DNA of 64,000 bases from Candidatus Poribacteria bacterium (GCA_965205025.1 CBDBFU010000015.1:96001-160000), one strand, 5' to 3'; shown: positions 1-64,000, numbered from the stretch's first letter. A program made the numbers and translations. The notes: a model not told the origin generated them from the sequence alone.

Positions 1-423
1 AATCACACTTTGATTTGGTTCCGACTGTGGATCGGATGCTTGATTGCTATCCTTTTCTGAAAACAGACTATGTAAACACCGCATCCTTTCAACAGCAATG
101 TTTGTTGACGGTGATATACCTTCAAATAAAGTGTTTTGCCAAGCAGGGAAGAGAAATAAATTGTGCTGTGTTAAGAAGTCATTTTCATTTCTATTTTTGA
201 TGGATTCTTGAAATGACTCCACCTCATTCATCACCTGAACAGCTTCACGGTGTGTAGGGAATATAGTAAGAATTGGTCTATTTGGGAAGTCTTCCATTAG
301 TGCGGTCAGGAAATAAGCAGTTGATGCATTTGGAAGACCTCTGATCCAGGGAGGATTATTTCCATTTTTAAGACATTGAATTATTTTCTGAAAATAATCA
401 GTATTTTGTAAAAAATCAACCAC
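1..423 (-). CDS. mfd: Transcription-repair coupling factor Mfd, N-terminal part (runs off window start)
   Basis: Not in the ORF track; read by hand from GTG at 423 with no stop to the window edge: ..WIRGLPNASTAYFLTAL..RPILTIFPTHREA..LFLFPAWQNTLFEGISPSTNIAVERMRCLHSL, the typical Mfd N-terminal pattern (GL-x-S, FPAW-x-L-x-E-x-SP, R-x-x-L). Confidence 0.75.
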   Translation of the reverse strand, partial: MVDFLQNTDYFQKIIQCLKNGNNPPWIRGLPNASTAYFLTALMEDFPNRPILTIFPTHREAVQVMNEVESFQESIKNRNENDFLTQHNLFLFPAWQNTLFEGISPSTNIAVERMRCLHSLFSEKDSNQASDPQSEPNQSVI

Positions 424-433
424 AAAGTGTTCC

Positions 434-1264
434 TTATCGTATTACTTCTCTTTTTACCAATACTGCAGTTGTCTTGCCAATTTTTGTATCTGCTTCAATT
501 CGAATAGGTAGATGACGGTTATCATCTGTTAACCAAAGACGTGATCCCTCTGAAGTTTGCACCATGAGTGTATTGACTTGCCCTAACCCTTTAACCTTCA
601 TTCGTTCACCACGTGTTACGTTTAATTCTACTTTAACCACTTTTCCTTTACTTATTAGTGGAAAGTAATATATGTTTCCAGGTGCTAATTGTTTACACCT
701 AAGAAAGTAGATCATAGAAAGTTCATCTTGTGTACCATTAGGTATTTTAATAACTTTTTTATCCTGTTTCTGAGGAGCTTTTGAGTTTATTTGGGATTTT
801 TTATTATATACTGCTTCTTCTTCGTTGAAACTAATTTCAACAATTGCACTGTATTTTCTATCTTGAAGTTGATTTCTAAAACGTATAGGTTGTAATTTTT
901 CAATATTCAGATATGTATACTGTAAACTATGAAATCGATAGAAGCTTACGAGTGCACCTGTCTTGGCTTTTGAGTTAATATGGTAAATAGGTTTATCTTG
1001 GATGGATGTTTTCTTAGTAACATGATCTATTCGTTGTCCTACTGGTGCCCATCCAATTTTAACTTTGTATGTTAATTTTTCTCCTACTGTGATAGGTGGG
1101 TTTTTAACCGTTTTAACATCAACAAGGGAAATCGCAATGATTTCTTGATTTTCTAAGTTTTCTTCAGGCACAACATCTGAAAATGTAAAACCTACACCAA
1201 TTAAAACTAAAAATATAAGGAAGTTCTGAGAATTCACGTTTCTTACTCCAGATTGTATTATCAT
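434..1264 (-). CDS. DUF3108-family exported/outer-membrane protein
   Basis: N-terminal hydrophobic segment; GEKLTYKV, QDELSMIYFLR and LWLTDDNRHLPIRIEA motifs typical of DUF3108. Confidence 0.7.
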   Translation of the reverse strand: MIIQSGVRNVNSQNFLIFLVLIGVGFTFSDVVPEENLENQEIIAISLVDVKTVKNPPITVGEKLTYKVKIGWAPVGQRIDHVTKKTSIQDKPIYHINSKAKTGALVSFYRFHSLQYTYLNIEKLQPIRFRNQLQDRKYSAIVEISFNEEEAVYNKKSQINSKAPQKQDKKVIKIPNGTQDELSMIYFLRCKQLAPGNIYYFPLISKGKVVKVELNVTRGERMKVKGLGQVNTLMVQTSEGSRLWLTDDNRHLPIRIEADTKIGKTTAVLVKREVIR

Positions 1265-1355
1265 AGACAGAACATAATCCTACCAACAATTCTATTGATA
1301 GTGATTGAACCTGAATAGCTTATATTTCTCAGGGATAACATCATATTGGGTGATG

Positions 1356-1955
1356 TTAAAATTGATGGGTAAATATTAGCGCATTCATTCCACTATTAGT
1401 TAGTTGCATCTGGAGAGAAATTCTTCGATTATTAAAATTCTCAGCAGTTTTTGATGCATCCAATATATTCCAAATATGTATGCCAATACCTGTGATGAGG
1501 AAAAGTGTTCCACGAAGTGTATGGTCTGTAATTCTTGAATCAACTTGATCCCTATCTAAGAAAATATTAGTTTTCTCATCAAAGAAACCTGTTCTGAATT
1601 CATTATGTTCTTTGTAATGAAGAGCGCGTGCTATATTATAAGATGCTAACGAGAATACACCAATTTCAGCTGAAAGGAATACAACTGCCTTTAGGTAGTT
1701 ATCAGCATATGCTTGACCTAACCCTGGCATAGTTGCAGAGAGAATTGTTGCTTTACTCGTGCTTCGAGTAGGATAATATTGATCAGAATGGGAACGGTAT
1801 AATGGATATACAGGATTATCGATATCATTTCGAGATTTATCCTGTTTCTTTAACTTCGTAATATATTTCTGGTATTGAGATTCCTCAGCTACTAATATCT
1901 GAGTATGAAATATTATCTGTGAGATAATAAACAAGAGAATAAGATACCTTTTCAC
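1356..1955 (-). CDS. Membrane protein, DUF5683-like
   Basis: Signal peptide; KATILSATMPGLGQAY and IHIWNILDA motifs. Confidence 0.6.
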   Translation of the reverse strand: MKRYLILLFIISQIIFHTQILVAEESQYQKYITKLKKQDKSRNDIDNPVYPLYRSHSDQYYPTRSTSKATILSATMPGLGQAYADNYLKAVVFLSAEIGVFSLASYNIARALHYKEHNEFRTGFFDEKTNIFLDRDQVDSRITDHTLRGTLFLITGIGIHIWNILDASKTAENFNNRRISLQMQLTNSGMNALIFTHQF

Positions 1956-1972
1956 TATCTATCCTTTAAATG

Positions 1973-2087
1973 ATACCATTTCTAAAGATGTTTCATCCCA
2001 TGAATGGCTGTTATACATATCTTGAAATGTAGCACAAACTGGTAGTTGATGCTACATTTTAGAGAATATAAGTATCAGAAATGGTAT
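1973..2087. repeat. MITE-like element with ATACCATTTCT terminal inverted repeats containing a GTAG-REP-like palindrome
   Basis: ataccatttct (1973-1983) / agaaatggtat (2077-2087); internal gtagcacaaactggtagttgatgctac at 2029-2055. Confidence 0.6.
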
Positions 2088-2150
2088 GCGTATCTATATG
2101 TAATCACAACGAATTTTCAATAATATATCAATGTAATCAAATTCGAAGAT

Positions 2151-2945
2151 TTATTTTGGTAATTTAGGTGCTAATTGAATATTCTCTGGATCTGTTTGGT
2201 ATGCCCAATCAAATGTGATTGAATCATCAAACAGTTTTCGTACATGAACTTTAGCGAAGTTTCCATCAGGAGTGTAGAATGCATAAATATGCCCTTCTAT
2301 AGCTTCAACTAAAAGGGTAATATAACCAAATTCTGGAACAGTATCAACATCATCAAAGTTTTCATGATACCCCAAATCCTGCATTGCAGTACCATTGTCC
2401 GAAAAGAAATATGTGATATTAACTTCTGTATCTAATGCAAAATATATGTCAGTAGACCTATCATCCCATGCAATACTACCTTTTTGTGGATGTGAAAAAT
2501 CGAACCCACTTCGTTCTGGAGCAAGTTGGTAGTCATCAAGGCTTATGTTTCTACCTTCAGGTCGTGGCGTATCCCATGCATTTTCTGGACTAAGTTCACT
2601 TTCATTTCCGTTGAAATCATAGGCAGAAACGGCATAATAATAAGTCCTACCGTTTTTTACATCATTATCAGTGTATTCTGTTGTACCTACTGGGAGATCG
2701 GTTAAAGAATCAAAATCTACATTATCTTCGCTTCTCCACACTATGTATCCATCAAGATCATATTCTCCATTTGGATACCATTCAATTCGGACACTGTTAT
2801 CCCCCGTAATAGTTTTTACTCCTCTGGGTGTGGCAGGGGGTTCAAGATCCTCAATTATTTCATTATCAGTAGTACATCCAGCAAGTGTTACAACAAGGAT
2901 TGTCAGAAGTATATACTTACTCATGTATTTTATTGTTCTTAACAT
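2151..2945 (-). CDS. Lipoprotein with fibronectin type III domain (probable start 2924)
   Basis: Lipobox LAGC; FN3 signature PPATP..W..Y..YTD..NGRTYYYAVSAYDFNGNESELS. Confidence 0.75.
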   Translation of the reverse strand: MLRTIKYMSKYILLTILVVTLAGCTTDNEIIEDLEPPATPRGVKTITGDNSVRIEWYPNGEYDLDGYIVWRSEDNVDFDSLTDLPVGTTEYTDNDVKNGRTYYYAVSAYDFNGNESELSPENAWDTPRPEGRNISLDDYQLAPERSGFDFSHPQKGSIAWDDRSTDIYFALDTEVNITYFFSDNGTAMQDLGYHENFDDVDTVPEFGYITLLVEAIEGHIYAFYTPDGNFAKVHVRKLFDDSITFDWAYQTDPENIQLAPKLPK

Positions 2946-3208
2946 TCTAATTACTCCAATATTTATTATTGTATATCCATGTGTAACGTAACACTTTTGA
3001 ATTGTGTTGACATTCTTATTATACTATCATTAAATCGGTGTATTTGCAAATGTAAATTGGATGTTAGAGTGGACGATTTCTGAGCTGCTATTTAGCAATT
3101 TATACTTCGTAATTTCGATTCACTTCCATGACAATTAGTCATAAAATGATGTTGCAAGACTTAGTAATCAGCATAGAGAAATTATTGATTCTGAACTAAC
3201 TGAAAATC

Positions 3209-3237
3209 TTGACATATTTTTTTCTATATGCTATATT
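3209..3237 (+). promoter_or_regulatory. Sigma70-type promoter for the 3268-purF-purM region
   Basis: TTGACA (3209-3214), 17-bp spacer, extended -10 TGcTATATT (3229-3237). Confidence 0.6.
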
Positions 3238-3267
3238 TAATCGTAGTTATAATACAACAATGGAGAT

Positions 3268-3816
3268 GTGATGTCTAATAAGAACAATATACTTCTTACG
3301 TTCAGTCAGGTAGGAGTCGGAATCGTATCATCGGTGGTTGGATGTATTATTTATTTCTTTGTTTTTAAGTTCTTAATTTGGTCTATTATAATAAATGACA
3401 GAGTATCCCACGGGTTTTTAGTTGGAATTCTGTTATTCCTATCTATTGGACTCACCTATGGACTCATTGTTGTTGGAACAAGCCAAGGTATAAGGTTTGT
3501 ATCTCTGCAATTTGATGTAAATATTCCATTTAAACCGGTATTCTCTGGTGCATTTTTAGGTGCACCCGCCGTTGTGGGATTGATTTCACTGCTTAATGTA
3601 CCTTGGGATGACCTTCAAACTAACAACCTTATCCTTACCATTATTCTTCCTATTATAGAAGTTGTAGCATATTTATTATCATTACCAATCCGAATTTGGT
3701 TGCTATTAAATCTTCCAGTTGAAATATTGTATATACTTGCTATACCAATCGGTGCAATTTTGGGATATAGATTATCTAAACTTGACGATGTAGATGTCAG
3801 TGTAGTAGAGTCTTAA
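3268..3816 (+). CDS. Hypothetical integral membrane protein
   Basis: 182 aa with several hydrophobic segments; GGAG RBS upstream. Confidence 0.6.
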   Translation: MMSNKNNILLTFSQVGVGIVSSVVGCIIYFFVFKFLIWSIIINDRVSHGFLVGILLFLSIGLTYGLIVVGTSQGIRFVSLQFDVNIPFKPVFSGAFLGAPAVVGLISLLNVPWDDLQTNNLILTIILPIIEVVAYLLSLPIRIWLLLNLPVEILYILAIPIGAILGYRLSKLDDVDVSVVES

Positions 3817-3919
3817 AACCATTATATCTTCATTCTTTTCTACCTGTTTGTTCGGTAGTAGGACATAAGATCCTTCTTGTAATTTGCTGTGTATAGTTTT
3901 CATGTAATTCGGAGGTAAT

Positions 3920-5341
3920 GTGTCACGAATGCATTTTGATGATTCCCCCAGAGATGAATGTGGTGTATTCGGTATCTTTGGACACCCTAAAGCTGTAGAA
4001 TTAACCTACTTAGGTTTACGTGCTTTACAGCATAGAGGTCAAGAGAGTAGTGGAATTGTATCTTCAGATGGTGAAAGATTATCATTTCATCATGGTATGG
4101 GACTTGTAGATGCAGTATTCACGAATGATATATTATCACAGTTATCAGGTCATATAGCTATAGGACATAATCGGTATTCAACTGCTGGATCGAGTACACT
4201 TGAAAATGCGCAACCATTAGTGAGGAATTATAAAGAGGGACAACTTGCCCTTGGACATAATGGTAATTTAGTTAATGCCATTCCCATCCGTAATCACCTT
4301 GAGAAAGCTGGCTCAATTTTTAGTACAAGTTTAGATACAGAGGTAATATTTCATTTAATAGCTCATTCAAGACAGAGAAGTTTAGAGGATCGTATTTTTG
4401 ATGCGTTCCGCGCAGTTGAAGGTGCATATTCTTTTGTTGTAATGGATAGAGAAACGTTGATGGGTGCTCGCGATCCGAGTGGTTTTCGTCCATTATGGAT
4501 AGGTAAACTTGGGGAAGCATTTGTCCTTGCCTCTGAAACATGTGCTCTTGATGTAATTGAAGCAGAACCGATTCGAGAAGTAGAACCAGGTGAATTGGTT
4601 ACTTTTAGATCTATTCATCAAGGTTTAGAATCATTTCGTTTCTTACCTAAAAAACCTAACCTATCTCAATGTATTTTCGAATATATTTATCTTGCGCGCC
4701 CTGATGGAAGAATGTTCGGTCAAGGTGTTAATAATACACGTCGTGAATTCGGAAGACAACTTGCCCGTGAGCATCCTGTTAAAGGTGACGTTGTAATTCC
4801 AGTTCCAGATTCTGCTACTATTGCTGCACTTGGTTATGCAGAAGAATCGGGTATTCCATTTGATCTTGGTTTGTCAAGAAATCCTTTTGTCGGACGCACT
4901 TTTATGAATCCTACACAAGACATCAGAGAACTTATGGTTAAAGTCAAGTTAAATCCTATTAGAGAAGTACTTGATGGTAAGAGGGTAATAATGGTTGATG
5001 ATTCAATAATGCGTGGGACCAACAGCAGGAAATTAGTCAAGATAGTTCGTGAAGGTGGTGCTACAGCAGTCCATCTACGTATTGCCTCCCCTCCCAATAA
5101 ATTTCCCTGTTTCTATGGTGTTGATACTCCTACACGTTCAGAATTAATTGCAAGTGAACACACGATAGAAGAGATACGTAAATATATTCGAGCCGATAGT
5201 TTAGGATATGTTAGCATTGAAGGCATGTTGAATTCTGTTGAGTCTCCTGATAATTTCTGTACCGCATGTTTTGATGGGCAGTATCCTGTAGCTATACATG
5301 AAGGTGTTCCACGTCAATTACCTTTAATCTCATCATATTAG
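3920..5341 (+). CDS. purF: Amidophosphoribosyltransferase (propeptide, Fe-S type)
   Basis: Propeptide then CGVFG, LQHRGQES, GHNRYSTAG, HNGNLVN, PRPP motif VDDSIMRGT, Fe-S cysteines in CIFE/PCFYG/CTAC. Confidence 0.97.
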   Translation: MSRMHFDDSPRDECGVFGIFGHPKAVELTYLGLRALQHRGQESSGIVSSDGERLSFHHGMGLVDAVFTNDILSQLSGHIAIGHNRYSTAGSSTLENAQPLVRNYKEGQLALGHNGNLVNAIPIRNHLEKAGSIFSTSLDTEVIFHLIAHSRQRSLEDRIFDAFRAVEGAYSFVVMDRETLMGARDPSGFRPLWIGKLGEAFVLASETCALDVIEAEPIREVEPGELVTFRSIHQGLESFRFLPKKPNLSQCIFEYIYLARPDGRMFGQGVNNTRREFGRQLAREHPVKGDVVIPVPDSATIAALGYAEESGIPFDLGLSRNPFVGRTFMNPTQDIRELMVKVKLNPIREVLDGKRVIMVDDSIMRGTNSRKLVKIVREGGATAVHLRIASPPNKFPCFYGVDTPTRSELIASEHTIEEIRKYIRADSLGYVSIEGMLNSVESPDNFCTACFDGQYPVAIHEGVPRQLPLISSY

Positions 5342-5421
5342 TTATGTAAAATTGATATTACACACTATTGTATTCAACCAGAAAATAATTTAGTTTTCTT
5401 AACTTATGGAAGGATGAGAAA

Positions 5422-5751
5422 TTGTTGAATCGAAACCCAAGAAGAAATCCATTGAGGACACCCGGACGTAAGATCCCAATTGCTGGTTCGGGTATGGGTA
5501 AAGCCGTCCGTAATTCTCTAAGTACTACTCAGGGGACATCTACCCTTAAAATCATCCTATTTTATTCCATACTTGGGATGTTATTGAATTGGCTTCTACC
5601 TGATTTATTACTCTGGTTAAGACCTGATTTTGAACCCTATGATGCAAATTACTATGGTACGATTTGGTCAATTGGAATTACAGGTTTTCTTTTGGTATTA
5701 AGTCTATTAAAGGGATTGATTCTACGTTATAGGTCAAAGCAGGATTTATGA
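5422..5751 (+). CDS. Small hypothetical membrane protein
   Basis: 109 aa, basic N-terminus, two hydrophobic helices, between purF and purM. Confidence 0.55.
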   Translation: MLNRNPRRNPLRTPGRKIPIAGSGMGKAVRNSLSTTQGTSTLKIILFYSILGMLLNWLLPDLLLWLRPDFEPYDANYYGTIWSIGITGFLLVLSLLKGLILRYRSKQDL

Positions 5752-5804
5752 AACCAATTGAATTGATAGTTTCAGTTGATCATACCAAAAATTAAAGGAA
5801 TGAA

Positions 5805-6851
5805 ATGTCAAAAAATGAATCATTGACATACGCAGATGCTGGTGTATCTTTTGATGCGGAATCTAAGGCTATGCAGCGGATTTCAGGTCATATTAAATCC
5901 ACCTACCGAAAAGAAGTAATTAGTGGTTTAGGTAGTTTTGGTGGTTTATTCGCAATGGGATCCTATAAAGAACCCATACTTGTCAGTAGTACAGACAGTG
6001 TTGGCACTAAGCTAATGGTCGCTTTTCAAGTTGAGAAACATGATACAGTTGGTATTGATATAGTTATACATTGTGGCAACGATATTGTAGTTCAAGGAGC
6101 AGAGCCACTCTTCTTCTTGGATTACATTGGTATAGGAAAAATGGACCCCGATGTTATCGAACAGATAATTATAGGACTTACAAAGGGTTGCCGAGAAATT
6201 GGATGTGCATTGATTAGTGGGGAGACGGCAGAACTTCCCGGATTATATACACCTGGAGAATATGACCTTGTTGGTACAATCGTAGGAGTGGTTGAAAAAG
6301 ATGAATTGATTACAGGAAGCAATATTCAACCTGGGGACAAACTGATAGGTTTAAAATCTGCTGGACTTCATACAAATGGATATTCACTTGCAAGACGTAT
6401 TTTATTTGACCGATGTAAATATAATGTAGATACTTATCATTCAGACTTGGATTCAACCATTGGAGAGGAATTACTTATACCTCATAGGAGTTATGTCCAA
6501 TGTATCCAATTACTACGTCAAAAATGTGAGATTAAAGGTTTAGCTCATATTACAGGTGGTGGATTACCTGGCAATGTAAATCGGATTCTTCCTGATGGAT
6601 GCCGGGTATTGATAGAAAAGGATAGTTGGGATGTTCCAATTATTTTCTCAATACTTCAAAAGGAAGGTAATGTTGAAGAATCTGAAATGTATAGAGTCTT
6701 CAATATGGGGATTGGTATGGTAATTGTTGTCTCAGATAACACAGTTAATACTGTATTGGCATATCTAAAGGATATTGATGAAACACCGATACAGTTAGGA
6801 GAAATTATTCCAGGCGAAAAGGGAGTTGAGCTGTGTATGGGGCAATTATAA
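5805..6851 (+). CDS. purM: Phosphoribosylformylglycinamidine cyclo-ligase (AIR synthetase)
   Basis: TYADAGV, TDSVGTK, GAEPLFFLDY, GETAELPG, GLHTNGYSL, AHITGGGL, MYRVFNMGIG. Confidence 0.97.
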   Translation: MSKNESLTYADAGVSFDAESKAMQRISGHIKSTYRKEVISGLGSFGGLFAMGSYKEPILVSSTDSVGTKLMVAFQVEKHDTVGIDIVIHCGNDIVVQGAEPLFFLDYIGIGKMDPDVIEQIIIGLTKGCREIGCALISGETAELPGLYTPGEYDLVGTIVGVVEKDELITGSNIQPGDKLIGLKSAGLHTNGYSLARRILFDRCKYNVDTYHSDLDSTIGEELLIPHRSYVQCIQLLRQKCEIKGLAHITGGGLPGNVNRILPDGCRVLIEKDSWDVPIIFSILQKEGNVEESEMYRVFNMGIGMVIVVSDNTVNTVLAYLKDIDETPIQLGEIIPGEKGVELCMGQL

Positions 6852-7636
6852 GTGAGGAATCAATCCAAGAATTGACTGAGATTTTTAGGAATACTCCATT
6901 ACCTATAATTATGGGCGCAATTGAACAGATAGATAATAATGAAATAGCAGTATTCTTACTACTTATGGATAAGGTAAGTTCTGGAATTCCTGCAGATGAA
7001 TCGGATGTAATACACAAAACACTAACTCAATCGGAAAATGACAATACCGAAACGGATGCAGAAAAGAATTTAGCAAATTATGCTCAGCAAATTCTTGCTG
7101 AACTTTCATTTGCAAAACAGGTAAGAGTTAGTGAGAAAATCGCTTCAACAGAAATGGTAGAATCTGAAGAAGCAGGACAAATTTGGAATGACTTTACAGA
7201 TAGAATTAAAAGAGTTCTTGAAAAAACACTGTTCTTTGGAAATGGAGCAAAAAACCTTGCCAAACTATTAGAACAAGTTGACATTGAAAAACAGAATAAA
7301 CTAATGGAATTGCTTCAAGATAGCAATCCTGAATTAGCACATACAGTGGGTGATCATTTATTTACTTTTGAGGATATTGTTGACATCCCAAAGGAAGCTA
7401 TTCTAACAGTATTACAAGTTGTTGCACCGAACACATTGGCAATAGCTCTTCACGATGCAACGGAACCCTTAGTAGAAAGATTCTTTGAGAATATGTCGCC
7501 TGAACAGATTACGAATGTGGAATCTGAGATAAAACAACTGACGTTTGAACAAAAGCAGATAAGTAATACCGCGCGGCAATCTATTGTCAATCTATTACGG
7601 AATTTTGCTGGAAAAGGGATTCTGAAACTAAGGTAA
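6833..7636 (+). CDS. FliG C-terminal-domain-like protein (orphan)
   Basis: C-terminal half PELAHTVGDHLFTFEDIVDI..LAIAL..FFENMS resembles FliG-C (PELAEEI..MFTFEDL..LALALK..F..NMS). Confidence 0.6.
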   Translation: MYGAIISEESIQELTEIFRNTPLPIIMGAIEQIDNNEIAVFLLLMDKVSSGIPADESDVIHKTLTQSENDNTETDAEKNLANYAQQILAELSFAKQVRVSEKIASTEMVESEEAGQIWNDFTDRIKRVLEKTLFFGNGAKNLAKLLEQVDIEKQNKLMELLQDSNPELAHTVGDHLFTFEDIVDIPKEAILTVLQVVAPNTLAIALHDATEPLVERFFENMSPEQITNVESEIKQLTFEQKQISNTARQSIVNLLRNFAGKGILKLR

Positions 7637-7684
7637 TACTAATAATTTTTGACCATGTAGTTTTTGTATGAAGCGTTAGTCATC

Positions 7685-8638
7685 TCAATCATCTTCAAGT
7701 TTGAATTCAAAAGGAATCCTAACAGCATACTCAATTGCTTTCCCATTTTCCTTTGCAGGTGTAAACTTAAATTTCTTCAATGCGGCGATGGCTGCTTCCT
7801 CAAAACCGAATCCCAAATTTGTCTCTGCAACAATATCTTTCGCAATTCCCTCAACAGTAATGATTGCTTTAAGAAATACTTTTCCTTCCTTTTCTGCCCT
7901 TCTTGCGTTTTTAGGATAGGTAGGTTTAACACGATACTTTGGTACCGGTCGTGTTATACCAGAAGATGTATTAATCTCAGGAACAGTCAGATCTGGACCA
8001 TTCGTTGAAGGTGCTGTATTCTCTAAGTCTGCAAACGGTGTATTCTGTTGAGTAGGTCTCAAAGAGGTTGTTGGGACTGGAGTGGTTTGTTTAGGTTGAA
8101 CAGGTCCCTTAAAACTTCTTTCCGGTAATCTGACTCTTGGACCAGCATTTAATTCTGTACCGTCAAGTACATCTGCTGTTTCTGAAGAAGGTAGTATAAA
8201 ATCCCTTGGACCTTTTGGTAGATCGGCATTTGTGACAACAGTCCGTTTTACAGGTGCTTCCACTTGCTGCTCTTTTGCTTCAAATGTAATTTTTGGACGT
8301 TTATTTACGATTACACGTTTTCTGTCAGGAACATCATTAGGTATAAACGCAGCTTCTAATCGTTCTGTCTCAGCTTCGATTCTATCTTTAATATAGAGTG
8401 CACCTAATACAATAGCGATAGATACATGAAGACCGATAGAAAAAATCAGAGAAAATGAATTACGACTACCGGTTTTTTGAACAGTTATTGGTTGCGGTTT
8501 ATTCTCTCTTGCTGCAGCGATGCCACCTTGTTGATTTTCGTCAATAGTAAATTTCTTTAATTTTGCATTAATCTTAGGTTTCTTTCGTTGAGCCCTACGA
8601 CTATGTATTTGGGATACAATATCGGAACTTCTACTCAT
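7685..8638 (-). CDS. Energy transducer TonB family protein
   Basis: TM helix with SIGLH, Pro/Thr-rich linker, TonB_C domain PTYPKNARRAEKEGKV..GFGFEEAAIAALKKFKFTPA. Confidence 0.85.
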   Translation of the reverse strand: MSRSSDIVSQIHSRRAQRKKPKINAKLKKFTIDENQQGGIAAARENKPQPITVQKTGSRNSFSLIFSIGLHVSIAIVLGALYIKDRIEAETERLEAAFIPNDVPDRKRVIVNKRPKITFEAKEQQVEAPVKRTVVTNADLPKGPRDFILPSSETADVLDGTELNAGPRVRLPERSFKGPVQPKQTTPVPTTSLRPTQQNTPFADLENTAPSTNGPDLTVPEINTSSGITRPVPKYRVKPTYPKNARRAEKEGKVFLKAIITVEGIAKDIVAETNLGFGFEEAAIAALKKFKFTPAKENGKAIEYAVRIPFEFKLEDD

Positions 8639-8829
8639 CTCTTTTCTCCTAAAGTTATCTCGTGATGCGGATAGCGCGCTTACAACACACCTACCGGAGT
8701 TAATGAGATAGTTATGAATTGATAAAGTATATAAATGTAATTATGCTGATAATATAACGAATTTAAAATAGAACTGATATCAATATCACTTAATTTGAAG
8801 ATTTTAAGTATACAAACCTATAGCAGCAT

Positions 8830-8858
8830 ATTATACCAACAGATTTCTATTTTGTCAA
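8830..8858 (-). promoter_or_regulatory. Consensus sigma70 promoter for the tonB-like gene
   Basis: Minus strand TTGACA-17 bp-TATAAT with extended TG. Confidence 0.7.
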
Positions 8859-9113
8859 GATATTCTTTTTTCCCTTCCGAATAGCTAAGATTTCTTCCTT
8901 TTTATAATTTCTAATGTAGAAACCATTAAACAGAATAAGATCTTGTCGGATCTGAATATTTTGGTGTTTCTAATTAAAATATATGAAACTATAATGATAT
9001 ATCAATCAACATGTATCATAATTTCTAAATGTGATTATTGGTTTGATAAAACAAGAATACACAATTAGGTGTATTTTTAGAATAGGTGATGATGCTATAA
9101 TTAACCAAAATTA

Positions 9114-11354
9114 TTATGGATTCCACCAGAAAGTCATTTTAGCAACAACTGTAGAATTTCGTAATATACCGGGTGTTGTAGTATCAGTATCATAGGTTTG
9201 GTTAAATACAAAATAGAAATCACTACCTGGACGATAAATAAAATTAATCAAGAAGTTCGTAGTTACAAGGCTTGTTTCAGTATTCCATTGTGTAAATAGT
9301 TTTGCATACAAACTTGTAGAAAAAGAATAACTGAATCTGCCAGAGAATAGATTGGCATGAAACTCACCTGTGGGTAAAGTGACATGATTAAATTGATATT
9401 CACCATCAATGCTAATTCGGTAACTTGGTTTGAGTGTGGCATTAACAAAATATTTGTTTATATTCCCGTTATAGAAACTACCGAATTCAAAACCAGTTGT
9501 GGCACTAATTGGACGTGTATCACTTGAAGATAATCTTCCTCCAAGTGCATCATACTGGTAGTCATCAATAGGTATAATTATCCCGTCACGAATTTCAAAG
9601 TCCTCTTTCAATCTCTCAAATTTCCGATTGGCAAAAAACATGATTGAGTCTGCTGTTGAAAATGAAGTCCAATGAGTATATGAAACACTCCACCGTTCAA
9701 GTTCATTATCTTGTGTGAGAATGTAATTTATTTCAGGACCAGACCATATTTCTCTGATACCATATCTTTGTGGTCTGGGAACCCATCGTGCTTCACCTCT
9801 GACATGACGAATACCTTTTTGTCGAACATATCCTACCTCAGGATTAAAATCATCATCAATATCTGTAAGAGTTCCACTTACTCTAAAATTATCGTTCCGC
9901 CATTGCGATCCGAAATACCAGGCATTATTATTTCCATTTATGTCAGGAGAGAATGTGCGTGACCACATTGCACGAATATCAAGTTGATCTGTAGGTCGAA
10001 ATTCAAAATCTACTCCACCTGACCGATTATAACTACCTGGAGCATCTTTATTCACTGCAATTAATCCGATTCGAGATCCTGCTATAGCGTCCTTTGTCAT
10101 CCGAAAGACAGAATAATTTGTCCTTGGTATATCAATAGGTCCATCGTCCTCGTCAGTCTCTTCATAATATTCATCAGTTAGAACATTTAGGAATCCAACG
10201 CCATAAGATCCAATTTTACCACTTGCTTTTCCACCTACTATTATAGGAATAGCTCTTCCTTCATCAATTCCTATCTGTCTACTATAAAATAGAAGCATTG
10301 GTGGGGGTCTTCGGAAACTCTGTCTTGGGATACCAAAGTCAAATAACCCGGCTCCTTCTAAAAAGAAAGGCCGTTTCTCTGGGAAGAATAAGTTAAAACG
10401 AGTTAAGTTCACTTGTTCTTCATCAGCTTCAACTTGTGCAAAATCAGTATTATATGTTAAATCTGCGATTAGATTTGATGTAATTCCATATTTTGCATCA
10501 AATCCGACTTTAAACTCTTGAATCGTTTCTTGTGAAGAGTTATCATCATTAATTTGTGTTATTCCAGGGAGAACATAAGGTAGGAATTCCAAATTCCTTG
10601 AAGGTGAAATTCCATCTAATCCAACAAGTGACCCCAAATTTGTAGTACGATATTTTGCTAATCCACCAAAGGAAACGGGTACAGGAGTCCAAACTGTTTC
10701 TTCCTGTGTTCGCATCAATTCACGACCGACATTTAACCCCCATATTATTGGATCACTTTTTCTAAAACGTAGTTGACTAAAAGGAATACGCAATTCTGAT
10801 GTCCACGAAGTTTGGTTAATTTTTGACTGACACTCTACAACTGCATCCCAGTCTCCGTTCAACGTATCACCATTATTAGATATTGCTCTATCCTGAATTG
10901 CCCCTAATGCGTTGACACGAAAGAAAAAACCGCTCCGTTTGTCGTTGTATGTATCCAGTAATACAAAGACATTATCGTTTTCATGTAAATCACGAGAGTC
11001 TCTCCGCATTTCATTAGCAACAAGTTTTTCTATATTAGAATCATGACAGGTAAAACCGAAATATATATACTCATCATCATACAGGATTCTTACCTCCATC
11101 GGTTCTGAGTTAGGTTCACCTTCAAAAGGTTCAATCTGAATAAATTTATCAATGATTTCAGCTTTTTGCCAATCAACTTCGTTTAATTCGCCATCAATCT
11201 CTATACTCTCGTAAGTACGATATGCTTTAATTTCGTAGTTGTGTGCTTCTGGAAAAACATCATCAACATAGAAAAACAATAAAAAGAAAATCAGCGGAAT
11301 TCCAAATTTAATTAAACGGAGAATAAAAGATAAAGTATATGCCAAACACAGCAC
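9114..11354 (-). CDS. CBM9-like / DUF5916 outer-membrane beta-barrel protein
   Basis: IDGELNEVDW, ELRIPFSQLRF, NTDFAQVEAD, FFPEKRPFFLEG, LFYSRQIG motifs. Confidence 0.8.
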   Translation of the reverse strand: MLCLAYTLSFILRLIKFGIPLIFFLLFFYVDDVFPEAHNYEIKAYRTYESIEIDGELNEVDWQKAEIIDKFIQIEPFEGEPNSEPMEVRILYDDEYIYFGFTCHDSNIEKLVANEMRRDSRDLHENDNVFVLLDTYNDKRSGFFFRVNALGAIQDRAISNNGDTLNGDWDAVVECQSKINQTSWTSELRIPFSQLRFRKSDPIIWGLNVGRELMRTQEETVWTPVPVSFGGLAKYRTTNLGSLVGLDGISPSRNLEFLPYVLPGITQINDDNSSQETIQEFKVGFDAKYGITSNLIADLTYNTDFAQVEADEEQVNLTRFNLFFPEKRPFFLEGAGLFDFGIPRQSFRRPPPMLLFYSRQIGIDEGRAIPIIVGGKASGKIGSYGVGFLNVLTDEYYEETDEDDGPIDIPRTNYSVFRMTKDAIAGSRIGLIAVNKDAPGSYNRSGGVDFEFRPTDQLDIRAMWSRTFSPDINGNNNAWYFGSQWRNDNFRVSGTLTDIDDDFNPEVGYVRQKGIRHVRGEARWVPRPQRYGIREIWSGPEINYILTQDNELERWSVSYTHWTSFSTADSIMFFANRKFERLKEDFEIRDGIIIPIDDYQYDALGGRLSSSDTRPISATTGFEFGSFYNGNINKYFVNATLKPSYRISIDGEYQFNHVTLPTGEFHANLFSGRFSYSFSTSLYAKLFTQWNTETSLVTTNFLINFIYRPGSDFYFVFNQTYDTDTTTPGILRNSTVVAKMTFWWNP

Positions 11355-11437
11355 CTCCTAAGGATGGGAATATAGGTCTATTATAAGAGACGAATAGGAG
11401 GGAAATTAGATTATATAAAATTCATCAAAATGATAAA

Positions 11438-13519
11438 TTAGTATTTGAATGTGAGGGCAATGAAAGGAACTAATCGCAATTGTGCAATTGGCACTTCTTC
11501 AGTAAAATCCGAATTATACCGTACTTGTAAGTAATTTATCTTATTATATACATTCCACAATTCGAATGTGAAACCTGCTCTGAATCTGTCAAAACTACTG
11601 TATGTCCAATGTATACGTAAATCTAAACGATGGTAGGGTTCAGTTCTTAATGGATCACCATATATTGGCAACCATGTTTCCTTCTTGCTGAATGGATTTG
11701 TATAATGCTCTCTATCTTCTAAAGGTGCATACAAGACACCACTCTTATATCTCCAATTTGCTCCAATATCAAGTGTGTGGAATGTATAATTGAGATTAAG
11801 AGAAAAAACATGGGGTGTACTAAACATATACTCTCTTTCTCTCTCATAAGGTGTATCTTGTCGTTTTGAAATGGTATAGGAATAAGCCACCCATCCTCGT
11901 AACACATCTCCGATTTGGTGTTCTAACGAAAATTCAAATCCTGTAACAGAACCAATACGTTGGTTTCTATAACTTCTATCATTTATATCGAAAGAAATCA
12001 TATCAAGTAGTTGTTTGTAATAGGTAGCGACTTCAACTCTTGTCTCATTGGTTAATCTTTTTTCCATAGTCACGACATAATGTCTTGCTAAACTTGGAGA
12101 GATAGCATATTTCTTATCACCAAGTACGAGTTGATAAAATTGTGGATTCTGAACATAATTACCATACTGAAAACGGATGTCTATTGGTAATAATGATAGA
12201 TTATGGTTGCCAGTGAAATTAGGTCCAAACGTCAAACCCAATAAGGCTCGCGGCTGTAATGAAAAAGTATCAATTAGATTGAAATATGTTCCACGCATAC
12301 CGATAGAACTATATATATTTACTATGGTTGATGAGAATATATCCTTTGTTAATTGACTATAACCTTCCAAACGATGCATTTTCTCAGAAATGCTTGTATG
12401 GATTTTCTCGCCATCCTCTTTTAATCTAATGTTATAATCCCAATCTCCTTCTTCAAGTGGTCGTGAACCAATACTAATGATATTAGATGGTAAAATAGAT
12501 AAAACAAAGCCTGATTCTAATAACGTTATTGGATTATTAATCCAATAATGTAGGTCTGCTCTTAGTGAGAAAACACTATCCGCGTTCCGATAAAAATAAC
12601 CTTCTCCATATTCAAGTTCAGACCGTGAGAAAGACCGAGTTAAAGATATGACGGACCGAAATTTCTTTTCCTTTTCAGAATATAGGTGAATCCCTTGTGA
12701 ATCAAATGGGTTGTCAGAAGTAAATAGACCCCGAAGATCACTCTCTGATACTTCATCTGCACCAAAACGGAATTGGGCGGAATCATCCGATCCAAATGCA
12801 TTTAATTCCACTCTATGTGTCTTGTTGATCTGATATACCCCTTTTCCTTGATAACTCCAAAACCTTGGTACTTGAACAACAAAATCACTCTCGATTTCTA
12901 ACGAAGTTGATAATAAATCAAATAGGGGTCCCATATTACTTCTGCGACCGAAAACATAGTAATAACCTCGTTCACCTATACTCCCTTCAACAAATGCTTG
13001 TGAATATACTGGATTGAGATTAAGGTTTGTGCCTATAGTCTTGTCAGTTCTACTTCTGGAATATATATCAATTACTGCTTGAGATTCTGATCCGAATTCA
13101 GCACCATATCCACCTGGGTAAACTTCCACTTTTTGTATCACATCTGCATTGACAGTAGAAACTATTCCATAGAGATGATATGGATATCCCAAAGGAAGTC
13201 TATCGAAATAATATAGATTATCTTCAGGACCACCACCACGCACTGATAGGATACCAGTAAAGTCATTTAATACACCCACACTTGGAAGAATATCTAATAC
13301 TCTAAGTGGGTCTCCACCACTTCCAACCAGCGTGTTGAATATGGAACCTTTAAGTGTATTCTTAGGTTTCTTCTCTATTTTCTCCGCGGTGATTTCAATA
13401 GGAGGCAAGGTAATTATATCGTCAGTTTCTGATGCATTTGTAGACAAACAGAATGATACGAATAGGATGTTTATAATTACGGATATGCAAACTTTTAGAG
13501 TAGGAAACACGTATAACAC
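11438..13519 (-). CDS. TonB-dependent receptor
   Basis: Plug motif VRGGGPEDNLYYFD..VEVYPGGYGAEFG; C-terminal YHRLDLR..NVYN, aromatic terminal residue. Confidence 0.85.
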   Translation of the reverse strand: MLYVFPTLKVCISVIINILFVSFCLSTNASETDDIITLPPIEITAEKIEKKPKNTLKGSIFNTLVGSGGDPLRVLDILPSVGVLNDFTGILSVRGGGPEDNLYYFDRLPLGYPYHLYGIVSTVNADVIQKVEVYPGGYGAEFGSESQAVIDIYSRSRTDKTIGTNLNLNPVYSQAFVEGSIGERGYYYVFGRRSNMGPLFDLLSTSLEIESDFVVQVPRFWSYQGKGVYQINKTHRVELNAFGSDDSAQFRFGADEVSESDLRGLFTSDNPFDSQGIHLYSEKEKKFRSVISLTRSFSRSELEYGEGYFYRNADSVFSLRADLHYWINNPITLLESGFVLSILPSNIISIGSRPLEEGDWDYNIRLKEDGEKIHTSISEKMHRLEGYSQLTKDIFSSTIVNIYSSIGMRGTYFNLIDTFSLQPRALLGLTFGPNFTGNHNLSLLPIDIRFQYGNYVQNPQFYQLVLGDKKYAISPSLARHYVVTMEKRLTNETRVEVATYYKQLLDMISFDINDRSYRNQRIGSVTGFEFSLEHQIGDVLRGWVAYSYTISKRQDTPYEREREYMFSTPHVFSLNLNYTFHTLDIGANWRYKSGVLYAPLEDREHYTNPFSKKETWLPIYGDPLRTEPYHRLDLRIHWTYSSFDRFRAGFTFELWNVYNKINYLQVRYNSDFTEEVPIAQLRLVPFIALTFKY

Positions 13520-13521
13520 CG

Positions 13522-15747
13522 TTAGAATGCTGCTGTTATGCCTAAATAAGGGATAATTGGAAGTTGATTGATGGCTTCTTTGGTCTTGTAGTCATCTTCA
13601 TATCTATAATTCAACAGATTCTTCCTATTATACGCGTTTAGAAGTTCGAAAAAGATTCCTAAATCCCAACTATTAAATTGGAATACTTTACTAATACGTA
13701 TGTCCAATCTATGATAAGGTGGTAATCTTTCAGAATTCTTTTCACCATAAATTGGTGTATAGATAATTCTACCAATATTCCTTGGATCAGGGATACGGAT
13801 AGCATCAACAACTGGGGTATAAGGGTTACCAGTACGATATTGCCATTTCATACCAAATTCCCATGTAGGAGTAAGGTTATAACTTGCAGCGAGTGTTGCT
13901 ACATGGGTTTGATCAAAAGAATAAAATCGGTACGGTTCATCTACACGGTCTCGACGTTTAGAGAGTGCATAAGCATAGGATAACCAGCCAAAGAACTTAT
14001 CACCGCTTTGATGTCTAAGAAAGACTTCTGTTCCTTGGGCATATCCTACGCCTTGGTTTAGGAATACAACACTTTCATCCGATGTAACCAAATTTGCAAG
14101 ATCTTTATAATAGGCAGCCATTTTTATTTCGGTGTCTTGTGATAATTGCCGTTTGAGTTCTATAATATAATGACTTGCCTGACTGGACTTCAAATTAGGG
14201 TTACCGACATTTGTAGAAAGTTGAGCTGGAATAGGGGTTTGATTGTAAATTCCGTAAGAAAACTGCAATTCAGAACTGGTAGGTAGTTCGATTTGTATAC
14301 TACCACGTGGTTGAAGAGAGAGTTGATCAATTCTATTGAAATAATCCAACCTAATTCCGTAAACTACCGAGACAAAAGGTAATAGTATATATCTATCTTG
14401 AAGATATGTTTCTATCCGTTGACCCCGTACATATTCATCAACATTAATCTTCTCCTCAAATCGGATATCATATTCCACTTCTCCCTCATCAGGGATTCTT
14501 GTAAAAGTTCCAGTAACCTCTCCCGGTTCCAGACCAACTATTAATCCCGATTCTAATCTGTGTCTTGAACTTAATTCATAGGCAAGATCTTCACGCAAAG
14601 TATAGTTTGGAGCATCAATATTAAGTGAGATTGCTGGACCGAAATTTACATCGAAAAGGAAATTAGATCGGGTGAGAGATAAGTAGGATGTAAGTTTATC
14701 TGTTAAGGTGGACCGAAGATGAAATCCGGCACCTTCAAAACCACTTTCAAAACTAGTATCTCCTCGAAAATCTTCATCCACATTATTACCATCTAATTTT
14801 AATGCAAACTTATCTCCTGAGGCGAATAAATTTAGGAAGAATTGATGCTTTTCACTTAAATCATAACCTGCTTTGAACTGATAATCCCAAAACCGTGGAA
14901 AAGCTGTAATTGACCCAGTAGCAAAAGAGAGAGAACCAATAAATAGATCAATATAACTTCTACGACCAGCTGCGTACCAATACCCTTTTTCGCCAATTTT
15001 TCCTTGAAGTAAACCTTCTGAATATAGCAAATTGAGATTTAACTTTCCACGGAGATTTTCTGGACTATTATCCTGAGAATAAATGTCTATGACAGCCTGT
15101 GAATCAACCCCATATTCTGCACCATATCCTCCCGCATAGACATCGATTCTATCAATAATTTCAGAACTTAACGAGGATACTAAACCCCCAAAATGGTATG
15201 GATACCCCACGGGGACACGGTCAAAATAGTATAAGTTATCTTCATCCGATCCACCACGTATATAAAGGGCACCACTAAAGTCATTGGCAACTCCTATCCC
15301 TGGGATCGCAGGTAAGGCACGTAAGGCATCTCCTGCAGTTCCTGGTAAACGTGTAATTTCTTTTGATTGGATACTCTTCTTAGTTACTGTTTTAGGTTGG
15401 CGTTGTGTACTCACCTCTACTTTTTCGAGTTCATATTCCTCAAAATTAACAAATATATTAGGTGTTAGTGTTTTACCAATTTCGACAACGATACTTGTTC
15501 TCTCGGTGGTATTATAATTAGGATAGGATATAGAGATTGTATATTTTCCTGCAGGAATTTCTGAGATCTTGAACATTCCATTTTCATCTGTTTTTAGCCT
15601 TTGTTCGGTTTCAATTATCTCAACAGTAGCCCCTACTAAAGGACGATCAGTGATACGACTATAAACTGTACCCTCTATTGACCCAGTTTGTGAAAAAACA
15701 GTACTTGGAATTAGTATTAATATAAGTAAGTAGAATAGATTCTTCAT
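13522..15747 (-). CDS. TonB-dependent receptor with N-terminal carboxypeptidase-regulatory-like domain
   Basis: Signal peptide, GSIEGTV..PLVGATV domain, plug motif IRGGSDEDNLYYFD, terminal Phe. Confidence 0.88.
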   Translation of the reverse strand: MKNLFYLLILILIPSTVFSQTGSIEGTVYSRITDRPLVGATVEIIETEQRLKTDENGMFKISEIPAGKYTISISYPNYNTTERTSIVVEIGKTLTPNIFVNFEEYELEKVEVSTQRQPKTVTKKSIQSKEITRLPGTAGDALRALPAIPGIGVANDFSGALYIRGGSDEDNLYYFDRVPVGYPYHFGGLVSSLSSEIIDRIDVYAGGYGAEYGVDSQAVIDIYSQDNSPENLRGKLNLNLLYSEGLLQGKIGEKGYWYAAGRRSYIDLFIGSLSFATGSITAFPRFWDYQFKAGYDLSEKHQFFLNLFASGDKFALKLDGNNVDEDFRGDTSFESGFEGAGFHLRSTLTDKLTSYLSLTRSNFLFDVNFGPAISLNIDAPNYTLREDLAYELSSRHRLESGLIVGLEPGEVTGTFTRIPDEGEVEYDIRFEEKINVDEYVRGQRIETYLQDRYILLPFVSVVYGIRLDYFNRIDQLSLQPRGSIQIELPTSSELQFSYGIYNQTPIPAQLSTNVGNPNLKSSQASHYIIELKRQLSQDTEIKMAAYYKDLANLVTSDESVVFLNQGVGYAQGTEVFLRHQSGDKFFGWLSYAYALSKRRDRVDEPYRFYSFDQTHVATLAASYNLTPTWEFGMKWQYRTGNPYTPVVDAIRIPDPRNIGRIIYTPIYGEKNSERLPPYHRLDIRISKVFQFNSWDLGIFFELLNAYNRKNLLNYRYEDDYKTKEAINQLPIIPYLGITAAF

Positions 15748-15855
15748 TATCCTAAACTCATTTCTTTCATTAGTATATAAGCATTGGTTACATTAAGTAT
15801 TATTAATTATACTATTTATTATTCTGTTTTTCCAGAAAATGAACAAATTGTCTGA

Positions 15856-18273
15856 TTAAAAGTCAATAGTCAACCCAATATACGGAATACGCGGTAATTG
15901 TCCACTTTCACCGATTTCTTGTTCTTCAATTTCAATTTTCTCACCTTGTACTTCAAAAGAACCCTCTTCAAGAATGAATTCAATTGTGTTTTTACGTTTA
16001 TAGACATTTAGAATCTCTAAAAAGCCACCAATCTTCATACCCATAAAGTTCCATTTATAACTTACTCGAAAATCTAATTTATGGTAAGGAGTGAGTCTTG
16101 CACTTAACGCTTTGTCAAGACTTGAGAATAGTGGATTTAGTCCACGGGTTACCGGATCTTGTATGAGTACGATAGTGCTAAGTGGGGTCTCTGAAGTACC
16201 ACTCAAATATTGCCACTTTGCACCAATATCAAAATCGGGTCTAACTGTATAATTTGCCACAACACTGACAATGTGTGTGTTATTAAAAAGATATGGTTGG
16301 TAAAGTTGATCTGGATTTTCTCTGCGTTCCGAATGGGTATAGGCATAGGATATCCATCCAAAAAATGTATCTGGAACACGATGACGTAGAAACAATTCTA
16401 TTCCACCTACATATCCCGATCCCTGATTAAGATAGTTTGCTACATCATCTTCAGTAATTAATTTCTGAGCATCTTTATAATATGTTGCAAACTTAAACTC
16501 TGTCTGATATGTGATTTCCTGTTCTATCTCCATTATATAGTGCCGTGTTACACTGGATTTTAAGTCTTGATTACCATTTTCTGATAACAGATAGGAAAGC
16601 TGAGGACTCTGTTCATATTGTCCATACGCAAAACGTAAGTTTGCTCCAATTGGAAGTGTAATACTTATACTTCCACGGGGTTGAATAGAAACTTGTTCAA
16701 TTAAATCTAAATAATCAAATCTTAAACCGGCTGCCATAGACAGATTCGGTAAGGGATCATATCGTGTTTGTAAATAACCTTCATAACGTTGTAAATCGTG
16801 TCCAAATTCATAATCTCTTGTTTCCTCAGTCTTCAACTGAGGAACTCCTTCATCGCCATACCTTATATTCTCTGGGTTTGTTTGCCTTATTTCGTTCAGT
16901 TCTACATCATCTGTTATTTCTTCAAATGAAGGGTACATTAAATGTTCAGTACTATTTGCTGGACTAAAAGCAAACAGAAAACCTGGTTCAATTTGGATGT
17001 TCGGTGTTAATTTGTATGATACATCCTCACGAAAGGTGTAAACTGGAACTTGAACCTGTAATAAGTATTCAATTGAGTCAGTTCTTGAGACCAATTCTCC
17101 CTGTTCAGTTCTCACTGTAGTCTCTGAAAAAACTGTATCTAATTCAATATCAAGATAATTAAGGGATCGGGTTAGAGAGAGATTAGAATTTAGTCTATCA
17201 GTGAATTTTGAACTCAAATGAATACCTTGACCATTAAAACCGTTTTTAAAGAAAATTGAGGATTCAAATGAATCTTCTTGTATACCAACTTCTTCTCGTG
17301 TTTCTTCTGCCTGAAAATGAAAATGGTCCGTTGCAGAAAACGCATTTAGGGTTATTTCATGATTTTGGTTTAGGGGATAGTATAATTTTAATTGATAGTC
17401 TGAAAAATATGGAAATTGCTGCTCTGATCCTGTTTGGGATTCCACAATCGGACCAACGATAAGATCAAAATAACTACGTCTCCCAGATATAGATGCGTAA
17501 CCTTTATCTCCGATTTTACTTTCTATCAATCCTTCGGAATAAATTACATTTAGATTAAATATTCCATTTAACCGTTCTTCAAGTTTTTCACGCGCATGGA
17601 TATCGATGACTGCCTGTGAATCTAAACCAAATTCACCACCATACCCTCCAGCGTAGATGTCTATTTTTTCAATTGTTTCTGAACTAATCGTAGAAATTAA
17701 TCCACCCCAGTGAAATGGGTATCCTAAAGGAGTTCTGTCAAGATAATAAAGGTTTGAACCTGGATCGCTTCCACGAATATACATTACACCAAAGAAATCA
17801 TTGGGAATTCCTATACTTGGAAGTGTAGTCAATCCCTTTAAGGCATCAGTGCCTACACCAGCAATACGAAGCAATTCACTACCACGGATATCCTTACGAC
17901 TCACAGTAGGTGGAACACGTTCCCCTTCAACAACGATTGTCTCTAATTCAAGGATATTACCAAGATACATCTTGACTTGGGTGGTATGACCTTCAGTCAC
18001 CTCAACAGTTGTCTTTGTCGGTGTTTTAAAAGAACGATGTATAATTGTCAGTTCATAGGCTCCAGGGGGAACACTTGTGAACCAGACTTTTCCTTCAAAA
18101 TCAGTTCTTTGTCTTTTATTAATCTCAGAGATATTAACTTCTGCACCTTCAAGTGGTTTTCCTGTATTTTGATTGTATACTGTTCCTTCAATAGTTCCTG
18201 TCTGTGCAAAAATTGAAATAGAAGGAATTGTTAACAAAATAATGTAAAGTACAATAAATGTAGATATTTTCAT
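15856..18273 (-). CDS. TonB-dependent receptor with N-terminal carboxypeptidase-regulatory-like domain
   Basis: Paralogue of the neighbour; start placed at ATG 18273 (MKIST..) to give a normal signal peptide; terminal Phe. Confidence 0.88.
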   Translation of the reverse strand: MKISTFIVLYIILLTIPSISIFAQTGTIEGTVYNQNTGKPLEGAEVNISEINKRQRTDFEGKVWFTSVPPGAYELTIIHRSFKTPTKTTVEVTEGHTTQVKMYLGNILELETIVVEGERVPPTVSRKDIRGSELLRIAGVGTDALKGLTTLPSIGIPNDFFGVMYIRGSDPGSNLYYLDRTPLGYPFHWGGLISTISSETIEKIDIYAGGYGGEFGLDSQAVIDIHAREKLEERLNGIFNLNVIYSEGLIESKIGDKGYASISGRRSYFDLIVGPIVESQTGSEQQFPYFSDYQLKLYYPLNQNHEITLNAFSATDHFHFQAEETREEVGIQEDSFESSIFFKNGFNGQGIHLSSKFTDRLNSNLSLTRSLNYLDIELDTVFSETTVRTEQGELVSRTDSIEYLLQVQVPVYTFREDVSYKLTPNIQIEPGFLFAFSPANSTEHLMYPSFEEITDDVELNEIRQTNPENIRYGDEGVPQLKTEETRDYEFGHDLQRYEGYLQTRYDPLPNLSMAAGLRFDYLDLIEQVSIQPRGSISITLPIGANLRFAYGQYEQSPQLSYLLSENGNQDLKSSVTRHYIMEIEQEITYQTEFKFATYYKDAQKLITEDDVANYLNQGSGYVGGIELFLRHRVPDTFFGWISYAYTHSERRENPDQLYQPYLFNNTHIVSVVANYTVRPDFDIGAKWQYLSGTSETPLSTIVLIQDPVTRGLNPLFSSLDKALSARLTPYHKLDFRVSYKWNFMGMKIGGFLEILNVYKRKNTIEFILEEGSFEVQGEKIEIEEQEIGESGQLPRIPYIGLTIDF

Positions 18274-18489
18274 ATATATTTGTCCTGTTCTAATATAGAT
18301 TATCAATAAATACAACGTTCATTTATTGATATTGTTGACCAATTGGATAAAAACCCAAAATTATTGTTGTAGAGGAATGGTTGTTTCTAATACGCTATTA
18401 ATCCGTTTGGAGGGTGTGTAAAACTTTTGTAAGTGTTTCGTCATTGAGACAGTCCTTGAGGCATTCTCACTACCCGGCTGAGATTTCTT

Positions 18490-18599
18490 CACACCAGCGG
18501 TGTGATATGTCTATAGCAAACCGATACATGCAGAGCGCACACTCCAGCGGAGTGCTATGTCTATAGAAACATAATGTAGCATAAACTTCCAGTTTGTGC
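18490..18599. repeat. Doublet of CACTCCAGCGGAGTGCTATGTCTATAG repeat plus a GTAG-REP-like palindrome
   Basis: Copies start at 18490 and 18540 (50-bp period); gtagcataaacttccagtttgtgc at 18576-18599. Confidence 0.75.
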
Positions 18600-18625
18600 A
18601 GGACTTCAAGACATACATAACAACG

Positions 18626-19669
18626 TGTGTATAAAGTATATGGCATTAATAAGAAGAAAATGAAACCAATCAAACAATAAAAAAATGAAGAAAACATCCA
18701 TCTCTAACAACTAAATACATATATCACAAAAACAGAAGCACATATTAAGAATATCTGTCAAAATGAAAATAAAATTAAGGTTTAGAACACAAACTAAAAA
18801 CCAATAACTATAAACTAATGACAATTTATAAAAACGATCCTAATTACAAAGTTTCATATACGTCAAATATGCATACCTTTATAACCGTTGGGTATCTCAA
18901 AATCAGAAAGCACAACAATAACACAAAATCACATATTTTCGAATTTCTTAAAAAGTCAATTCAAAGTGGAGTAAAGTCAGTCTATGACAGGGGTTATACG
19001 GGTAATTTACACCAATTTCAATGTCACACCGTGTGACAAAATGTGTAACTTTTTTCATGTTTTCGATACATAGAGAAATGCAACAACAATACGATCTACT
19101 GTCTGAGTATTTAGGATTAAATGACTGTTTTTAGACCTTATTTTTGTCTGTATATTAGGATTAACAATTCTAATTCATGGGAAACTGAGTCTCTAATGAT
19201 AAGTCTATTTTTTGGAGTTTTCTATATCAAAAATACCGTACTCCAGTGGAGTACTATGTCTATAGAAAACAATATCGGAACAATCTGGCACTCCAGCGGA
19301 GTGCTATGTGCCAATACACTTCGTATGAAAAACATATAAGTACTTAATACACACTTAAGTTATGATGTAATTAACGTATGTGATTCACGGAAATTGGTAT
19401 AATTAAAATTATAAACCCTTATAGAATAAGGCTTCGTAAAAATGCTCCGTGAAGGTTTCCGTGAAAGTGCAATCATCTCAATACGATGAATATTAACACT
19501 TTTTCCATTCACAATAACCATACATCTAATATAATTATGAGATTGACAGATGAAGGTCTCAATGCCATAATGGAGTTGAGATGTAGGTAAATGAACAATA
19601 CTTAGGAAAAAATATTGGTATCCAGATACAATTGCAGGATGATGTTGAGTGCCAAAAACTTTACACACC
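18626..19669. mobile_element. Putative non-autonomous ~1-kb element with GGTGTGTAAAGTTT-type terminal inverted repeats
   Basis: Right end tgccaaaaactttacacacc (19650-19669); degenerate left end tgtgtataaagtatatggca (18626-18645, 16/20); another similar end at 18413. It shares a 39-bp internal module with 49236-49274 and has no credible ORF. Confidence 0.45.
19239..19309. repeat. Doublet of CACTCCAGCGGAGTGCTATG repeat
   Basis: Copies at 19239 and 19289 (50-bp period). Confidence 0.75.
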
Positions 19670-19737
19670 CGCTATTAGATTTAACCTGCAAAAATCATAA
19701 TGTTATGTTAAAATATGTGAAATTAGGATATCTATCA

Positions 19738-20532
19738 ATGAACAACAGAATTCTGATAATCTCTCTAATATTAATATCGATCCTTAGTATAATTCTTCAA
19801 TATAATTTTCGTATAGAAGTAGATGCACGATTGATTAAAGGAGAAACAGATACTCCTTTCTCACATGACCTATTTAATCAGATCTTACAAAGATACGTAG
19901 ATGATGGTCGTGTTGATTATACAAGGTTGAAAGAAAATTCCGAGGTTTTTGATACGTATTTAGATCAATTGGCAACTGCGAATCCTACAGAGATGAATTA
20001 CAATGAACAATTAGCCTTCTGGATAAATGCATATAATGCACTAATCATCAAAGGTGTTATAGACCATTACCCTACAAAAAGTGTACGGAAGGTAAAATTA
20101 TTTGGAGGTTTTTTCTATCGTTTAAAGTTTCAAGTTGCAGATGAGACATATACACTGAATCAAATTGAACACGATATCATCCGTACTGAATTTGTTGATC
20201 CAAGAGTCCATTTTGCATTGGTGTGTGCATCCTTAAGTTGTCCACATTTAGAAAATACTGTCTTCTTACCTGAAACAATTGAAGAACAATTGGATGAAGT
20301 TACACAGAAATTTATCACTGATCCAGAAAAGGTCAAAATTGACAGACAAAAACGAAGGGTTTATCTATCAAAAATATTCAAATGGTATAAAGAAGATTTT
20401 ACAGAAGGTTACGACGGTGTACCAGATTTTCTTGCTGATTACCTACCTTCAGATGATGCAGAATTTGTGTTAGAGAAAGATATTAAGTTGGTTTATTTAG
20501 ATTATGATTGGTCATTGAATGACAAAAAATGA
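19738..20532 (+). CDS. DUF547 domain protein
   Basis: GRVDY, LAFWINAYNA, TLNQIEH, DPRVHFALVCASLSCP, LSKIFKWY..DF, YDWSLN; start moved to ATG 19738 (signal anchor). Confidence 0.9.
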   Translation: MNNRILIISLILISILSIILQYNFRIEVDARLIKGETDTPFSHDLFNQILQRYVDDGRVDYTRLKENSEVFDTYLDQLATANPTEMNYNEQLAFWINAYNALIIKGVIDHYPTKSVRKVKLFGGFFYRLKFQVADETYTLNQIEHDIIRTEFVDPRVHFALVCASLSCPHLENTVFLPETIEEQLDEVTQKFITDPEKVKIDRQKRRVYLSKIFKWYKEDFTEGYDGVPDFLADYLPSDDAEFVLEKDIKLVYLDYDWSLNDKK

Positions 20533-20572
20533 AAGGGAATATTGACTTGATATTTGTCAATTAAGGATTTAT

Positions 20573-21610
20573 ATGATTAATACCGCAGTTATCGGTTATG
20601 GTTATGCTGGACGCGCTTTTCACTCCTATCTTGTAAGTTTAGCAGAGGGATTAAACTTATATGCTATTGCTACACGGAATGATGAAAGGCGCGCAGCCGC
20701 ACAAGAAGCATATCCAGGTGTAAAAAGTTATAAAACTATAGATGAAGTTATAGCAGATGATGCAATTAGTCTTGTCGTTTTGGCGACACCACATGATACC
20801 CATGCAGAATTAGCAATTAAAGCAATGGAGGCTGGAAAGCATCTGGTTACAGATAAAATCATGGCTATGAACACTGCAGAAGCAGATGCTATGATTGATG
20901 CAAGTAAACGAAATGATGTCCTCCTTAGTGTATTTCATAATCGACGATGGGATTGGGATTATCTCACAGTAAAAAAAGTGATCGCAGACGGTCTACTTGG
21001 TACACCCTATCTATTCCAAGTCGCAATCATGCGATATGGTGCACCTGGTGGATGGCGCGGTGTAAAAAGTCAAAGTGGAGGGATTCTATATGATTGGCCT
21101 GCACACTTCGTGGACCAAGCAATTCAATTCGGGGATTCACCTGTTGAATCTGTATTCTGTGATATTTATTACAGTAAAAAATGGGAGACTGATATAGGAA
21201 ACTATGGAAACCTATACATCAATTTCCAGAATGATATCAGGTACCAAATTGAGATTAGTAATCTCTCAAAAGCAGATAAGCCACGTTGGTATGTTGTCGG
21301 TGATGAAGGCGGATTAATTAAATATGGTTTAGATCCACAAGAAGGTCCAATGCGGGATGGAAATATAGATGCTGCTGCAGAAGATCCACAGAATTATGCT
21401 AAAGTCTGGACAGAAGCAGGTGGGGAAAACAGAGAACTCGTCATTGAAAGTGTAAAGGGATCATGGAAATCGTATTACCAGAACATTGCGGATGTCTTGA
21501 ACAATGACGCTGAACTAGTTGTCAGACCTGAAGAAATACGCAAAGTTATGCAGGTCTATGATGCAGCAATGGAATCCGCGGAAACTGGTCAAACAGTTAG
21601 AATAAATTAA
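20573..21610 (+). CDS. Gfo/Idh/MocA family oxidoreductase
   Basis: Rossmann IGYGYAG, ATPHDTH, GKHLVTDK, FHNRRWD, GGILYD. Confidence 0.9.
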   Translation: MINTAVIGYGYAGRAFHSYLVSLAEGLNLYAIATRNDERRAAAQEAYPGVKSYKTIDEVIADDAISLVVLATPHDTHAELAIKAMEAGKHLVTDKIMAMNTAEADAMIDASKRNDVLLSVFHNRRWDWDYLTVKKVIADGLLGTPYLFQVAIMRYGAPGGWRGVKSQSGGILYDWPAHFVDQAIQFGDSPVESVFCDIYYSKKWETDIGNYGNLYINFQNDIRYQIEISNLSKADKPRWYVVGDEGGLIKYGLDPQEGPMRDGNIDAAAEDPQNYAKVWTEAGGENRELVIESVKGSWKSYYQNIADVLNNDAELVVRPEEIRKVMQVYDAAMESAETGQTVRIN

Positions 21611-21774
21611 CTTACTATGCACTCTTGAAAAACCAGCTGATATAATGTTCAGAATGTGGACATAGTGTCCAGTTTCTGTCATTAATTATACCTTATAGAA
21701 TGTGCTATAGTCTCCTTTAATGGCATAATAATTGCTCATTATTAGCATAATAACTCTGTCTACAGGAGTATAAA

Positions 21775-22890
21775 ATGAAAAAGAAGAACTTGATTGCTTT
21801 TATAATAATTCCTTTCCTGGTATGTGTCTCCACATATCTCTATGCACATCCACATACAGAAGAGGGTACCGCAAAATATGATGAATTAAATAAACGCGTA
21901 ATTGCCAGTATTGATAAAGGATTAGATTGGTTGGAAGGTCAACAAGGCGAGGATGGATTATTTGCTGATCATCCAGGAATAACAGCACTTGCAATCACCG
22001 CATTTCTACGACACCCACAGAAGAAATATTCTGAAGAAGAACACCCTTTTATTTCCAAAGCCATACAACGCTTAATTTCAATGCAGCAAGAGAATGGGGC
22101 AATATATGATGTAACTAAACAACCCGCATTACCCAATTATAATACATCAATTTCAATTATGGCAATTTCTTCAACGGGAAATAAAAAGTATGAGAGTGTA
22201 ATCAAAAAAGCACAAGAGTTCGTAAAGAGTTTACAAATTCAAGACGAGGAAAGTGTCTATTACGGTGGAATTGGTTACGGAAGTCGCGAATCCGTTCATG
22301 ATCTCTCTAATCTTAATCTTGCAATCCAAGCATTAAAAGAAAGTGGTGATGATGATCAGGAAGTTTGGAACAAAGCAGTCAAGTTTCTTGAACGGACACA
22401 GAATCGCAGTGAGAGTAATGATCAAAAATGGGCAGGAAATGATGGTGGCTTTATCTATTCACCTGACGGAGAAAGTAAAGCTGGAATTGATAAAGCAGGG
22501 AGTCCACGCTCCTATGCCAGCATGACCTATGCAGGACTCCTAAGTTTCATATATGCCAATGTTGATAAGAATGATGATCGTGTGAAATCTGCAGTACAAT
22601 GGATCGCAAAACACTTCACTGTTGAAGAGAATTACGGGATGGGCGCACAAGGTCTGTATTATAATTATCACACCATGGCTAAAGCTTTACGACTTTATGG
22701 CAAACCTACCATTATAGATACTAAAGGAGTCGAACACGATTGGTATGAAGAACTTGCGGAAAAATTAATTGAAGTCCAAAAACTCGATGGTTCATGGGTA
22801 AACGAAGAGAGTCGATGGATGGAGGCATTACCTGTGTTAGCTACAAGTTACGCAATTCTATCTCTTGATACAGCATACCCTTCACATTAG
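21775..22890 (+). CDS. Secreted prenyltransferase/squalene-cyclase-like repeat protein
   Basis: Signal peptide; QW-like repeats (QQGEDG, QQENGA, QKLDGSW), GGIGYG, DLSN, SYASMTYAGL. Confidence 0.75.
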   Translation: MKKKNLIAFIIIPFLVCVSTYLYAHPHTEEGTAKYDELNKRVIASIDKGLDWLEGQQGEDGLFADHPGITALAITAFLRHPQKKYSEEEHPFISKAIQRLISMQQENGAIYDVTKQPALPNYNTSISIMAISSTGNKKYESVIKKAQEFVKSLQIQDEESVYYGGIGYGSRESVHDLSNLNLAIQALKESGDDDQEVWNKAVKFLERTQNRSESNDQKWAGNDGGFIYSPDGESKAGIDKAGSPRSYASMTYAGLLSFIYANVDKNDDRVKSAVQWIAKHFTVEENYGMGAQGLYYNYHTMAKALRLYGKPTIIDTKGVEHDWYEELAEKLIEVQKLDGSWVNEESRWMEALPVLATSYAILSLDTAYPSH

Positions 22891-22910
22891 TTGATACAAT
22901 CCTTCCTATT

Positions 22911-22936
22911 AAGGCGGATACCAATCCGCCTTTTTT
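22911..22936 (+). terminator. Rho-independent terminator
   Basis: aaggcggat-acca-atccgcc-tttttt. Confidence 0.8.
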
Positions 22937-22940
22937 ATTT

Positions 22941-23086
22941 TAACGTCAGTTTGATAATGAAAAATGTCAGTTCGATAAACAGAATTTTGTCCTGAAGATA
23001 GTCTTTGTAGCACAAACTTTCCAGTTTGTGCACTCTGGTGTTAACTAAAAGTTCGGGTTAAAATGTGTCTTATCAAACTCACGTTA
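22941..23086. repeat. MITE-like element with 17-bp terminal inverted repeats carrying a GTAG-REP-like palindrome
   Basis: taacgtcagtttgataa / ttatcaaactcacgtta (1 mismatch); gtagcacaaactttccagtttgtgc at 23007-23031. Confidence 0.7.
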
Positions 23087-23387
23087 TTTTACATTTCTAT
23101 TCATTTTCAAATCATCTAAACCTATCCTTAACTATCACTTTTAAATTGCATTTTGTGTTTATGTAAAAGTTAAGATTATATAAATTTGACTTCATACACT
23201 CTCTTCAAAAAGTATAGAAATTATGTATAAACAATTTCACAATTAAACGTCTAATTATGTTAAAAAGAGCGATTACATTGGTACAATATTAATAGTAGAT
23301 TTTAAAATTAAACAATATTTAATGTAATATATAGAATCAGTCATAAAATGATTTACTCGTACTCCTTTATTCTGCTTGGAGATAACA

Positions 23388-24689
23388 ATGCGAATTCTTG
23401 AATGTCTATCAGTAGGAATCGTAGCAATAAAATCTAATAAGATGCGATCACTGTTAACGATGCTTGGAATCATAATCGGTGTTGCGTCGGTATTAGCAAT
23501 GATTTCAATTGGAGATGGGGCAAAAGAAATTGTATTACGTGACGCTCAAAAACTCGGTGGAGCGAACCAATTTACAATATACAGAACTTGGTATAAACAA
23601 GTAGGTACACGTTGGGTCAGAGTCCGAAGCAGTGAGTATATGCAATATGAAGATGTCTTAGCAATTGAAGCAGAATGTCCATCAGTTAGTATTGTTACAC
23701 CCAGGATTCCAGAATGGAAAGGTGCATTAATTGAAGCTGCAAAAGGCTCACAAACTCGAGCAGGCTATAATGGTGTGGATGCTTCATATAAAACTGCTAT
23801 GGAATGGGATATCCAAGAAGGTAGGTTCATATCGGATGAAGACGTTGAGAATTCAGCAAGTATATGTGTTCTTGGAGATGAGGTGGCAAAATCATTATTT
23901 GGAGATAAATCACCTATCGGAGAAGAAATAAAAATAGCAAGAGGTGAAGGAAGGTATGATCGATGGGGTAGACGTGATAGTAAACGTTCTACGGAACGGT
24001 TTACAGTAGTTGGAACACTCGTACCAAGAGGGAGAAGTCTACGATTTGGCTGGAGTTTTGACAATCTTGTTTTTCTACCAATATCTACTATACAAGAACG
24101 CTTTACCGGAAATGACAGAATTCAAGATATTGTAGTGTATGCCAAATCTCCAGAGTTAGTCTCTAAGGCAATAGAGGAAGTGAAGACGGTCATACGGAAA
24201 AGACACAGAAACCAAGATGATTTTGTCAGGATTTGGGATATGCGTGAAGGTATGGCACAGTTAGAGAAGATTAGTAAAGTTATTAAGATTGCATTAGGTA
24301 GTATTGCAGGATTCTCTTTGCTTGTTGGTGGAATCGGAATTATGAACATGATGTTAGTTGCAGTCACTGAAAGAACTCGTGAAATTGGACTACGTAAAGC
24401 ACTGGGGGCAACACGTTTTGATATTATGATTCAATTCCTTGTGGAAGCAGTAATCATGTGTGGATTAGGAGGATTGATCGGAATTGGTATAGGGATTTTC
24501 GCGGGGCAAGGTATGGCTCTTCTCGCAGTGAAGATAGCAAAAATCGTTCCAGACTGGCCGTCTGTCGTTTCTTCTCAATGGGTCATAATTTCCATTTCAT
24601 TCTCTGCATTAATTGGTATAACCTTTGGTTTATATCCTGCTATCAAAGCATCTTCTCTATCTCCTATCGAAGCTTTAAGAACCGACTAA
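23388..24689 (+). CDS. MacB/FtsX-family ABC transporter permease
   Basis: RSLLTMLGIIIGVASV, GGIGIMNMMLVAVTERTREIGLRKALGA, GLYPA..A..LSPIEALR. Confidence 0.92.
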   Translation: MRILECLSVGIVAIKSNKMRSLLTMLGIIIGVASVLAMISIGDGAKEIVLRDAQKLGGANQFTIYRTWYKQVGTRWVRVRSSEYMQYEDVLAIEAECPSVSIVTPRIPEWKGALIEAAKGSQTRAGYNGVDASYKTAMEWDIQEGRFISDEDVENSASICVLGDEVAKSLFGDKSPIGEEIKIARGEGRYDRWGRRDSKRSTERFTVVGTLVPRGRSLRFGWSFDNLVFLPISTIQERFTGNDRIQDIVVYAKSPELVSKAIEEVKTVIRKRHRNQDDFVRIWDMREGMAQLEKISKVIKIALGSIAGFSLLVGGIGIMNMMLVAVTERTREIGLRKALGATRFDIMIQFLVEAVIMCGLGGLIGIGIGIFAGQGMALLAVKIAKIVPDWPSVVSSQWVIISISFSALIGITFGLYPAIKASSLSPIEALRTD

Positions 24690-24913
24690 TATACTCTCAA
24701 TATGAATTATGAATTATCCGGTTAGGATTCGAGTTTCCACGATAATTACTATAAACCGGTTAATGATTAAAGCGTCAAAATATAAATAATTACAATGTCT
24801 AAATAATTCAATATCTTCAATTCTATCAACAAAATTTTAGATGATTTCCTGAACTTTCCAACTTCTTGTCTGTCTAACAAGCCAACCACTACTATATTTT
24901 CTGAGGATATACA

Positions 24914-26215
24914 ATGCGAATACTTGAAGGTTTACTTGTTGGAATATCTGCTATACGCGGCAACAAACTTCGTTCTTTATTGACGATGTTGGGCATTATT
25001 ATAGGAGTTGCATCTGTATTAGCAATGATCTCAATTGGAGATGGTGCCAAAGAGATTGTCTTGCAAGATGCACAGAAACTCGGTGGAGTAAATCAATTTA
25101 CTATGTACCGTAGTAGTTACAAACGTGTAGGCAGACGATGGATGCCAAATCGAAGCAATGAATACTTTGACTATGACGATGTACTGGCTATTGAGGCAGA
25201 ATGTCCCTCTGTGAAAGTTGTTGTTCCTCGTATCCCAGAGTGGGGTGGTGTACACATACAGACACAAGATGGTTCTGAAACACGTAGTGGCTACAATGGA
25301 GTAAATGCCTCGTTCTCTGAAGCCATGGATTGGAAAATTGAGGAAGGTCGTTTTATTTCACTGGAGGATATGGAAAATAAAGCAAAAGTTTGTGTTCTTG
25401 GTACAGAGGTAGCCGCAAATCTGTTTGGTACCAAATCACCAATTGACAAAGAAATAAAAATTGGTAGAGGAGGCGACCGTTTTGATCGATGGGGTAGAAA
25501 GGATCAAGCACGTATTGCTGAGAGGTTTACCGTTGTAGGAACTATGGAACACCGGGGTAGAAGTTTACGTTTCGGATGGAATTTAGATGATATGGTCTTT
25601 CTTCCAATTACGACAACACAGGAGCGTTTTACAGGAAATGATAGGATTGTTATGTTATCTGTTCACGCAAATACTGTTGATCAGGTGCCAGATGCCATTG
25701 AAGAAGTGAAAGCAGTCTTGCGTAAACGACATAAGAATCAAGACGACTTTTTCAGCCTTAGAGATATGCGAGAAGGTATGGCACAGTTAGATAAAATTAG
25801 TAAAGTTATTAAAATTGCGTTGGGTAGTATTGCCGGTTTCTCACTCCTTGTAGGTGGTATAGGCATTATGAATATGATGTTGGTGGCTGTATCAGAACGC
25901 ACTCGTGAAATTGGACTTCGAAAATCACTCGGTGCAAAACGGTACGATATTTTAATACAATTCCTCATTGAATCAATTGTAATGTGTACTATCGGTGGTG
26001 CTATAGGAGTTGGATTAGGTATTGTGTCTGGAAATGCAATGGCACTTTTAGCAGTGAAAATCGTCAGGATTGTTCCTGATTGGCCAGCAGTCGTCTCAAC
26101 ACAATGGGTTATTATTTCTGTATCTTTCTCTGCTTTAATTGGAATTTCTTTTGGTCTGTATCCAGCATTGAAAGCTTCCAATCTTTCTCCAATTGAAGCA
26201 TTACGAACAGAATAA
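24914..26215 (+). CDS. MacB/FtsX-family ABC transporter permease
   Basis: Same motifs; close paralogue of 23388-24689. Confidence 0.92.
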   Translation: MRILEGLLVGISAIRGNKLRSLLTMLGIIIGVASVLAMISIGDGAKEIVLQDAQKLGGVNQFTMYRSSYKRVGRRWMPNRSNEYFDYDDVLAIEAECPSVKVVVPRIPEWGGVHIQTQDGSETRSGYNGVNASFSEAMDWKIEEGRFISLEDMENKAKVCVLGTEVAANLFGTKSPIDKEIKIGRGGDRFDRWGRKDQARIAERFTVVGTMEHRGRSLRFGWNLDDMVFLPITTTQERFTGNDRIVMLSVHANTVDQVPDAIEEVKAVLRKRHKNQDDFFSLRDMREGMAQLDKISKVIKIALGSIAGFSLLVGGIGIMNMMLVAVSERTREIGLRKSLGAKRYDILIQFLIESIVMCTIGGAIGVGLGIVSGNAMALLAVKIVRIVPDWPAVVSTQWVIISVSFSALIGISFGLYPALKASNLSPIEALRTE

Positions 26216-26225
26216 GAGGTAATCG

Positions 26226-27542
26226 ATGAATCTATTTGAATGTATACTATTAGGTATTACAAGTCTTCGACGCAATCCTTTACGGTCCAGTCTTACTATA
26301 TTAGGTATCATCGTGGGTGTTGGTTCTGTTGTAAGTATGGTCTCTGTTGGTGATGGTTCTCGTGAAATGGTATTACGCGAGATAGAACGAACAGGTGGAA
26401 CCAAGATTGTGGAAATAGTTCGTGATGAATGGGATAAACAATCTGGTACTCTAAGTAGGGCTGCAGGTGAGGCAGTTAGAGGTAGAGGAAGATGGCGGAG
26501 AAACCGGGCAGAACATTTAGAAACTGATGATGCCTATGCCATACTTAGGGGTGCAAGGGGTGTAGTAAATGTTATTGCAGAGGATGATATGGGTGGTTGG
26601 AGTGTCAATTATAAAGGTAGAACTAAAGAATCCAGGATTGTTGCCTCAACTGCTGGCTACGATAGATCCCATAACTGGTATCCTTCCACGGGAAGATTCT
26701 TCAAGGAAAATGAGGTAGAATCGGCAAGCAGCGTTGCTGTGATTGGATCAAAAATTGCAGAAGAGGTATTTCTCAATGAGGATCCGGTTGGAAAAGAAAT
26801 AAAAGCATCCCGTCCTTCATATTGGCGTGGTTTCAGTGGATTATATGAAGTCCGTTTGAAGGTTATTGGAGTTATGGAAGAAAAAGGTGATGCAATGGAT
26901 ACTACTGGATGGGATGATAGATTCATAATTCCTATTTCAACATTGCAAGAAAGATTTAAGGGACGCCAGGATGTTGAACGTATACGTGTTGAAGCAGTGG
27001 ATGTTGATAACATACCACAAGTCGTTTCAGACGCAAAAAACATATTAGGTAGAATTCATAATAATACTGGTGAAGAATATAGTTATTGGACTGCTACTGA
27101 GGAATTGGCAACAGCAAATAAAGTCGGTTTTGTGATGAAGGCGTTGATGGGTGGTATTGCCGGTATTGCTCTAATAGTTGCGGGTATTGGTGTGATGAAT
27201 ATTATGCTGGTATCTGTTACCGATCGCACTCGAGAAATTGGATTACGTAAAGCGTTGGGGGCTACCTTTAACGACATTATCACACAATTTCTAATTGAGG
27301 CATCTGTTCTTACTATCACTGGTGGGATATTGGGGTCAATATTAGGTGTTTTTATGGGTAAAGGAACTGCTGCCCTTATCTCAAAATTTGTTTGGGAAGG
27401 CAGTGATTGGCCCTCTGTCATTTCATTTTTCACTATGTTTATCGCATTAGTAATTTCAGTTGCCATAGGTGTATTCTTCGGATTATACCCTGCACATAAA
27501 GCTGCTAAACTAACACCTGTAGAAGCACTAAGGTCTGATTAA
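26226..27542 (+). CDS. MacB/FtsX-family ABC transporter permease
   Basis: RSSLTILGIIVGV, GIGVMNIMLVSVTDRTREIGLRKALGA, LTPVEALR. Confidence 0.92.
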   Translation: MNLFECILLGITSLRRNPLRSSLTILGIIVGVGSVVSMVSVGDGSREMVLREIERTGGTKIVEIVRDEWDKQSGTLSRAAGEAVRGRGRWRRNRAEHLETDDAYAILRGARGVVNVIAEDDMGGWSVNYKGRTKESRIVASTAGYDRSHNWYPSTGRFFKENEVESASSVAVIGSKIAEEVFLNEDPVGKEIKASRPSYWRGFSGLYEVRLKVIGVMEEKGDAMDTTGWDDRFIIPISTLQERFKGRQDVERIRVEAVDVDNIPQVVSDAKNILGRIHNNTGEEYSYWTATEELATANKVGFVMKALMGGIAGIALIVAGIGVMNIMLVSVTDRTREIGLRKALGATFNDIITQFLIEASVLTITGGILGSILGVFMGKGTAALISKFVWEGSDWPSVISFFTMFIALVISVAIGVFFGLYPAHKAAKLTPVEALRSD

Positions 27543-27637
27543 CACCCATCCAGCATTGAATCATAATAAAGATGGATTTATATTTATCTGATGAGTTGAA
27601 TTGTTGCTACATTGAATATTCTATGGAGGAATAGGTT

Positions 27638-29524
27638 TTGAAGAAATTAATTATTACGGCCGCTGCCATTGTTATACTTATAGGTGCAGCTGGTTTTTTT
27701 GTCTTGAGTAGAGGCAAGAATGGAACTGATTCTACACTTGCACCTAAAATTGAAATCGTTAAACGCGGGGATTTCCGTAAAACTATTCGGGCGACTGGGA
27801 ATTTAGAACCTCTAAATGATGTTGAGGTTAAATCCAACGTTGAAGGGGAGGTGGTTGAATTAATGGTTGATGATGGTGACCCCGTTCAAATAGGGGATGT
27901 ATTAGTTAGGCTTGACCCCAAGATCTACCAAGAAGAACAGAAACAAGCAAAGGCAGATGTTGATGCTGCACAGGCTCAGTTAATGCAGGCTCGATTAAAC
28001 ATCGATCTTAAAAAAGAGAGATTGGATAGTCAGTTAACACAATCAAGAGCTTCAGTAAAAATTGCACAAGCTAATCTTGAAACGACACAAGCCACAACCC
28101 TTACCCAAATTAGTTCTGCTAAAACAGATATTCAAACGACGACGAATCAATTAGACCAAGATAACATTGCCTTGGAACAGGCAAGGATATCACTGGCACA
28201 AGCAGAATTGACTCTTGCTGAATACAAGACTTCACTGGATTCTTCTAAGGTCTCTTTAGATTCTTCAAAGTCTGAATTAGATCGAAACCAAGAATTGTAT
28301 GCAAAGGATTTAGTATCTAAGAAAACCTTAGAAGATACACAAACACAATATGCAAATGCAAAATCACAGCATGAAAATGCTCAAAAACGGGTTGAATCAC
28401 AACAGAAAACTATTGATTCCCAAGAACGTACAATTCTGGCACGAAAAACCGCTATAAAAACACGGGAAGCAACTCTACAAAATCAGGAGATTAACCTTGA
28501 TAATCTAAAGAAAATGCGTTTAAAAGCAGAAGAAGAAGTTAAAATACGCTTAGAAAACGCGCAAACACAAGTTCAAGAACTTGAAGCAACTATAGAAAAT
28601 GAAAAATTGTTGACGGAACAATCAAAAGTGAGTGCTGATGCTAATCTACTACGTAGACAGAGTAGTTTGAAAAATCAAGAAGAACGACTGGAGTGGACTA
28701 CAATTACTGCTCCTATGTCCGGTACTGTAACACAACTTGCTATTGAAGAAGGTGAAATTGTAACATCTGGGAGATCTGCTTTCTCACAAAGTCCTCCAAT
28801 AATGACAATTGCAGATCTAACACAAATGGTTGTTAAGACTTTCATTAACGAAGTTGATATGGAACGTCTAAATGAAGGACAAGATGCTGAAATCAAGATT
28901 GATGCATTTCAGACCAAGAAATACAATGGCAAAGTCTATGAGATTTCACCAAGTGGACAGCAGCAAGATAACATCATATCTTTTGAAGTAATGATTGAGG
29001 TAGAAGACAATGAAGGAGATATTCGCCCCGGAATGAGTGCCGATGTAGATATTATCACTTACGAAGAAAAGAATGTATTAATGATACCCATAGATGCAGT
29101 TGTTTCAAAAACGACTGCAATAGCCTCAGTCCAAGTTGGAAATAACTCTCCATTTAAAGTTGGCAAACCCATTGCAATGCAAACTATCAGTGAGAAAACA
29201 TTCAATGGAACTGTTGAAAGTTCAGCAAATGGGAATGTCACTATTAATTTAGATAGTTCACAACGCGGTATCACTCCCGGTCCCGCAACTGTTTCACTCC
29301 TAATTAACGGTAACAAAAAAGCCGATGGGGTTGAAGCACAAGTAACTGTCACCCGTGGCAAATACGTAATGATTGATAACGGTAGTCCTAAAGGTATTCA
29401 AACTACTATTGAAACTGGTGAACAAAATGAAACTGATGTCATCGTCAAAAGCGGACTCACCGAAGGAGATCGGATCATCTTACAAGGTCTACAAAGACCA
29501 CAGCAAGGTGGTTGGGGGAAATAA
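27638..29524 (+). CDS. Efflux membrane-fusion (MacA/HlyD-type) adaptor with very long coiled coil
   Basis: N-terminal anchor; lipoyl halves VEVKSNVEGEV and ITAPMSGTV; about 250 aa of heptad-rich helix; beta-barrel IRPGMSADV. Confidence 0.88.
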   Translation: MKKLIITAAAIVILIGAAGFFVLSRGKNGTDSTLAPKIEIVKRGDFRKTIRATGNLEPLNDVEVKSNVEGEVVELMVDDGDPVQIGDVLVRLDPKIYQEEQKQAKADVDAAQAQLMQARLNIDLKKERLDSQLTQSRASVKIAQANLETTQATTLTQISSAKTDIQTTTNQLDQDNIALEQARISLAQAELTLAEYKTSLDSSKVSLDSSKSELDRNQELYAKDLVSKKTLEDTQTQYANAKSQHENAQKRVESQQKTIDSQERTILARKTAIKTREATLQNQEINLDNLKKMRLKAEEEVKIRLENAQTQVQELEATIENEKLLTEQSKVSADANLLRRQSSLKNQEERLEWTTITAPMSGTVTQLAIEEGEIVTSGRSAFSQSPPIMTIADLTQMVVKTFINEVDMERLNEGQDAEIKIDAFQTKKYNGKVYEISPSGQQQDNIISFEVMIEVEDNEGDIRPGMSADVDIITYEEKNVLMIPIDAVVSKTTAIASVQVGNNSPFKVGKPIAMQTISEKTFNGTVESSANGNVTINLDSSQRGITPGPATVSLLINGNKKADGVEAQVTVTRGKYVMIDNGSPKGIQTTIETGEQNETDVIVKSGLTEGDRIILQGLQRPQQGGWGK

Positions 29525-29541
29525 AGTTTAACTTTTTATAG

Positions 29542-29658
29542 TAATACCATTTCTAATTGAAAATGTCTTTTTTTTGTACCACAAACTTTCAGTTAGTGAC
29601 CTGAAAATGACTGCCATAATAACCGCCTAATGAGACAATAATTTATGGAAATGGTATA
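29542..29658. repeat. ATACCATTTC-ended MITE-like element with degenerate REP
   Basis: taataccatttcta / gaaatggtata; internal gtaccacaaactttcagttagtg. Confidence 0.55.
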
Positions 29659-29665
29659 ATATATT

Positions 29666-29707
29666 CTCAGCACCGTCACCATAAGTGGTATCGGTGTTGA
29701 GTCTTTT
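29666..29707 (+). terminator. Probable terminator hairpin after the efflux cluster
   Basis: ctcagcaccg..cggtgttgag stem followed by tctttt. Confidence 0.5.
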
Positions 29708-29727
29708 AATTAATACAAACCAACAAC

Positions 29728-29959
29728 TAATACCATTCTGGTAATTAAAGTCTCATTAATAGTATCTCTTTAATATAGCACAAACTTCATGAGGATTAAG
29801 TAAATATTTCGGTAATCCAGTCCATAAAATTATCGTAGGGGCGGGGTTAACCCGCCCGTATATTACCGATTTAATAAATTAATCTTCATCCAGTTTGTGT
29901 AGTACTTCAAGATATAAATATCACCTAATCATGGGAAAATCATTTATAGAAATGGTATA
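29728..29959. repeat. Nested MITE/REP composite
   Basis: Outer ataccattc/gaaatggtat IR; REP gcacaaact..agtttgtg split by an inner IR element (atgaggattaa/ttaatcttcat) containing gtaggggcggggttaacccgccc. Confidence 0.65.
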
Positions 29960-29967
29960 ACAACAAT

Positions 29968-30762
29968 CTACAATTCAATTACTTGTCCATCATAAGCAAG
30001 GTTAGCATTATCTGGGAGATCAATATTCTGTTCCTTACACTGATCTTTAAAATACCGATGATCAAGTCGATGCATAATATGAGTAAAATAGGTCTCATTA
30101 GTTTGTAATGCTTCACTTATTTCCAATGCCTGTCCCACTGAGAGATGTGTTGGATGTCCTGGGTTAAAGCTTAAGGCATCAATTATTAACACCTCTATTC
30201 CATCAAGCAACTCCAGTGAAGATTGTGGTAATACTTTCACATCTGGAAGATATCCAAAGTTGTCTATCCTATACCCGTTTGTATCAACATTACCGTGTTC
30301 TACAGGGATTGGAATAATATCAAAATCAAACAATTCGAATCTTCCATTAACTACATTTGGAAGCAAATGACCTACACCCCCACCTTGGAAAGTTTCCTTT
30401 GTAAACATATAATCATAATTACGTTGTAAAATATCAAGTGTCTGCTCTGGACCATAGATTGGCATATCCATCTGTTGTTTTCGACATGGCATTACAATAT
30501 CGTTTGTACCACTTATATGGTCTGAATGACAATGAGTAAATAGAACTGCATCTATCCACTCAATCTTGTTCCGATTTATCTGATCCATGAAGTTTGGACC
30601 TAAATCAAATTGTAGATTCTTTCCATCCTTCTCAATATGAATTGAGGAACGGGTACGATAGTTTTTTGAACCGACCTGCATAGAATCTAAACAGGTATCA
30701 CACTCACATTTATATTCAGGTACACCAGTTGAAGTGCCTGAACCCAGAATAGTTATCTTCAT
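29968..30762 (-). CDS. MBL-fold metallo-hydrolase (PhnP/YcfH-associated type)
   Basis: MKITILGSGTSTGVP..C.C..C, THCHSDH metal motif, HPTH, THIMH, AYDG; start moved to 30762. Confidence 0.88.
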   Translation of the reverse strand: MKITILGSGTSTGVPEYKCECDTCLDSMQVGSKNYRTRSSIHIEKDGKNLQFDLGPNFMDQINRNKIEWIDAVLFTHCHSDHISGTNDIVMPCRKQQMDMPIYGPEQTLDILQRNYDYMFTKETFQGGGVGHLLPNVVNGRFELFDFDIIPIPVEHGNVDTNGYRIDNFGYLPDVKVLPQSSLELLDGIEVLIIDALSFNPGHPTHLSVGQALEISEALQTNETYFTHIMHRLDHRYFKDQCKEQNIDLPDNANLAYDGQVIEL

Positions 30763-30850
30763 TCCCTGATAATCCTTTCTCCAATCATCGGTTTCACTGA
30801 AGTTGAACATCGTACCTATGTTATCCCTGTTCCAACGACTCAATAAATAT

Positions 30851-32110
30851 TTAACCGAGTGCATCGTCTACTTTGTTAATTGCCGCAGCCATTAACCGAG
30901 CATGTTCCTCCTGCATATTAACATTGAAACCAAACCTTAATGCCCTACCAAGTATAGATAATGTCTCTGGACACATATCACGGGAGTATTTAACATCACC
31001 TTTGTATCTTGGGTCTGACCATGGATAACCTGCAGCATTAGGAGAATGTTTAAAGAGAATTGAATCCCAATAGGTGTAAATATGTCTATCTGGGAATCCT
31101 TCATTATATGCAGTTCCTGCCCCTAATCCTTCTGCCCTAAGTGCTTCTGTGTACTTCTTAGCTAATTCGTCATCATTGATAATGATAGCTGCACTGATGC
31201 CACATTCACCACTTGGATCATCTATATGTTGACGTTTATACCCTTTTGGATCATCAGAGAGTTCTGCTATAAATGCTTTCTTTAGCTGGCGTGTATGTCC
31301 AAGTATATCATCAAGTTTTGATAACTGTACTCGTGCAATTGCTCCCAAAATCTCTCCTGGACGATAGGTTTGACAAGAGAAAGGTTTATTTTGCCACTCT
31401 GAATCACTCATCCACATTGGAAGCCCTGGTTCAGATGCAAATGCTGCTCTTTCATAGGTATCATAATCATCCGAAAATACCAAACCACCCTCTCCACAAG
31501 TAATAACCTTAAAGTAGTTCAAACTCCACGCACCTGCATCACCCCAGGTACCAGTATATTTACCATTATACTGTCCTCCAACACATTGACAGGCATCCTC
31601 AACCACTTTCAGTTCGTGTCTTTTTGCAATTTCTAATATTGCCTCTAAACGGCACGGAACACCCTGCATATGTACAGGTAAAATTGCTTTTGTATGTGGT
31701 GTAATTTTTCTTTCAACATCCGCTGGATCTAAACCAAGTGAATCATCAATTTCTGCTATCACAGGAATTGCCCCAACACCTACTATAGCAGCGGCAGTTG
31801 CGATAAAGGTATATCCGGGTAATATCACCTCATCTCCTGGTCCAATTCCTACTCCTGTCAGTGCACAAATTATCGCAGATGTACCAGAATTCACCATCAA
31901 CGCATGATTAACACCAAGACGACCTGCAGCTTCTTGTTCAAAAGCAGCTACCTGAGAATTTTCAACAAAACGAAATAATTGTCCACTACGTAGGACTTCC
32001 GTAACTGCCTCTATTTCTCGTTCATCTATGACGCTTGGACCGTGCATACCACCGGGAATTGATTCGGCGATTACAGGTGTACCTCCATCAATTGCTAAAC
32101 GCTCAGACAT
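30851..32110 (-). CDS. DegT/DnrJ/EryC1/StrS PLP-dependent aminotransferase
   Basis: LAIDGG, NSGTSA, GDEVI, VEDACQ, SLNYFKVITCGEGG. Confidence 0.92.
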   Translation of the reverse strand: MSERLAIDGGTPVIAESIPGGMHGPSVIDEREIEAVTEVLRSGQLFRFVENSQVAAFEQEAAGRLGVNHALMVNSGTSAIICALTGVGIGPGDEVILPGYTFIATAAAIVGVGAIPVIAEIDDSLGLDPADVERKITPHTKAILPVHMQGVPCRLEAILEIAKRHELKVVEDACQCVGGQYNGKYTGTWGDAGAWSLNYFKVITCGEGGLVFSDDYDTYERAAFASEPGLPMWMSDSEWQNKPFSCQTYRPGEILGAIARVQLSKLDDILGHTRQLKKAFIAELSDDPKGYKRQHIDDPSGECGISAAIIINDDELAKKYTEALRAEGLGAGTAYNEGFPDRHIYTYWDSILFKHSPNAAGYPWSDPRYKGDVKYSRDMCPETLSILGRALRFGFNVNMQEEHARLMAAAINKVDDALG

Positions 32111-32149
32111 CTTTTCCTCCAACTATCTCACTACATCAGAATTTATGAC

Positions 32150-32178
32150 ACTTTAACCCATACTATCATTTTTGTCAA
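32150..32178 (-). promoter_or_regulatory. Probable sigma70 promoter for degT-like/MBL genes
   Basis: Minus strand TTGACA-17 bp-TAAAGT. Confidence 0.45.
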
Positions 32179-32490
32179 GTTTCAAGTTATCATTACGGTG
32201 TGAAAAGTTTTTGGCATTAATTTACTTAATATAAACTGTATCACCTACACTCCGCACTTCAAATTACCGATTTTAGATATTATCTCTAAAATCCGTGTAG
32301 ACCCTACATCAAGCTCACATTATTAGGTGAATTAGAGAAAAAGACAATAGCAGAATAGAATATTAACAAACAACCCTGAATATCTATTATCCTTTGCGAA
32401 TCCTTTCCTGACGCGGGTTTATCATATAAGTATTACTATAGTTTGGATAGTTTTTAGATATAACACTCCGCTGGAGCAAGAACCACAACT

Positions 32491-32867
32491 TATACCAATT
32501 CTAATAAATAATATGCCATCGTAAAAATTTTATGGAATTGAATATTATTGGAAACTATCTTCTGTAGGAGCGACCTCCGGGTCGCGACTTGGAGATTGAT
32601 CCTGCAGAATCTCCACAATCAATGCAACAGTATATTTTAGAAATGGTATTACACTCCAGCGGAGTGCTATGTCTATAGAAAACACTATCAATACATTCTC
32701 GCACTCCAGCGGAGTGCTATGTAATACCATTTCATTACATAAATTTTATGAAATTGAATATTATTGGAAACTATCTTCTGTAGGAGCGACCTCCGGGTCG
32801 CGACATTGAGATTGCCACTGCAGAATCTCCACAATCAATGTGACATTATATCTTTGAAATGATATTA
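32491..32867. repeat. Two ~150-bp MITE-like direct copies (each with GTAGGAGCGACCTCCGGGTCGCGAC) flanking a CACTCCAGCGGAGTG doublet
   Basis: Units 32491-32651 and 32722-32867 share a long near-identical core and ATACCA../..TGGTAT ends; doublet at 32652 and 32702. Confidence 0.8.
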
Positions 32868-33196
32868 CATACTCCGATAGGATACCAATACAAAAATGCG
32901 AAAGATGTATATAATCATATTCAGCAGTCTGTTCAGTTTCCTGAACATGAATATAAAATAAGCATAAGACAAGCAATAGCAGTCGCTGCTGCCGTAACGG
33001 CATTCAAGATTTGTGATGACCCTCCAAGCGGAAATTCTACTTATAATGCGGACACAAAATAAAAAGAAAACTCTGCAATCCACGCATAAAATCAAAATAA
33101 AGAGGGCAACTTTAAACATTGAAATAACAACGTAAACCCACCCACACTTTATGCCGTTAATCGTATGTTAAACGAGACACAAAGGAGGTGAAAAGT

Positions 33197-33343
33197 ATGT
33201 CAAAATCTAAAGGTGGAAAAGGTGGAAACACCCAGTATCCGCAGAACAAGCCATCAACAACCGGTAATAAGTCTGGTGGTGGTCGTAGTAATAACACGGC
33301 TAAAGGTGGTAGTAAATCATCTGGTGGTAAAGGTAAGAAATAA
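33197..33343 (+). CDS. 48-aa Gly/Lys/Ser-rich small protein (below ORF-track cutoff)
   Basis: Perfect RBS AAGGAGGTGA, ATG 33197, MSKSKGGKGGNTQYPQNKPSTTGNKSGGGRSNNTAKGGSKSSGGKGKK*, terminator directly after. Confidence 0.75.
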   Translation: MSKSKGGKGGNTQYPQNKPSTTGNKSGGGRSNNTAKGGSKSSGGKGKK

Positions 33344-33362
33344 ACAACTCAACACAACTAAC

Positions 33363-33399
33363 AAAGGAGGCACGGACAGCATGTCCCTTGCCTCCTTTT
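33363..33399 (+). terminator. Rho-independent terminator of the small-peptide gene
   Basis: aaaggaggca-cggacagcatgtccct-tgcctcctttt. Confidence 0.7.
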
Positions 33400-34027
33400 G
33401 TTTTGATAGCCCTCGCACAGCACCTTTTTGTATTGACATAGAGAACCCACAATGCTAAAATCAAACTTATTAGAACATAAAAAACACCATAATGAGGATG
33501 ACGAATTCTCTACACAATACATCGTCAGATTCAGAGATGGTAAGGAGATAACAATGAAAATTGGAAACAAAGTTAGCACACCAGATGGCACACAAGGCTA
33601 TATTCAAAGTATTGAAACCGACCACCTTTTTGTGTCTCTCCCAACAAATGGACATCAGTCTTCCTCTCAACGTTTCTCTGAAGAACAAATAACGCTCTAC
33701 GATAACCAGAAACCGACCACCGGTGACCATACAGTGTTTGGCAGAGTGATAGAAACAAAGCAAATACATGGTGACATAGGCGGAATGATTGAAGTTACTT
33801 GCACTAAATCTGATAACACTAATACCGTATTATGGGTTGAGGATGAGTTCCACGAAATGTATAACGAACACGTCAAAACCAATATTAGTAGTTTGCGACC
33901 GCTCTATTATGCAAACTGGGTAAATTCTGAGCGTATTGATAAGTTTTTCGCTTATTATGGAATAGAAAGCACAGATAATGGCGAGTATTCACTTATGCCG
34001 ATTTCTCATAAAGATCACGCTACTAAG

Positions 34028-35486
34028 CAATACCTTCGCCAATTATCCTGTGCTTAGTTCTAACTGTGTGTGATGAATAGCACCGATAGAACTAAGGTGC
34101 TGTGTGATTTGCTCAATAACAATAGGTTCAGGTTTTTGCGGAAGTATTTTTAATGTTTCCTCTAAATACTTCATAGCTCGGTATTTTGCTTTCAAATCTA
34201 ATACGCTACACGCCGTGTTATTAGACCGAAATGTGTTTGCCATTTTCGCACTCACATTTACCATAAACAAGGATAAGTTTGCTGCATTGTTCACAGGTGT
34301 TTTTTTGACATTCATAAAATCTTCCAACCCCCAATACTGTTTTGCGTCTCTGAAGTTAAACTCTATTTGAAAACGAAGGGAGTAATAATCAATCATCTTT
34401 AGAGCACTCAGTTTTAGGTCAGAACTAAACAATAACACGTGTGATTTTTGTCCTGTCAGCAGATGCGTCTTGAGAAGACAAACAATATTGAGAGGATCCG
34501 CAAACTGCTTATGACGCAAGTGTACTTGATACACTTCGGTTCTGATGTTATCGGTTGTTTCAACAGAGACACGCCATTTGTTATCCATTTGTTGTGGATT
34601 GAAACGATCCCCATAGAGGGCGCGGCGTCCACGACCTTTATACGGTGTCGTTGGTGGATAATAGAGCGCAGCATCTGTGCGAAGTTTTGAAATGAGATGG
34701 AGACCACATTGTGATACCATTTGTAGCGCATTATTGTGTCCGAAATATCCATCAAGCACAAAATAACGGAGTTTGATACAATCTCCCATCTGTTTGAGAA
34801 ATGATTTCACCATAGTTTGAAGTTGTTTCAAAGTATTGCTGAACACAACATCCTTTTTGTTTCGATTCAGGCTCCCTTTGGGGCGACCACGCCCTCGTTT
34901 TGTTATGGCTTTCTGTGTATTCTCCTGATCTTCGATTGCAGACACATCCATATTGGCTGATGCGTTGCTACGCACGATTTGTTCCATCATCATTGGGTAA
35001 GAACACCTGTCTTTGACGCTTACTAAGGACACCGCTAAAAATGACAAACCGGAAATCGGTTTTCCATGTAATGAGGAGAAGAAGCGATCTATACCATAAG
35101 TTTTTTTCCCAGTTTTTGACACCGTGACTTCATCTGCTACAAGGATATACAAACTTTTAGGATCAAACAGATATTTTTTGAAAAAGAGCCAACACATCTT
35201 TGGCCAAGGGAGATCTGTGCTAAAGAAGCGTTGTATCGTACGATAACTCCCTCCTTTTGATGTCCAACGGGAGATATTTAACATTGTGACCTGACCTGTC
35301 ATCGCAAGCAGGGCAAATACAACTTGACATAACTGGCGGATCATAGTAGTGGATAAACATAGATTAAATACAGTAAATAATGCTATAATTTCTGGCATGG
35401 GTGTGTGTCCTTTCTAAGTTAAAATGATATTTTAAAACTTTAGGACAAACACCCTTTTTATTCAAGTGTTTTTGGCGAAGGTATTG
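34028..35486 (-). mobile_element. Complete insertion sequence, IS4 superfamily (ISPepr1/IS701-like), 1459 bp
   Basis: Perfect 15-bp IRs CAATACCTTCGCCAA (34028-34042 / 35472-35486); 6-bp target duplication ACTAAG (34022-34027, 35487-35492). Confidence 0.93.
34043..35398 (-). CDS. DDE transposase
   Basis: D in LVADE, D in VLDGYF, YREK-type motif YSLRFQIEFNFRDAKQ; AT-hook-like RGRGRPKGS. Confidence 0.92.
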   Translation of the reverse strand: MPEIIALFTVFNLCLSTTMIRQLCQVVFALLAMTGQVTMLNISRWTSKGGSYRTIQRFFSTDLPWPKMCWLFFKKYLFDPKSLYILVADEVTVSKTGKKTYGIDRFFSSLHGKPISGLSFLAVSLVSVKDRCSYPMMMEQIVRSNASANMDVSAIEDQENTQKAITKRGRGRPKGSLNRNKKDVVFSNTLKQLQTMVKSFLKQMGDCIKLRYFVLDGYFGHNNALQMVSQCGLHLISKLRTDAALYYPPTTPYKGRGRRALYGDRFNPQQMDNKWRVSVETTDNIRTEVYQVHLRHKQFADPLNIVCLLKTHLLTGQKSHVLLFSSDLKLSALKMIDYYSLRFQIEFNFRDAKQYWGLEDFMNVKKTPVNNAANLSLFMVNVSAKMANTFRSNNTACSVLDLKAKYRAMKYLEETLKILPQKPEPIVIEQITQHLSSIGAIHHTQLELSTG

Positions 35487-35719
35487 ACTAAGAAAACGTT
35501 ATTTGTTACATATAAAGATAGCCCGAATGTGAGTCATGAATTAGATGTCAGAATGGATGATGAAGGCAATATCAGTAATGTTTACGATGGCAATAGCAAA
35601 AGGTCATTCTCAAGTGTTTTTGACTTGAGAATGGCGCGTATTGTGAAAACCACGATTATATTTGAACATGAGCTCACAGATTTCTAAAGGAGATATAAAT
35701 CATTAGAAGAGAACAATAT

Positions 35720-36943
35720 ATGAGCACACAAACACACTCCGCAACCAAAAACGCTCTTGACAGAATTTCTGAACTCATCCGTAAGATAGTAGAGAAATCA
35801 GGTAATGGCAACTGTATTTATCGTGGTGAACCTGAACACTATGATAAAGTATCCTCTGCTCTCTATCGCCCTTCTCCATTAAAATTTGATTCAGGGGAAT
35901 ATGATTTAAAACGTTTAAATAGGTCGAATCTGGAAAATGCTCGTAACCATATCCATGATCAAAAAAAAGGGAACTTTGAACTTTTAACGGAGCTGCAGCA
36001 CTATGGCGATGAAACCAACCTCATAGACTTCACAACTGACTTCCACATAGCCCTATTCTTTGCATGCAACGGTTTTCATGATAAAGATGGCAGGGTTATT
36101 GTGTTGCCAAGAACGAAAGATATTGATAAAAAATACAGAGTAAAGCAACCTTTGGAACCTGTCAATCGCGTTACGGCACAAAAAAGTATATTCACGCAGC
36201 CTCATAAAGGATATATTGAACCTAACGACTTCGACACTATTACTGTTTCTGCCAATCTAAAACAGTGGATACTCATTTATCTGCGGAATTTCCAAGATAT
36301 ATCTACACAAAGCATCTTCAACGATCTACATGGCTTCATTCGAAATAAAGAATTGCGTCGCTCAAACGAAGCAAATCTTCCACTTGTTTTGGCAGAAATA
36401 AAATTGGAACACATTGCGGACAATGACCCGACTGCCGAAGATGAAGAAGAAGAAAAAGATGCATGGCGCGATTTGATCGCAGGTTATACAAGAAGGTTAG
36501 AGTATTCACCTTATGAGGTTAGATGTTATGTGGAACAGGGTCAATACTACTTATATCTCGAAGAATACGATTGTACAATTGAAGTCTGTAGCAAAGCAAT
36601 ATTACTACAACCTGATCATTATAAGGCATACCTTTTTCGCAGTGCTGCTTTTTTCTACAAAAAGCAGTACACGGACACTATAGAAGATACCGATTGTTTG
36701 ATACAAAACAACCCACAGGATTCCATGCCATACATCATTAGAGGTATTGCATTGTTACACCTGCAAGATTGGGAAAAAGCGAAATTGGACTTTGAGGCTG
36801 GCAAAGAGATAGATAAAAAGATGGGTAAATTTCTTACCTTCTTATTTCGTCAAGACTCTCAAAGCGTTTCAGATTTTGAGCAGGAGTATAACGTTAAACT
36901 ACCCGCAGACATTGCCGAAATGCTAACGCCACCGCAGGCATAG
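35720..36943 (+). CDS. FRG domain protein with C-terminal TPR repeats
   Basis: IYRGE, LQHYGDETNLIDFTTDFHIALFFAC, RVTAQKSIF, then about 3 TPR-like repeats. Confidence 0.85.
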   Translation: MSTQTHSATKNALDRISELIRKIVEKSGNGNCIYRGEPEHYDKVSSALYRPSPLKFDSGEYDLKRLNRSNLENARNHIHDQKKGNFELLTELQHYGDETNLIDFTTDFHIALFFACNGFHDKDGRVIVLPRTKDIDKKYRVKQPLEPVNRVTAQKSIFTQPHKGYIEPNDFDTITVSANLKQWILIYLRNFQDISTQSIFNDLHGFIRNKELRRSNEANLPLVLAEIKLEHIADNDPTAEDEEEEKDAWRDLIAGYTRRLEYSPYEVRCYVEQGQYYLYLEEYDCTIEVCSKAILLQPDHYKAYLFRSAAFFYKKQYTDTIEDTDCLIQNNPQDSMPYIIRGIALLHLQDWEKAKLDFEAGKEIDKKMGKFLTFLFRQDSQSVSDFEQEYNVKLPADIAEMLTPPQA

Positions 36944-37129
36944 TCAATAATTTCTATATATATATATGATATGATAAAAGTTGAAATAGAACTTGAGTCG
37001 TGATCAAATACTATGAACCAAAATCAACACGTCAAACCAGAGGAAATAAGCGATGGCAAGGCTCACACTCCTAAAATCCATTGTGTCAATACTCGGACAC
37101 AAAAACACACACACAAAAGGAGAACTATC

Positions 37130-37816
37130 ATGTTAAAAAGCATATTCAAGATTTCAGTCACTTTTGCAGTATTGCTGCTTTCAGGAATGCTGGTAAACTC
37201 ACACTCTGGCAGAACCGACAATACGGCGGACACCATGACCGAATCAACGGCGGCTACCACTACAAAGGAAGAAAAGCCAAAGGCACAAAACGGAAGGTTT
37301 AAAGTCCACGTAAACGTATCATGCAGCGACAATACCACAAAGTCTATGATAGAAAGTCACATCAAGCGAGAATTACGCAGTTTGGGAGACGTAGACATTG
37401 TTGACGAGAAACACAATGGATTCAGACTTATTCTTCTTGCTATTCCTCACACATCTAAATCAACTGAAAAAAAAACTGGGCAAACTTCAATTGCAATCAT
37501 GGAATTGTATAAAGAAGGTGACTTGCATGCATTTATATCGTCAGCTATATCTCTATATGCTACAACTATTGAACCGAACTATCGGAACCTACCTGACAAA
37601 GAATTCCTAAAAAGGAAAACTAAAAGGTTTGAAATTGCTAAAGAATGGTCTGAATCTTTGGGAGATGTTTACAACAGACCTGGCTTAGAGTTAATTGTTA
37701 ACATACCAAACAACAACCTACCAGCTACTTGTAAAGAAATTGTGGCTGAATTTGATGTTAAACATTTAGAACCCTTCAGAGAAATAACTATGAAAATATT
37801 AGAGAACAAAAACTAA
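37130..37816 (+). CDS. Secreted hypothetical protein with cryptic (out-of-frame) YHYH-type motif
   Basis: RBS AAGGAG and ATG 37130; signal peptide, HSGRTD; YGGHHDRINGGYHY lies in another frame at 37222-37263. Confidence 0.65.
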   Translation: MLKSIFKISVTFAVLLLSGMLVNSHSGRTDNTADTMTESTAATTTKEEKPKAQNGRFKVHVNVSCSDNTTKSMIESHIKRELRSLGDVDIVDEKHNGFRLILLAIPHTSKSTEKKTGQTSIAIMELYKEGDLHAFISSAISLYATTIEPNYRNLPDKEFLKRKTKRFEIAKEWSESLGDVYNRPGLELIVNIPNNNLPATCKEIVAEFDVKHLEPFREITMKILENKN

Positions 37817-37876
37817 TATGTACGTCATAAACATTGAAGACGAAACTTTTACTGCGATAAAAGCCACATAGCCATA

Positions 37877-38539
37877 ATGAGAACAAGTGCTATGAACGAA
37901 ATCAGAGATGGACACTACACATTAGGGAACGCATATCTCAGAGAAGGACAATATGATGAGGCAGTAACACACTTTGAGCAGGCTATATCCCTTGATTCAG
38001 ATTTTATTGAAGCCTATCATGCCCTCGCCCTTGCCTACTTACAGCAGCAACGACTCCAAGACGCCAAAGACGCTGCAAGAGAAGCACTACGGATTGATAT
38101 AACCTACCAACCTATACTCTCCTTTCTACAAGCCATTGAACCGAGTATGCCCGCAACCCCACAGGTGGCTGTCCTTCCGACGGAACAGCCCGATGGGATC
38201 GAGAAACCCGTTGAAAAAGAAGATACGCCAAAGCAGCCTAACTCGACGACCCTTCCTGAAAAAGAGAAAGCACCCCCCAAAGAAAATGATATTGATATTG
38301 ATATTGACACAGAGTTGGAACGCGGTATCGTATTCCTCGCAAATAAGCAATATCCACAAGCCGAAACAGCATTCAAGAAAGTGCTGAAAGCATCACCGAA
38401 CCATGCCATCGCTCATTACAATCTCGCACAAAGCTACATGGAAACTGGAGTGTTGATGGATACCAAGATCCAAGTAGACAAGGCGTTACGGCTCAATCCA
38501 TCATACCCAGACAGAACTCTTACTGTATTTATAGGATAA
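37877..38539 (+). CDS. TPR repeat protein with Pro-rich linker (possibly C-terminally truncated)
   Basis: HYTLGNAY..EAV..F..AI, AYHALALAY, AHYNLAQSY repeats. Confidence 0.8.
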   Translation: MRTSAMNEIRDGHYTLGNAYLREGQYDEAVTHFEQAISLDSDFIEAYHALALAYLQQQRLQDAKDAAREALRIDITYQPILSFLQAIEPSMPATPQVAVLPTEQPDGIEKPVEKEDTPKQPNSTTLPEKEKAPPKENDIDIDIDTELERGIVFLANKQYPQAETAFKKVLKASPNHAIAHYNLAQSYMETGVLMDTKIQVDKALRLNPSYPDRTLTVFIG

Positions 38540-38545
38540 ACGAAC

Positions 38546-39148
38546 ATGAAACATCAATCTAACAACGTAATCATCTATATCACGACATGCGTGGTGTTGA
38601 TAAGTTTGCTCATGGCATGCGGTGAAGATAACGATTCCCTAACAATAACGCCAAACTATCTGCCAATTGAAGTAGGAAATACTTGGATATTCGTTTTGCC
38701 TGACGATCCGCATGACACAAGGGACATTTCAATCACTGGGACAACATTGTTGGCTAACGGCAAAACTGTATTCTCCGTCTCAACAACAGATGATTATGGA
38801 CATTATGATAGCAGTTATCTGTCACGCGCTGCCAATGATCTCTTATTATTCCATAAAACATTAAAAGACCTACAAGGTGAATTGATTTTTAGTCCACCGA
38901 TAAAAGTTGGAACAACGTGGCAAGGACGAGATGGTCAGGCAGAAGTCGTAGCACAAGAAAATGTCAACACACCTGCCGGTATATTCCAAAATTGCTTTCG
39001 CATCAATGTGCAAGTTCATCAATCTTATGAAGATGACTACGCAATCTGGCTTGCGAAAAATGTTGGTCCCGTAAAAATTGTAACTATTAGTAAGAGTGAT
39101 GGTGAAATTGAATCGAACATTGTTCTCAAACATTTCTTCACCAAGTAA
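38546..39148 (+). CDS. Hypothetical lipoprotein
   Basis: Lipobox LMAC; YLPIEVGNTW, VNTPAGIFQNC, WLAKNVGPVK motifs common to beta-rich exported proteins. Confidence 0.7.
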   Translation: MKHQSNNVIIYITTCVVLISLLMACGEDNDSLTITPNYLPIEVGNTWIFVLPDDPHDTRDISITGTTLLANGKTVFSVSTTDDYGHYDSSYLSRAANDLLLFHKTLKDLQGELIFSPPIKVGTTWQGRDGQAEVVAQENVNTPAGIFQNCFRINVQVHQSYEDDYAIWLAKNVGPVKIVTISKSDGEIESNIVLKHFFTK

Positions 39149-39253
39149 ACTATTGAAAAAGATGAGGGAATCACAAAATTATAGACATTCTAATTCGGAT
39201 TTAAGAATCAAAAAAGCAACTCTAAAATAAGTAACGCTCACAAGGAACACCTT

Positions 39254-40912
39254 ATGAAATATAGACAGAAATTATCCGCTATTGTAGTTTTACTCCTCTT
39301 TTTCACAATAAGCACCGCATTTGCCCAAACAACGCTACCAGCTGAAGATATTGCTGAAAAAGCATTAGCAGCAACAGTATACTTGGAAATGAAAGATAAC
39401 AATGGCAAAACTTTGGGCATCGGCAGCGGGTTTTTTGTAAAACCCAACCTAATTGCAACTAACTACCACGTGATTGAAGGTGCTGCAAAAGGCACCGCAA
39501 AGTTAGTTGGCAAATACACCACATACAATATTGAAGGCGTTACAGGAACAGACAAAACAAATGACCTCGCACTTCTAAAGGTCACTTCTTACGGTATCAA
39601 GCCACTTTATCTTGGTAACAGTGACATAGTAAAGATTGGTGAGACGGTTTACGTTGCTGGCAATCCCAAAGGACTGGAAGGCACATTCTCGGATGGTATT
39701 ATTAGTAGTCGTCGCGATAAATACACAAAAGAACGACTACAGATGACCGCACCGATTTCACCAGGGAGTAACGGTGGTCCCGTTGTAAACAATAAAGGTG
39801 AAGTCATTGGAGTATCTTTTATAACACTACAAGGTCTACAGAATCTGAATTTAATAATTCCTTCAAATTACCTCAAGAAACTGCTAAATCAACCATACAC
39901 ATCAAAAAACTTAGATCAAGGTAGCGACTTCATCTCCGCAGAAACCTATTTTAATTGGGGTAATACAAAATTTGTTTTAAGAGACTATGAGAATGCTATT
40001 ACAGACTATACTGAGGGAATTCGTTTAAAATCCATTGATGCCAATTTTTACTGCAATCGCGGCATTGCAAAGGGTAAACTTGGACAATATAATTCTGCTA
40101 TCATAGATTTTAATATAGCAACGCAATTAAAACCAGATTTTTCTGATGCCTTCTATATGCGCGGACTTGTTAATGTTAAATTAACACAATATTCTGCTGC
40201 TGTTGAAGATTTTGATATGGCTATAGGTTTAAAACCAGATATGGCACAATATTATATTGATCGAGGGGCTGCAAAGCATCATCTTGGACAGTACTTAGCT
40301 GCTATTGCTGATAATGACACTGCAATTAGATTAAAACCTGATAATTCATTCGCATTTTACAATCGAGGGGCTGCAAAGATACAACTCAAGCAATATGACG
40401 CAGCTATCGCAGATTTTAACACAGCAATTAGATTAAAAAGCGACTTTGCTGAGGCATTCTACAATCGTGGAATTGCGAAAATAGAGTTAGAACTATATAC
40501 CGCAGCTATCGCAGATTTTGATACAACAATCCGACTAAAACCTGATTTTGCCGATGCATACTACAATCGGGGAATTACGAAGGGCAAGTTAGGACAGCAC
40601 GCTGATGCTATTGCAGATTTTGATACAACAATCCGACTAAAACCTGATTTTGCCGATGCATACTACAATCGGGGACTTGCGAAGGGCAAGTTAGGACAAT
40701 ACACTGCTGCGATTTCGGATTTTGACATCGCTATTCGGCTCAATCCTGATAATGCCGATGCATACTACGATCGGGGACTTGCGAAGGCTGGGTTAGGTCG
40801 AACATCGGCAGCGAAGCAAGACATCCGCACTGCTTTACGACTTGCGATAAAAGCAGGGGATGTAGAACTGAAAACTGACGCAGAGGAAGCACTGCGTATT
40901 CTCAATAAGTGA
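39254..40912 (+). CDS. Secreted trypsin-like (S1C/Trypsin_2) protease domain + 9 TPRs; catalytic Ser replaced by Asn
   Basis: GSGFFV, TNYHV, DLALL, PGSNGGP instead of PGSSGGP; nine 34-aa repeats. Confidence 0.88.
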   Translation: MKYRQKLSAIVVLLLFFTISTAFAQTTLPAEDIAEKALAATVYLEMKDNNGKTLGIGSGFFVKPNLIATNYHVIEGAAKGTAKLVGKYTTYNIEGVTGTDKTNDLALLKVTSYGIKPLYLGNSDIVKIGETVYVAGNPKGLEGTFSDGIISSRRDKYTKERLQMTAPISPGSNGGPVVNNKGEVIGVSFITLQGLQNLNLIIPSNYLKKLLNQPYTSKNLDQGSDFISAETYFNWGNTKFVLRDYENAITDYTEGIRLKSIDANFYCNRGIAKGKLGQYNSAIIDFNIATQLKPDFSDAFYMRGLVNVKLTQYSAAVEDFDMAIGLKPDMAQYYIDRGAAKHHLGQYLAAIADNDTAIRLKPDNSFAFYNRGAAKIQLKQYDAAIADFNTAIRLKSDFAEAFYNRGIAKIELELYTAAIADFDTTIRLKPDFADAYYNRGITKGKLGQHADAIADFDTTIRLKPDFADAYYNRGLAKGKLGQYTAAISDFDIAIRLNPDNADAYYDRGLAKAGLGRTSAAKQDIRTALRLAIKAGDVELKTDAEEALRILNK

Positions 40913-41017
40913 GTAGGAATACTTGATAAGCACTCTCTCAATCACATTATATCGTTTATTTTAATTCAAAACTGATATTCTGAATAATCTATTAACAAGA
41001 GTTAAGGAGATTTCATA

Positions 41018-41644
41018 ATGAAAAACTTCTGTAAAAAAGTTCGTACAACTGCGTTCACTATCCCTCTTTTGATGAGTATCTGCTGTCTTGCAATCGGAGC
41101 AGGATTAGGGGTAAGTTGGAAGAAATCCGATGTTACACCAGTAGTTATCGTCGAACCTGGCATTGGAAGTTTCAAACCAATGTTCGGCAGTTCAATTGGA
41201 AACAAATGGTCCAAGGATCAGGTAAAGCCTGTCCTTTTAGTAAAGCCTGGTATTGGTGGTTTTGTGCCCTATAGTGGGAGTACCGTTGGCAAACGCTGGA
41301 CAAAGAAAGATGTAGAACCTGTAATGCTTGTTGAACATAGTATCACAACATTTATACCATTACGTATTCTAACCTCAGTTGATAAGTTATTAAGTGGAGG
41401 CACATCACTAACCTTTCCTAAGACTCCACCTGTTATTGAGAGTAAAGTTGATGGAACATTTAACGGATGGGATGGAGAAACTATCGTAAAACTATCAAAT
41501 GGACAGATATGGCAACAAACAAAGTATTACTATCGTTATCGCTATCGTTATCGACCAGAAGTATTGATTTACAAATCAGGTAGCGTATACAAGATGATAG
41601 TAGAAGGAGTTGATAAGGCAGTGCAGGTGAAAAGACTGAAATAG
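41018..41644 (+). CDS. Exported hypothetical protein with internal ~30-aa repeats
   Basis: N-terminal TM/signal; W-x-K-x-x-V-x-PV repeats; C-terminal IESKVDGTFNGWDGETIVKLSNGQIWQQ domain. Confidence 0.7.
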   Translation: MKNFCKKVRTTAFTIPLLMSICCLAIGAGLGVSWKKSDVTPVVIVEPGIGSFKPMFGSSIGNKWSKDQVKPVLLVKPGIGGFVPYSGSTVGKRWTKKDVEPVMLVEHSITTFIPLRILTSVDKLLSGGTSLTFPKTPPVIESKVDGTFNGWDGETIVKLSNGQIWQQTKYYYRYRYRYRPEVLIYKSGSVYKMIVEGVDKAVQVKRLK

Positions 41645-41903
41645 TACTTACTATAGTTTGGACAGTTTTTTGAGTCGTGATGCTTTTCATTTTCATTTTA
41701 AAATCTCTTGCTAAAACACATTTCGCCCCTCTGTGGCTTGGAGTGGGATTGGAAATAAACTATACACCTTCCATCCCTTTGGGACTGCCACTTTGATGTC
41801 TGACATATTTTCGTTGAGTTAAAACACTGATGGTATTATCTATCATTGGCGTGCACAATAGAGAACAACACTGAGTAGTGCCAAACAACATAAGGAGACA
41901 ATT

Positions 41904-42356
41904 ATGAAAATTATAAACTTACCCTTTGATGGATTTACCAATAAAGGTATTAGCCTTTACGAGGAAGGCCGCTATGGCGAAGCAATTACCATTTTTAGTG
42001 AGGTAATTCGCAAAGACAATGAAGCGGTTGTAGCATACTACTATCGAGGGTTGTCAAAATATGATCTTAGTCAATATGGAGAAGCGATTGCTGACTATGA
42101 TAGAGTCATTGATCTCACCACCAATGATTATGACGAAGTGTATGAGAAGCGCGGTCTTGCAAGATTCGCACTTAAACAATACAAGTTGGCCATTCGTGAT
42201 TTTGATGAGGCAATTCATATCAATCCACATAACGCTGATGCATTTAAGCTTAGAGGTACTGCAAAGATAAAATCTGGTGATAGAATCTCAGGAAACGAAG
42301 ACATTGAAAAGGCGTGTCAACTTCACTCTCGCTGGGAAGTTAAAGTTGCTAATTAA
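41904..42356 (+). CDS. Small TPR repeat protein
   Basis: About 4 TPRs (AYYYRG, VYEKRG, AFKLRG); RBS AAGGAG. Confidence 0.85.
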   Translation: MKIINLPFDGFTNKGISLYEEGRYGEAITIFSEVIRKDNEAVVAYYYRGLSKYDLSQYGEAIADYDRVIDLTTNDYDEVYEKRGLARFALKQYKLAIRDFDEAIHINPHNADAFKLRGTAKIKSGDRISGNEDIEKACQLHSRWEVKVAN

Positions 42357-42477
42357 CACTTGTCGTGTATGAGTATCTAAGCACAACTCATAAGTGGATA
42401 CGTCCTGACACACCTAATAGACCTATAGATCCAGATCCATTAGGGATGTATTGAGAAAATTAGACGAGGAAGTATCA

Positions 42478-43857
42478 ATGAAATATAGAAACACATTATT
42501 TTGGAAGTCATACCCCCAAATCGCTATTGTAGTTTTACTCCTCTTTTCCACAATAAGCACAGCACCTGCCCAAACAACGTTACCAGCTGAAGATATTGCT
42601 GAAAAAGCATTAGCAGCAACAGTATATTTGGAAATGAAGGATAACACTGGCAAAACCTTGGGTATCGGCAGCGGGTTCTTTGTGAAACCGAATCTAATTG
42701 CTACCAACTACCACGTGATTGAAGGTGCTGCAAAAGGCACTGCAAAGTTAGTTGGCAAATACACCACATACAAGATTGAAGGCGTTACAGGAACGGACAA
42801 AACAAATGACCTCGCACTTCTAAAGGTCACTACTTACGGGATCAAGCCACTTTCTCTTGGCAACAGTGATATAGTAAAGATTGGTTCTACGGTTTACGTC
42901 GCTGGCAATCCGAAAGGACTGGAAGGCACGTTCTCGGATGGTATTATTAGCAGCCGTCGCGATAAATACATAAAAGAACGCCTGCAGATGACTGCACCGA
43001 TTTCACCGGGGAGCAGTGGCGGTCCCGTGCTAAACAAAAAAGGTGAAGTTATTGGAGTTTCCGTTGCAGTTCATCGTGCTTTGGATGCACAAAATCTCAA
43101 TTTTGCTATTCCATCAAAATATCTCAAGAAACTGCTGGTGCACTCAAAGATAGCAAAACCCTTATCGCAAGTAAAACAATCTATATCTGCTGATACTTAC
43201 TTTCAATGGGGCAATGCAAAGTACGATTTAGGCGATTATGCGGGTGCCATTGCAGACTATACAATGGCTATCATACTCAAACCTGATGATGCTTTGGCTT
43301 ATAACAATCGTGGAAATGCGAGGGAAAAGTCAGGACAATACTTTGCAGCTATAGCAGATTTTGACACGGCTATACGACTAAAACCTGATGATGCTTTGGC
43401 TTATAACAATCGTGGAATTGCGAAGGCTAACTTGGAACAATACTTTGCAGCTATAGCAGATTTTGACATCGCTATACGACTAAAACCTGATCTTACCGAG
43501 GCATACTACAATCGGGGAATTGCGAAGTTTCACTTGGAACAATACATTGCTGCCATTGCGAACTATAATAAAGCCATCCGACTAAAACCTGATTATGTCA
43601 GTGCATACATCAATCGGGGAATTGCGAAGGGAGAGTTAGGACAATACTTTGCTGCTATCGCTGATTTTGACACTGCTATCCGACTAAAACCTGATGATGC
43701 CTTTGCATACTACAGACGGGGAATTGCAAAAGAAGATTTAGGTCGGACACTGGAAGCGAAGCAAGATTTCCGAACTGCTATACAACTTGCGATAAAAGCG
43801 GGTGATGTAACTAATAAAACTTACGCCGAGAATGCACTGCGTATTCTCAATCAGTGA
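42478..43857 (+). CDS. Secreted trypsin-like serine protease + 6 TPRs
   Basis: Intact triad TNYHV / DLALL / PGSSGGP; six TPRs; paralogue of 39254-40912. Confidence 0.9.
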   Translation: MKYRNTLFWKSYPQIAIVVLLLFSTISTAPAQTTLPAEDIAEKALAATVYLEMKDNTGKTLGIGSGFFVKPNLIATNYHVIEGAAKGTAKLVGKYTTYKIEGVTGTDKTNDLALLKVTTYGIKPLSLGNSDIVKIGSTVYVAGNPKGLEGTFSDGIISSRRDKYIKERLQMTAPISPGSSGGPVLNKKGEVIGVSVAVHRALDAQNLNFAIPSKYLKKLLVHSKIAKPLSQVKQSISADTYFQWGNAKYDLGDYAGAIADYTMAIILKPDDALAYNNRGNAREKSGQYFAAIADFDTAIRLKPDDALAYNNRGIAKANLEQYFAAIADFDIAIRLKPDLTEAYYNRGIAKFHLEQYIAAIANYNKAIRLKPDYVSAYINRGIAKGELGQYFAAIADFDTAIRLKPDDAFAYYRRGIAKEDLGRTLEAKQDFRTAIQLAIKAGDVTNKTYAENALRILNQ

Positions 43858-44055
43858 GTAAGAACGCTTAATAAGCACTCTCTCAATCGCGTTGTATCCG
43901 GTAGAGAGTTTCACACAAAAAATCTGTGATGTGGAATGAAACAATTTACCCAGATCTAAACGTATGGAGTATATAATATACCGAAAAAATTTGCCAATTT
44001 TTACCGAAACGCTGTATCATGCCCATAGCGAATCCCCTGGAGGCACACGATTCAA

Positions 44056-44259
44056 ATGTCGTCAGAACGTAAAATATTAATGATAGGTGTATTATTGATC
44101 GTTGCCGCGATTATCACCTGTATCTTTATCTCCGATTGGTTTTTTAACCGCAATCTCCTTACAGAAACATTGGTCGGTATCCTGATAGGAACGCCGCTCG
44201 GTTGGCTTGGCGCTTATGTAGCGTTTTATACTGTTGAAAGCAACGGAAAAAAAGACTAA
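44056..44259 (+). CDS. Small two-TM membrane protein
   Basis: 67 aa, GGAGG upstream, two hydrophobic helices. Confidence 0.55.
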   Translation: MSSERKILMIGVLLIVAAIITCIFISDWFFNRNLLTETLVGILIGTPLGWLGAYVAFYTVESNGKKD

Positions 44260-44353
44260 CCGCTGACAGCTAAATACCCTACCGAAGTGTTGATCTGTAT
44301 CAGATTCTTAATCAAATAGAACATTTCAAATTGCTACAGAAAAGGAGGATACT

Positions 44354-44586
44354 ATGTCAATTTTGGAATTGCTTAATGAAATAGAAAAAAGAACGAATCC
44401 TTAAAAATACATATTGACCCTATCAGATCATTATTAACATCAGATTCAGAACTTTCTTTCATTATTCAAGAGATTATGGAACTATATGAACTAATGAGGC
44501 ATGAGAAACCATCAAGTGAAAATTATAAGAAATATGAGGTACAATTAAAATCATTCTTTATACATATCAATAAACTGCGAAAATAG
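44354..44586 (+). pseudogene. Small helical protein gene with a frameshift in an A6 run
   Basis: Strong RBS AAGGAGG, ATG 44354; adding one A at 44385-44390 gives a 77-aa ORF (MSILELLNEIEKKNESLKIHIDPIRSLL..NKLRK*). Confidence 0.5.
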
Positions 44587-44639
44587 AATTGAAAGATGGA
44601 AATTTTATCTTTGTGATTCGGTTAAAGTATCGCGCCCAT

Positions 44640-44735
44640 ACTGCTATACAGCTTGCGATAAAAGCAGGTGATGTAACTACCAAAACTAACGCTGAGGAAG
44701 TACTGCGTATTCTCAATGAGTGAGTAGGAACGCTT
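44640..44735 (+). pseudogene. Orphan 3' end of a third trypsin-TPR paralogue
   Basis: Encodes TAIQLAIKAGDVTTKTNAEEVLRILNE* plus the conserved downstream gagtaggaacgctt, matching ends at ~40829-40925 and ~43774-43870. Confidence 0.8.
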
Positions 44736-44767
44736 TGTAGGAACGCTTTGTAGGAACGCTTTGTAGG
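44724..44767. repeat. 13-bp tandem repeat x3.4
   Basis: (gtaggaacgcttt)x3 + gtagg. Confidence 0.9.
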
Positions 44768-45031
44768 TCAGTAAAATTGGCATTTTGCTTTCGACTTTGG
44801 TATAATTGGTTGATGATCATATTTTCGTATTAAATGAAGTATCGGATTAAATTCAACAAGGTGTAGAAAAAAACGTCGCTGAATTATCAGCAACGGGTAA
44901 ACGGTGAAGTTAAGATTCACCGCAGAATACACGGCCTTATTTGAACGAGTGATAGTTTATTTTACCGTATTATTGATGAATTTCCAACTTTGTCGGATAG
45001 GTTTGGTTGCGGATATTTTAAAGGAGTTCTG

Positions 45032-45385
45032 ATGAAGAACGAATGTAAGTTTTACGTGTCAGGGATTACGAATGCTGAGATCGACGAATTGACGTCCAAG
45101 TTAGATCAAGATTTGGAAAATGCGTCGTGGGACGAGATTGTAGGCTTTATTTCTGAGCAATATCCACAGGCAAAGTTGATCAGGGTATCTAACATTGCTG
45201 ATAAAATAAGGAAGGATCTTTTGGAGCAAAATCTACATGATAAAAAGAAAATGGATGAATCACTCGTGAATGCGATACTAAGCCACATAGATGAAACTGT
45301 CCAGAATGTAAATTTGCAAGTTAGCGTGCCAGAAGAATATAAAAATCTGGTAGGCAATAAGTATCTATTTCTTATTGATGATTAG
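45032..45385 (+). CDS. Hypothetical protein
   Basis: RBS AAGGAG before ATG 45032; acidic helical sequence. Confidence 0.55.
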   Translation: MKNECKFYVSGITNAEIDELTSKLDQDLENASWDEIVGFISEQYPQAKLIRVSNIADKIRKDLLEQNLHDKKKMDESLVNAILSHIDETVQNVNLQVSVPEEYKNLVGNKYLFLIDD

Positions 45386-45582
45386 TGCTTGGTGCAGAAC
45401 GTTGTTGGTAGGGGATTCGACCTGTCTCGCTTGAGGCAGTCCCTATTGAACCGAGTCGAATTGGGAACAGTGCGAAAATTGAACAGTGTGATGCTATAAA
45501 CCTGCTCAGAGCGGACAATATTCTTCATGGTTAAATGGCTTTACGAAAATACATTGACTGATATTTATAAAGGAGAAAACCA

Positions 45583-45930
45583 ATGTCAGATGATAAGATG
45601 ACACGTGAAGAGGCTTTTGATATATTAGATAAACATGCTGAAAGTATGGAAACTAAAAGACAACAATATGCTGAGGTTATGGGTGATAATCTCTCCTATC
45701 ATGGAGAGTCCATTCTAAAAGAGATGGAAAATAATGGTGAATCTTGGCAAGATGTTGATTGCTATAAAATTGGTCATGGTAAATATGAAAATGTTCCATT
45801 TCATATTTGGACGACTAACTTTATATATTTCCCAATAAGGATTGCAGCCGGGATCCCCGGTATGATATATCATATAAAAAGTATACCTCGCAATCCCAGA
45901 AAAGATGTAATTCCGAAATGGTTGAACTAA
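45583..45930 (+). CDS. Hypothetical protein (phage-like)
   Basis: RBS AAGGAG; PFHIWTTNFIYFP..SIPRNP motif, reminiscent of small phage proteins. Confidence 0.6.
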   Translation: MSDDKMTREEAFDILDKHAESMETKRQQYAEVMGDNLSYHGESILKEMENNGESWQDVDCYKIGHGKYENVPFHIWTTNFIYFPIRIAAGIPGMIYHIKSIPRNPRKDVIPKWLN

Positions 45931-45943
45931 GGAGGATTCAACT

Positions 45944-46408
45944 TTGAATCAGAAAATAGTTAGAGAAGTTAATTTATATACCAGAGAATTTAACTATATT
46001 TATGAATCTGACTCACCGCCAGAAAGATTTCAATACTTCCAAAAGTGTTTAGAATATGGAGTAAACCTACTTAATAAAGGTGAATTACCTATAATATGTA
46101 GCATAAAATGTGATCATGTCTCAGCTCTATCATCAGAAAGAGGTCATTGGATGACATATTCAGTTGTTATACCAGAAAACGGTATATCAAAAAAGGGTTA
46201 TGTTAAAAATATTTGGATAGCACAACGTCATGAAAAAGTAGAATATGATTCTAAAGAGCACATTTTCATAGATCCATTTCTTCATAATTCGAATAGCTGG
46301 ATACACGGTTTTATTACATCAGGTGATAATCTAACAAGACTATTAGCAAGCAAAAGTATAAAGTCAAGTTATATATGCGATGAATTTCTTTACAGAATTG
46401 TTGAATAA
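45944..46408 (+). CDS. Hypothetical protein
   Basis: RBS AAGGAGG before TTG start; 154 aa. Confidence 0.55.
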   Translation: MNQKIVREVNLYTREFNYIYESDSPPERFQYFQKCLEYGVNLLNKGELPIICSIKCDHVSALSSERGHWMTYSVVIPENGISKKGYVKNIWIAQRHEKVEYDSKEHIFIDPFLHNSNSWIHGFITSGDNLTRLLASKSIKSSYICDEFLYRIVE

Positions 46409-46442
46409 GAATTTTTAACCATAATCAGTGGAAAGGAAATAT

Positions 46443-46766
46443 ATGCCAAATGATAATATTGAATACCATATAAAAGTAAGTCTTTTGCTGAATATTCTAA
46501 ATGATGGTGAAGAACATAATAGAAGTGACGTAATCAAAAGCGTTGTCAATATATTTGCGAATCTATTTTATAAAGATACAGTTATTGAAATACCAGACTT
46601 AAATAATCCTATAACAGAGAGACTCGAAAGATGTTGCAGCACAGTTCTGAGCGAATTGAAGACTATTGGATACGTAGAAAATGTGCGACCTGGATACTGG
46701 AAAATAACCTCTAATGGAATAGACTACAGAAACCAAATAAAAGAACTTCTAAAGACACCTTCATAG
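46443..46766 (+). CDS. Stand-alone Mrr N-terminal-like winged-helix protein
   Basis: LLNILNDGEEH..DV..V...F...ELKTIGYVENVRPGYWKITSNG matches the Mrr_N pattern (L..L.DG....L...G.......G...IT..G). Confidence 0.65.
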   Translation: MPNDNIEYHIKVSLLLNILNDGEEHNRSDVIKSVVNIFANLFYKDTVIEIPDLNNPITERLERCCSTVLSELKTIGYVENVRPGYWKITSNGIDYRNQIKELLKTPS

Positions 46767-46793
46767 ATCTTTGAACATTTATCTTAGGTGTTG

Positions 46794-47150
46794 CTATTTA
46801 CGCCGTTCGTATTCATTTTCGCTCAAACGCCACCCAATTCGTTTTTCTGTTACCGTAACTACCGGTTGGGCACGACCATTTTCCTGAAGTTTATTTAGGA
46901 TACCCTCTATTAAAAATCCTGCCCAGTTATTGCTATCTTCTATCCCTGGCAATTCCATCCGTTTTTTGATTGCGTTTATATCCATATACTTCTCATCCGG
47001 TGATGGGAGTATATCTAACACAGCTTCCTCTAATAAATGTATAGCTGCTTTTGTAGCAAGTTTTGGCTCGTCAGGATTTTCACCAAGATAGTTGATTTCG
47101 AGTATATATACCTCGTTCTCATTTTTTACATTAGAATATCGTTTTGACAT
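46794..47150 (-). CDS. Hypothetical winged-helix-like protein
   Basis: RBS AAGGAG before ATG 47150; LEEAVLDIL..I..RMEL..ILNKLQENGRA..WRL. Confidence 0.55.
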   Translation of the reverse strand: MSKRYSNVKNENEVYILEINYLGENPDEPKLATKAAIHLLEEAVLDILPSPDEKYMDINAIKKRMELPGIEDSNNWAGFLIEGILNKLQENGRAQPVVTVTEKRIGWRLSENEYERRK

Positions 47151-47329
47151 TTCTATATCTCCTTTATAGATTTGCGGGGTTTTTCGGATCCCCGAAGGAT
47201 TCTGTAACCCAGTATCGCGAAGTTGGTAGGAAAGAACGCTGATTCCCAACATAGAAATAGGCGCGCTGCCAAGCACGCCTATAATCCATCAATATGAAAA
47301 GTTTTATTTCTTCTATTCTTTTTAAACTG

Positions 47330-47602
47330 TCACGATTTCAAGTATTTATCAACCTCGTTTTTATGACCGACCCAATACCATAAAATTGTACCGTTAATTT
47401 CTTTTCCTAAAGCTCTGTAGTTTCGGTCAATGCGTATAGACCATCGTCCTGCCACCTTTTTGAATCGTAATGATGGGGGCAGAACAATTGTCATTAAATA
47501 TTCAAATTGTTTTAGAACTTTAGATTGTACATTGCTTGGAAGTGCGTTGACTAAATTATGAAAATTGTTGTCCTGGACGTGTTGAAAATCAAGATTGTTC
47601 AT
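47330..47602 (-). CDS. RelE/ParE-like type II toxin
   Basis: LPSNVQ..PSLRFKKV..WSIRIDRNYRALG..WYWVGH..D. Confidence 0.75.
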   Translation of the reverse strand: MNNLDFQHVQDNNFHNLVNALPSNVQSKVLKQFEYLMTIVLPPSLRFKKVAGRWSIRIDRNYRALGKEINGTILWYWVGHKNEVDKYLKS

Positions 47603-47910
47603 GATAGAGGGACAAGTTCAGTGTATTTCCCCTCATCGTAGTTTTGCTGCGCTTGAGCTTCAAGTTTTGCGATTGTTTCGGACGTGGCAGCTTCAGTCAA
47701 TAAACATTCCCATGCTTCTTCTTCCCGTATCAACTCCTGATTGACTTCGCCCGGCAATTTTTGTTCAACTTCTTCAATAGTATCACCGAAGCATTTAAGT
47801 TCGGGTATGTCTGGAACTAAGCCAACCCAACCAGCACCATTTCTTTCAATATGTGCAGTAAACGTCTCATCAAACAATTTATTGTGGATTAAGTACGTTT
47901 TTGCAGCCAT
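47599..47910 (-). CDS. Antitoxin with HicB-like N-terminal domain
   Basis: WVGLVPDIPELKCFGDTIEEV (HicB-like) plus acidic C-terminal helix; ATGA 4-bp overlap with the toxin. Confidence 0.7.
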   Translation of the reverse strand: MAAKTYLIHNKLFDETFTAHIERNGAGWVGLVPDIPELKCFGDTIEEVEQKLPGEVNQELIREEEAWECLLTEAATSETIAKLEAQAQQNYDEGKYTELVPLS

Positions 47911-48015
47911 TGTATGCTCCTTATAGAATCATATCCTTATTGGACAGTCACTTTTCTTTTGTTTCGCCGCAACGTTTTGTTTGGTTTCGTAACGTTTCGG
48001 TTCGTCACAACAACT

Positions 48016-48070
48016 ATTATACAAAATTTTCAATAGAATTTTCAATAGAATTTTCAATAGAATTTTCAAT
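48016..48070 (-). repeat. 12-bp tandem repeat x3.8 overlapping the probable TA promoter
   Basis: (aattttcaatag)n at 48025-48070; minus strand TTGAAA-18 bp-TATAAT (48016-48021). Confidence 0.75.
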
Positions 48071-48328
48071 TGTAAGGATTTCTGTCAGGTGCCGGTGGGG
48101 GTTCAGTAAACTTCTCACCTCGTGCCTCCCCTCTTCCATCCTTCCATCAACAAACCCTCTTCTCCGTGTAATCCGCTATTCAGACATATTAACTGTAAAC
48201 TGTAAAAAATATTGAAGAAAACCAAACCATAGTACAACTAAAGACATAAAATAATAAAATCACAATCAAAAAGTAAATAACAAAAGTAAATTTATTATAG
48301 AATAGTATTACATAAAACAACATTTTAC

Positions 48329-48357
48329 TTGACACATGTGTTTTATTATGTTACTAT
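48329..48357 (+). promoter_or_regulatory. Sigma70-type promoter pointing into the non-coding right arm of the island
   Basis: TTGACA-17 bp-TACTAT with extended TG. Confidence 0.45.
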
Positions 48358-48975
48358 ATATATTACAGAAAATGAATAGTATGCAATGTTGTTATGAAAC
48401 TAATGCAACTGTTGTGAAAGTTTCATAACAGTTATGAAAAGGAAATCACAATCTGATACACCTACAAACCTATACCAGAACAGGGTTCAGAACACTTCAA
48501 ACAAGAACAGAGTATGAATTTTTAAAAAAAATTAAAAAACTAACATATTTTGAGATATTTCAACAAACCCTTTCTGGGACTGACTTTAGAACAGTTTTAA
48601 AACATGCTGTTTAAAAATTGTGTTGTGAAAATAAAACTATGGTGTATCTCATAAATATGAATCGTTATTCACATCTACAAAAAGAAGATAGAGCAATAAA
48701 TAGGAAGAAAAGAAATGATAATCCAACATTTACATAAAAAGACAATCAGACATAGAAAAAATAGCGAATCGCTTCAGTGCTCAGGAAATCCAGAAAAACC
48801 AGAAAATGACACAAAACTCAAAATTCTTAAAATTTTAAGAAATTACCATGAACCCAGTCTATCACAGGGATTAGAGCAATATTACAAAGTTACACCATGT
48901 AACGAAAAGTGTAACTTTTTCATTTTACTCACTTTCAATTTACTAAAGAGTATCTCATTAATACAGTTCCTCTTC

Positions 48976-48998
48976 GTAGGGACGGGGTCTCCCCGTCC
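48976..48998. repeat. GTAG-tagged REP-like palindrome
   Basis: gtag-ggacgggg-tct-ccccgtcc. Confidence 0.7.
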
Positions 48999-49502
48999 GT
49001 ATTTTCGATATATTATACAGGACAAGAATAATGAAGCCTCCAAATATATGATTTATGGGATATGTTCCAATATATTTTCACAATGGACGGATAAGATATT
49101 TCACATTCAAACAATCCTAAATCAATGGATAAAAAGTAAAGAAAATGACACAAAAATCGTCACAGTGACAAATTCTTGTGACATTAAAAAAATGGCTTTA
49201 AACCCAGTGTAGTACTGACGGGAGAGAGGTTTTACCAATGTCACACCGTGTGACAAAAAGTGTAACTTTTTTCAACATATAGACAATAAAAATATTACTA
49301 TTGTGAATAACTAAATACAGAATTTACGCGAGAATTACCTTTGGTTCAATATTATACATCCAAGAAAAAAGAACTTTATGATTCCGTGATATTCATGCCA
49401 TAAACTTTACACACCTTATCAGGACGACGTGGGTATCAGGTAAAAAACATTAATGACATAATTACCGTTCATAATTTTGAGTTCTATAGTACAACATAAC
49501 TC

Positions 49503-49530
49503 TTGACACTCAACATTAACATGTTATGAT
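49503..49530 (+). promoter_or_regulatory. Sigma70-type promoter for the dehydrogenase gene
   Basis: TTGACA-16 bp-TATGAT with extended TG; strong RBS AAGGAGGT downstream. Confidence 0.6.
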
Positions 49531-49569
49531 AAAAAATCTGGATAAGAAGATAATGTATAAGGAGGTAAT

Positions 49570-50580
49570 ATGAAAGGTAAACATATTGTTATGCCAGCGA
49601 AACGCAAAGCCACGCTGGAGGATTTTGAAGTTGACGAGAATCTGGGACCAGATCAGATCCTACTTAAGACACATTACAGTCTGATTAGTCCGGGTACAGA
49701 AGGGGCTGGATTTACTGGATTAGAGAGTGGTACGCGATTTCCTCACGGGTCAGGATATACTGCAATAGGTGAAGTCATTAAAGTTGGAGAAAACGCAACT
49801 AAATGTGCTGTGGGAGATTTTGCTTTCTGTTATAGTTCACATGCATCTATTGTCAAGACATCATCTGTAATGCTTGCATTCAAACCTCCATTAGAGATAG
49901 ATACTAAACTAATTCCTTTTGTCAGAATGGCAACAGTTGCTATGACTTCTTTGCGAGTATCCTCCGCTGAATTTGGTGATACAGTTGTTATAATCGGTTT
50001 AGGTTTAGTTGGTAATTCCGCTTCTCAACTTTTCAAATTAGCAGGTATGAATGTTATAAGTGTTGAACTCGTTCCTGAACGTCTGGAAATAGCAAGAAAA
50101 TGTGGTATAGAACATCTAGTCAATCCAGACGAAGAAAATGTACATGAGCGTGTAAATTCCATAACTAACGGTCGGAAAGCAGAAGTTACGGTAGAAGCAA
50201 TTGGAAATCCAAGACTTGTTGAGTTGGCATACCAGTTAACAGGTCGAAAAGGAGAAGTGATTCTTCTCGGTTCTCCCCGTGGGGAATATGTAAAGAATGT
50301 TACAGAAGTACTCAATTATACTCATCTCATTGGGTTAGGTGCAATTACTCTCAAAAGTGCTCATGAATGGGTTTACCCGACGATGCATAGTGGTGAATCA
50401 AAACATTCCTTAGAAAGGAATTCACAGATTGTATACTCTCTGATTAAGGATGGAAAATTCAATGTTGAGGATTTACTAACACATGTAATTAATCCAGAGG
50501 ATGCACAATCTGCGTACGATGGACTGACGGATAAGAAGAATGAATACTTAGGTGTCATTATGGATTGGACAGAAATTTAA
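49570..50580 (+). CDS. Medium-chain (zinc-binding family) dehydrogenase
   Basis: SLISPGTE, GYTAIG, Rossmann GLGLVG, EAIG, LLTH. Confidence 0.88.
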   Translation: MKGKHIVMPAKRKATLEDFEVDENLGPDQILLKTHYSLISPGTEGAGFTGLESGTRFPHGSGYTAIGEVIKVGENATKCAVGDFAFCYSSHASIVKTSSVMLAFKPPLEIDTKLIPFVRMATVAMTSLRVSSAEFGDTVVIIGLGLVGNSASQLFKLAGMNVISVELVPERLEIARKCGIEHLVNPDEENVHERVNSITNGRKAEVTVEAIGNPRLVELAYQLTGRKGEVILLGSPRGEYVKNVTEVLNYTHLIGLGAITLKSAHEWVYPTMHSGESKHSLERNSQIVYSLIKDGKFNVEDLLTHVINPEDAQSAYDGLTDKKNEYLGVIMDWTEI

Positions 50581-50591
50581 GTAATAGATAT

Positions 50592-50742
50592 TTATAGTAA
50601 ATAATAAAATTAATACTACATTTTCTATTGGCTCAATTAACGTTTGTGTCCCACACCTCTTCTGTAGGAGCGACCTCCTGGTCGCGACCGGGAGGTCGCT
50701 CCTACAAGTAAAGTATCTAATTAAATTTAAAGTTTACTATAA
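50592..50742. repeat. MITE-like element (TATAGTAAA ends) with a 44-bp REP-doublet palindrome
   Basis: ttatagtaaa / tttactataa; tgtaggagcgacctcctggtcgcgaccgggaggtcgctcctaca at 50663-50706. Confidence 0.75.
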
Positions 50743-50768
50743 TAACTATCATCACCAAACCAAAATAA

Positions 50769-51266
50769 ATGAAAACACTTCTAATTCTCCGACATGCAAA
50801 ATCAAGTTGGGATAATCCTGACCTTAGAGACTATGACCGACCTCTTAATAAGCGTGGAAAAAAAGATGCTCCACGTATGGGTAAACACCTAAAGAATGCT
50901 AATCTCATTCCAGATAGAATCCTATCATCCTCAGCAAAACGGGCTCGGAAAACCGCAAAAAGATTCGCAAAGGCATGTGGGTATGCAGGAAAAATTATAA
51001 AGTTAGATAGTTTCTATCATGCCCCTGTCGGCATCTACTTTGAAACACTACAAACACTCCCTAAAAAATATAAAATAATTATGGTTGTAGGACATAATCC
51101 TACAATGGAACAACTCGTTCAACATATTACCGGACAATATCAGCAAATGCCTACTACGGCACTTGCACATATAACTTTACCTATAGATAATTGGGAATCA
51201 TTCTCACCTTACACAGAAGGAAAACTAATTGATTTATGGACTCCCAAAACATTAGACAAAGATTAA
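50769..51266 (+). CDS. SixA-like histidine phosphatase
   Basis: LRHAKSSW, DRPLNKRG, SSSAKRA, VGHNP. Confidence 0.88.
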   Translation: MKTLLILRHAKSSWDNPDLRDYDRPLNKRGKKDAPRMGKHLKNANLIPDRILSSSAKRARKTAKRFAKACGYAGKIIKLDSFYHAPVGIYFETLQTLPKKYKIIMVVGHNPTMEQLVQHITGQYQQMPTTALAHITLPIDNWESFSPYTEGKLIDLWTPKTLDKD

Positions 51267-52624
51267 AATTTCTTCTGGGTAAATCAATTTTACTTCTATT
51301 CTGTATCTTTATACCAATTACTTCATTCACTGAAATCCCTATCTCTATAGTAGAGGATGGTCAACTCTTTCCATCTGCGGTGAGTGATGGTTCAGGTGGT
51401 GCTGTCATTATGTGGGAAGATTATCGAACTGGGAATGATTGGGATGTGTATGCACAACGCATTAATCAGGAGAACACTTTACTATGGAATCAGAACGGTG
51501 TAACTATATCAGTAGCAGATAGAAACCAAAGACGATTACGAATAGTCGGTTATGATACACATGCAATAGTTGTATGGAACGACAGAAGAAGGATTCGTAG
51601 TTGGGATATTTTTGCACAAGCAATAGATCTTGAAGGTAAGGTATTATGGGAAGTTGATGGTATACCAATTTGTATAGACGACACTGATCAATCAACCCAA
51701 GCGATTCTGGCTGATGGTGAAGGGGGTGCAATAGTTGTATGGGAAGATGAACGACGAAGCTCAGAATTTCAAGATCTTTACATACAACGGGTTGATTCAC
51801 AAGGGAAAATATTATGGAAGAAAGATGGTATTCCTGTATTCAAATCAGAATCCTCACAGAGTGAACCTATCTTAGCTGCTGATGGATTAGGTGGATTTTA
51901 TATTATATGGTGGGATGTAATTGGCTACGATACTTGGCACATTATGGCACATAGATACCATCTTGATGGTACTCCTATATGGGATTCTCCATTACTCATT
52001 ACACCATCTGAAGGAATGCAAGGTATACCTCGTGTAGTCTCAGATAATGAAAATGGTATCATAATTGTTTGGCAGATTTACGAGAATTTTATTAATGACC
52101 AAATTTACGCACAACGAATAAACCCAGATGGTAAAAAACTATGGAAAGAAGATGGCATCTCAATATGCATTGATGATGGTATACAGAAAAACCATTCAAT
52201 TGTTGAAGACGGTAGTGGTGGAGCGATTGTTGTATGGCGGGATGAAAGGGATATTTATGCGGATCTATACATGCAGCGAATTAGTTCGGATGGAAAAGTA
52301 CTATGGCAAGAGAATGGTATTCCACTATGTACTGCAGGTGGACATCAAGATAGACCTTTCATCGTAAATTTAGAAGATGATAAGTTCTTTATCTCATGGG
52401 TAGATTTTCGTGGTGATGTAGGAGAGAAAACTGTCAATGCTATATACTGTCAGAAGATTGATATTCATGGTAAGTTATACTGGCAAAAGGAAGGTGTTCC
52501 TGTTTCTACAAGTAAAGGAGAACATTATCCACCGTTCGTTGTTTCTGTTAGTCATGGTGAGTGTATAGTGGTCTGGAGTAATAGTGGAAGAGATAATGGG
52601 GATATCTTCTTAAGACGGTTTTAA
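51236..52624 (+). CDS. Exported beta-propeller-like repeat protein
   Basis: About seven repeats of DG-x-GGA-I-VW-x-D..D-x-Y-x-QRI...G...W...G..I. Confidence 0.75.
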   Translation: MDSQNIRQRLKFLLGKSILLLFCIFIPITSFTEIPISIVEDGQLFPSAVSDGSGGAVIMWEDYRTGNDWDVYAQRINQENTLLWNQNGVTISVADRNQRRLRIVGYDTHAIVVWNDRRRIRSWDIFAQAIDLEGKVLWEVDGIPICIDDTDQSTQAILADGEGGAIVVWEDERRSSEFQDLYIQRVDSQGKILWKKDGIPVFKSESSQSEPILAADGLGGFYIIWWDVIGYDTWHIMAHRYHLDGTPIWDSPLLITPSEGMQGIPRVVSDNENGIIIVWQIYENFINDQIYAQRINPDGKKLWKEDGISICIDDGIQKNHSIVEDGSGGAIVVWRDERDIYADLYMQRISSDGKVLWQENGIPLCTAGGHQDRPFIVNLEDDKFFISWVDFRGDVGEKTVNAIYCQKIDIHGKLYWQKEGVPVSTSKGEHYPPFVVSVSHGECIVVWSNSGRDNGDIFLRRF

Positions 52625-52648
52625 GACAAACGATCAATTCTATAACAC

Positions 52649-54542
52649 TTATAGGTTTTCTACTTCATCCTCGACTCTATTCATCTCAATTAAATGCGCG
52701 CCTTCCAAGCCAGAACGGACTTCCTCGTCATAACTTGTCACAATTACTTGAAATTCTTTACCAAGCTGCTGAATAAAATCTACCATCATCCTTTTTCGTT
52801 CATCATCAAGATGCAATGTTGGATCATCAAATACAAAAAAAACCTGTATTACCTAACACTTTTGCCAAAGCTACCTTAAAACATAGATAAAGAAACATCT
52901 TCTCACTACCACTTAAAAGCATCAAACTTCTCTCTTCACCATTGATATTCACAGACGGAAGTAAATGTTGCTTAAGTAAATCAATTCGTGTTTGCCCAAA
53001 AAGTTCCATCTGATTTATCCAGTTGTGCAATTCCTCTTCAGCAGGCTTCATGATTTGTTGTTGCAGGGTCTCAATTGTCTTATCAACACCATTACAAGCG
53101 AGTTCAACACAGAGTAGTGCATTTTCAGCTTTTTCTGCCTGTAAATTCACTTCCTGAAGTTGTTTCAACCTATCTGCCTGAACTGCTTCGTCCTGCTTGA
53201 TTTTTTGAAGTCTTCTTCTTTCATTATCAAGTTCTCTTTTTAATTGATTTTTATCCATGTTAACTGTCAAAGTATTATTTGAATGAACATCAATTTCCAT
53301 ATTCTCCGATTCTTCAGATATTCCTCTCTCAGATAACCGTGTTGAAACTGTGGTTAACTCACTCTCTACCTTAGATTTCTCTTGTTCCAGTTGATCTAAT
53401 CTGGTAAAATTTGTACGTATGGTCTGTAACCTTTGTTCAAGTTCCTGACGACTGTTTAGAGATGCATTCTTATCCTCTAAAGTTCTCTTATATCCCTCTA
53501 ATTCCGTAGATAGTTTTTTTTGTTCGTTCTCTTTTTCTTCCACAATCTGTTGTACCACTTCTCTTTCAACTTCCTGGTGACATGTAGGACAATGTCCATC
53601 GTTCTTTTCAAGTAAGAGCTTTAAATTATCACATACTTTGGATAAAGCAGTAATCTGTGATTCGATACTCCCAATTTTCTGCATTAACTGGTCCCGTTCG
53701 GATTCAATACCGATATTGTCTTTAATAGCTTTTTCGATGTTTCCGATCATTTCACTCATCTGAGATTTGTTTTCAAAACCAGTCAATTTCTCAGATTGTT
53801 CCTGTTTAATTAATTGTAACTGTGATTTCAATTGTTTCTGACTTTTCTTCCATTCTGCGAGTAGTTCTACATCACCTGTATCAATGGTGTATGCTGCTTC
53901 GAGTTCCTTTATTCTCTTTTCAATTTTCTCAATCTCAGCTTTACTATTTTTCTGTTCAGTGAATCTTAGACTATTCTGATGTGAGTCAATCCTGGACTTT
54001 TCACGTTTTGCAAGTCGTCGAGTTTCAATAAAGCATTCTCTAACATCTATCAGTTGATCAATACCTAAAAGAGTATAAAGAATATCACGGCGGGTTGCAG
54101 GTTGTCTTACAAGAAATTCGTTAATCTCACCTTCCCGCAAAAAGGTTGTTAATGCGAATCGTTCGCGCAGAAAACCGAAGCGTTGTTTTAAGTCAGCTTC
54201 TGTTACTGCCACACGTTCTTCATCAAGAAGTATTTTCCATTTTCCATCTATTTGTTCCCTGAGCTGACACCGTCTCCGTGTACCACGGAATAGCATATAT
54301 CTCTTATTGTCAACAACGAATTGAAGACCAGCTGTTCCACTACTCGATTTAGGGGTTCGCATATTTTTAATGTCAACACGTGGTACTATAGCCTGACCCG
54401 TCAATGAAAAAAAGATCGCATTAACCAGTGTACTTTTTCCACTGAAATTCGGTCCAAAGATGAGATTAACACCGTCTGATAGATTATAATCTTGCTGTTT
54501 TAAACAACCAAAATTTCTGAGACGGAGTAGTTCTAACTTCAT
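52649..54542 (-). CDS. SbcC/Rad50-like SMC ATPase with +1 homopolymer frameshift before Walker B
   Basis: Walker A GPNFSGKST, coiled coil, zinc hook CPTC, signature LSGSE; removing one T from the T8 run (52835-52842) restores GFFVFDDPTLHLD..VIVTS to a stop at 52649. Confidence 0.85.
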
Positions 54543-54543
54543 A

Positions 54544-54750
54544 TTAGTCTTTTCTATTTTTCTGAAAACCATCATAGAGCATCTGTGCTCTTACATTCTT
54601 CTTACCGTTTGTCAGTGTATAATCAAATGCATCAACTATAGCTTGAATTTCATCTGGTCCCAGTGAAATATACTTAGAATCTTTTTCGATTAAAGCCTCT
54701 ATCTCTGCTTTAAAAATCTCACGGGTTTCCTTATCAATTACATTATCCAT
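54544..54750 (-). CDS. Small hypothetical protein
   Basis: 68 aa, tightly packed between the aminotransferase and the ATPase. Confidence 0.55.
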   Translation of the reverse strand: MDNVIDKETREIFKAEIEALIEKDSKYISLGPDEIQAIVDAFDYTLTNGKKNVRAQMLYDGFQKNRKD

Positions 54751-54791
54751 GTTACTATACCTAAAAATTAGATTATCCTATTGATTGTAAT

Positions 54792-55985
54792 TCAGAGTTT
54801 AGATTGTATTCGCATTAACCGTTCACCAGCCTGTTCTAATATATCTTTATTCAAACTAAACATAAAACGAAATTTCGTCTGACCAAGTTCAGAACGACTA
54901 TAGAAACTTGAACCTGGGACACCACCCACCCCTATTTCCTTTACCAACCAATGGGCAAAAGCGGTATCATCAGGAAAACCAAAATCTGAAATATCTGTCA
55001 TTATATAATATGCACCTTCAGGAGAGAAGCAACTAAAACCTGACTCTGTTAGGGTAGTTAATAGCTGTTGACGATTCTTATCGTACTTTAGTACCAATTC
55101 CTCATAATAACTGGTGGGTAAATTTAAGGCTGCAATACCTGCTCGTTGTAAAGGGTGTGGCGCTCCCACCGTCAAGAAATCGTGCATTTTGCGGATGGCA
55201 TCTGTTAAGGTCTCAGGAGCAACAACATAGCCAAGTCTCCATCCGGTCATAGAATATGTCTTACTTAGTCCAGATATCGTAATTGTCCTGTCTTGCATCT
55301 GAGGGAAGCAACCAATACTAATATGTGGTTTGTTATCATAGATCATATGTTCATAGATTTCATCTGTAACTGCGATACAGTCATATTCACAACATAGATC
55401 AGCAATCTCTTGAAGTTCCTCTTGTGTAAATACTTTTCCTAACGGGTTATTTGGCGTATTGATTATGATTGCTTTTGTTTTAGGAGAAAAGGCATTCCTA
55501 AGTTCTGTAGAATCGTATGTGAACTGCACTTTTCCGTCTATAGATTGTGATTCTACTAAGGCAACATACACCGGTTTTGCTCCTGATATAATGGTGTCTG
55601 GACCGTAATTCTCATAGAACGGTTCAAAAATGATAACTTCATCACCAGGATTAATAATTGCAAGCAGCGATGATAACATTCCTTCAGTTGAACCACATGT
55701 AACTGTAACGTTCTTGGTAGAATCTGTAGGAATATTGTTAAATGTCGTCATTTTATGTGCAATTACATCACGAAAATCCGGAGCTCCCCATGTGATACTG
55801 TATTGGTTATATCCTTCTTGTATAGCTTCAATTGCTGCATATTTTACTTCATCTGGAGGTTGATACGCAGGTGTCCCTTGAGACAGGTTAATGGCATTAT
55901 GCTGCAAACATAACTGTGTCATACCACGAATAACAGATTCAGTGAAACGGGTGGATTTATTGGATAATTTTGAGTGGAGGGACAT
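54792..55985 (-). CDS. Class I/II PLP-dependent aminotransferase
   Basis: INLSQG, NTPNNPLG, DEIYEH, SGLSKTYSMTGWRLG. Confidence 0.93.
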   Translation of the reverse strand: MSLHSKLSNKSTRFTESVIRGMTQLCLQHNAINLSQGTPAYQPPDEVKYAAIEAIQEGYNQYSITWGAPDFRDVIAHKMTTFNNIPTDSTKNVTVTCGSTEGMLSSLLAIINPGDEVIIFEPFYENYGPDTIISGAKPVYVALVESQSIDGKVQFTYDSTELRNAFSPKTKAIIINTPNNPLGKVFTQEELQEIADLCCEYDCIAVTDEIYEHMIYDNKPHISIGCFPQMQDRTITISGLSKTYSMTGWRLGYVVAPETLTDAIRKMHDFLTVGAPHPLQRAGIAALNLPTSYYEELVLKYDKNRQQLLTTLTESGFSCFSPEGAYYIMTDISDFGFPDDTAFAHWLVKEIGVGGVPGSSFYSRSELGQTKFRFMFSLNKDILEQAGERLMRIQSKL

Positions 55986-56007
55986 ATATATAGATTATTA
56001 AAGTACT

Positions 56008-56556
56008 TTACAGAATCTTATGACTTAATATGATGCCATCATCAAGAGGGATATCCACAGAGTTTAATATTGGTGAATTAAATACATATTCAATGTAATC
56101 AGGCATATCATTACGCATGGTGATGGTATCATCGGCTACAATTAAACCACCTATACGTATATTGGGTAGAGCCAATTCAAGATACTTCTTATATTCATCT
56201 TTTTCTGCATCTAAAAAAACAAGGTCAAAGGATACATCACATTTTGAGATCTCATTAAGTGCGTTTCCGATTCGAATATCAACGATTCTGTCAAGTCCAA
56301 CTTCAATAAGATGTGACAGTGCCTCTTCAGCACGTTTTGGGTCAAATTCAATTGTAATAAGTTGACCACCTGTCAAGTTTAGCGCAGCAGCAATCCAGAG
56401 AGTAGAATAACCATTACTCGTTCCTACTTCAAGTACATTCTGAGCATTAATGGATTGGATCAGAATTGAGAGAAATTGTCCGTTTTCTGGTGCTATATTT
56501 GTATATTCTGTTGCGGTTTGTTCAAGTCGTTTTAATACAGATTCATACTGATCCAT
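56008..56556 (-). CDS. SAM-dependent O-methyltransferase (YrrM/COMT-like)
   Basis: VLEVGTSNGYS, FDLVFLDAEK, GGLIVADD. Confidence 0.9.
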   Translation of the reverse strand: MDQYESVLKRLEQTATEYTNIAPENGQFLSILIQSINAQNVLEVGTSNGYSTLWIAAALNLTGGQLITIEFDPKRAEEALSHLIEVGLDRIVDIRIGNALNEISKCDVSFDLVFLDAEKDEYKKYLELALPNIRIGGLIVADDTITMRNDMPDYIEYVFNSPILNSVDIPLDDGIILSHKIL

Positions 56557-56637
56557 ATTCTACTCCATTATGTTATATCCGATTCTATCACAGCTGAGTA
56601 CATCTGTCAACGATAGACAAACGGGATTCAGCACAGA

Positions 56638-57474
56638 CTATTGGAATAATTTCCAACTACGTCCAGGTTTGTCTACGCGAAACACCTCTACATTGCCTCT
56701 ATCAGCTAAGGTTACATAACAAGTTCTACCATCTGGACCACCAAAAGCAATATTGGTACAACTTTTCCCTGTCAGTTCTACCTCTAATAACTCCTCTCCT
56801 GAAGGTGATAGTTTCGCTATCGTACCTTTTCCATGACGTGTAATATATAGATTCCCTTCAATATCGCAACGCATCCCATCCATACCAAAATCTGGAAATT
56901 GGATTAATAGCGACTTATTGCTAATTTCACCGTCTGATGACAAATCGTATCTCCACACATTTCTTTGTACAGACTCATTTACATATAACACACTTTCATC
57001 TGGACTTACCTCTATTCCATTTGTTGTACCCATATCGGACTCTAATAGTGTTACACTTCCATCTGTATCCACACGCCATATTTGTCCTTTAGACTCTCCC
57101 CAATTAGGATCGCTTGCATATATTATATCATTTGCACCGATTGCCAAATCATTGGGTTGATTCATGGTCGGTTCGTGTGCATGAACTGTAATTTCTCGCG
57201 TATCCATATCCACCTTGAGGACATTATGGTTCGTATAGTCAGCGATAAACATATAACCTTCACTGTTAAATCGTATTCCGTTACCAATACTACCAGGTGG
57301 TAATTCGACAAACACACTTTGTTCCCCATCCGGTGTTACCTTCCCAATAGTATGTTGTCTTTCATAATTCACCGCATATAGATTGCCGTCTGCATCACAG
57401 GCAGGTCCTTCAATTCCAGATGTAAAACCGTTCTCAGGTGTAAATTCACTACTAACAAAAAGCTCTTCGTTCAT
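56638..57474 (-). CDS. SMP-30/gluconolactonase family protein
   Basis: EGPA, PNDL, NGIEVSPD, DGMRCD, TNIAFGGPD; start moved to ATG 57474. Confidence 0.9.
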   Translation of the reverse strand: MNEELFVSSEFTPENGFTSGIEGPACDADGNLYAVNYERQHTIGKVTPDGEQSVFVELPPGSIGNGIRFNSEGYMFIADYTNHNVLKVDMDTREITVHAHEPTMNQPNDLAIGANDIIYASDPNWGESKGQIWRVDTDGSVTLLESDMGTTNGIEVSPDESVLYVNESVQRNVWRYDLSSDGEISNKSLLIQFPDFGMDGMRCDIEGNLYITRHGKGTIAKLSPSGEELLEVELTGKSCTNIAFGGPDGRTCYVTLADRGNVEVFRVDKPGRSWKLFQ

Positions 57475-57655
57475 AATTAATTCCTCAGCATTATCTTTTG
57501 ATAGAATTATTTGTGTATATTTTATCATATATATAGATAAGTGTCAGTATTTGAGATTATGAGTGTAAAACTGAATACACATAATTGACATTATCCAGAG
57601 ACTCTGTAATAATGTAATTGTTTTTTGCTAATTTTGACACAAAATTTGGGGAAAT

Positions 57656-58423
57656 ATGTTCGGTGCAATAATTGGTGACATTGTAGGCTCAATTTACGAG
57701 CATAATGTAATAAAAACGAAGGACTTTCCACTTTTTGGTGAGAACAATCGTCTAACAGATGATACAGTCTGTACAGCTGCCGTTGCTGACATCCTGCTTA
57801 ACGATCTTCCTCCAGCTACAACTATGCAGGAATGGTGCCAACGATACCCTGGTGCTGGTTATGGTGGTAATTTTGGGAATTGGATCTATAAGAATCCTCC
57901 TTTACCTTATAATAGTTACGGAAATGGATCGGCGATGCGTGTATCTCCGGCAGCATTTCTAAATCAGGATAATTTGGAGAATGCGTTGAATGCCTCAGAC
58001 AAGGTAACTGAAATAACACATAATCATCCTGAAGGTATGAAGGGTGCACGAGCAACAACCCATGCTATCTGGTTAGCATTTCAAAATGAAAATCCTGATG
58101 CCATCCGAGATATTATTAGTCGTGAATACGGATATGATTTTTCTAAGTCTGTTGATGAGATCCGTCCAGATTACTCATTTGATGTGACTTGTCAAGGTTC
58201 GGTACCACAGGCGATTACATGTGCTTTGGAATCTAATAGTTTTGAAGATGCCATCCGAAATGCAATTTCACTTGGTGGTGATTCTGACACGCTTGCTGCC
58301 ATTGCAGGTCCCATTGCAGAAGCAATGCATCGTATTCCTGAAGAGTATATTGAAAAGGTAAGAATCGATTTCCTATCTAACTCCTCAGACATTTGTGAAA
58401 TTATTGACAGTATTTATCAATAA
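57656..58423 (+). CDS. ADP-ribosylglycohydrolase family protein
   Basis: GAIIGDIVGS, TDD, GNGSAMR, GGDSDT. Confidence 0.92.
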   Translation: MFGAIIGDIVGSIYEHNVIKTKDFPLFGENNRLTDDTVCTAAVADILLNDLPPATTMQEWCQRYPGAGYGGNFGNWIYKNPPLPYNSYGNGSAMRVSPAAFLNQDNLENALNASDKVTEITHNHPEGMKGARATTHAIWLAFQNENPDAIRDIISREYGYDFSKSVDEIRPDYSFDVTCQGSVPQAITCALESNSFEDAIRNAISLGGDSDTLAAIAGPIAEAMHRIPEEYIEKVRIDFLSNSSDICEIIDSIYQ

Positions 58424-58542
58424 TAACGACTTGTGTTGGTTAACATAATGTAAATCTATCAATTGAAAATGGAATAATATAATTAGAAATTAGATCTCCA
58501 ATCATCTGCAATTCGATCAGAATTAATAAAAACTAAAAAATT

Positions 58543-58577
58543 AAATGCTTCAGTTGATAAACAACTGAAGCATTTTT
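58543..58577. terminator. Bidirectional terminator between convergent genes
   Basis: aaatgcttcagttg-ataaa-caactgaagcattt, 14-bp perfect stem with T/A flanks. Confidence 0.8.
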
Positions 58578-58600
58578 ATTTGTGTAATTAGAAATGAGAC

Positions 58601-59368
58601 TTATTTCAAGGATTTCAGACTTCCCCATGTCGTAGAAATCTTATCTTTTGGATCCACAGGGGTAGCATTTGCTCCTAAATCCATCAATACTGCGATATCG
58701 TCTCCACTTAAAGCACGATTCCAAAGACGTACCTCGTCAATCATACCAGCAAACACATTATTCGCTCTATCACAATCTTGGGCAATTCGTAAAGGATCGT
58801 CAATTGACCTTAGTACGCCAGGAACATCACCCTCAGAGACGACTTCAGCATTAACATAGAGTTTTGCCATTTCACCGTCATTCGTAAAGGCTACATGAAG
58901 CCATTCATTAGTTGCTGGTAAATCAGCGTTAATATCGTTTCTTCCACTTTCAGTTTCAAATCGAAGTTTGAATGTGCCACCTTCACTGAATAAACCATAT
59001 TGTGCTCTTCCGCTACAACCACCGTGTACTGATTTTCCAACGATCTGACGTGTTCCATCCCAAGTTTCAGCATTAATCCATGCCATAAAGGTACATTCAT
59101 TAACATTCAGTGCATCAGTACTTTCCACAGTAACCCATGTTCCACTTCCTGCTCCACCAAATTTCAATGCACCACCAATTTTTCCATCAACCCAAGATGG
59201 ATTATCTATTTTCCCATCATGACCGTTGCCACTTAAATCCATTGCAACATCACCAGATCCTTCATCAAAAGAGAAATTTAGGACAAGACCAGCCGAATAA
59301 TCTGCAGATGAAAGTAAAGGGAATAACACAAAAAGGGATAATGTGACTACCATTATAACTCTATTCAT
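58601..59368 (-). CDS. Secreted LamG/concanavalin-A-like domain protein
   Basis: FSFDEGSG..DLSGNG, TFMAWI, WLHVAFT, GMIDEVRLWNRALS; C-terminal KISTTWGSLK. Confidence 0.9.
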   Translation of the reverse strand: MNRVIMVVTLSLFVLFPLLSSADYSAGLVLNFSFDEGSGDVAMDLSGNGHDGKIDNPSWVDGKIGGALKFGGAGSGTWVTVESTDALNVNECTFMAWINAETWDGTRQIVGKSVHGGCSGRAQYGLFSEGGTFKLRFETESGRNDINADLPATNEWLHVAFTNDGEMAKLYVNAEVVSEGDVPGVLRSIDDPLRIAQDCDRANNVFAGMIDEVRLWNRALSGDDIAVLMDLGANATPVDPKDKISTTWGSLKSLK

Positions 59369-59594
59369 TTTTAAAACTCCTTTCAGGTCTAAGTTTAAAC
59401 TAATTCTATCTATTTAATTTAAAGTTATCAAGTATAAATAACTAAAGTTCTGAAAAACATGGGTTTCCATCCAGAGATGGATTGCTTCTCAGTTGAGAAC
59501 TTTATGGAAATTCACATTTGTTATGAATTGGAGGACGGATCGTATAGATATAAATCCATCCTAACAAGAGAAATTACTATAACCTCAATAAAAA

Positions 59595-60431
59595 TTATTG
59601 AAACCGCTTAAGGTTTGCCCAAGTTGTTGACAGTTTACCTGAGGGTGAAACAGCAAGTGCATCATTTACCCCTTGGTCCATATAATTACTTATCTCTCTC
59701 TCAGATAGAGCACGATCCCATAAGCGTACTTCGTCAATCATCCCAGCAAAAACATTATTTGCTCTATCACAATCCTGTGCGATTCGCAGTGGATCTTCGT
59801 TGGCTTTTAGTTTACCGGGTACATTCCCTGCTTTTGCTTCTTTACCATCAATATAGATAATACCGTTGGTACCATCGTTAGTAAAGGCAACATGTACCCA
59901 TTTTTTAGTATCCGGTAGATCCATCACGATATCTGATCTTCCGCCTTCAGTCTCAAACCTGAGTTTGAAGGCACCACCCTCACTAAACAAGCCGTATTGA
60001 CCTCTTCCACTACATCCTCCATGGACAGATTTTCCAACAATTTGGCGTGTAGCATTCCAGTGTTCAGCAAAAACCCAAGCCATAAAAGTACATGTATCAA
60101 CATTTAATGCGTCTGTACTTTCAACGGTTACCCATGTACCACTTCCAGCACCGCTAAAATTTAATGCCTTATTAAATTTCCCATCTACCCATTCAGGTTT
60201 ATCTATTTTACCATCATGACCATTTCCGCTTATATCTTCGGCAACATCACCATCACCTTTATCGTAAGAATGATATAAGACTAATCCATCTGTAAATTCT
60301 GCTAATAGAGTGTCTGTAATTGTAAATACAGTAAAGACACACAATAATATCAATATCATTATTTTGTGAACATGTCGATACAATGTGGAACAACAGTAAC
60401 AATTAATCCCAAATTTTGTGATCGATTTCAC
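59595..60431 (-). CDS. Secreted LamG/concanavalin-A-like domain protein (paralogue)
   Basis: Same motifs; C-terminal KLSTTWANLK. Confidence 0.9.
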   Translation of the reverse strand: MKSITKFGINCYCCSTLYRHVHKIMILILLCVFTVFTITDTLLAEFTDGLVLYHSYDKGDGDVAEDISGNGHDGKIDKPEWVDGKFNKALNFSGAGSGTWVTVESTDALNVDTCTFMAWVFAEHWNATRQIVGKSVHGGCSGRGQYGLFSEGGAFKLRFETEGGRSDIVMDLPDTKKWVHVAFTNDGTNGIIYIDGKEAKAGNVPGKLKANEDPLRIAQDCDRANNVFAGMIDEVRLWDRALSEREISNYMDQGVNDALAVSPSGKLSTTWANLKRFQ

Positions 60432-60666
60432 GACAAAATACCTCCTTATGTATTAGATAATTTATATTATCAATTTGCAATTAATTTGTCAAGATATATC
60501 TAATATGTAATAGCAACAATTATTTTTTACAACAAATGAATTATTATTGTCTATAAATGTATTTGACATGTTTATGGATTATTAGAATGTGATATGATTA
60601 TTGGTTAATTTGGTTTCTATTCTTTTCAATCTTTGCTTTTGCCCAAGGACAAGTGTTAAAGCTTCA

Positions 60667-60805
60667 CAATCTGGAAAGCATCTTACAACATTAGATGGAC
60701 ATGTGGGTGCTATAACAAAAAGTCTGTTTTCTTCTGTTGATGAGATTTTAGCTACTGGTAGGTAGGAGGAATGATACTATACGGATATGGGATATTTCAA
60801 AGTAG
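60667..60805 (+). pseudogene. Remnant of one WD40 repeat
   Basis: QSGKHLTTLDGHVGAITKSLFSSVDEILATG [ggta duplication] ..NDTIRIWDISK*. Confidence 0.6.
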
Positions 60806-60821
60806 TATTTCTGTCAATTTA

Positions 60822-62759
60822 TCAAATAAATATCTTATATGTACGTAATCCTGAAAGTGGTCCTATAATTGCCCAGGTACTCCCTATCACATAATCACCC
60901 AAGATGAGACCTAAAAATAGTGGCGCAACCCGACGATGTAATCTTAATCCTCCATGTCGTAGGATCATATATTTTAAAAACCATGCTACGAAGAAAGCAA
61001 ACCAGAAATAATCCATTGCGAAACTAATAGCAAGAGCATAACCGGCTGGATGGAAGGGCCACCACAAGAAATGCATTCGCATATACATCATTACAAATGT
61101 TAACAAAGCCCCAATTCCCATAAATCCAATACCCACCATATTAGGTTCAGTCGGATTATGTAACCATCTTTGAAGTCTACCAAACGATTCTCTGCCAACC
61201 CAACCTTTAAACCCCCCTGCTTTCGCTATTGCCCCGTTTCTAAAGGTGATATCAAGGTTTGCCCAAAATGTTGCAATAATACCCACTACAATTGCTATTA
61301 ACATTGCCATCCATAAACGTCTGTTACTCATACCTGTGGATTCTGCTAACTTAAACGCTTCAATTTGGTTTGGCATCGGATGATTTCTATAACCACGATT
61401 AAACCAATAGAACAGTGACATTATTGTAAGACTACTAGTGTCAAATTGACGTGTTCCACCTACCATAGCCACCATATCATGTGGATTAACAAAATAGATT
61501 TCATGGGGTGTACCAAGCTCAGCACGTACACGTGTAATGGCAAAAGAGAGTAGGAAATATATCCCGAAGAAGATTCCTGCCACCCATAATGCCATACCTG
61601 CGATATTCGAAAAGATACCCAAAGCAATGATGGATCCAATTATACCTAAGACAGCAGTACGATACGGCATCGGTTCATTGGAATCATCCAATTCTGATTT
61701 AAGTCCGATAACTTTTTTAACTACCTCTATCAAATGACGTCGAGTAACCCAAATTGCTAAAAAGAACAGTGCCACCCAGGCACCATAAGCTTGCTCATTT
61801 AATGCAGGGAAATATCGTGTGCCGAGAGCAGCAGCAATCACATATTCTGCTAAGCGTACGACAAAGAAAAACCAACATGAAAATGAGAGATCTAACGGAA
61901 GGAAAAAGGCTAACCCTACTGCAAACGGATATACTGATAATCGTGTTCCACGAATCGCGCTCCATGGTCTGTCTGTAAATATATTTTGGAATGCAGCGGT
62001 ACGTTTGATATAAGGTATTTGAGGAAATTGAGGATAAAGATAATTAATGCCATTGATAACACCTATAGTGACAGCAATTGAAAACCCCACCCACATCATC
62101 CGATTCTTCAGGAGTCGATTACCACCATCCTCTGACAATCTCAAGGGTAATTGTATAATTGGATAAGCCAACTTCTCCTGTTCTGCCCACCGTTTTCGTA
62201 CAAGCGTATTGATGCATAACATCATAAACATCATGATGAGGAAGAACAAACCCCAGAATAGTAATGGTTTTAACCATACGAAGAAGTTGTGCTTTGTATA
62301 GAATGTGGCTTCCCCTTCATAGAATCCTCTTAAGCTCTGCGTATCTGATATGGTTAACCACGATGGTAAATACCGAAAGAATAGTGTTTGCCACTCATTT
62401 TCTTCTGTTGCGAACCGAAAAGGATGCGCGATACTACCAAACATATTCTGCATTGTGTCGTGTCCGGCAAAAGTACACGAAATTGCCACCATGATGTAAA
62501 CTGTTAACAGTTCACCTTGTTGTAGCATTCTTTGGGGGGCAATACGTTTTAAAAATATGTTTGCAACTATACAGACAAACATTATAAAAACAGGCTGGAT
62601 AAATAAAGGGAGACACGATCCATCAAGTGAGTAATATTTCACCTCAACAATCGTCATCCAGTATACATTGACAGGAATGAGTAAAATGCCTAAGAGAAGT
62701 GCACGTCCTGTAACACGGGTGGATGATTTTCTACTTACATGAGTGTTCATAGTATCCAA
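60822..62759 (-). CDS. DUF6785/DUF6784-type multi-pass membrane protein (putative peptide transporter)
   Basis: GELLTVY, RKRWAEQEKLAYPI, RVRAELG, WWPFHPAGY, LFLGLILGD; many TM helices. Confidence 0.75.
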   Translation of the reverse strand: MDTMNTHVSRKSSTRVTGRALLLGILLIPVNVYWMTIVEVKYYSLDGSCLPLFIQPVFIMFVCIVANIFLKRIAPQRMLQQGELLTVYIMVAISCTFAGHDTMQNMFGSIAHPFRFATEENEWQTLFFRYLPSWLTISDTQSLRGFYEGEATFYTKHNFFVWLKPLLFWGLFFLIMMFMMLCINTLVRKRWAEQEKLAYPIIQLPLRLSEDGGNRLLKNRMMWVGFSIAVTIGVINGINYLYPQFPQIPYIKRTAAFQNIFTDRPWSAIRGTRLSVYPFAVGLAFFLPLDLSFSCWFFFVVRLAEYVIAAALGTRYFPALNEQAYGAWVALFFLAIWVTRRHLIEVVKKVIGLKSELDDSNEPMPYRTAVLGIIGSIIALGIFSNIAGMALWVAGIFFGIYFLLSFAITRVRAELGTPHEIYFVNPHDMVAMVGGTRQFDTSSLTIMSLFYWFNRGYRNHPMPNQIEAFKLAESTGMSNRRLWMAMLIAIVVGIIATFWANLDITFRNGAIAKAGGFKGWVGRESFGRLQRWLHNPTEPNMVGIGFMGIGALLTFVMMYMRMHFLWWPFHPAGYALAISFAMDYFWFAFFVAWFLKYMILRHGGLRLHRRVAPLFLGLILGDYVIGSTWAIIGPLSGLRTYKIFI

Positions 62760-62779
62760 GATGGATCAGTTGAAAATTG

Positions 62780-64000
62780 CTAACGATACGTTTTTACTAT
62801 TTCTGAAATGACAGAACGTCTGTTTTTCCAATTCAAACGTGCAGGTGGGATTAGGTAAATTCCATCAATAGGGATGTGATTCTGATTTCTGATTTCTTTA
62901 ACAAGGTCTAAGGTCAACTGCATACCCAGTTCATTTCCTGCTGTATCTCCAAGGTCACGATATTTATCTACTATCAACTGTGGAATGTATAGACCTAAAT
63001 TATCCCGCAAATAGGAGGCACTACGATAACTTGTAAGGGGAAGAATACCATAAAGAAATTTTATATTAAGATGATTTGTTGCATTATGTGTACGGACAAT
63101 ATCCTCAAATGTCCAGACAGGTTGTGTATATGCAAATTTTGCACCTTCTGCCACTTTATTTTTTAGATGTTTAACATGTGGTTCAAGATTCTCAGCGATA
63201 GTGAAACCACCACCATAATAGAATCCACACGGTTCACCAATTGAAGAGCCATCTGCAAGTTCACCTTGGTTCAATCGACCAATAAGTTTCATCAGTTGTA
63301 CGGCACCACGTACATCAGGTACAAGACTCGCTGCCTCATAAGGTCCTGCTTTTGGATGATCTCCAGACAAGGCAACAATGCCTCGTATACCCAAAGCTTC
63401 TGCTTCTAATAGATGTGACTGAATGCTTATGAGATTACGGGAGCGTGTTGTCCAATGTATTAATGTAGGAATGTTCGTCGTCTGTTGGAGACGAAACGCA
63501 GTTGCAACTGCTCCTATATTTACAGCTGCACCAGAGTTATCGGTGACATCAAATAGATCAACACCAGTTGCAGCCATTACTTGTGCTTCCTTCAACAATG
63601 CGCGGTAACTGTGGAAATGTATTTGCACGCGTTTCTACACTAACTATTCTTTCCCGTGTTTTAAACACCTCTTCTACAGGATTATCTCTAAATGATTGAC
63701 GTGATGGAGTACTTTTTGGAAGAATAAAAATCCGAGGTTGTCGTCTAACGGGTTGTCTACCAGCAACCACAGCTTTGATTTTTGCTGTGTATTCGGGTGT
63801 AGTACCACAACAACCCCCTATCATGTTTGCGCCAAGGTTAATTAATTTCTGAACATAATCACTAAACGCATCTGCATCTACCGTATAGGAAACTGCAATT
63901 TCACCTTGTTCCACCCTTGGGTTACCTGCATTCGGTTGCACAACCAACGGACATTTAATGACAGGTGCGAGTAGTTCCATGGCTTGTACAAGATCGTGTG
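62780..64000 (-). CDS. Bifunctional homocysteine S-methyltransferase / methylenetetrahydrofolate reductase (YitJ-like), 3' part, with one frameshift near 63601-63611
   Basis: QPNAGNP, GGCCGTTPE (methyltransferase) in one frame; DVTDN, HWTTRSRN, SGD, AYTQP (MTHFR) in the next frame. Confidence 0.85.

Follow-up and report, generated by a model that had tools for sequence, protein, structure and literature searches.

The degT-dehydrogenase locus

The window analysed here is a stretch of 64,000 nucleotides (one strand) from a Candidatus Poribacteria genome (G000; 5,661,198 bp), in which an accessory-gene island of 17.2 kb lies between a degT gene and a gene for a zinc-type dehydrogenase. The features on which its reading depends are listed below, with positions counted from the first letter of the window; the MITE and duplication assignments are those argued for in the last section.

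18626..19669: second, complete member of the repeat family, 1,044 bp, with a TonB-dependent receptor gene on one side and a divergent gene on the other
32150..32178, minus strand: degT sigma-70-type promoter, 10/12 matches (-35 TTGACA at 32178-32173, 17-nt spacer, -10 TAAAGT ending at 32150)
32187..32196: putative target-site duplication, left copy, degenerate (TTATCATTAC), beginning 8 nt upstream of the degT -35 box
32197..32243, plus strand: putative MITE R-end stub (21-bp terminal inverted repeat 32197-32217 plus 26 nt, i.e., R-end positions 1-47)
32244..48185: DNA within the proposed split MITE, ~15.9 kb
32244-32871: nested short repeats within the proposed split MITE
34024..35487, minus strand: IS701-like IS with a 451-aa DDE_5 transposase (34043-35398), its ends unrelated to the 21-mer
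48186..49415, minus strand: putative MITE body and L end, with homology to the R-end region (L terminal inverted repeat 49395-49415)
49416..49425: putative target-site duplication, right copy, degenerate (TTATCAGGAC)
49503..49530, plus strand: promoter of the zinc-type dehydrogenase gene (TTGACA, 16 nt, TATGAT with TG)

The left end of the island (32197-32217, GGTGTGAAAAGTTTTTGGCAT) is identical at 19/21 positions to the reverse complement of 49395-49415 (GGTGTGTAAAGTTTATGGCAT), and the flanks 32187-32196 and 49416-49425 agree at 8/10; both figures had been given in the initial annotation and were confirmed by direct sequence comparison. The interior comprises a 201-aa ORF cut by the IS, FRG-TPR, TPR and DUF3108-like genes, two trypsin-TPR paralogues, a Mrr_N protein, a ParE-like pair and unnamed ORFs, the incoming genes amounting to ~14 kb. 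Neither conjugation genes nor a cognate transposase were found among the interior genes, no GC anomaly was seen in the interior, and there were no further TIR-like sites at PWM >=10 within 32218-49394. The IS701-like IS has its own, different ends (CAATACCTTCGCCAA), as had been pointed out, and six other near-identical copies are present in the genome (7 in all). Because these copies are 99.7-100% identical, the IS is a recent secondary insertion, so growth of the interior in place is shown at least for this IS.

Homology with the relatives G041, G004 and G018 ends at 32183-32190 and restarts at 49490-49493. The proposed coincidence of the island's ends with the switch in gene content thus holds on the left, where homology breaks 7-14 nt from the end, and less closely on the right, where the breakpoint is 75-78 nt away and the 75 nt between the end and the conserved dehydrogenase promoter (49416-49490) have no match in the three genomes. 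The gap between the two genes measures ~240 bp in G041 and 2.28 kb, including a TolB-like gene, in G004. An empty site with one copy of TTATCA..AC had been predicted for relatives, but none is recognisable in the cargo-free gap of G041 (the intergenic DNA is not alignable), and in none of the relatives compared was an intact small element present at this site without the insert. No full-length match to the 17.2-kb unit was found in the 39 other genomes of the genus, where matches to the island were confined to the IS701-like IS, trypsin-TPR paralogues and short pieces. Logan contigs from four public runs break at repeats (none among the contigs listed bridges 32244 to 48185); contigs from two runs of two other studies, ~96.5% identical, cover 31000-32234, through the left end.

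A repeat family with ISKra4-group ends

The 21-mer at the island's ends is not private to the island; an abundant repeat family has it as its terminus. Matches with at most 4 mismatches number 179 in the 5.66-Mb genome, 123 of these ends are unpaired, and 148 have C as their terminal base, or G when read on the opposite strand. All repeat classes have a terminal inverted repeat of at least 21 bp in common; the variant of the 21-mer changes together with the repeat class found inward of it, and conservation ends exactly at the outer edge. Inverted pairs less than 2.5 kb apart number 28, none with a transposase gene between its ends, and clear target duplications flank three small elements (9 bp at C10 30062 and C16 40254; 8 bp, exact, at C28 197977). 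Most small inverted pairs have no duplications, and several L-type copies have no recognisable far end. Of the inverted pairs with short duplications for which the initial annotation had proposed to scan, the genome shows the 28 pairs and the three elements, beside the 123 unpaired ends; pairs enclosing a transposase, also among the proposed checks, were found in congeners.

Family elements of 1.0-1.3 kb exceed the classical MITE size, and their sole long frame is stop-free, lacks a start and has no family match. A decayed transposase was rejected as the origin of this frame in the 1.1-kb elements (no Pfam match, best E 0.099); its homologues are unnamed short proteins only, one of them labelled Poribacteria. 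The window and four full elements had no match in Rfam. A 454-aa multi-copy IS of the IS4 family was rejected as cognate partner, its true end being YATAGGCGTCAATTTAG and not the 21-mer; the 20 nt preceding this end are a long target duplication, and the 21-mer, like REP-like hairpins, is therefore just a site into which this IS inserts.

Large bacterial MITEs and mobile insertion cassettes are non-autonomous, with IS-type ends, a target duplication, many copies and sometimes passenger DNA. The family in G000 likewise lacks a transposase and has IS-type ends, target duplication and many copies, its non-coding derivatives (1.0-1.3 kb and shorter) far outnumbering transposase genes in this genome; it differs in its derivation from the ISKra4 group and in its promoter-directed targeting.

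An exact scan for the 21-mer gave at least 105 loci, all in MAG records that are labelled Poribacteria or unlabelled. In congeners, exact inverted pairs of the 21-mer 1,451-1,457 bp apart enclose an ORF of 439 aa that scores 239.1 bits (L041) and 242.6 bits (L052) against NF033572 (ISKra4; cut-off 205 bits), compared with 71-82 bits, under its cut-off, for the ISLre2 model. Five autonomous copies (L041, L052, L057, L061, L117) are flanked by exact 9-bp duplications, and an ISKra4 transposase match above the cut-off is present in 16 of the 40 genus genomes. The island ends thus belong to an IS family of the ISKra4 group (prokaryotic Mutator-like, DDE) that is intact in other Poribacteria, and not to an undescribed element family, as the initial annotation had considered. 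A transposase between such ends is a property of the family and not of the island copy: no intact cognate transposase was found in the island or elsewhere in the G000 assembly (only fragments by tblastn; two weak matches in an HMM search, best E 1.9e-14), in agreement with the earlier description of the unit as non-autonomous.

Terminal inverted repeats of the ISKra4 group (p-MULT 4) are 18-39 bp long with a conserved terminal cytosine, and direct repeats of 8 or 9 bp arise at insertion (Guerillot et al. 2014, PMC3942029). The Poribacteria family shares with this group the transposase (above the NF033572 cut-off in the autonomous copies of congeners), near-perfect inverted repeats with terminal C and 9-bp duplications; it differs in its host and in that the window holds non-coding derivatives only. 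By the same standards, the island has ends that are 19/21 complementary and a degenerate repeat (8/10 or 7/9). The word "MITE" occurs 0 times in the main text of PMC3942029, and no description of these elements was found in the literature on ISKra4 miniature inverted repeats or on Poribacteria IS and transposases.

Insertion upstream of sigma-70 promoters

Members of the family insert 16-18 nt upstream of the -35 boxes of sigma-70 promoters. A promoter score of at least 9/12 was reached at these offsets by 73 of the 179 ends, compared with 1-4 of 179 at five control offsets, and the pattern was repeated on ends from other genomes (38/134 vs 0-4 at controls). Among autonomous full-length copies, a promoter at 17-18 nt was present in 3 of ~8, a small sample. 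About half of the ends are without a promoter, which is expected for two-ended elements. For the ISKra4 group, promoter-directed insertion is already published (Guerillot et al. 2014, PMC3942029), namely 13-17 bp upstream of sigmaA-type promoters and in either orientation when the inverted repeats are near-perfect; for TnGBS, the same paper gives 15-17 bp upstream of sigmaA promoters. The Poribacteria family has in common with the ISKra4 group both the insertion in either orientation and the fixed short distance upstream of sigma-70/sigmaA promoters.

At the island, the degT promoter is the target beside which the element landed. The left end lies 18 nt from its -35 box (17 nt if 32196 is the terminal base), and the right end lies 87 nt from the -35 box of the dehydrogenase promoter. 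The degT promoter is kept in G041, G004 and G018, which lack this element here, and also in G021, G012 and G024; in G018, a different family member is found exactly 17 nt upstream of the dehydrogenase promoter. That the element itself carries the promoter was rejected, the flank not being conserved and the same promoters being present in relatives without the element. In the degT-dehydrogenase gap and at two loci of C32, homology with relatives breaks at or within ~10 nt of family ends.

Origin of the island

The two ends of the island resemble different portions of the family element. The left stub is identical at 45 of 47 positions to the C28 197977 copy, and firm homology of the right 1.2 kb to the R-end region begins at 48202 (R position ~79), with R positions 48-78 absent or too diverged; the right part also holds, at 48329-48357, an internal promoter-like site and, at 48715-49212, a frame without stops. 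The 47 nt on the left and the 1.2 kb on the right do not overlap and complement each other as parts of a single element; this argument is somewhat weakened by other L-type copies, whose R-end homology likewise gives out around the same internal module. The two inner junctions share a short direct repeat (ATATAAACTGTAT / ATATTAACTGTAA), which is no more than suggestive. Since the stub corresponds to R 1-47 and the right part resumes at R ~79, we read the 17.2-kb island as an ordinary non-autonomous MITE of ~1.28 kb, derived from an ISKra4-group IS and later split by ~15.9 kb, and assign to this reading a probability of roughly 0.7.

Both ends match the terminus of the autonomous IS at 20/22 (for the stub, that of L041). 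In the strict geometry of the family the duplication is 7/9, in a register that requires one end without its terminal base (the C10 copy has the same), and the outer bases of both ends are off-consensus (position 32196 has C in place of the expected G, and 49416 has T in place of C). Because the flanks resemble a target-site duplication and the parts are complementary halves of one element, both ends very probably derive from one transposition event.

The inverted pairing of the ends, taken alone, is no more than chance, because the genome contains 179 matches to the motif and six adjacent +/- end pairs spaced 5.8-23 kb. Two unrelated solo remnants of separate elements might thus happen to point towards one another from either side of a variable intergenic region, with a coincidental 8/10 flank, a reading with which the 123 unpaired ends, the small pairs without duplications, the L-type copies without a recognisable far end and the junction with relatives 75 nt outside the right end all agree. 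However, the flank similarity is unusual: a match of 8/10 or better has a frequency of 6e-4 among 15,880 random end pairings (4e-3 with offsets 0-2 permitted), and the five other large +/- pairs in the genome reach only 3-6/10. Moreover, the duplication, at 8 nt from the -35 box, is in the place expected from the family geometry, and the stub and the right part (R ~79 to the L end) are complementary with matching end types. The initial annotation would have given up its reading if the motif were so frequent and unpaired that the pairing is expected by chance, which is so for the pairing taken alone; the flank match nevertheless makes coincidence unlikely.

The notion of a cargo-accumulating unit mobilised in trans, also put forward initially, fared less well. 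A Pack-MULE-like, non-autonomous transposon that inserted upstream of degT with its whole 17.2 kb would account for one R-type and one L-type end in inverted position, the 8/10 flanks and a left end at the family's preferred promoter distance, and transposases of this superfamily do move tens of kb, e.g., in TnGBS ICEs (PMC3942029). We regard it as improbable, given that the ends are complementary parts of an element of normal 1.28-kb size, as a split element predicts, that no second copy was found in 39 congeners, that at least part of the interior (the IS701-like IS) arrived recently in place, that both terminal bases depart from the family consensus and that the genome has no intact cognate transposase. 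TnGBS, with a transposase of a related superfamily, shows that such chemistry can move large cargo; it differs from the island in having its own transposase, one insertion orientation and a conjugation module as cargo, the island possessing neither transposase nor conjugation genes. Plant Pack-MULEs, named in the discussion of PMC3942029, are non-autonomous Mutator-like elements with host gene fragments. The island shares with them Mutator-type ends around host-derived DNA, the absence of a transposase and a position on the 5' side of a gene, whereas its interior holds whole genes and an IS, its ends are two halves of one small element, and neither capture during transposition nor movement as a unit finds support in it.

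That the 21-mer is instead a host regulatory site, such as an activator box centred near -62 and common to many promoters, would fit its fixed position upstream of -35 boxes at 73/179 ends and can be dismissed, since the 21-mer variant tracks the inner repeat class up to a sharp outer edge, relatives have the same promoters without it, it bounds transposase-encoding elements with 9-bp duplications, and the promoter is missing at about half of the ends, as two-ended elements predict.

For the split MITE, the course of events may have been as follows. In the lineage leading to this genome, the element would have inserted into the short stretch between degT and the dehydrogenase gene, with a transposase supplied in trans and since lost or decayed. 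The ~15.9 kb would have entered later, ~47 nt from the R end, through one or several events, which would include the demonstrably recent IS701-like insertion and the nested short repeats, and the outcome would be an accessory-gene patch at a site that is also variable in the closest relatives. A recurrent integration point inside the element is not supported, an R-end stub being absent from the other candidate (C18 29269-35104).

There is a slim chance that the split element is still a functional two-ended substrate, so that an ISKra4-group transposase from a co-resident Poribacteria lineage could move the 17.2 kb (~16 genes) as a bacterial "Pack-MULE" beside promoters; swarms of such promoter-seeking MITEs would then both seed and carry the accessory-gene patches of sponge symbionts. 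For annotation, the locus illustrates that in repeat-rich genomes neat inverted ends around an "island" can be the halves of one small element, and that a genome-wide survey of the family is needed before a cargo transposon is called. The published promoter targeting of ISKra4/TnGBS-type Mutator-like transposases is extended here to a further phylum, the Poribacteria, which are sponge symbionts, and to non-coding derivatives, about four in ten of whose ends are found 16-18 nt upstream of genuine gene promoters. With ends near promoters and homology breaking at the ends, these elements may thus influence the order of genes in these uncultured symbionts and perhaps also their expression.

Terminal repeats and their family

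The island (32187-49425), lying between degT and a zinc-type dehydrogenase gene, has at its left end GGTGTGAAAAGTTTTTGGCAT (32197-32217), which matches GGTGTGTAAAGTTTATGGCAT, the right end (49395-49415) read as its reverse complement, at 19 of 21 positions, and the 10-mers immediately outside, TTATCATTAC and TTATCAGGAC, agree at 8 of 10; both repeats read as the initial annotation gave them. Four matches to the 21-mer (up to three mismatches) occur in the window against 0.01 expected, the remaining two bounding a 1,044-bp element (18626-19669). In the genome that holds the window (G000; 5,661,198 bp in 33 contigs, the window being C15:96001-160000), the scan suggested with that annotation returned 179 matches with up to four mismatches (17 exact; 28, 46, 50 and 38 with one, two, three and four mismatches), and a weight matrix gave 229 sites scoring at least 10. 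Inverted pairs do exist: adjacent sites on opposite strands and no more than 25 kb apart form 34 pairs, of which 28, each shorter than 2.5 kb, are genuine small elements, but 123 of the 179 ends have no partner, and none of the small pairs contains a transposase. The other six pairs, including the island, span 5.8-23 kb. Because the family is so abundant, an inverted pair at 17 kb is not significant by itself.

Full members of the family measure 1,115-1,265 bp. DNA inward of the motif falls into at least 17 repeat classes, which the motif variant (…GGCAT or …GTCAC) tracks, while outward conservation ends, except at a single base, a C in 148 of the 179 cases. The elements of 1.1-1.3 kb share an internal sigma-70-like site (TTGACA, 17 nt, TACTAT; 48329-48357 in the island) directed to the L end, one of the two end types of the MITE. 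Downstream of it (48715-49212) lies a frame of 165-224 codons, stop-free in several copies and lacking a start codon, for which no family match was found (sole homologues: unnamed short proteins, one labelled Poribacteria).

G000 has four multi-copy insertion sequences (families IS4, IS701, IS630 and IS701-like), and their ends differ from the 21-mer. The IS4-family element, present in 11 copies and encoding a 454-aa transposase, and the short derivatives of it (e.g., C4 71932-73391, C7 146232-146401, C7 225706-225908 and C14 207604-208190) terminate in YATAGGCGTCAATTTAG, a motif with 145 occurrences. They lie between direct repeats of about 19-20 bp, which is unusually long for a target duplication, and their common targets are a REP-like hairpin, GGTGCGGTTAGGAAACCGCACC, and the island-end 21-mer.

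When one genome per prokaryote species was scanned with the exact 21-mer, at least 105 loci were found, the labelled ones all in Poribacteria MAGs. At several of these, exact inverted 21-mers 1,451-1,457 bp apart enclose a 439-aa ORF that has no Pfam match and scores 239.1 and 242.6 bits against NCBIfam NF033572 (ISKra4 family transposase; cut-off 205 bits); in five autonomous copies the terminal G…C is bordered by exact 9-bp duplications. The 22-nt terminus of this IS matches each island end at 20 of 22 positions (the right end at 30 of 35), so the suspected undescribed element family is in fact a known one. Transposase matches above the cut-off occur in 16 of 40 genus genomes, with about 30 copies in some. 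Since congeners bear transposase-encoding copies with the same ends and G000 retains only fragments (by tblastn, plus two weak HMM matches), the G000 elements are orphaned large MITEs that derive from an ISKra4-group IS and are non-autonomous.

The island as a probable split element

We consider each island end to be one half of a common ISKra4-derived MITE that was split afterwards by about 15.9 kb (probability roughly 0.7). The features that bear on this reading are the following.

Features at the island ends (window coordinates)
32178-32150, minus strand: degT promoter
32197-32243: R-end positions 1-47 (R being the other end type), 45/47 identical to the copy on contig C28
32231-32243 and 48186-48198: short direct repeat, ATATAAACTGTAT and ATATTAACTGTAA
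48202: R-end homology picks up at position ~79 and continues for 1.2 kb to the L end

Most tellingly, judged from these alignments, the two ends complement each other as parts of a single element, and combined they give about 1.28 kb, which matches full members in size (1,115-1,265 bp). The short direct repeat, an arrangement found once in the genome, may mark the entry point of the insert. The left end starts 18 nt from the degT -35 box, with the putative duplication in the 9-10 nt adjoining it, a geometry shared by C10 and C28, small elements with clear duplications; between the right end and the dehydrogenase -35 box there are 87 nt, which is what a single insertion predicts for its distal end. 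For the flank match the empirical probability is 6e-4 (4e-3 allowing offsets), and the other five large pairs match at just 3-6 positions. The ends are thus very probably a true pair produced by one transposition event, and their pairing by chance, which the many unpaired copies would allow, is unlikely. Still less probable is a cargo transposon travelling as a unit with these ends as its termini: the initial annotation was right that they are paired, but they are better explained as the halves of a split MITE.

The interior encodes FRG-TPR, TPR and DUF3108-like proteins, two trypsin-TPR paralogues, an Mrr_N protein, a ParE-like pair and several unnamed ORFs, together with nested short repeats and a 201-aa ORF interrupted by the IS701-like IS (7 copies, 99.7-100% identical). 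Its GC content is no different from that of the flanks, several parts have paralogues elsewhere in G000, and neither a recombinase nor an Rfam RNA match was found in it. The secreted trypsin-like protease-TPR paralogues (39254-40912, 42451-43857) have near-identical N-terminal halves, and their family has multiple copies throughout the genus, with DNA identities of 75-84% in many genomes. The ParE-like toxin ORF overlaps a 103-aa ORF upstream (47330-47910), with copies at C13 222894-223658 (88% identity) and in two congeners (88-89%). A 12-nt unit, aattttcaatag, stands in tandem at 48020-48070, immediately inside the insert's right part. A 160-bp repeat has two copies here (32486-32651, 32723-32871); it is distinct from the ~160-bp repeat directly downstream of the dehydrogenase gene (50586-50751; ~70 G000 copies, 89-99% identity).

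No full-length island match was found in the 39 other genus genomes, where matches are limited to the IS, the trypsin-TPR family and short pieces. degT adjoins the dehydrogenase gene only in G000 and the congeners G004 and G041; eight complete congeners have 0.2-2 Mb between the two genes. The gap between homology limits is 239 nt in G041 and 2,277 nt in G004 (including a TolB-like gene), and the contigs of G018 break within it. The site is therefore variable in each close relative, and the predicted empty site with a single TTATCA..AC copy was recognised in none of them.

Insertion beside host promoters

The outer flank shows no sequence conservation, yet TTGACA at offset 17 and TATAAT at offset 40 are directed away from the element. 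Promoter scores of at least 9/12 at offsets 16-18 occur at 73 of 179 ends in G000, versus 1-4 at five control offsets, and 65 of these 73 face an outward ORF of at least 80 aa starting within 400 nt. Among the 28 small pairs, a promoter stands at both ends in 4, at one end in 12 and at neither in 12. Ends from other genomes behave alike (38 of 134, versus 0-4 at controls), as do some autonomous copies with intact duplications. The promoters beside family ends are host promoters. That of degT is kept without an element in G041, G004 and G018. A family end lies exactly 17 nt upstream of the dehydrogenase promoter in G018 only. At a second locus, an identical junction in G000 and G004 is occupied by different family members. 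Family ends also lie 19, 17 and 23 nt upstream of the orthologous degT -35 box in G021 (L015 1410-1430), G012 (L009 1405-1425) and G024 (L017 214-234), so either this promoter is targeted repeatedly or an old insertion persists at it.

Between two divergent promoters, G000 has a 1,248-bp member (L024; G000:C32:91750-92997), G004 a 130-bp one-ended member plus a REP-like hairpin (L036), and G018 unrelated DNA (L037); in all three, about 17 nt separate each -35 box from the upstream limit of conserved sequence.

Excerpts of Guerillot et al. (2014, PMC3942029) describe insertion 13-17 bp upstream of sigmaA promoters for TnGBS/ISLre2 elements and 13 ISs of the ISKra4 group, both insertion orientations for ISKra4-group members with near-perfect IRs, IRs of 18-39 bp that terminate in C, and repeats of 8 or 9 bp; contact with the RNA polymerase initiation complex is proposed there. 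All four family features in these excerpts are present in the elements studied here. Promoter targeting and the family are thus already known; the novelty lies in the host phylum and in the large number of non-coding derivatives.
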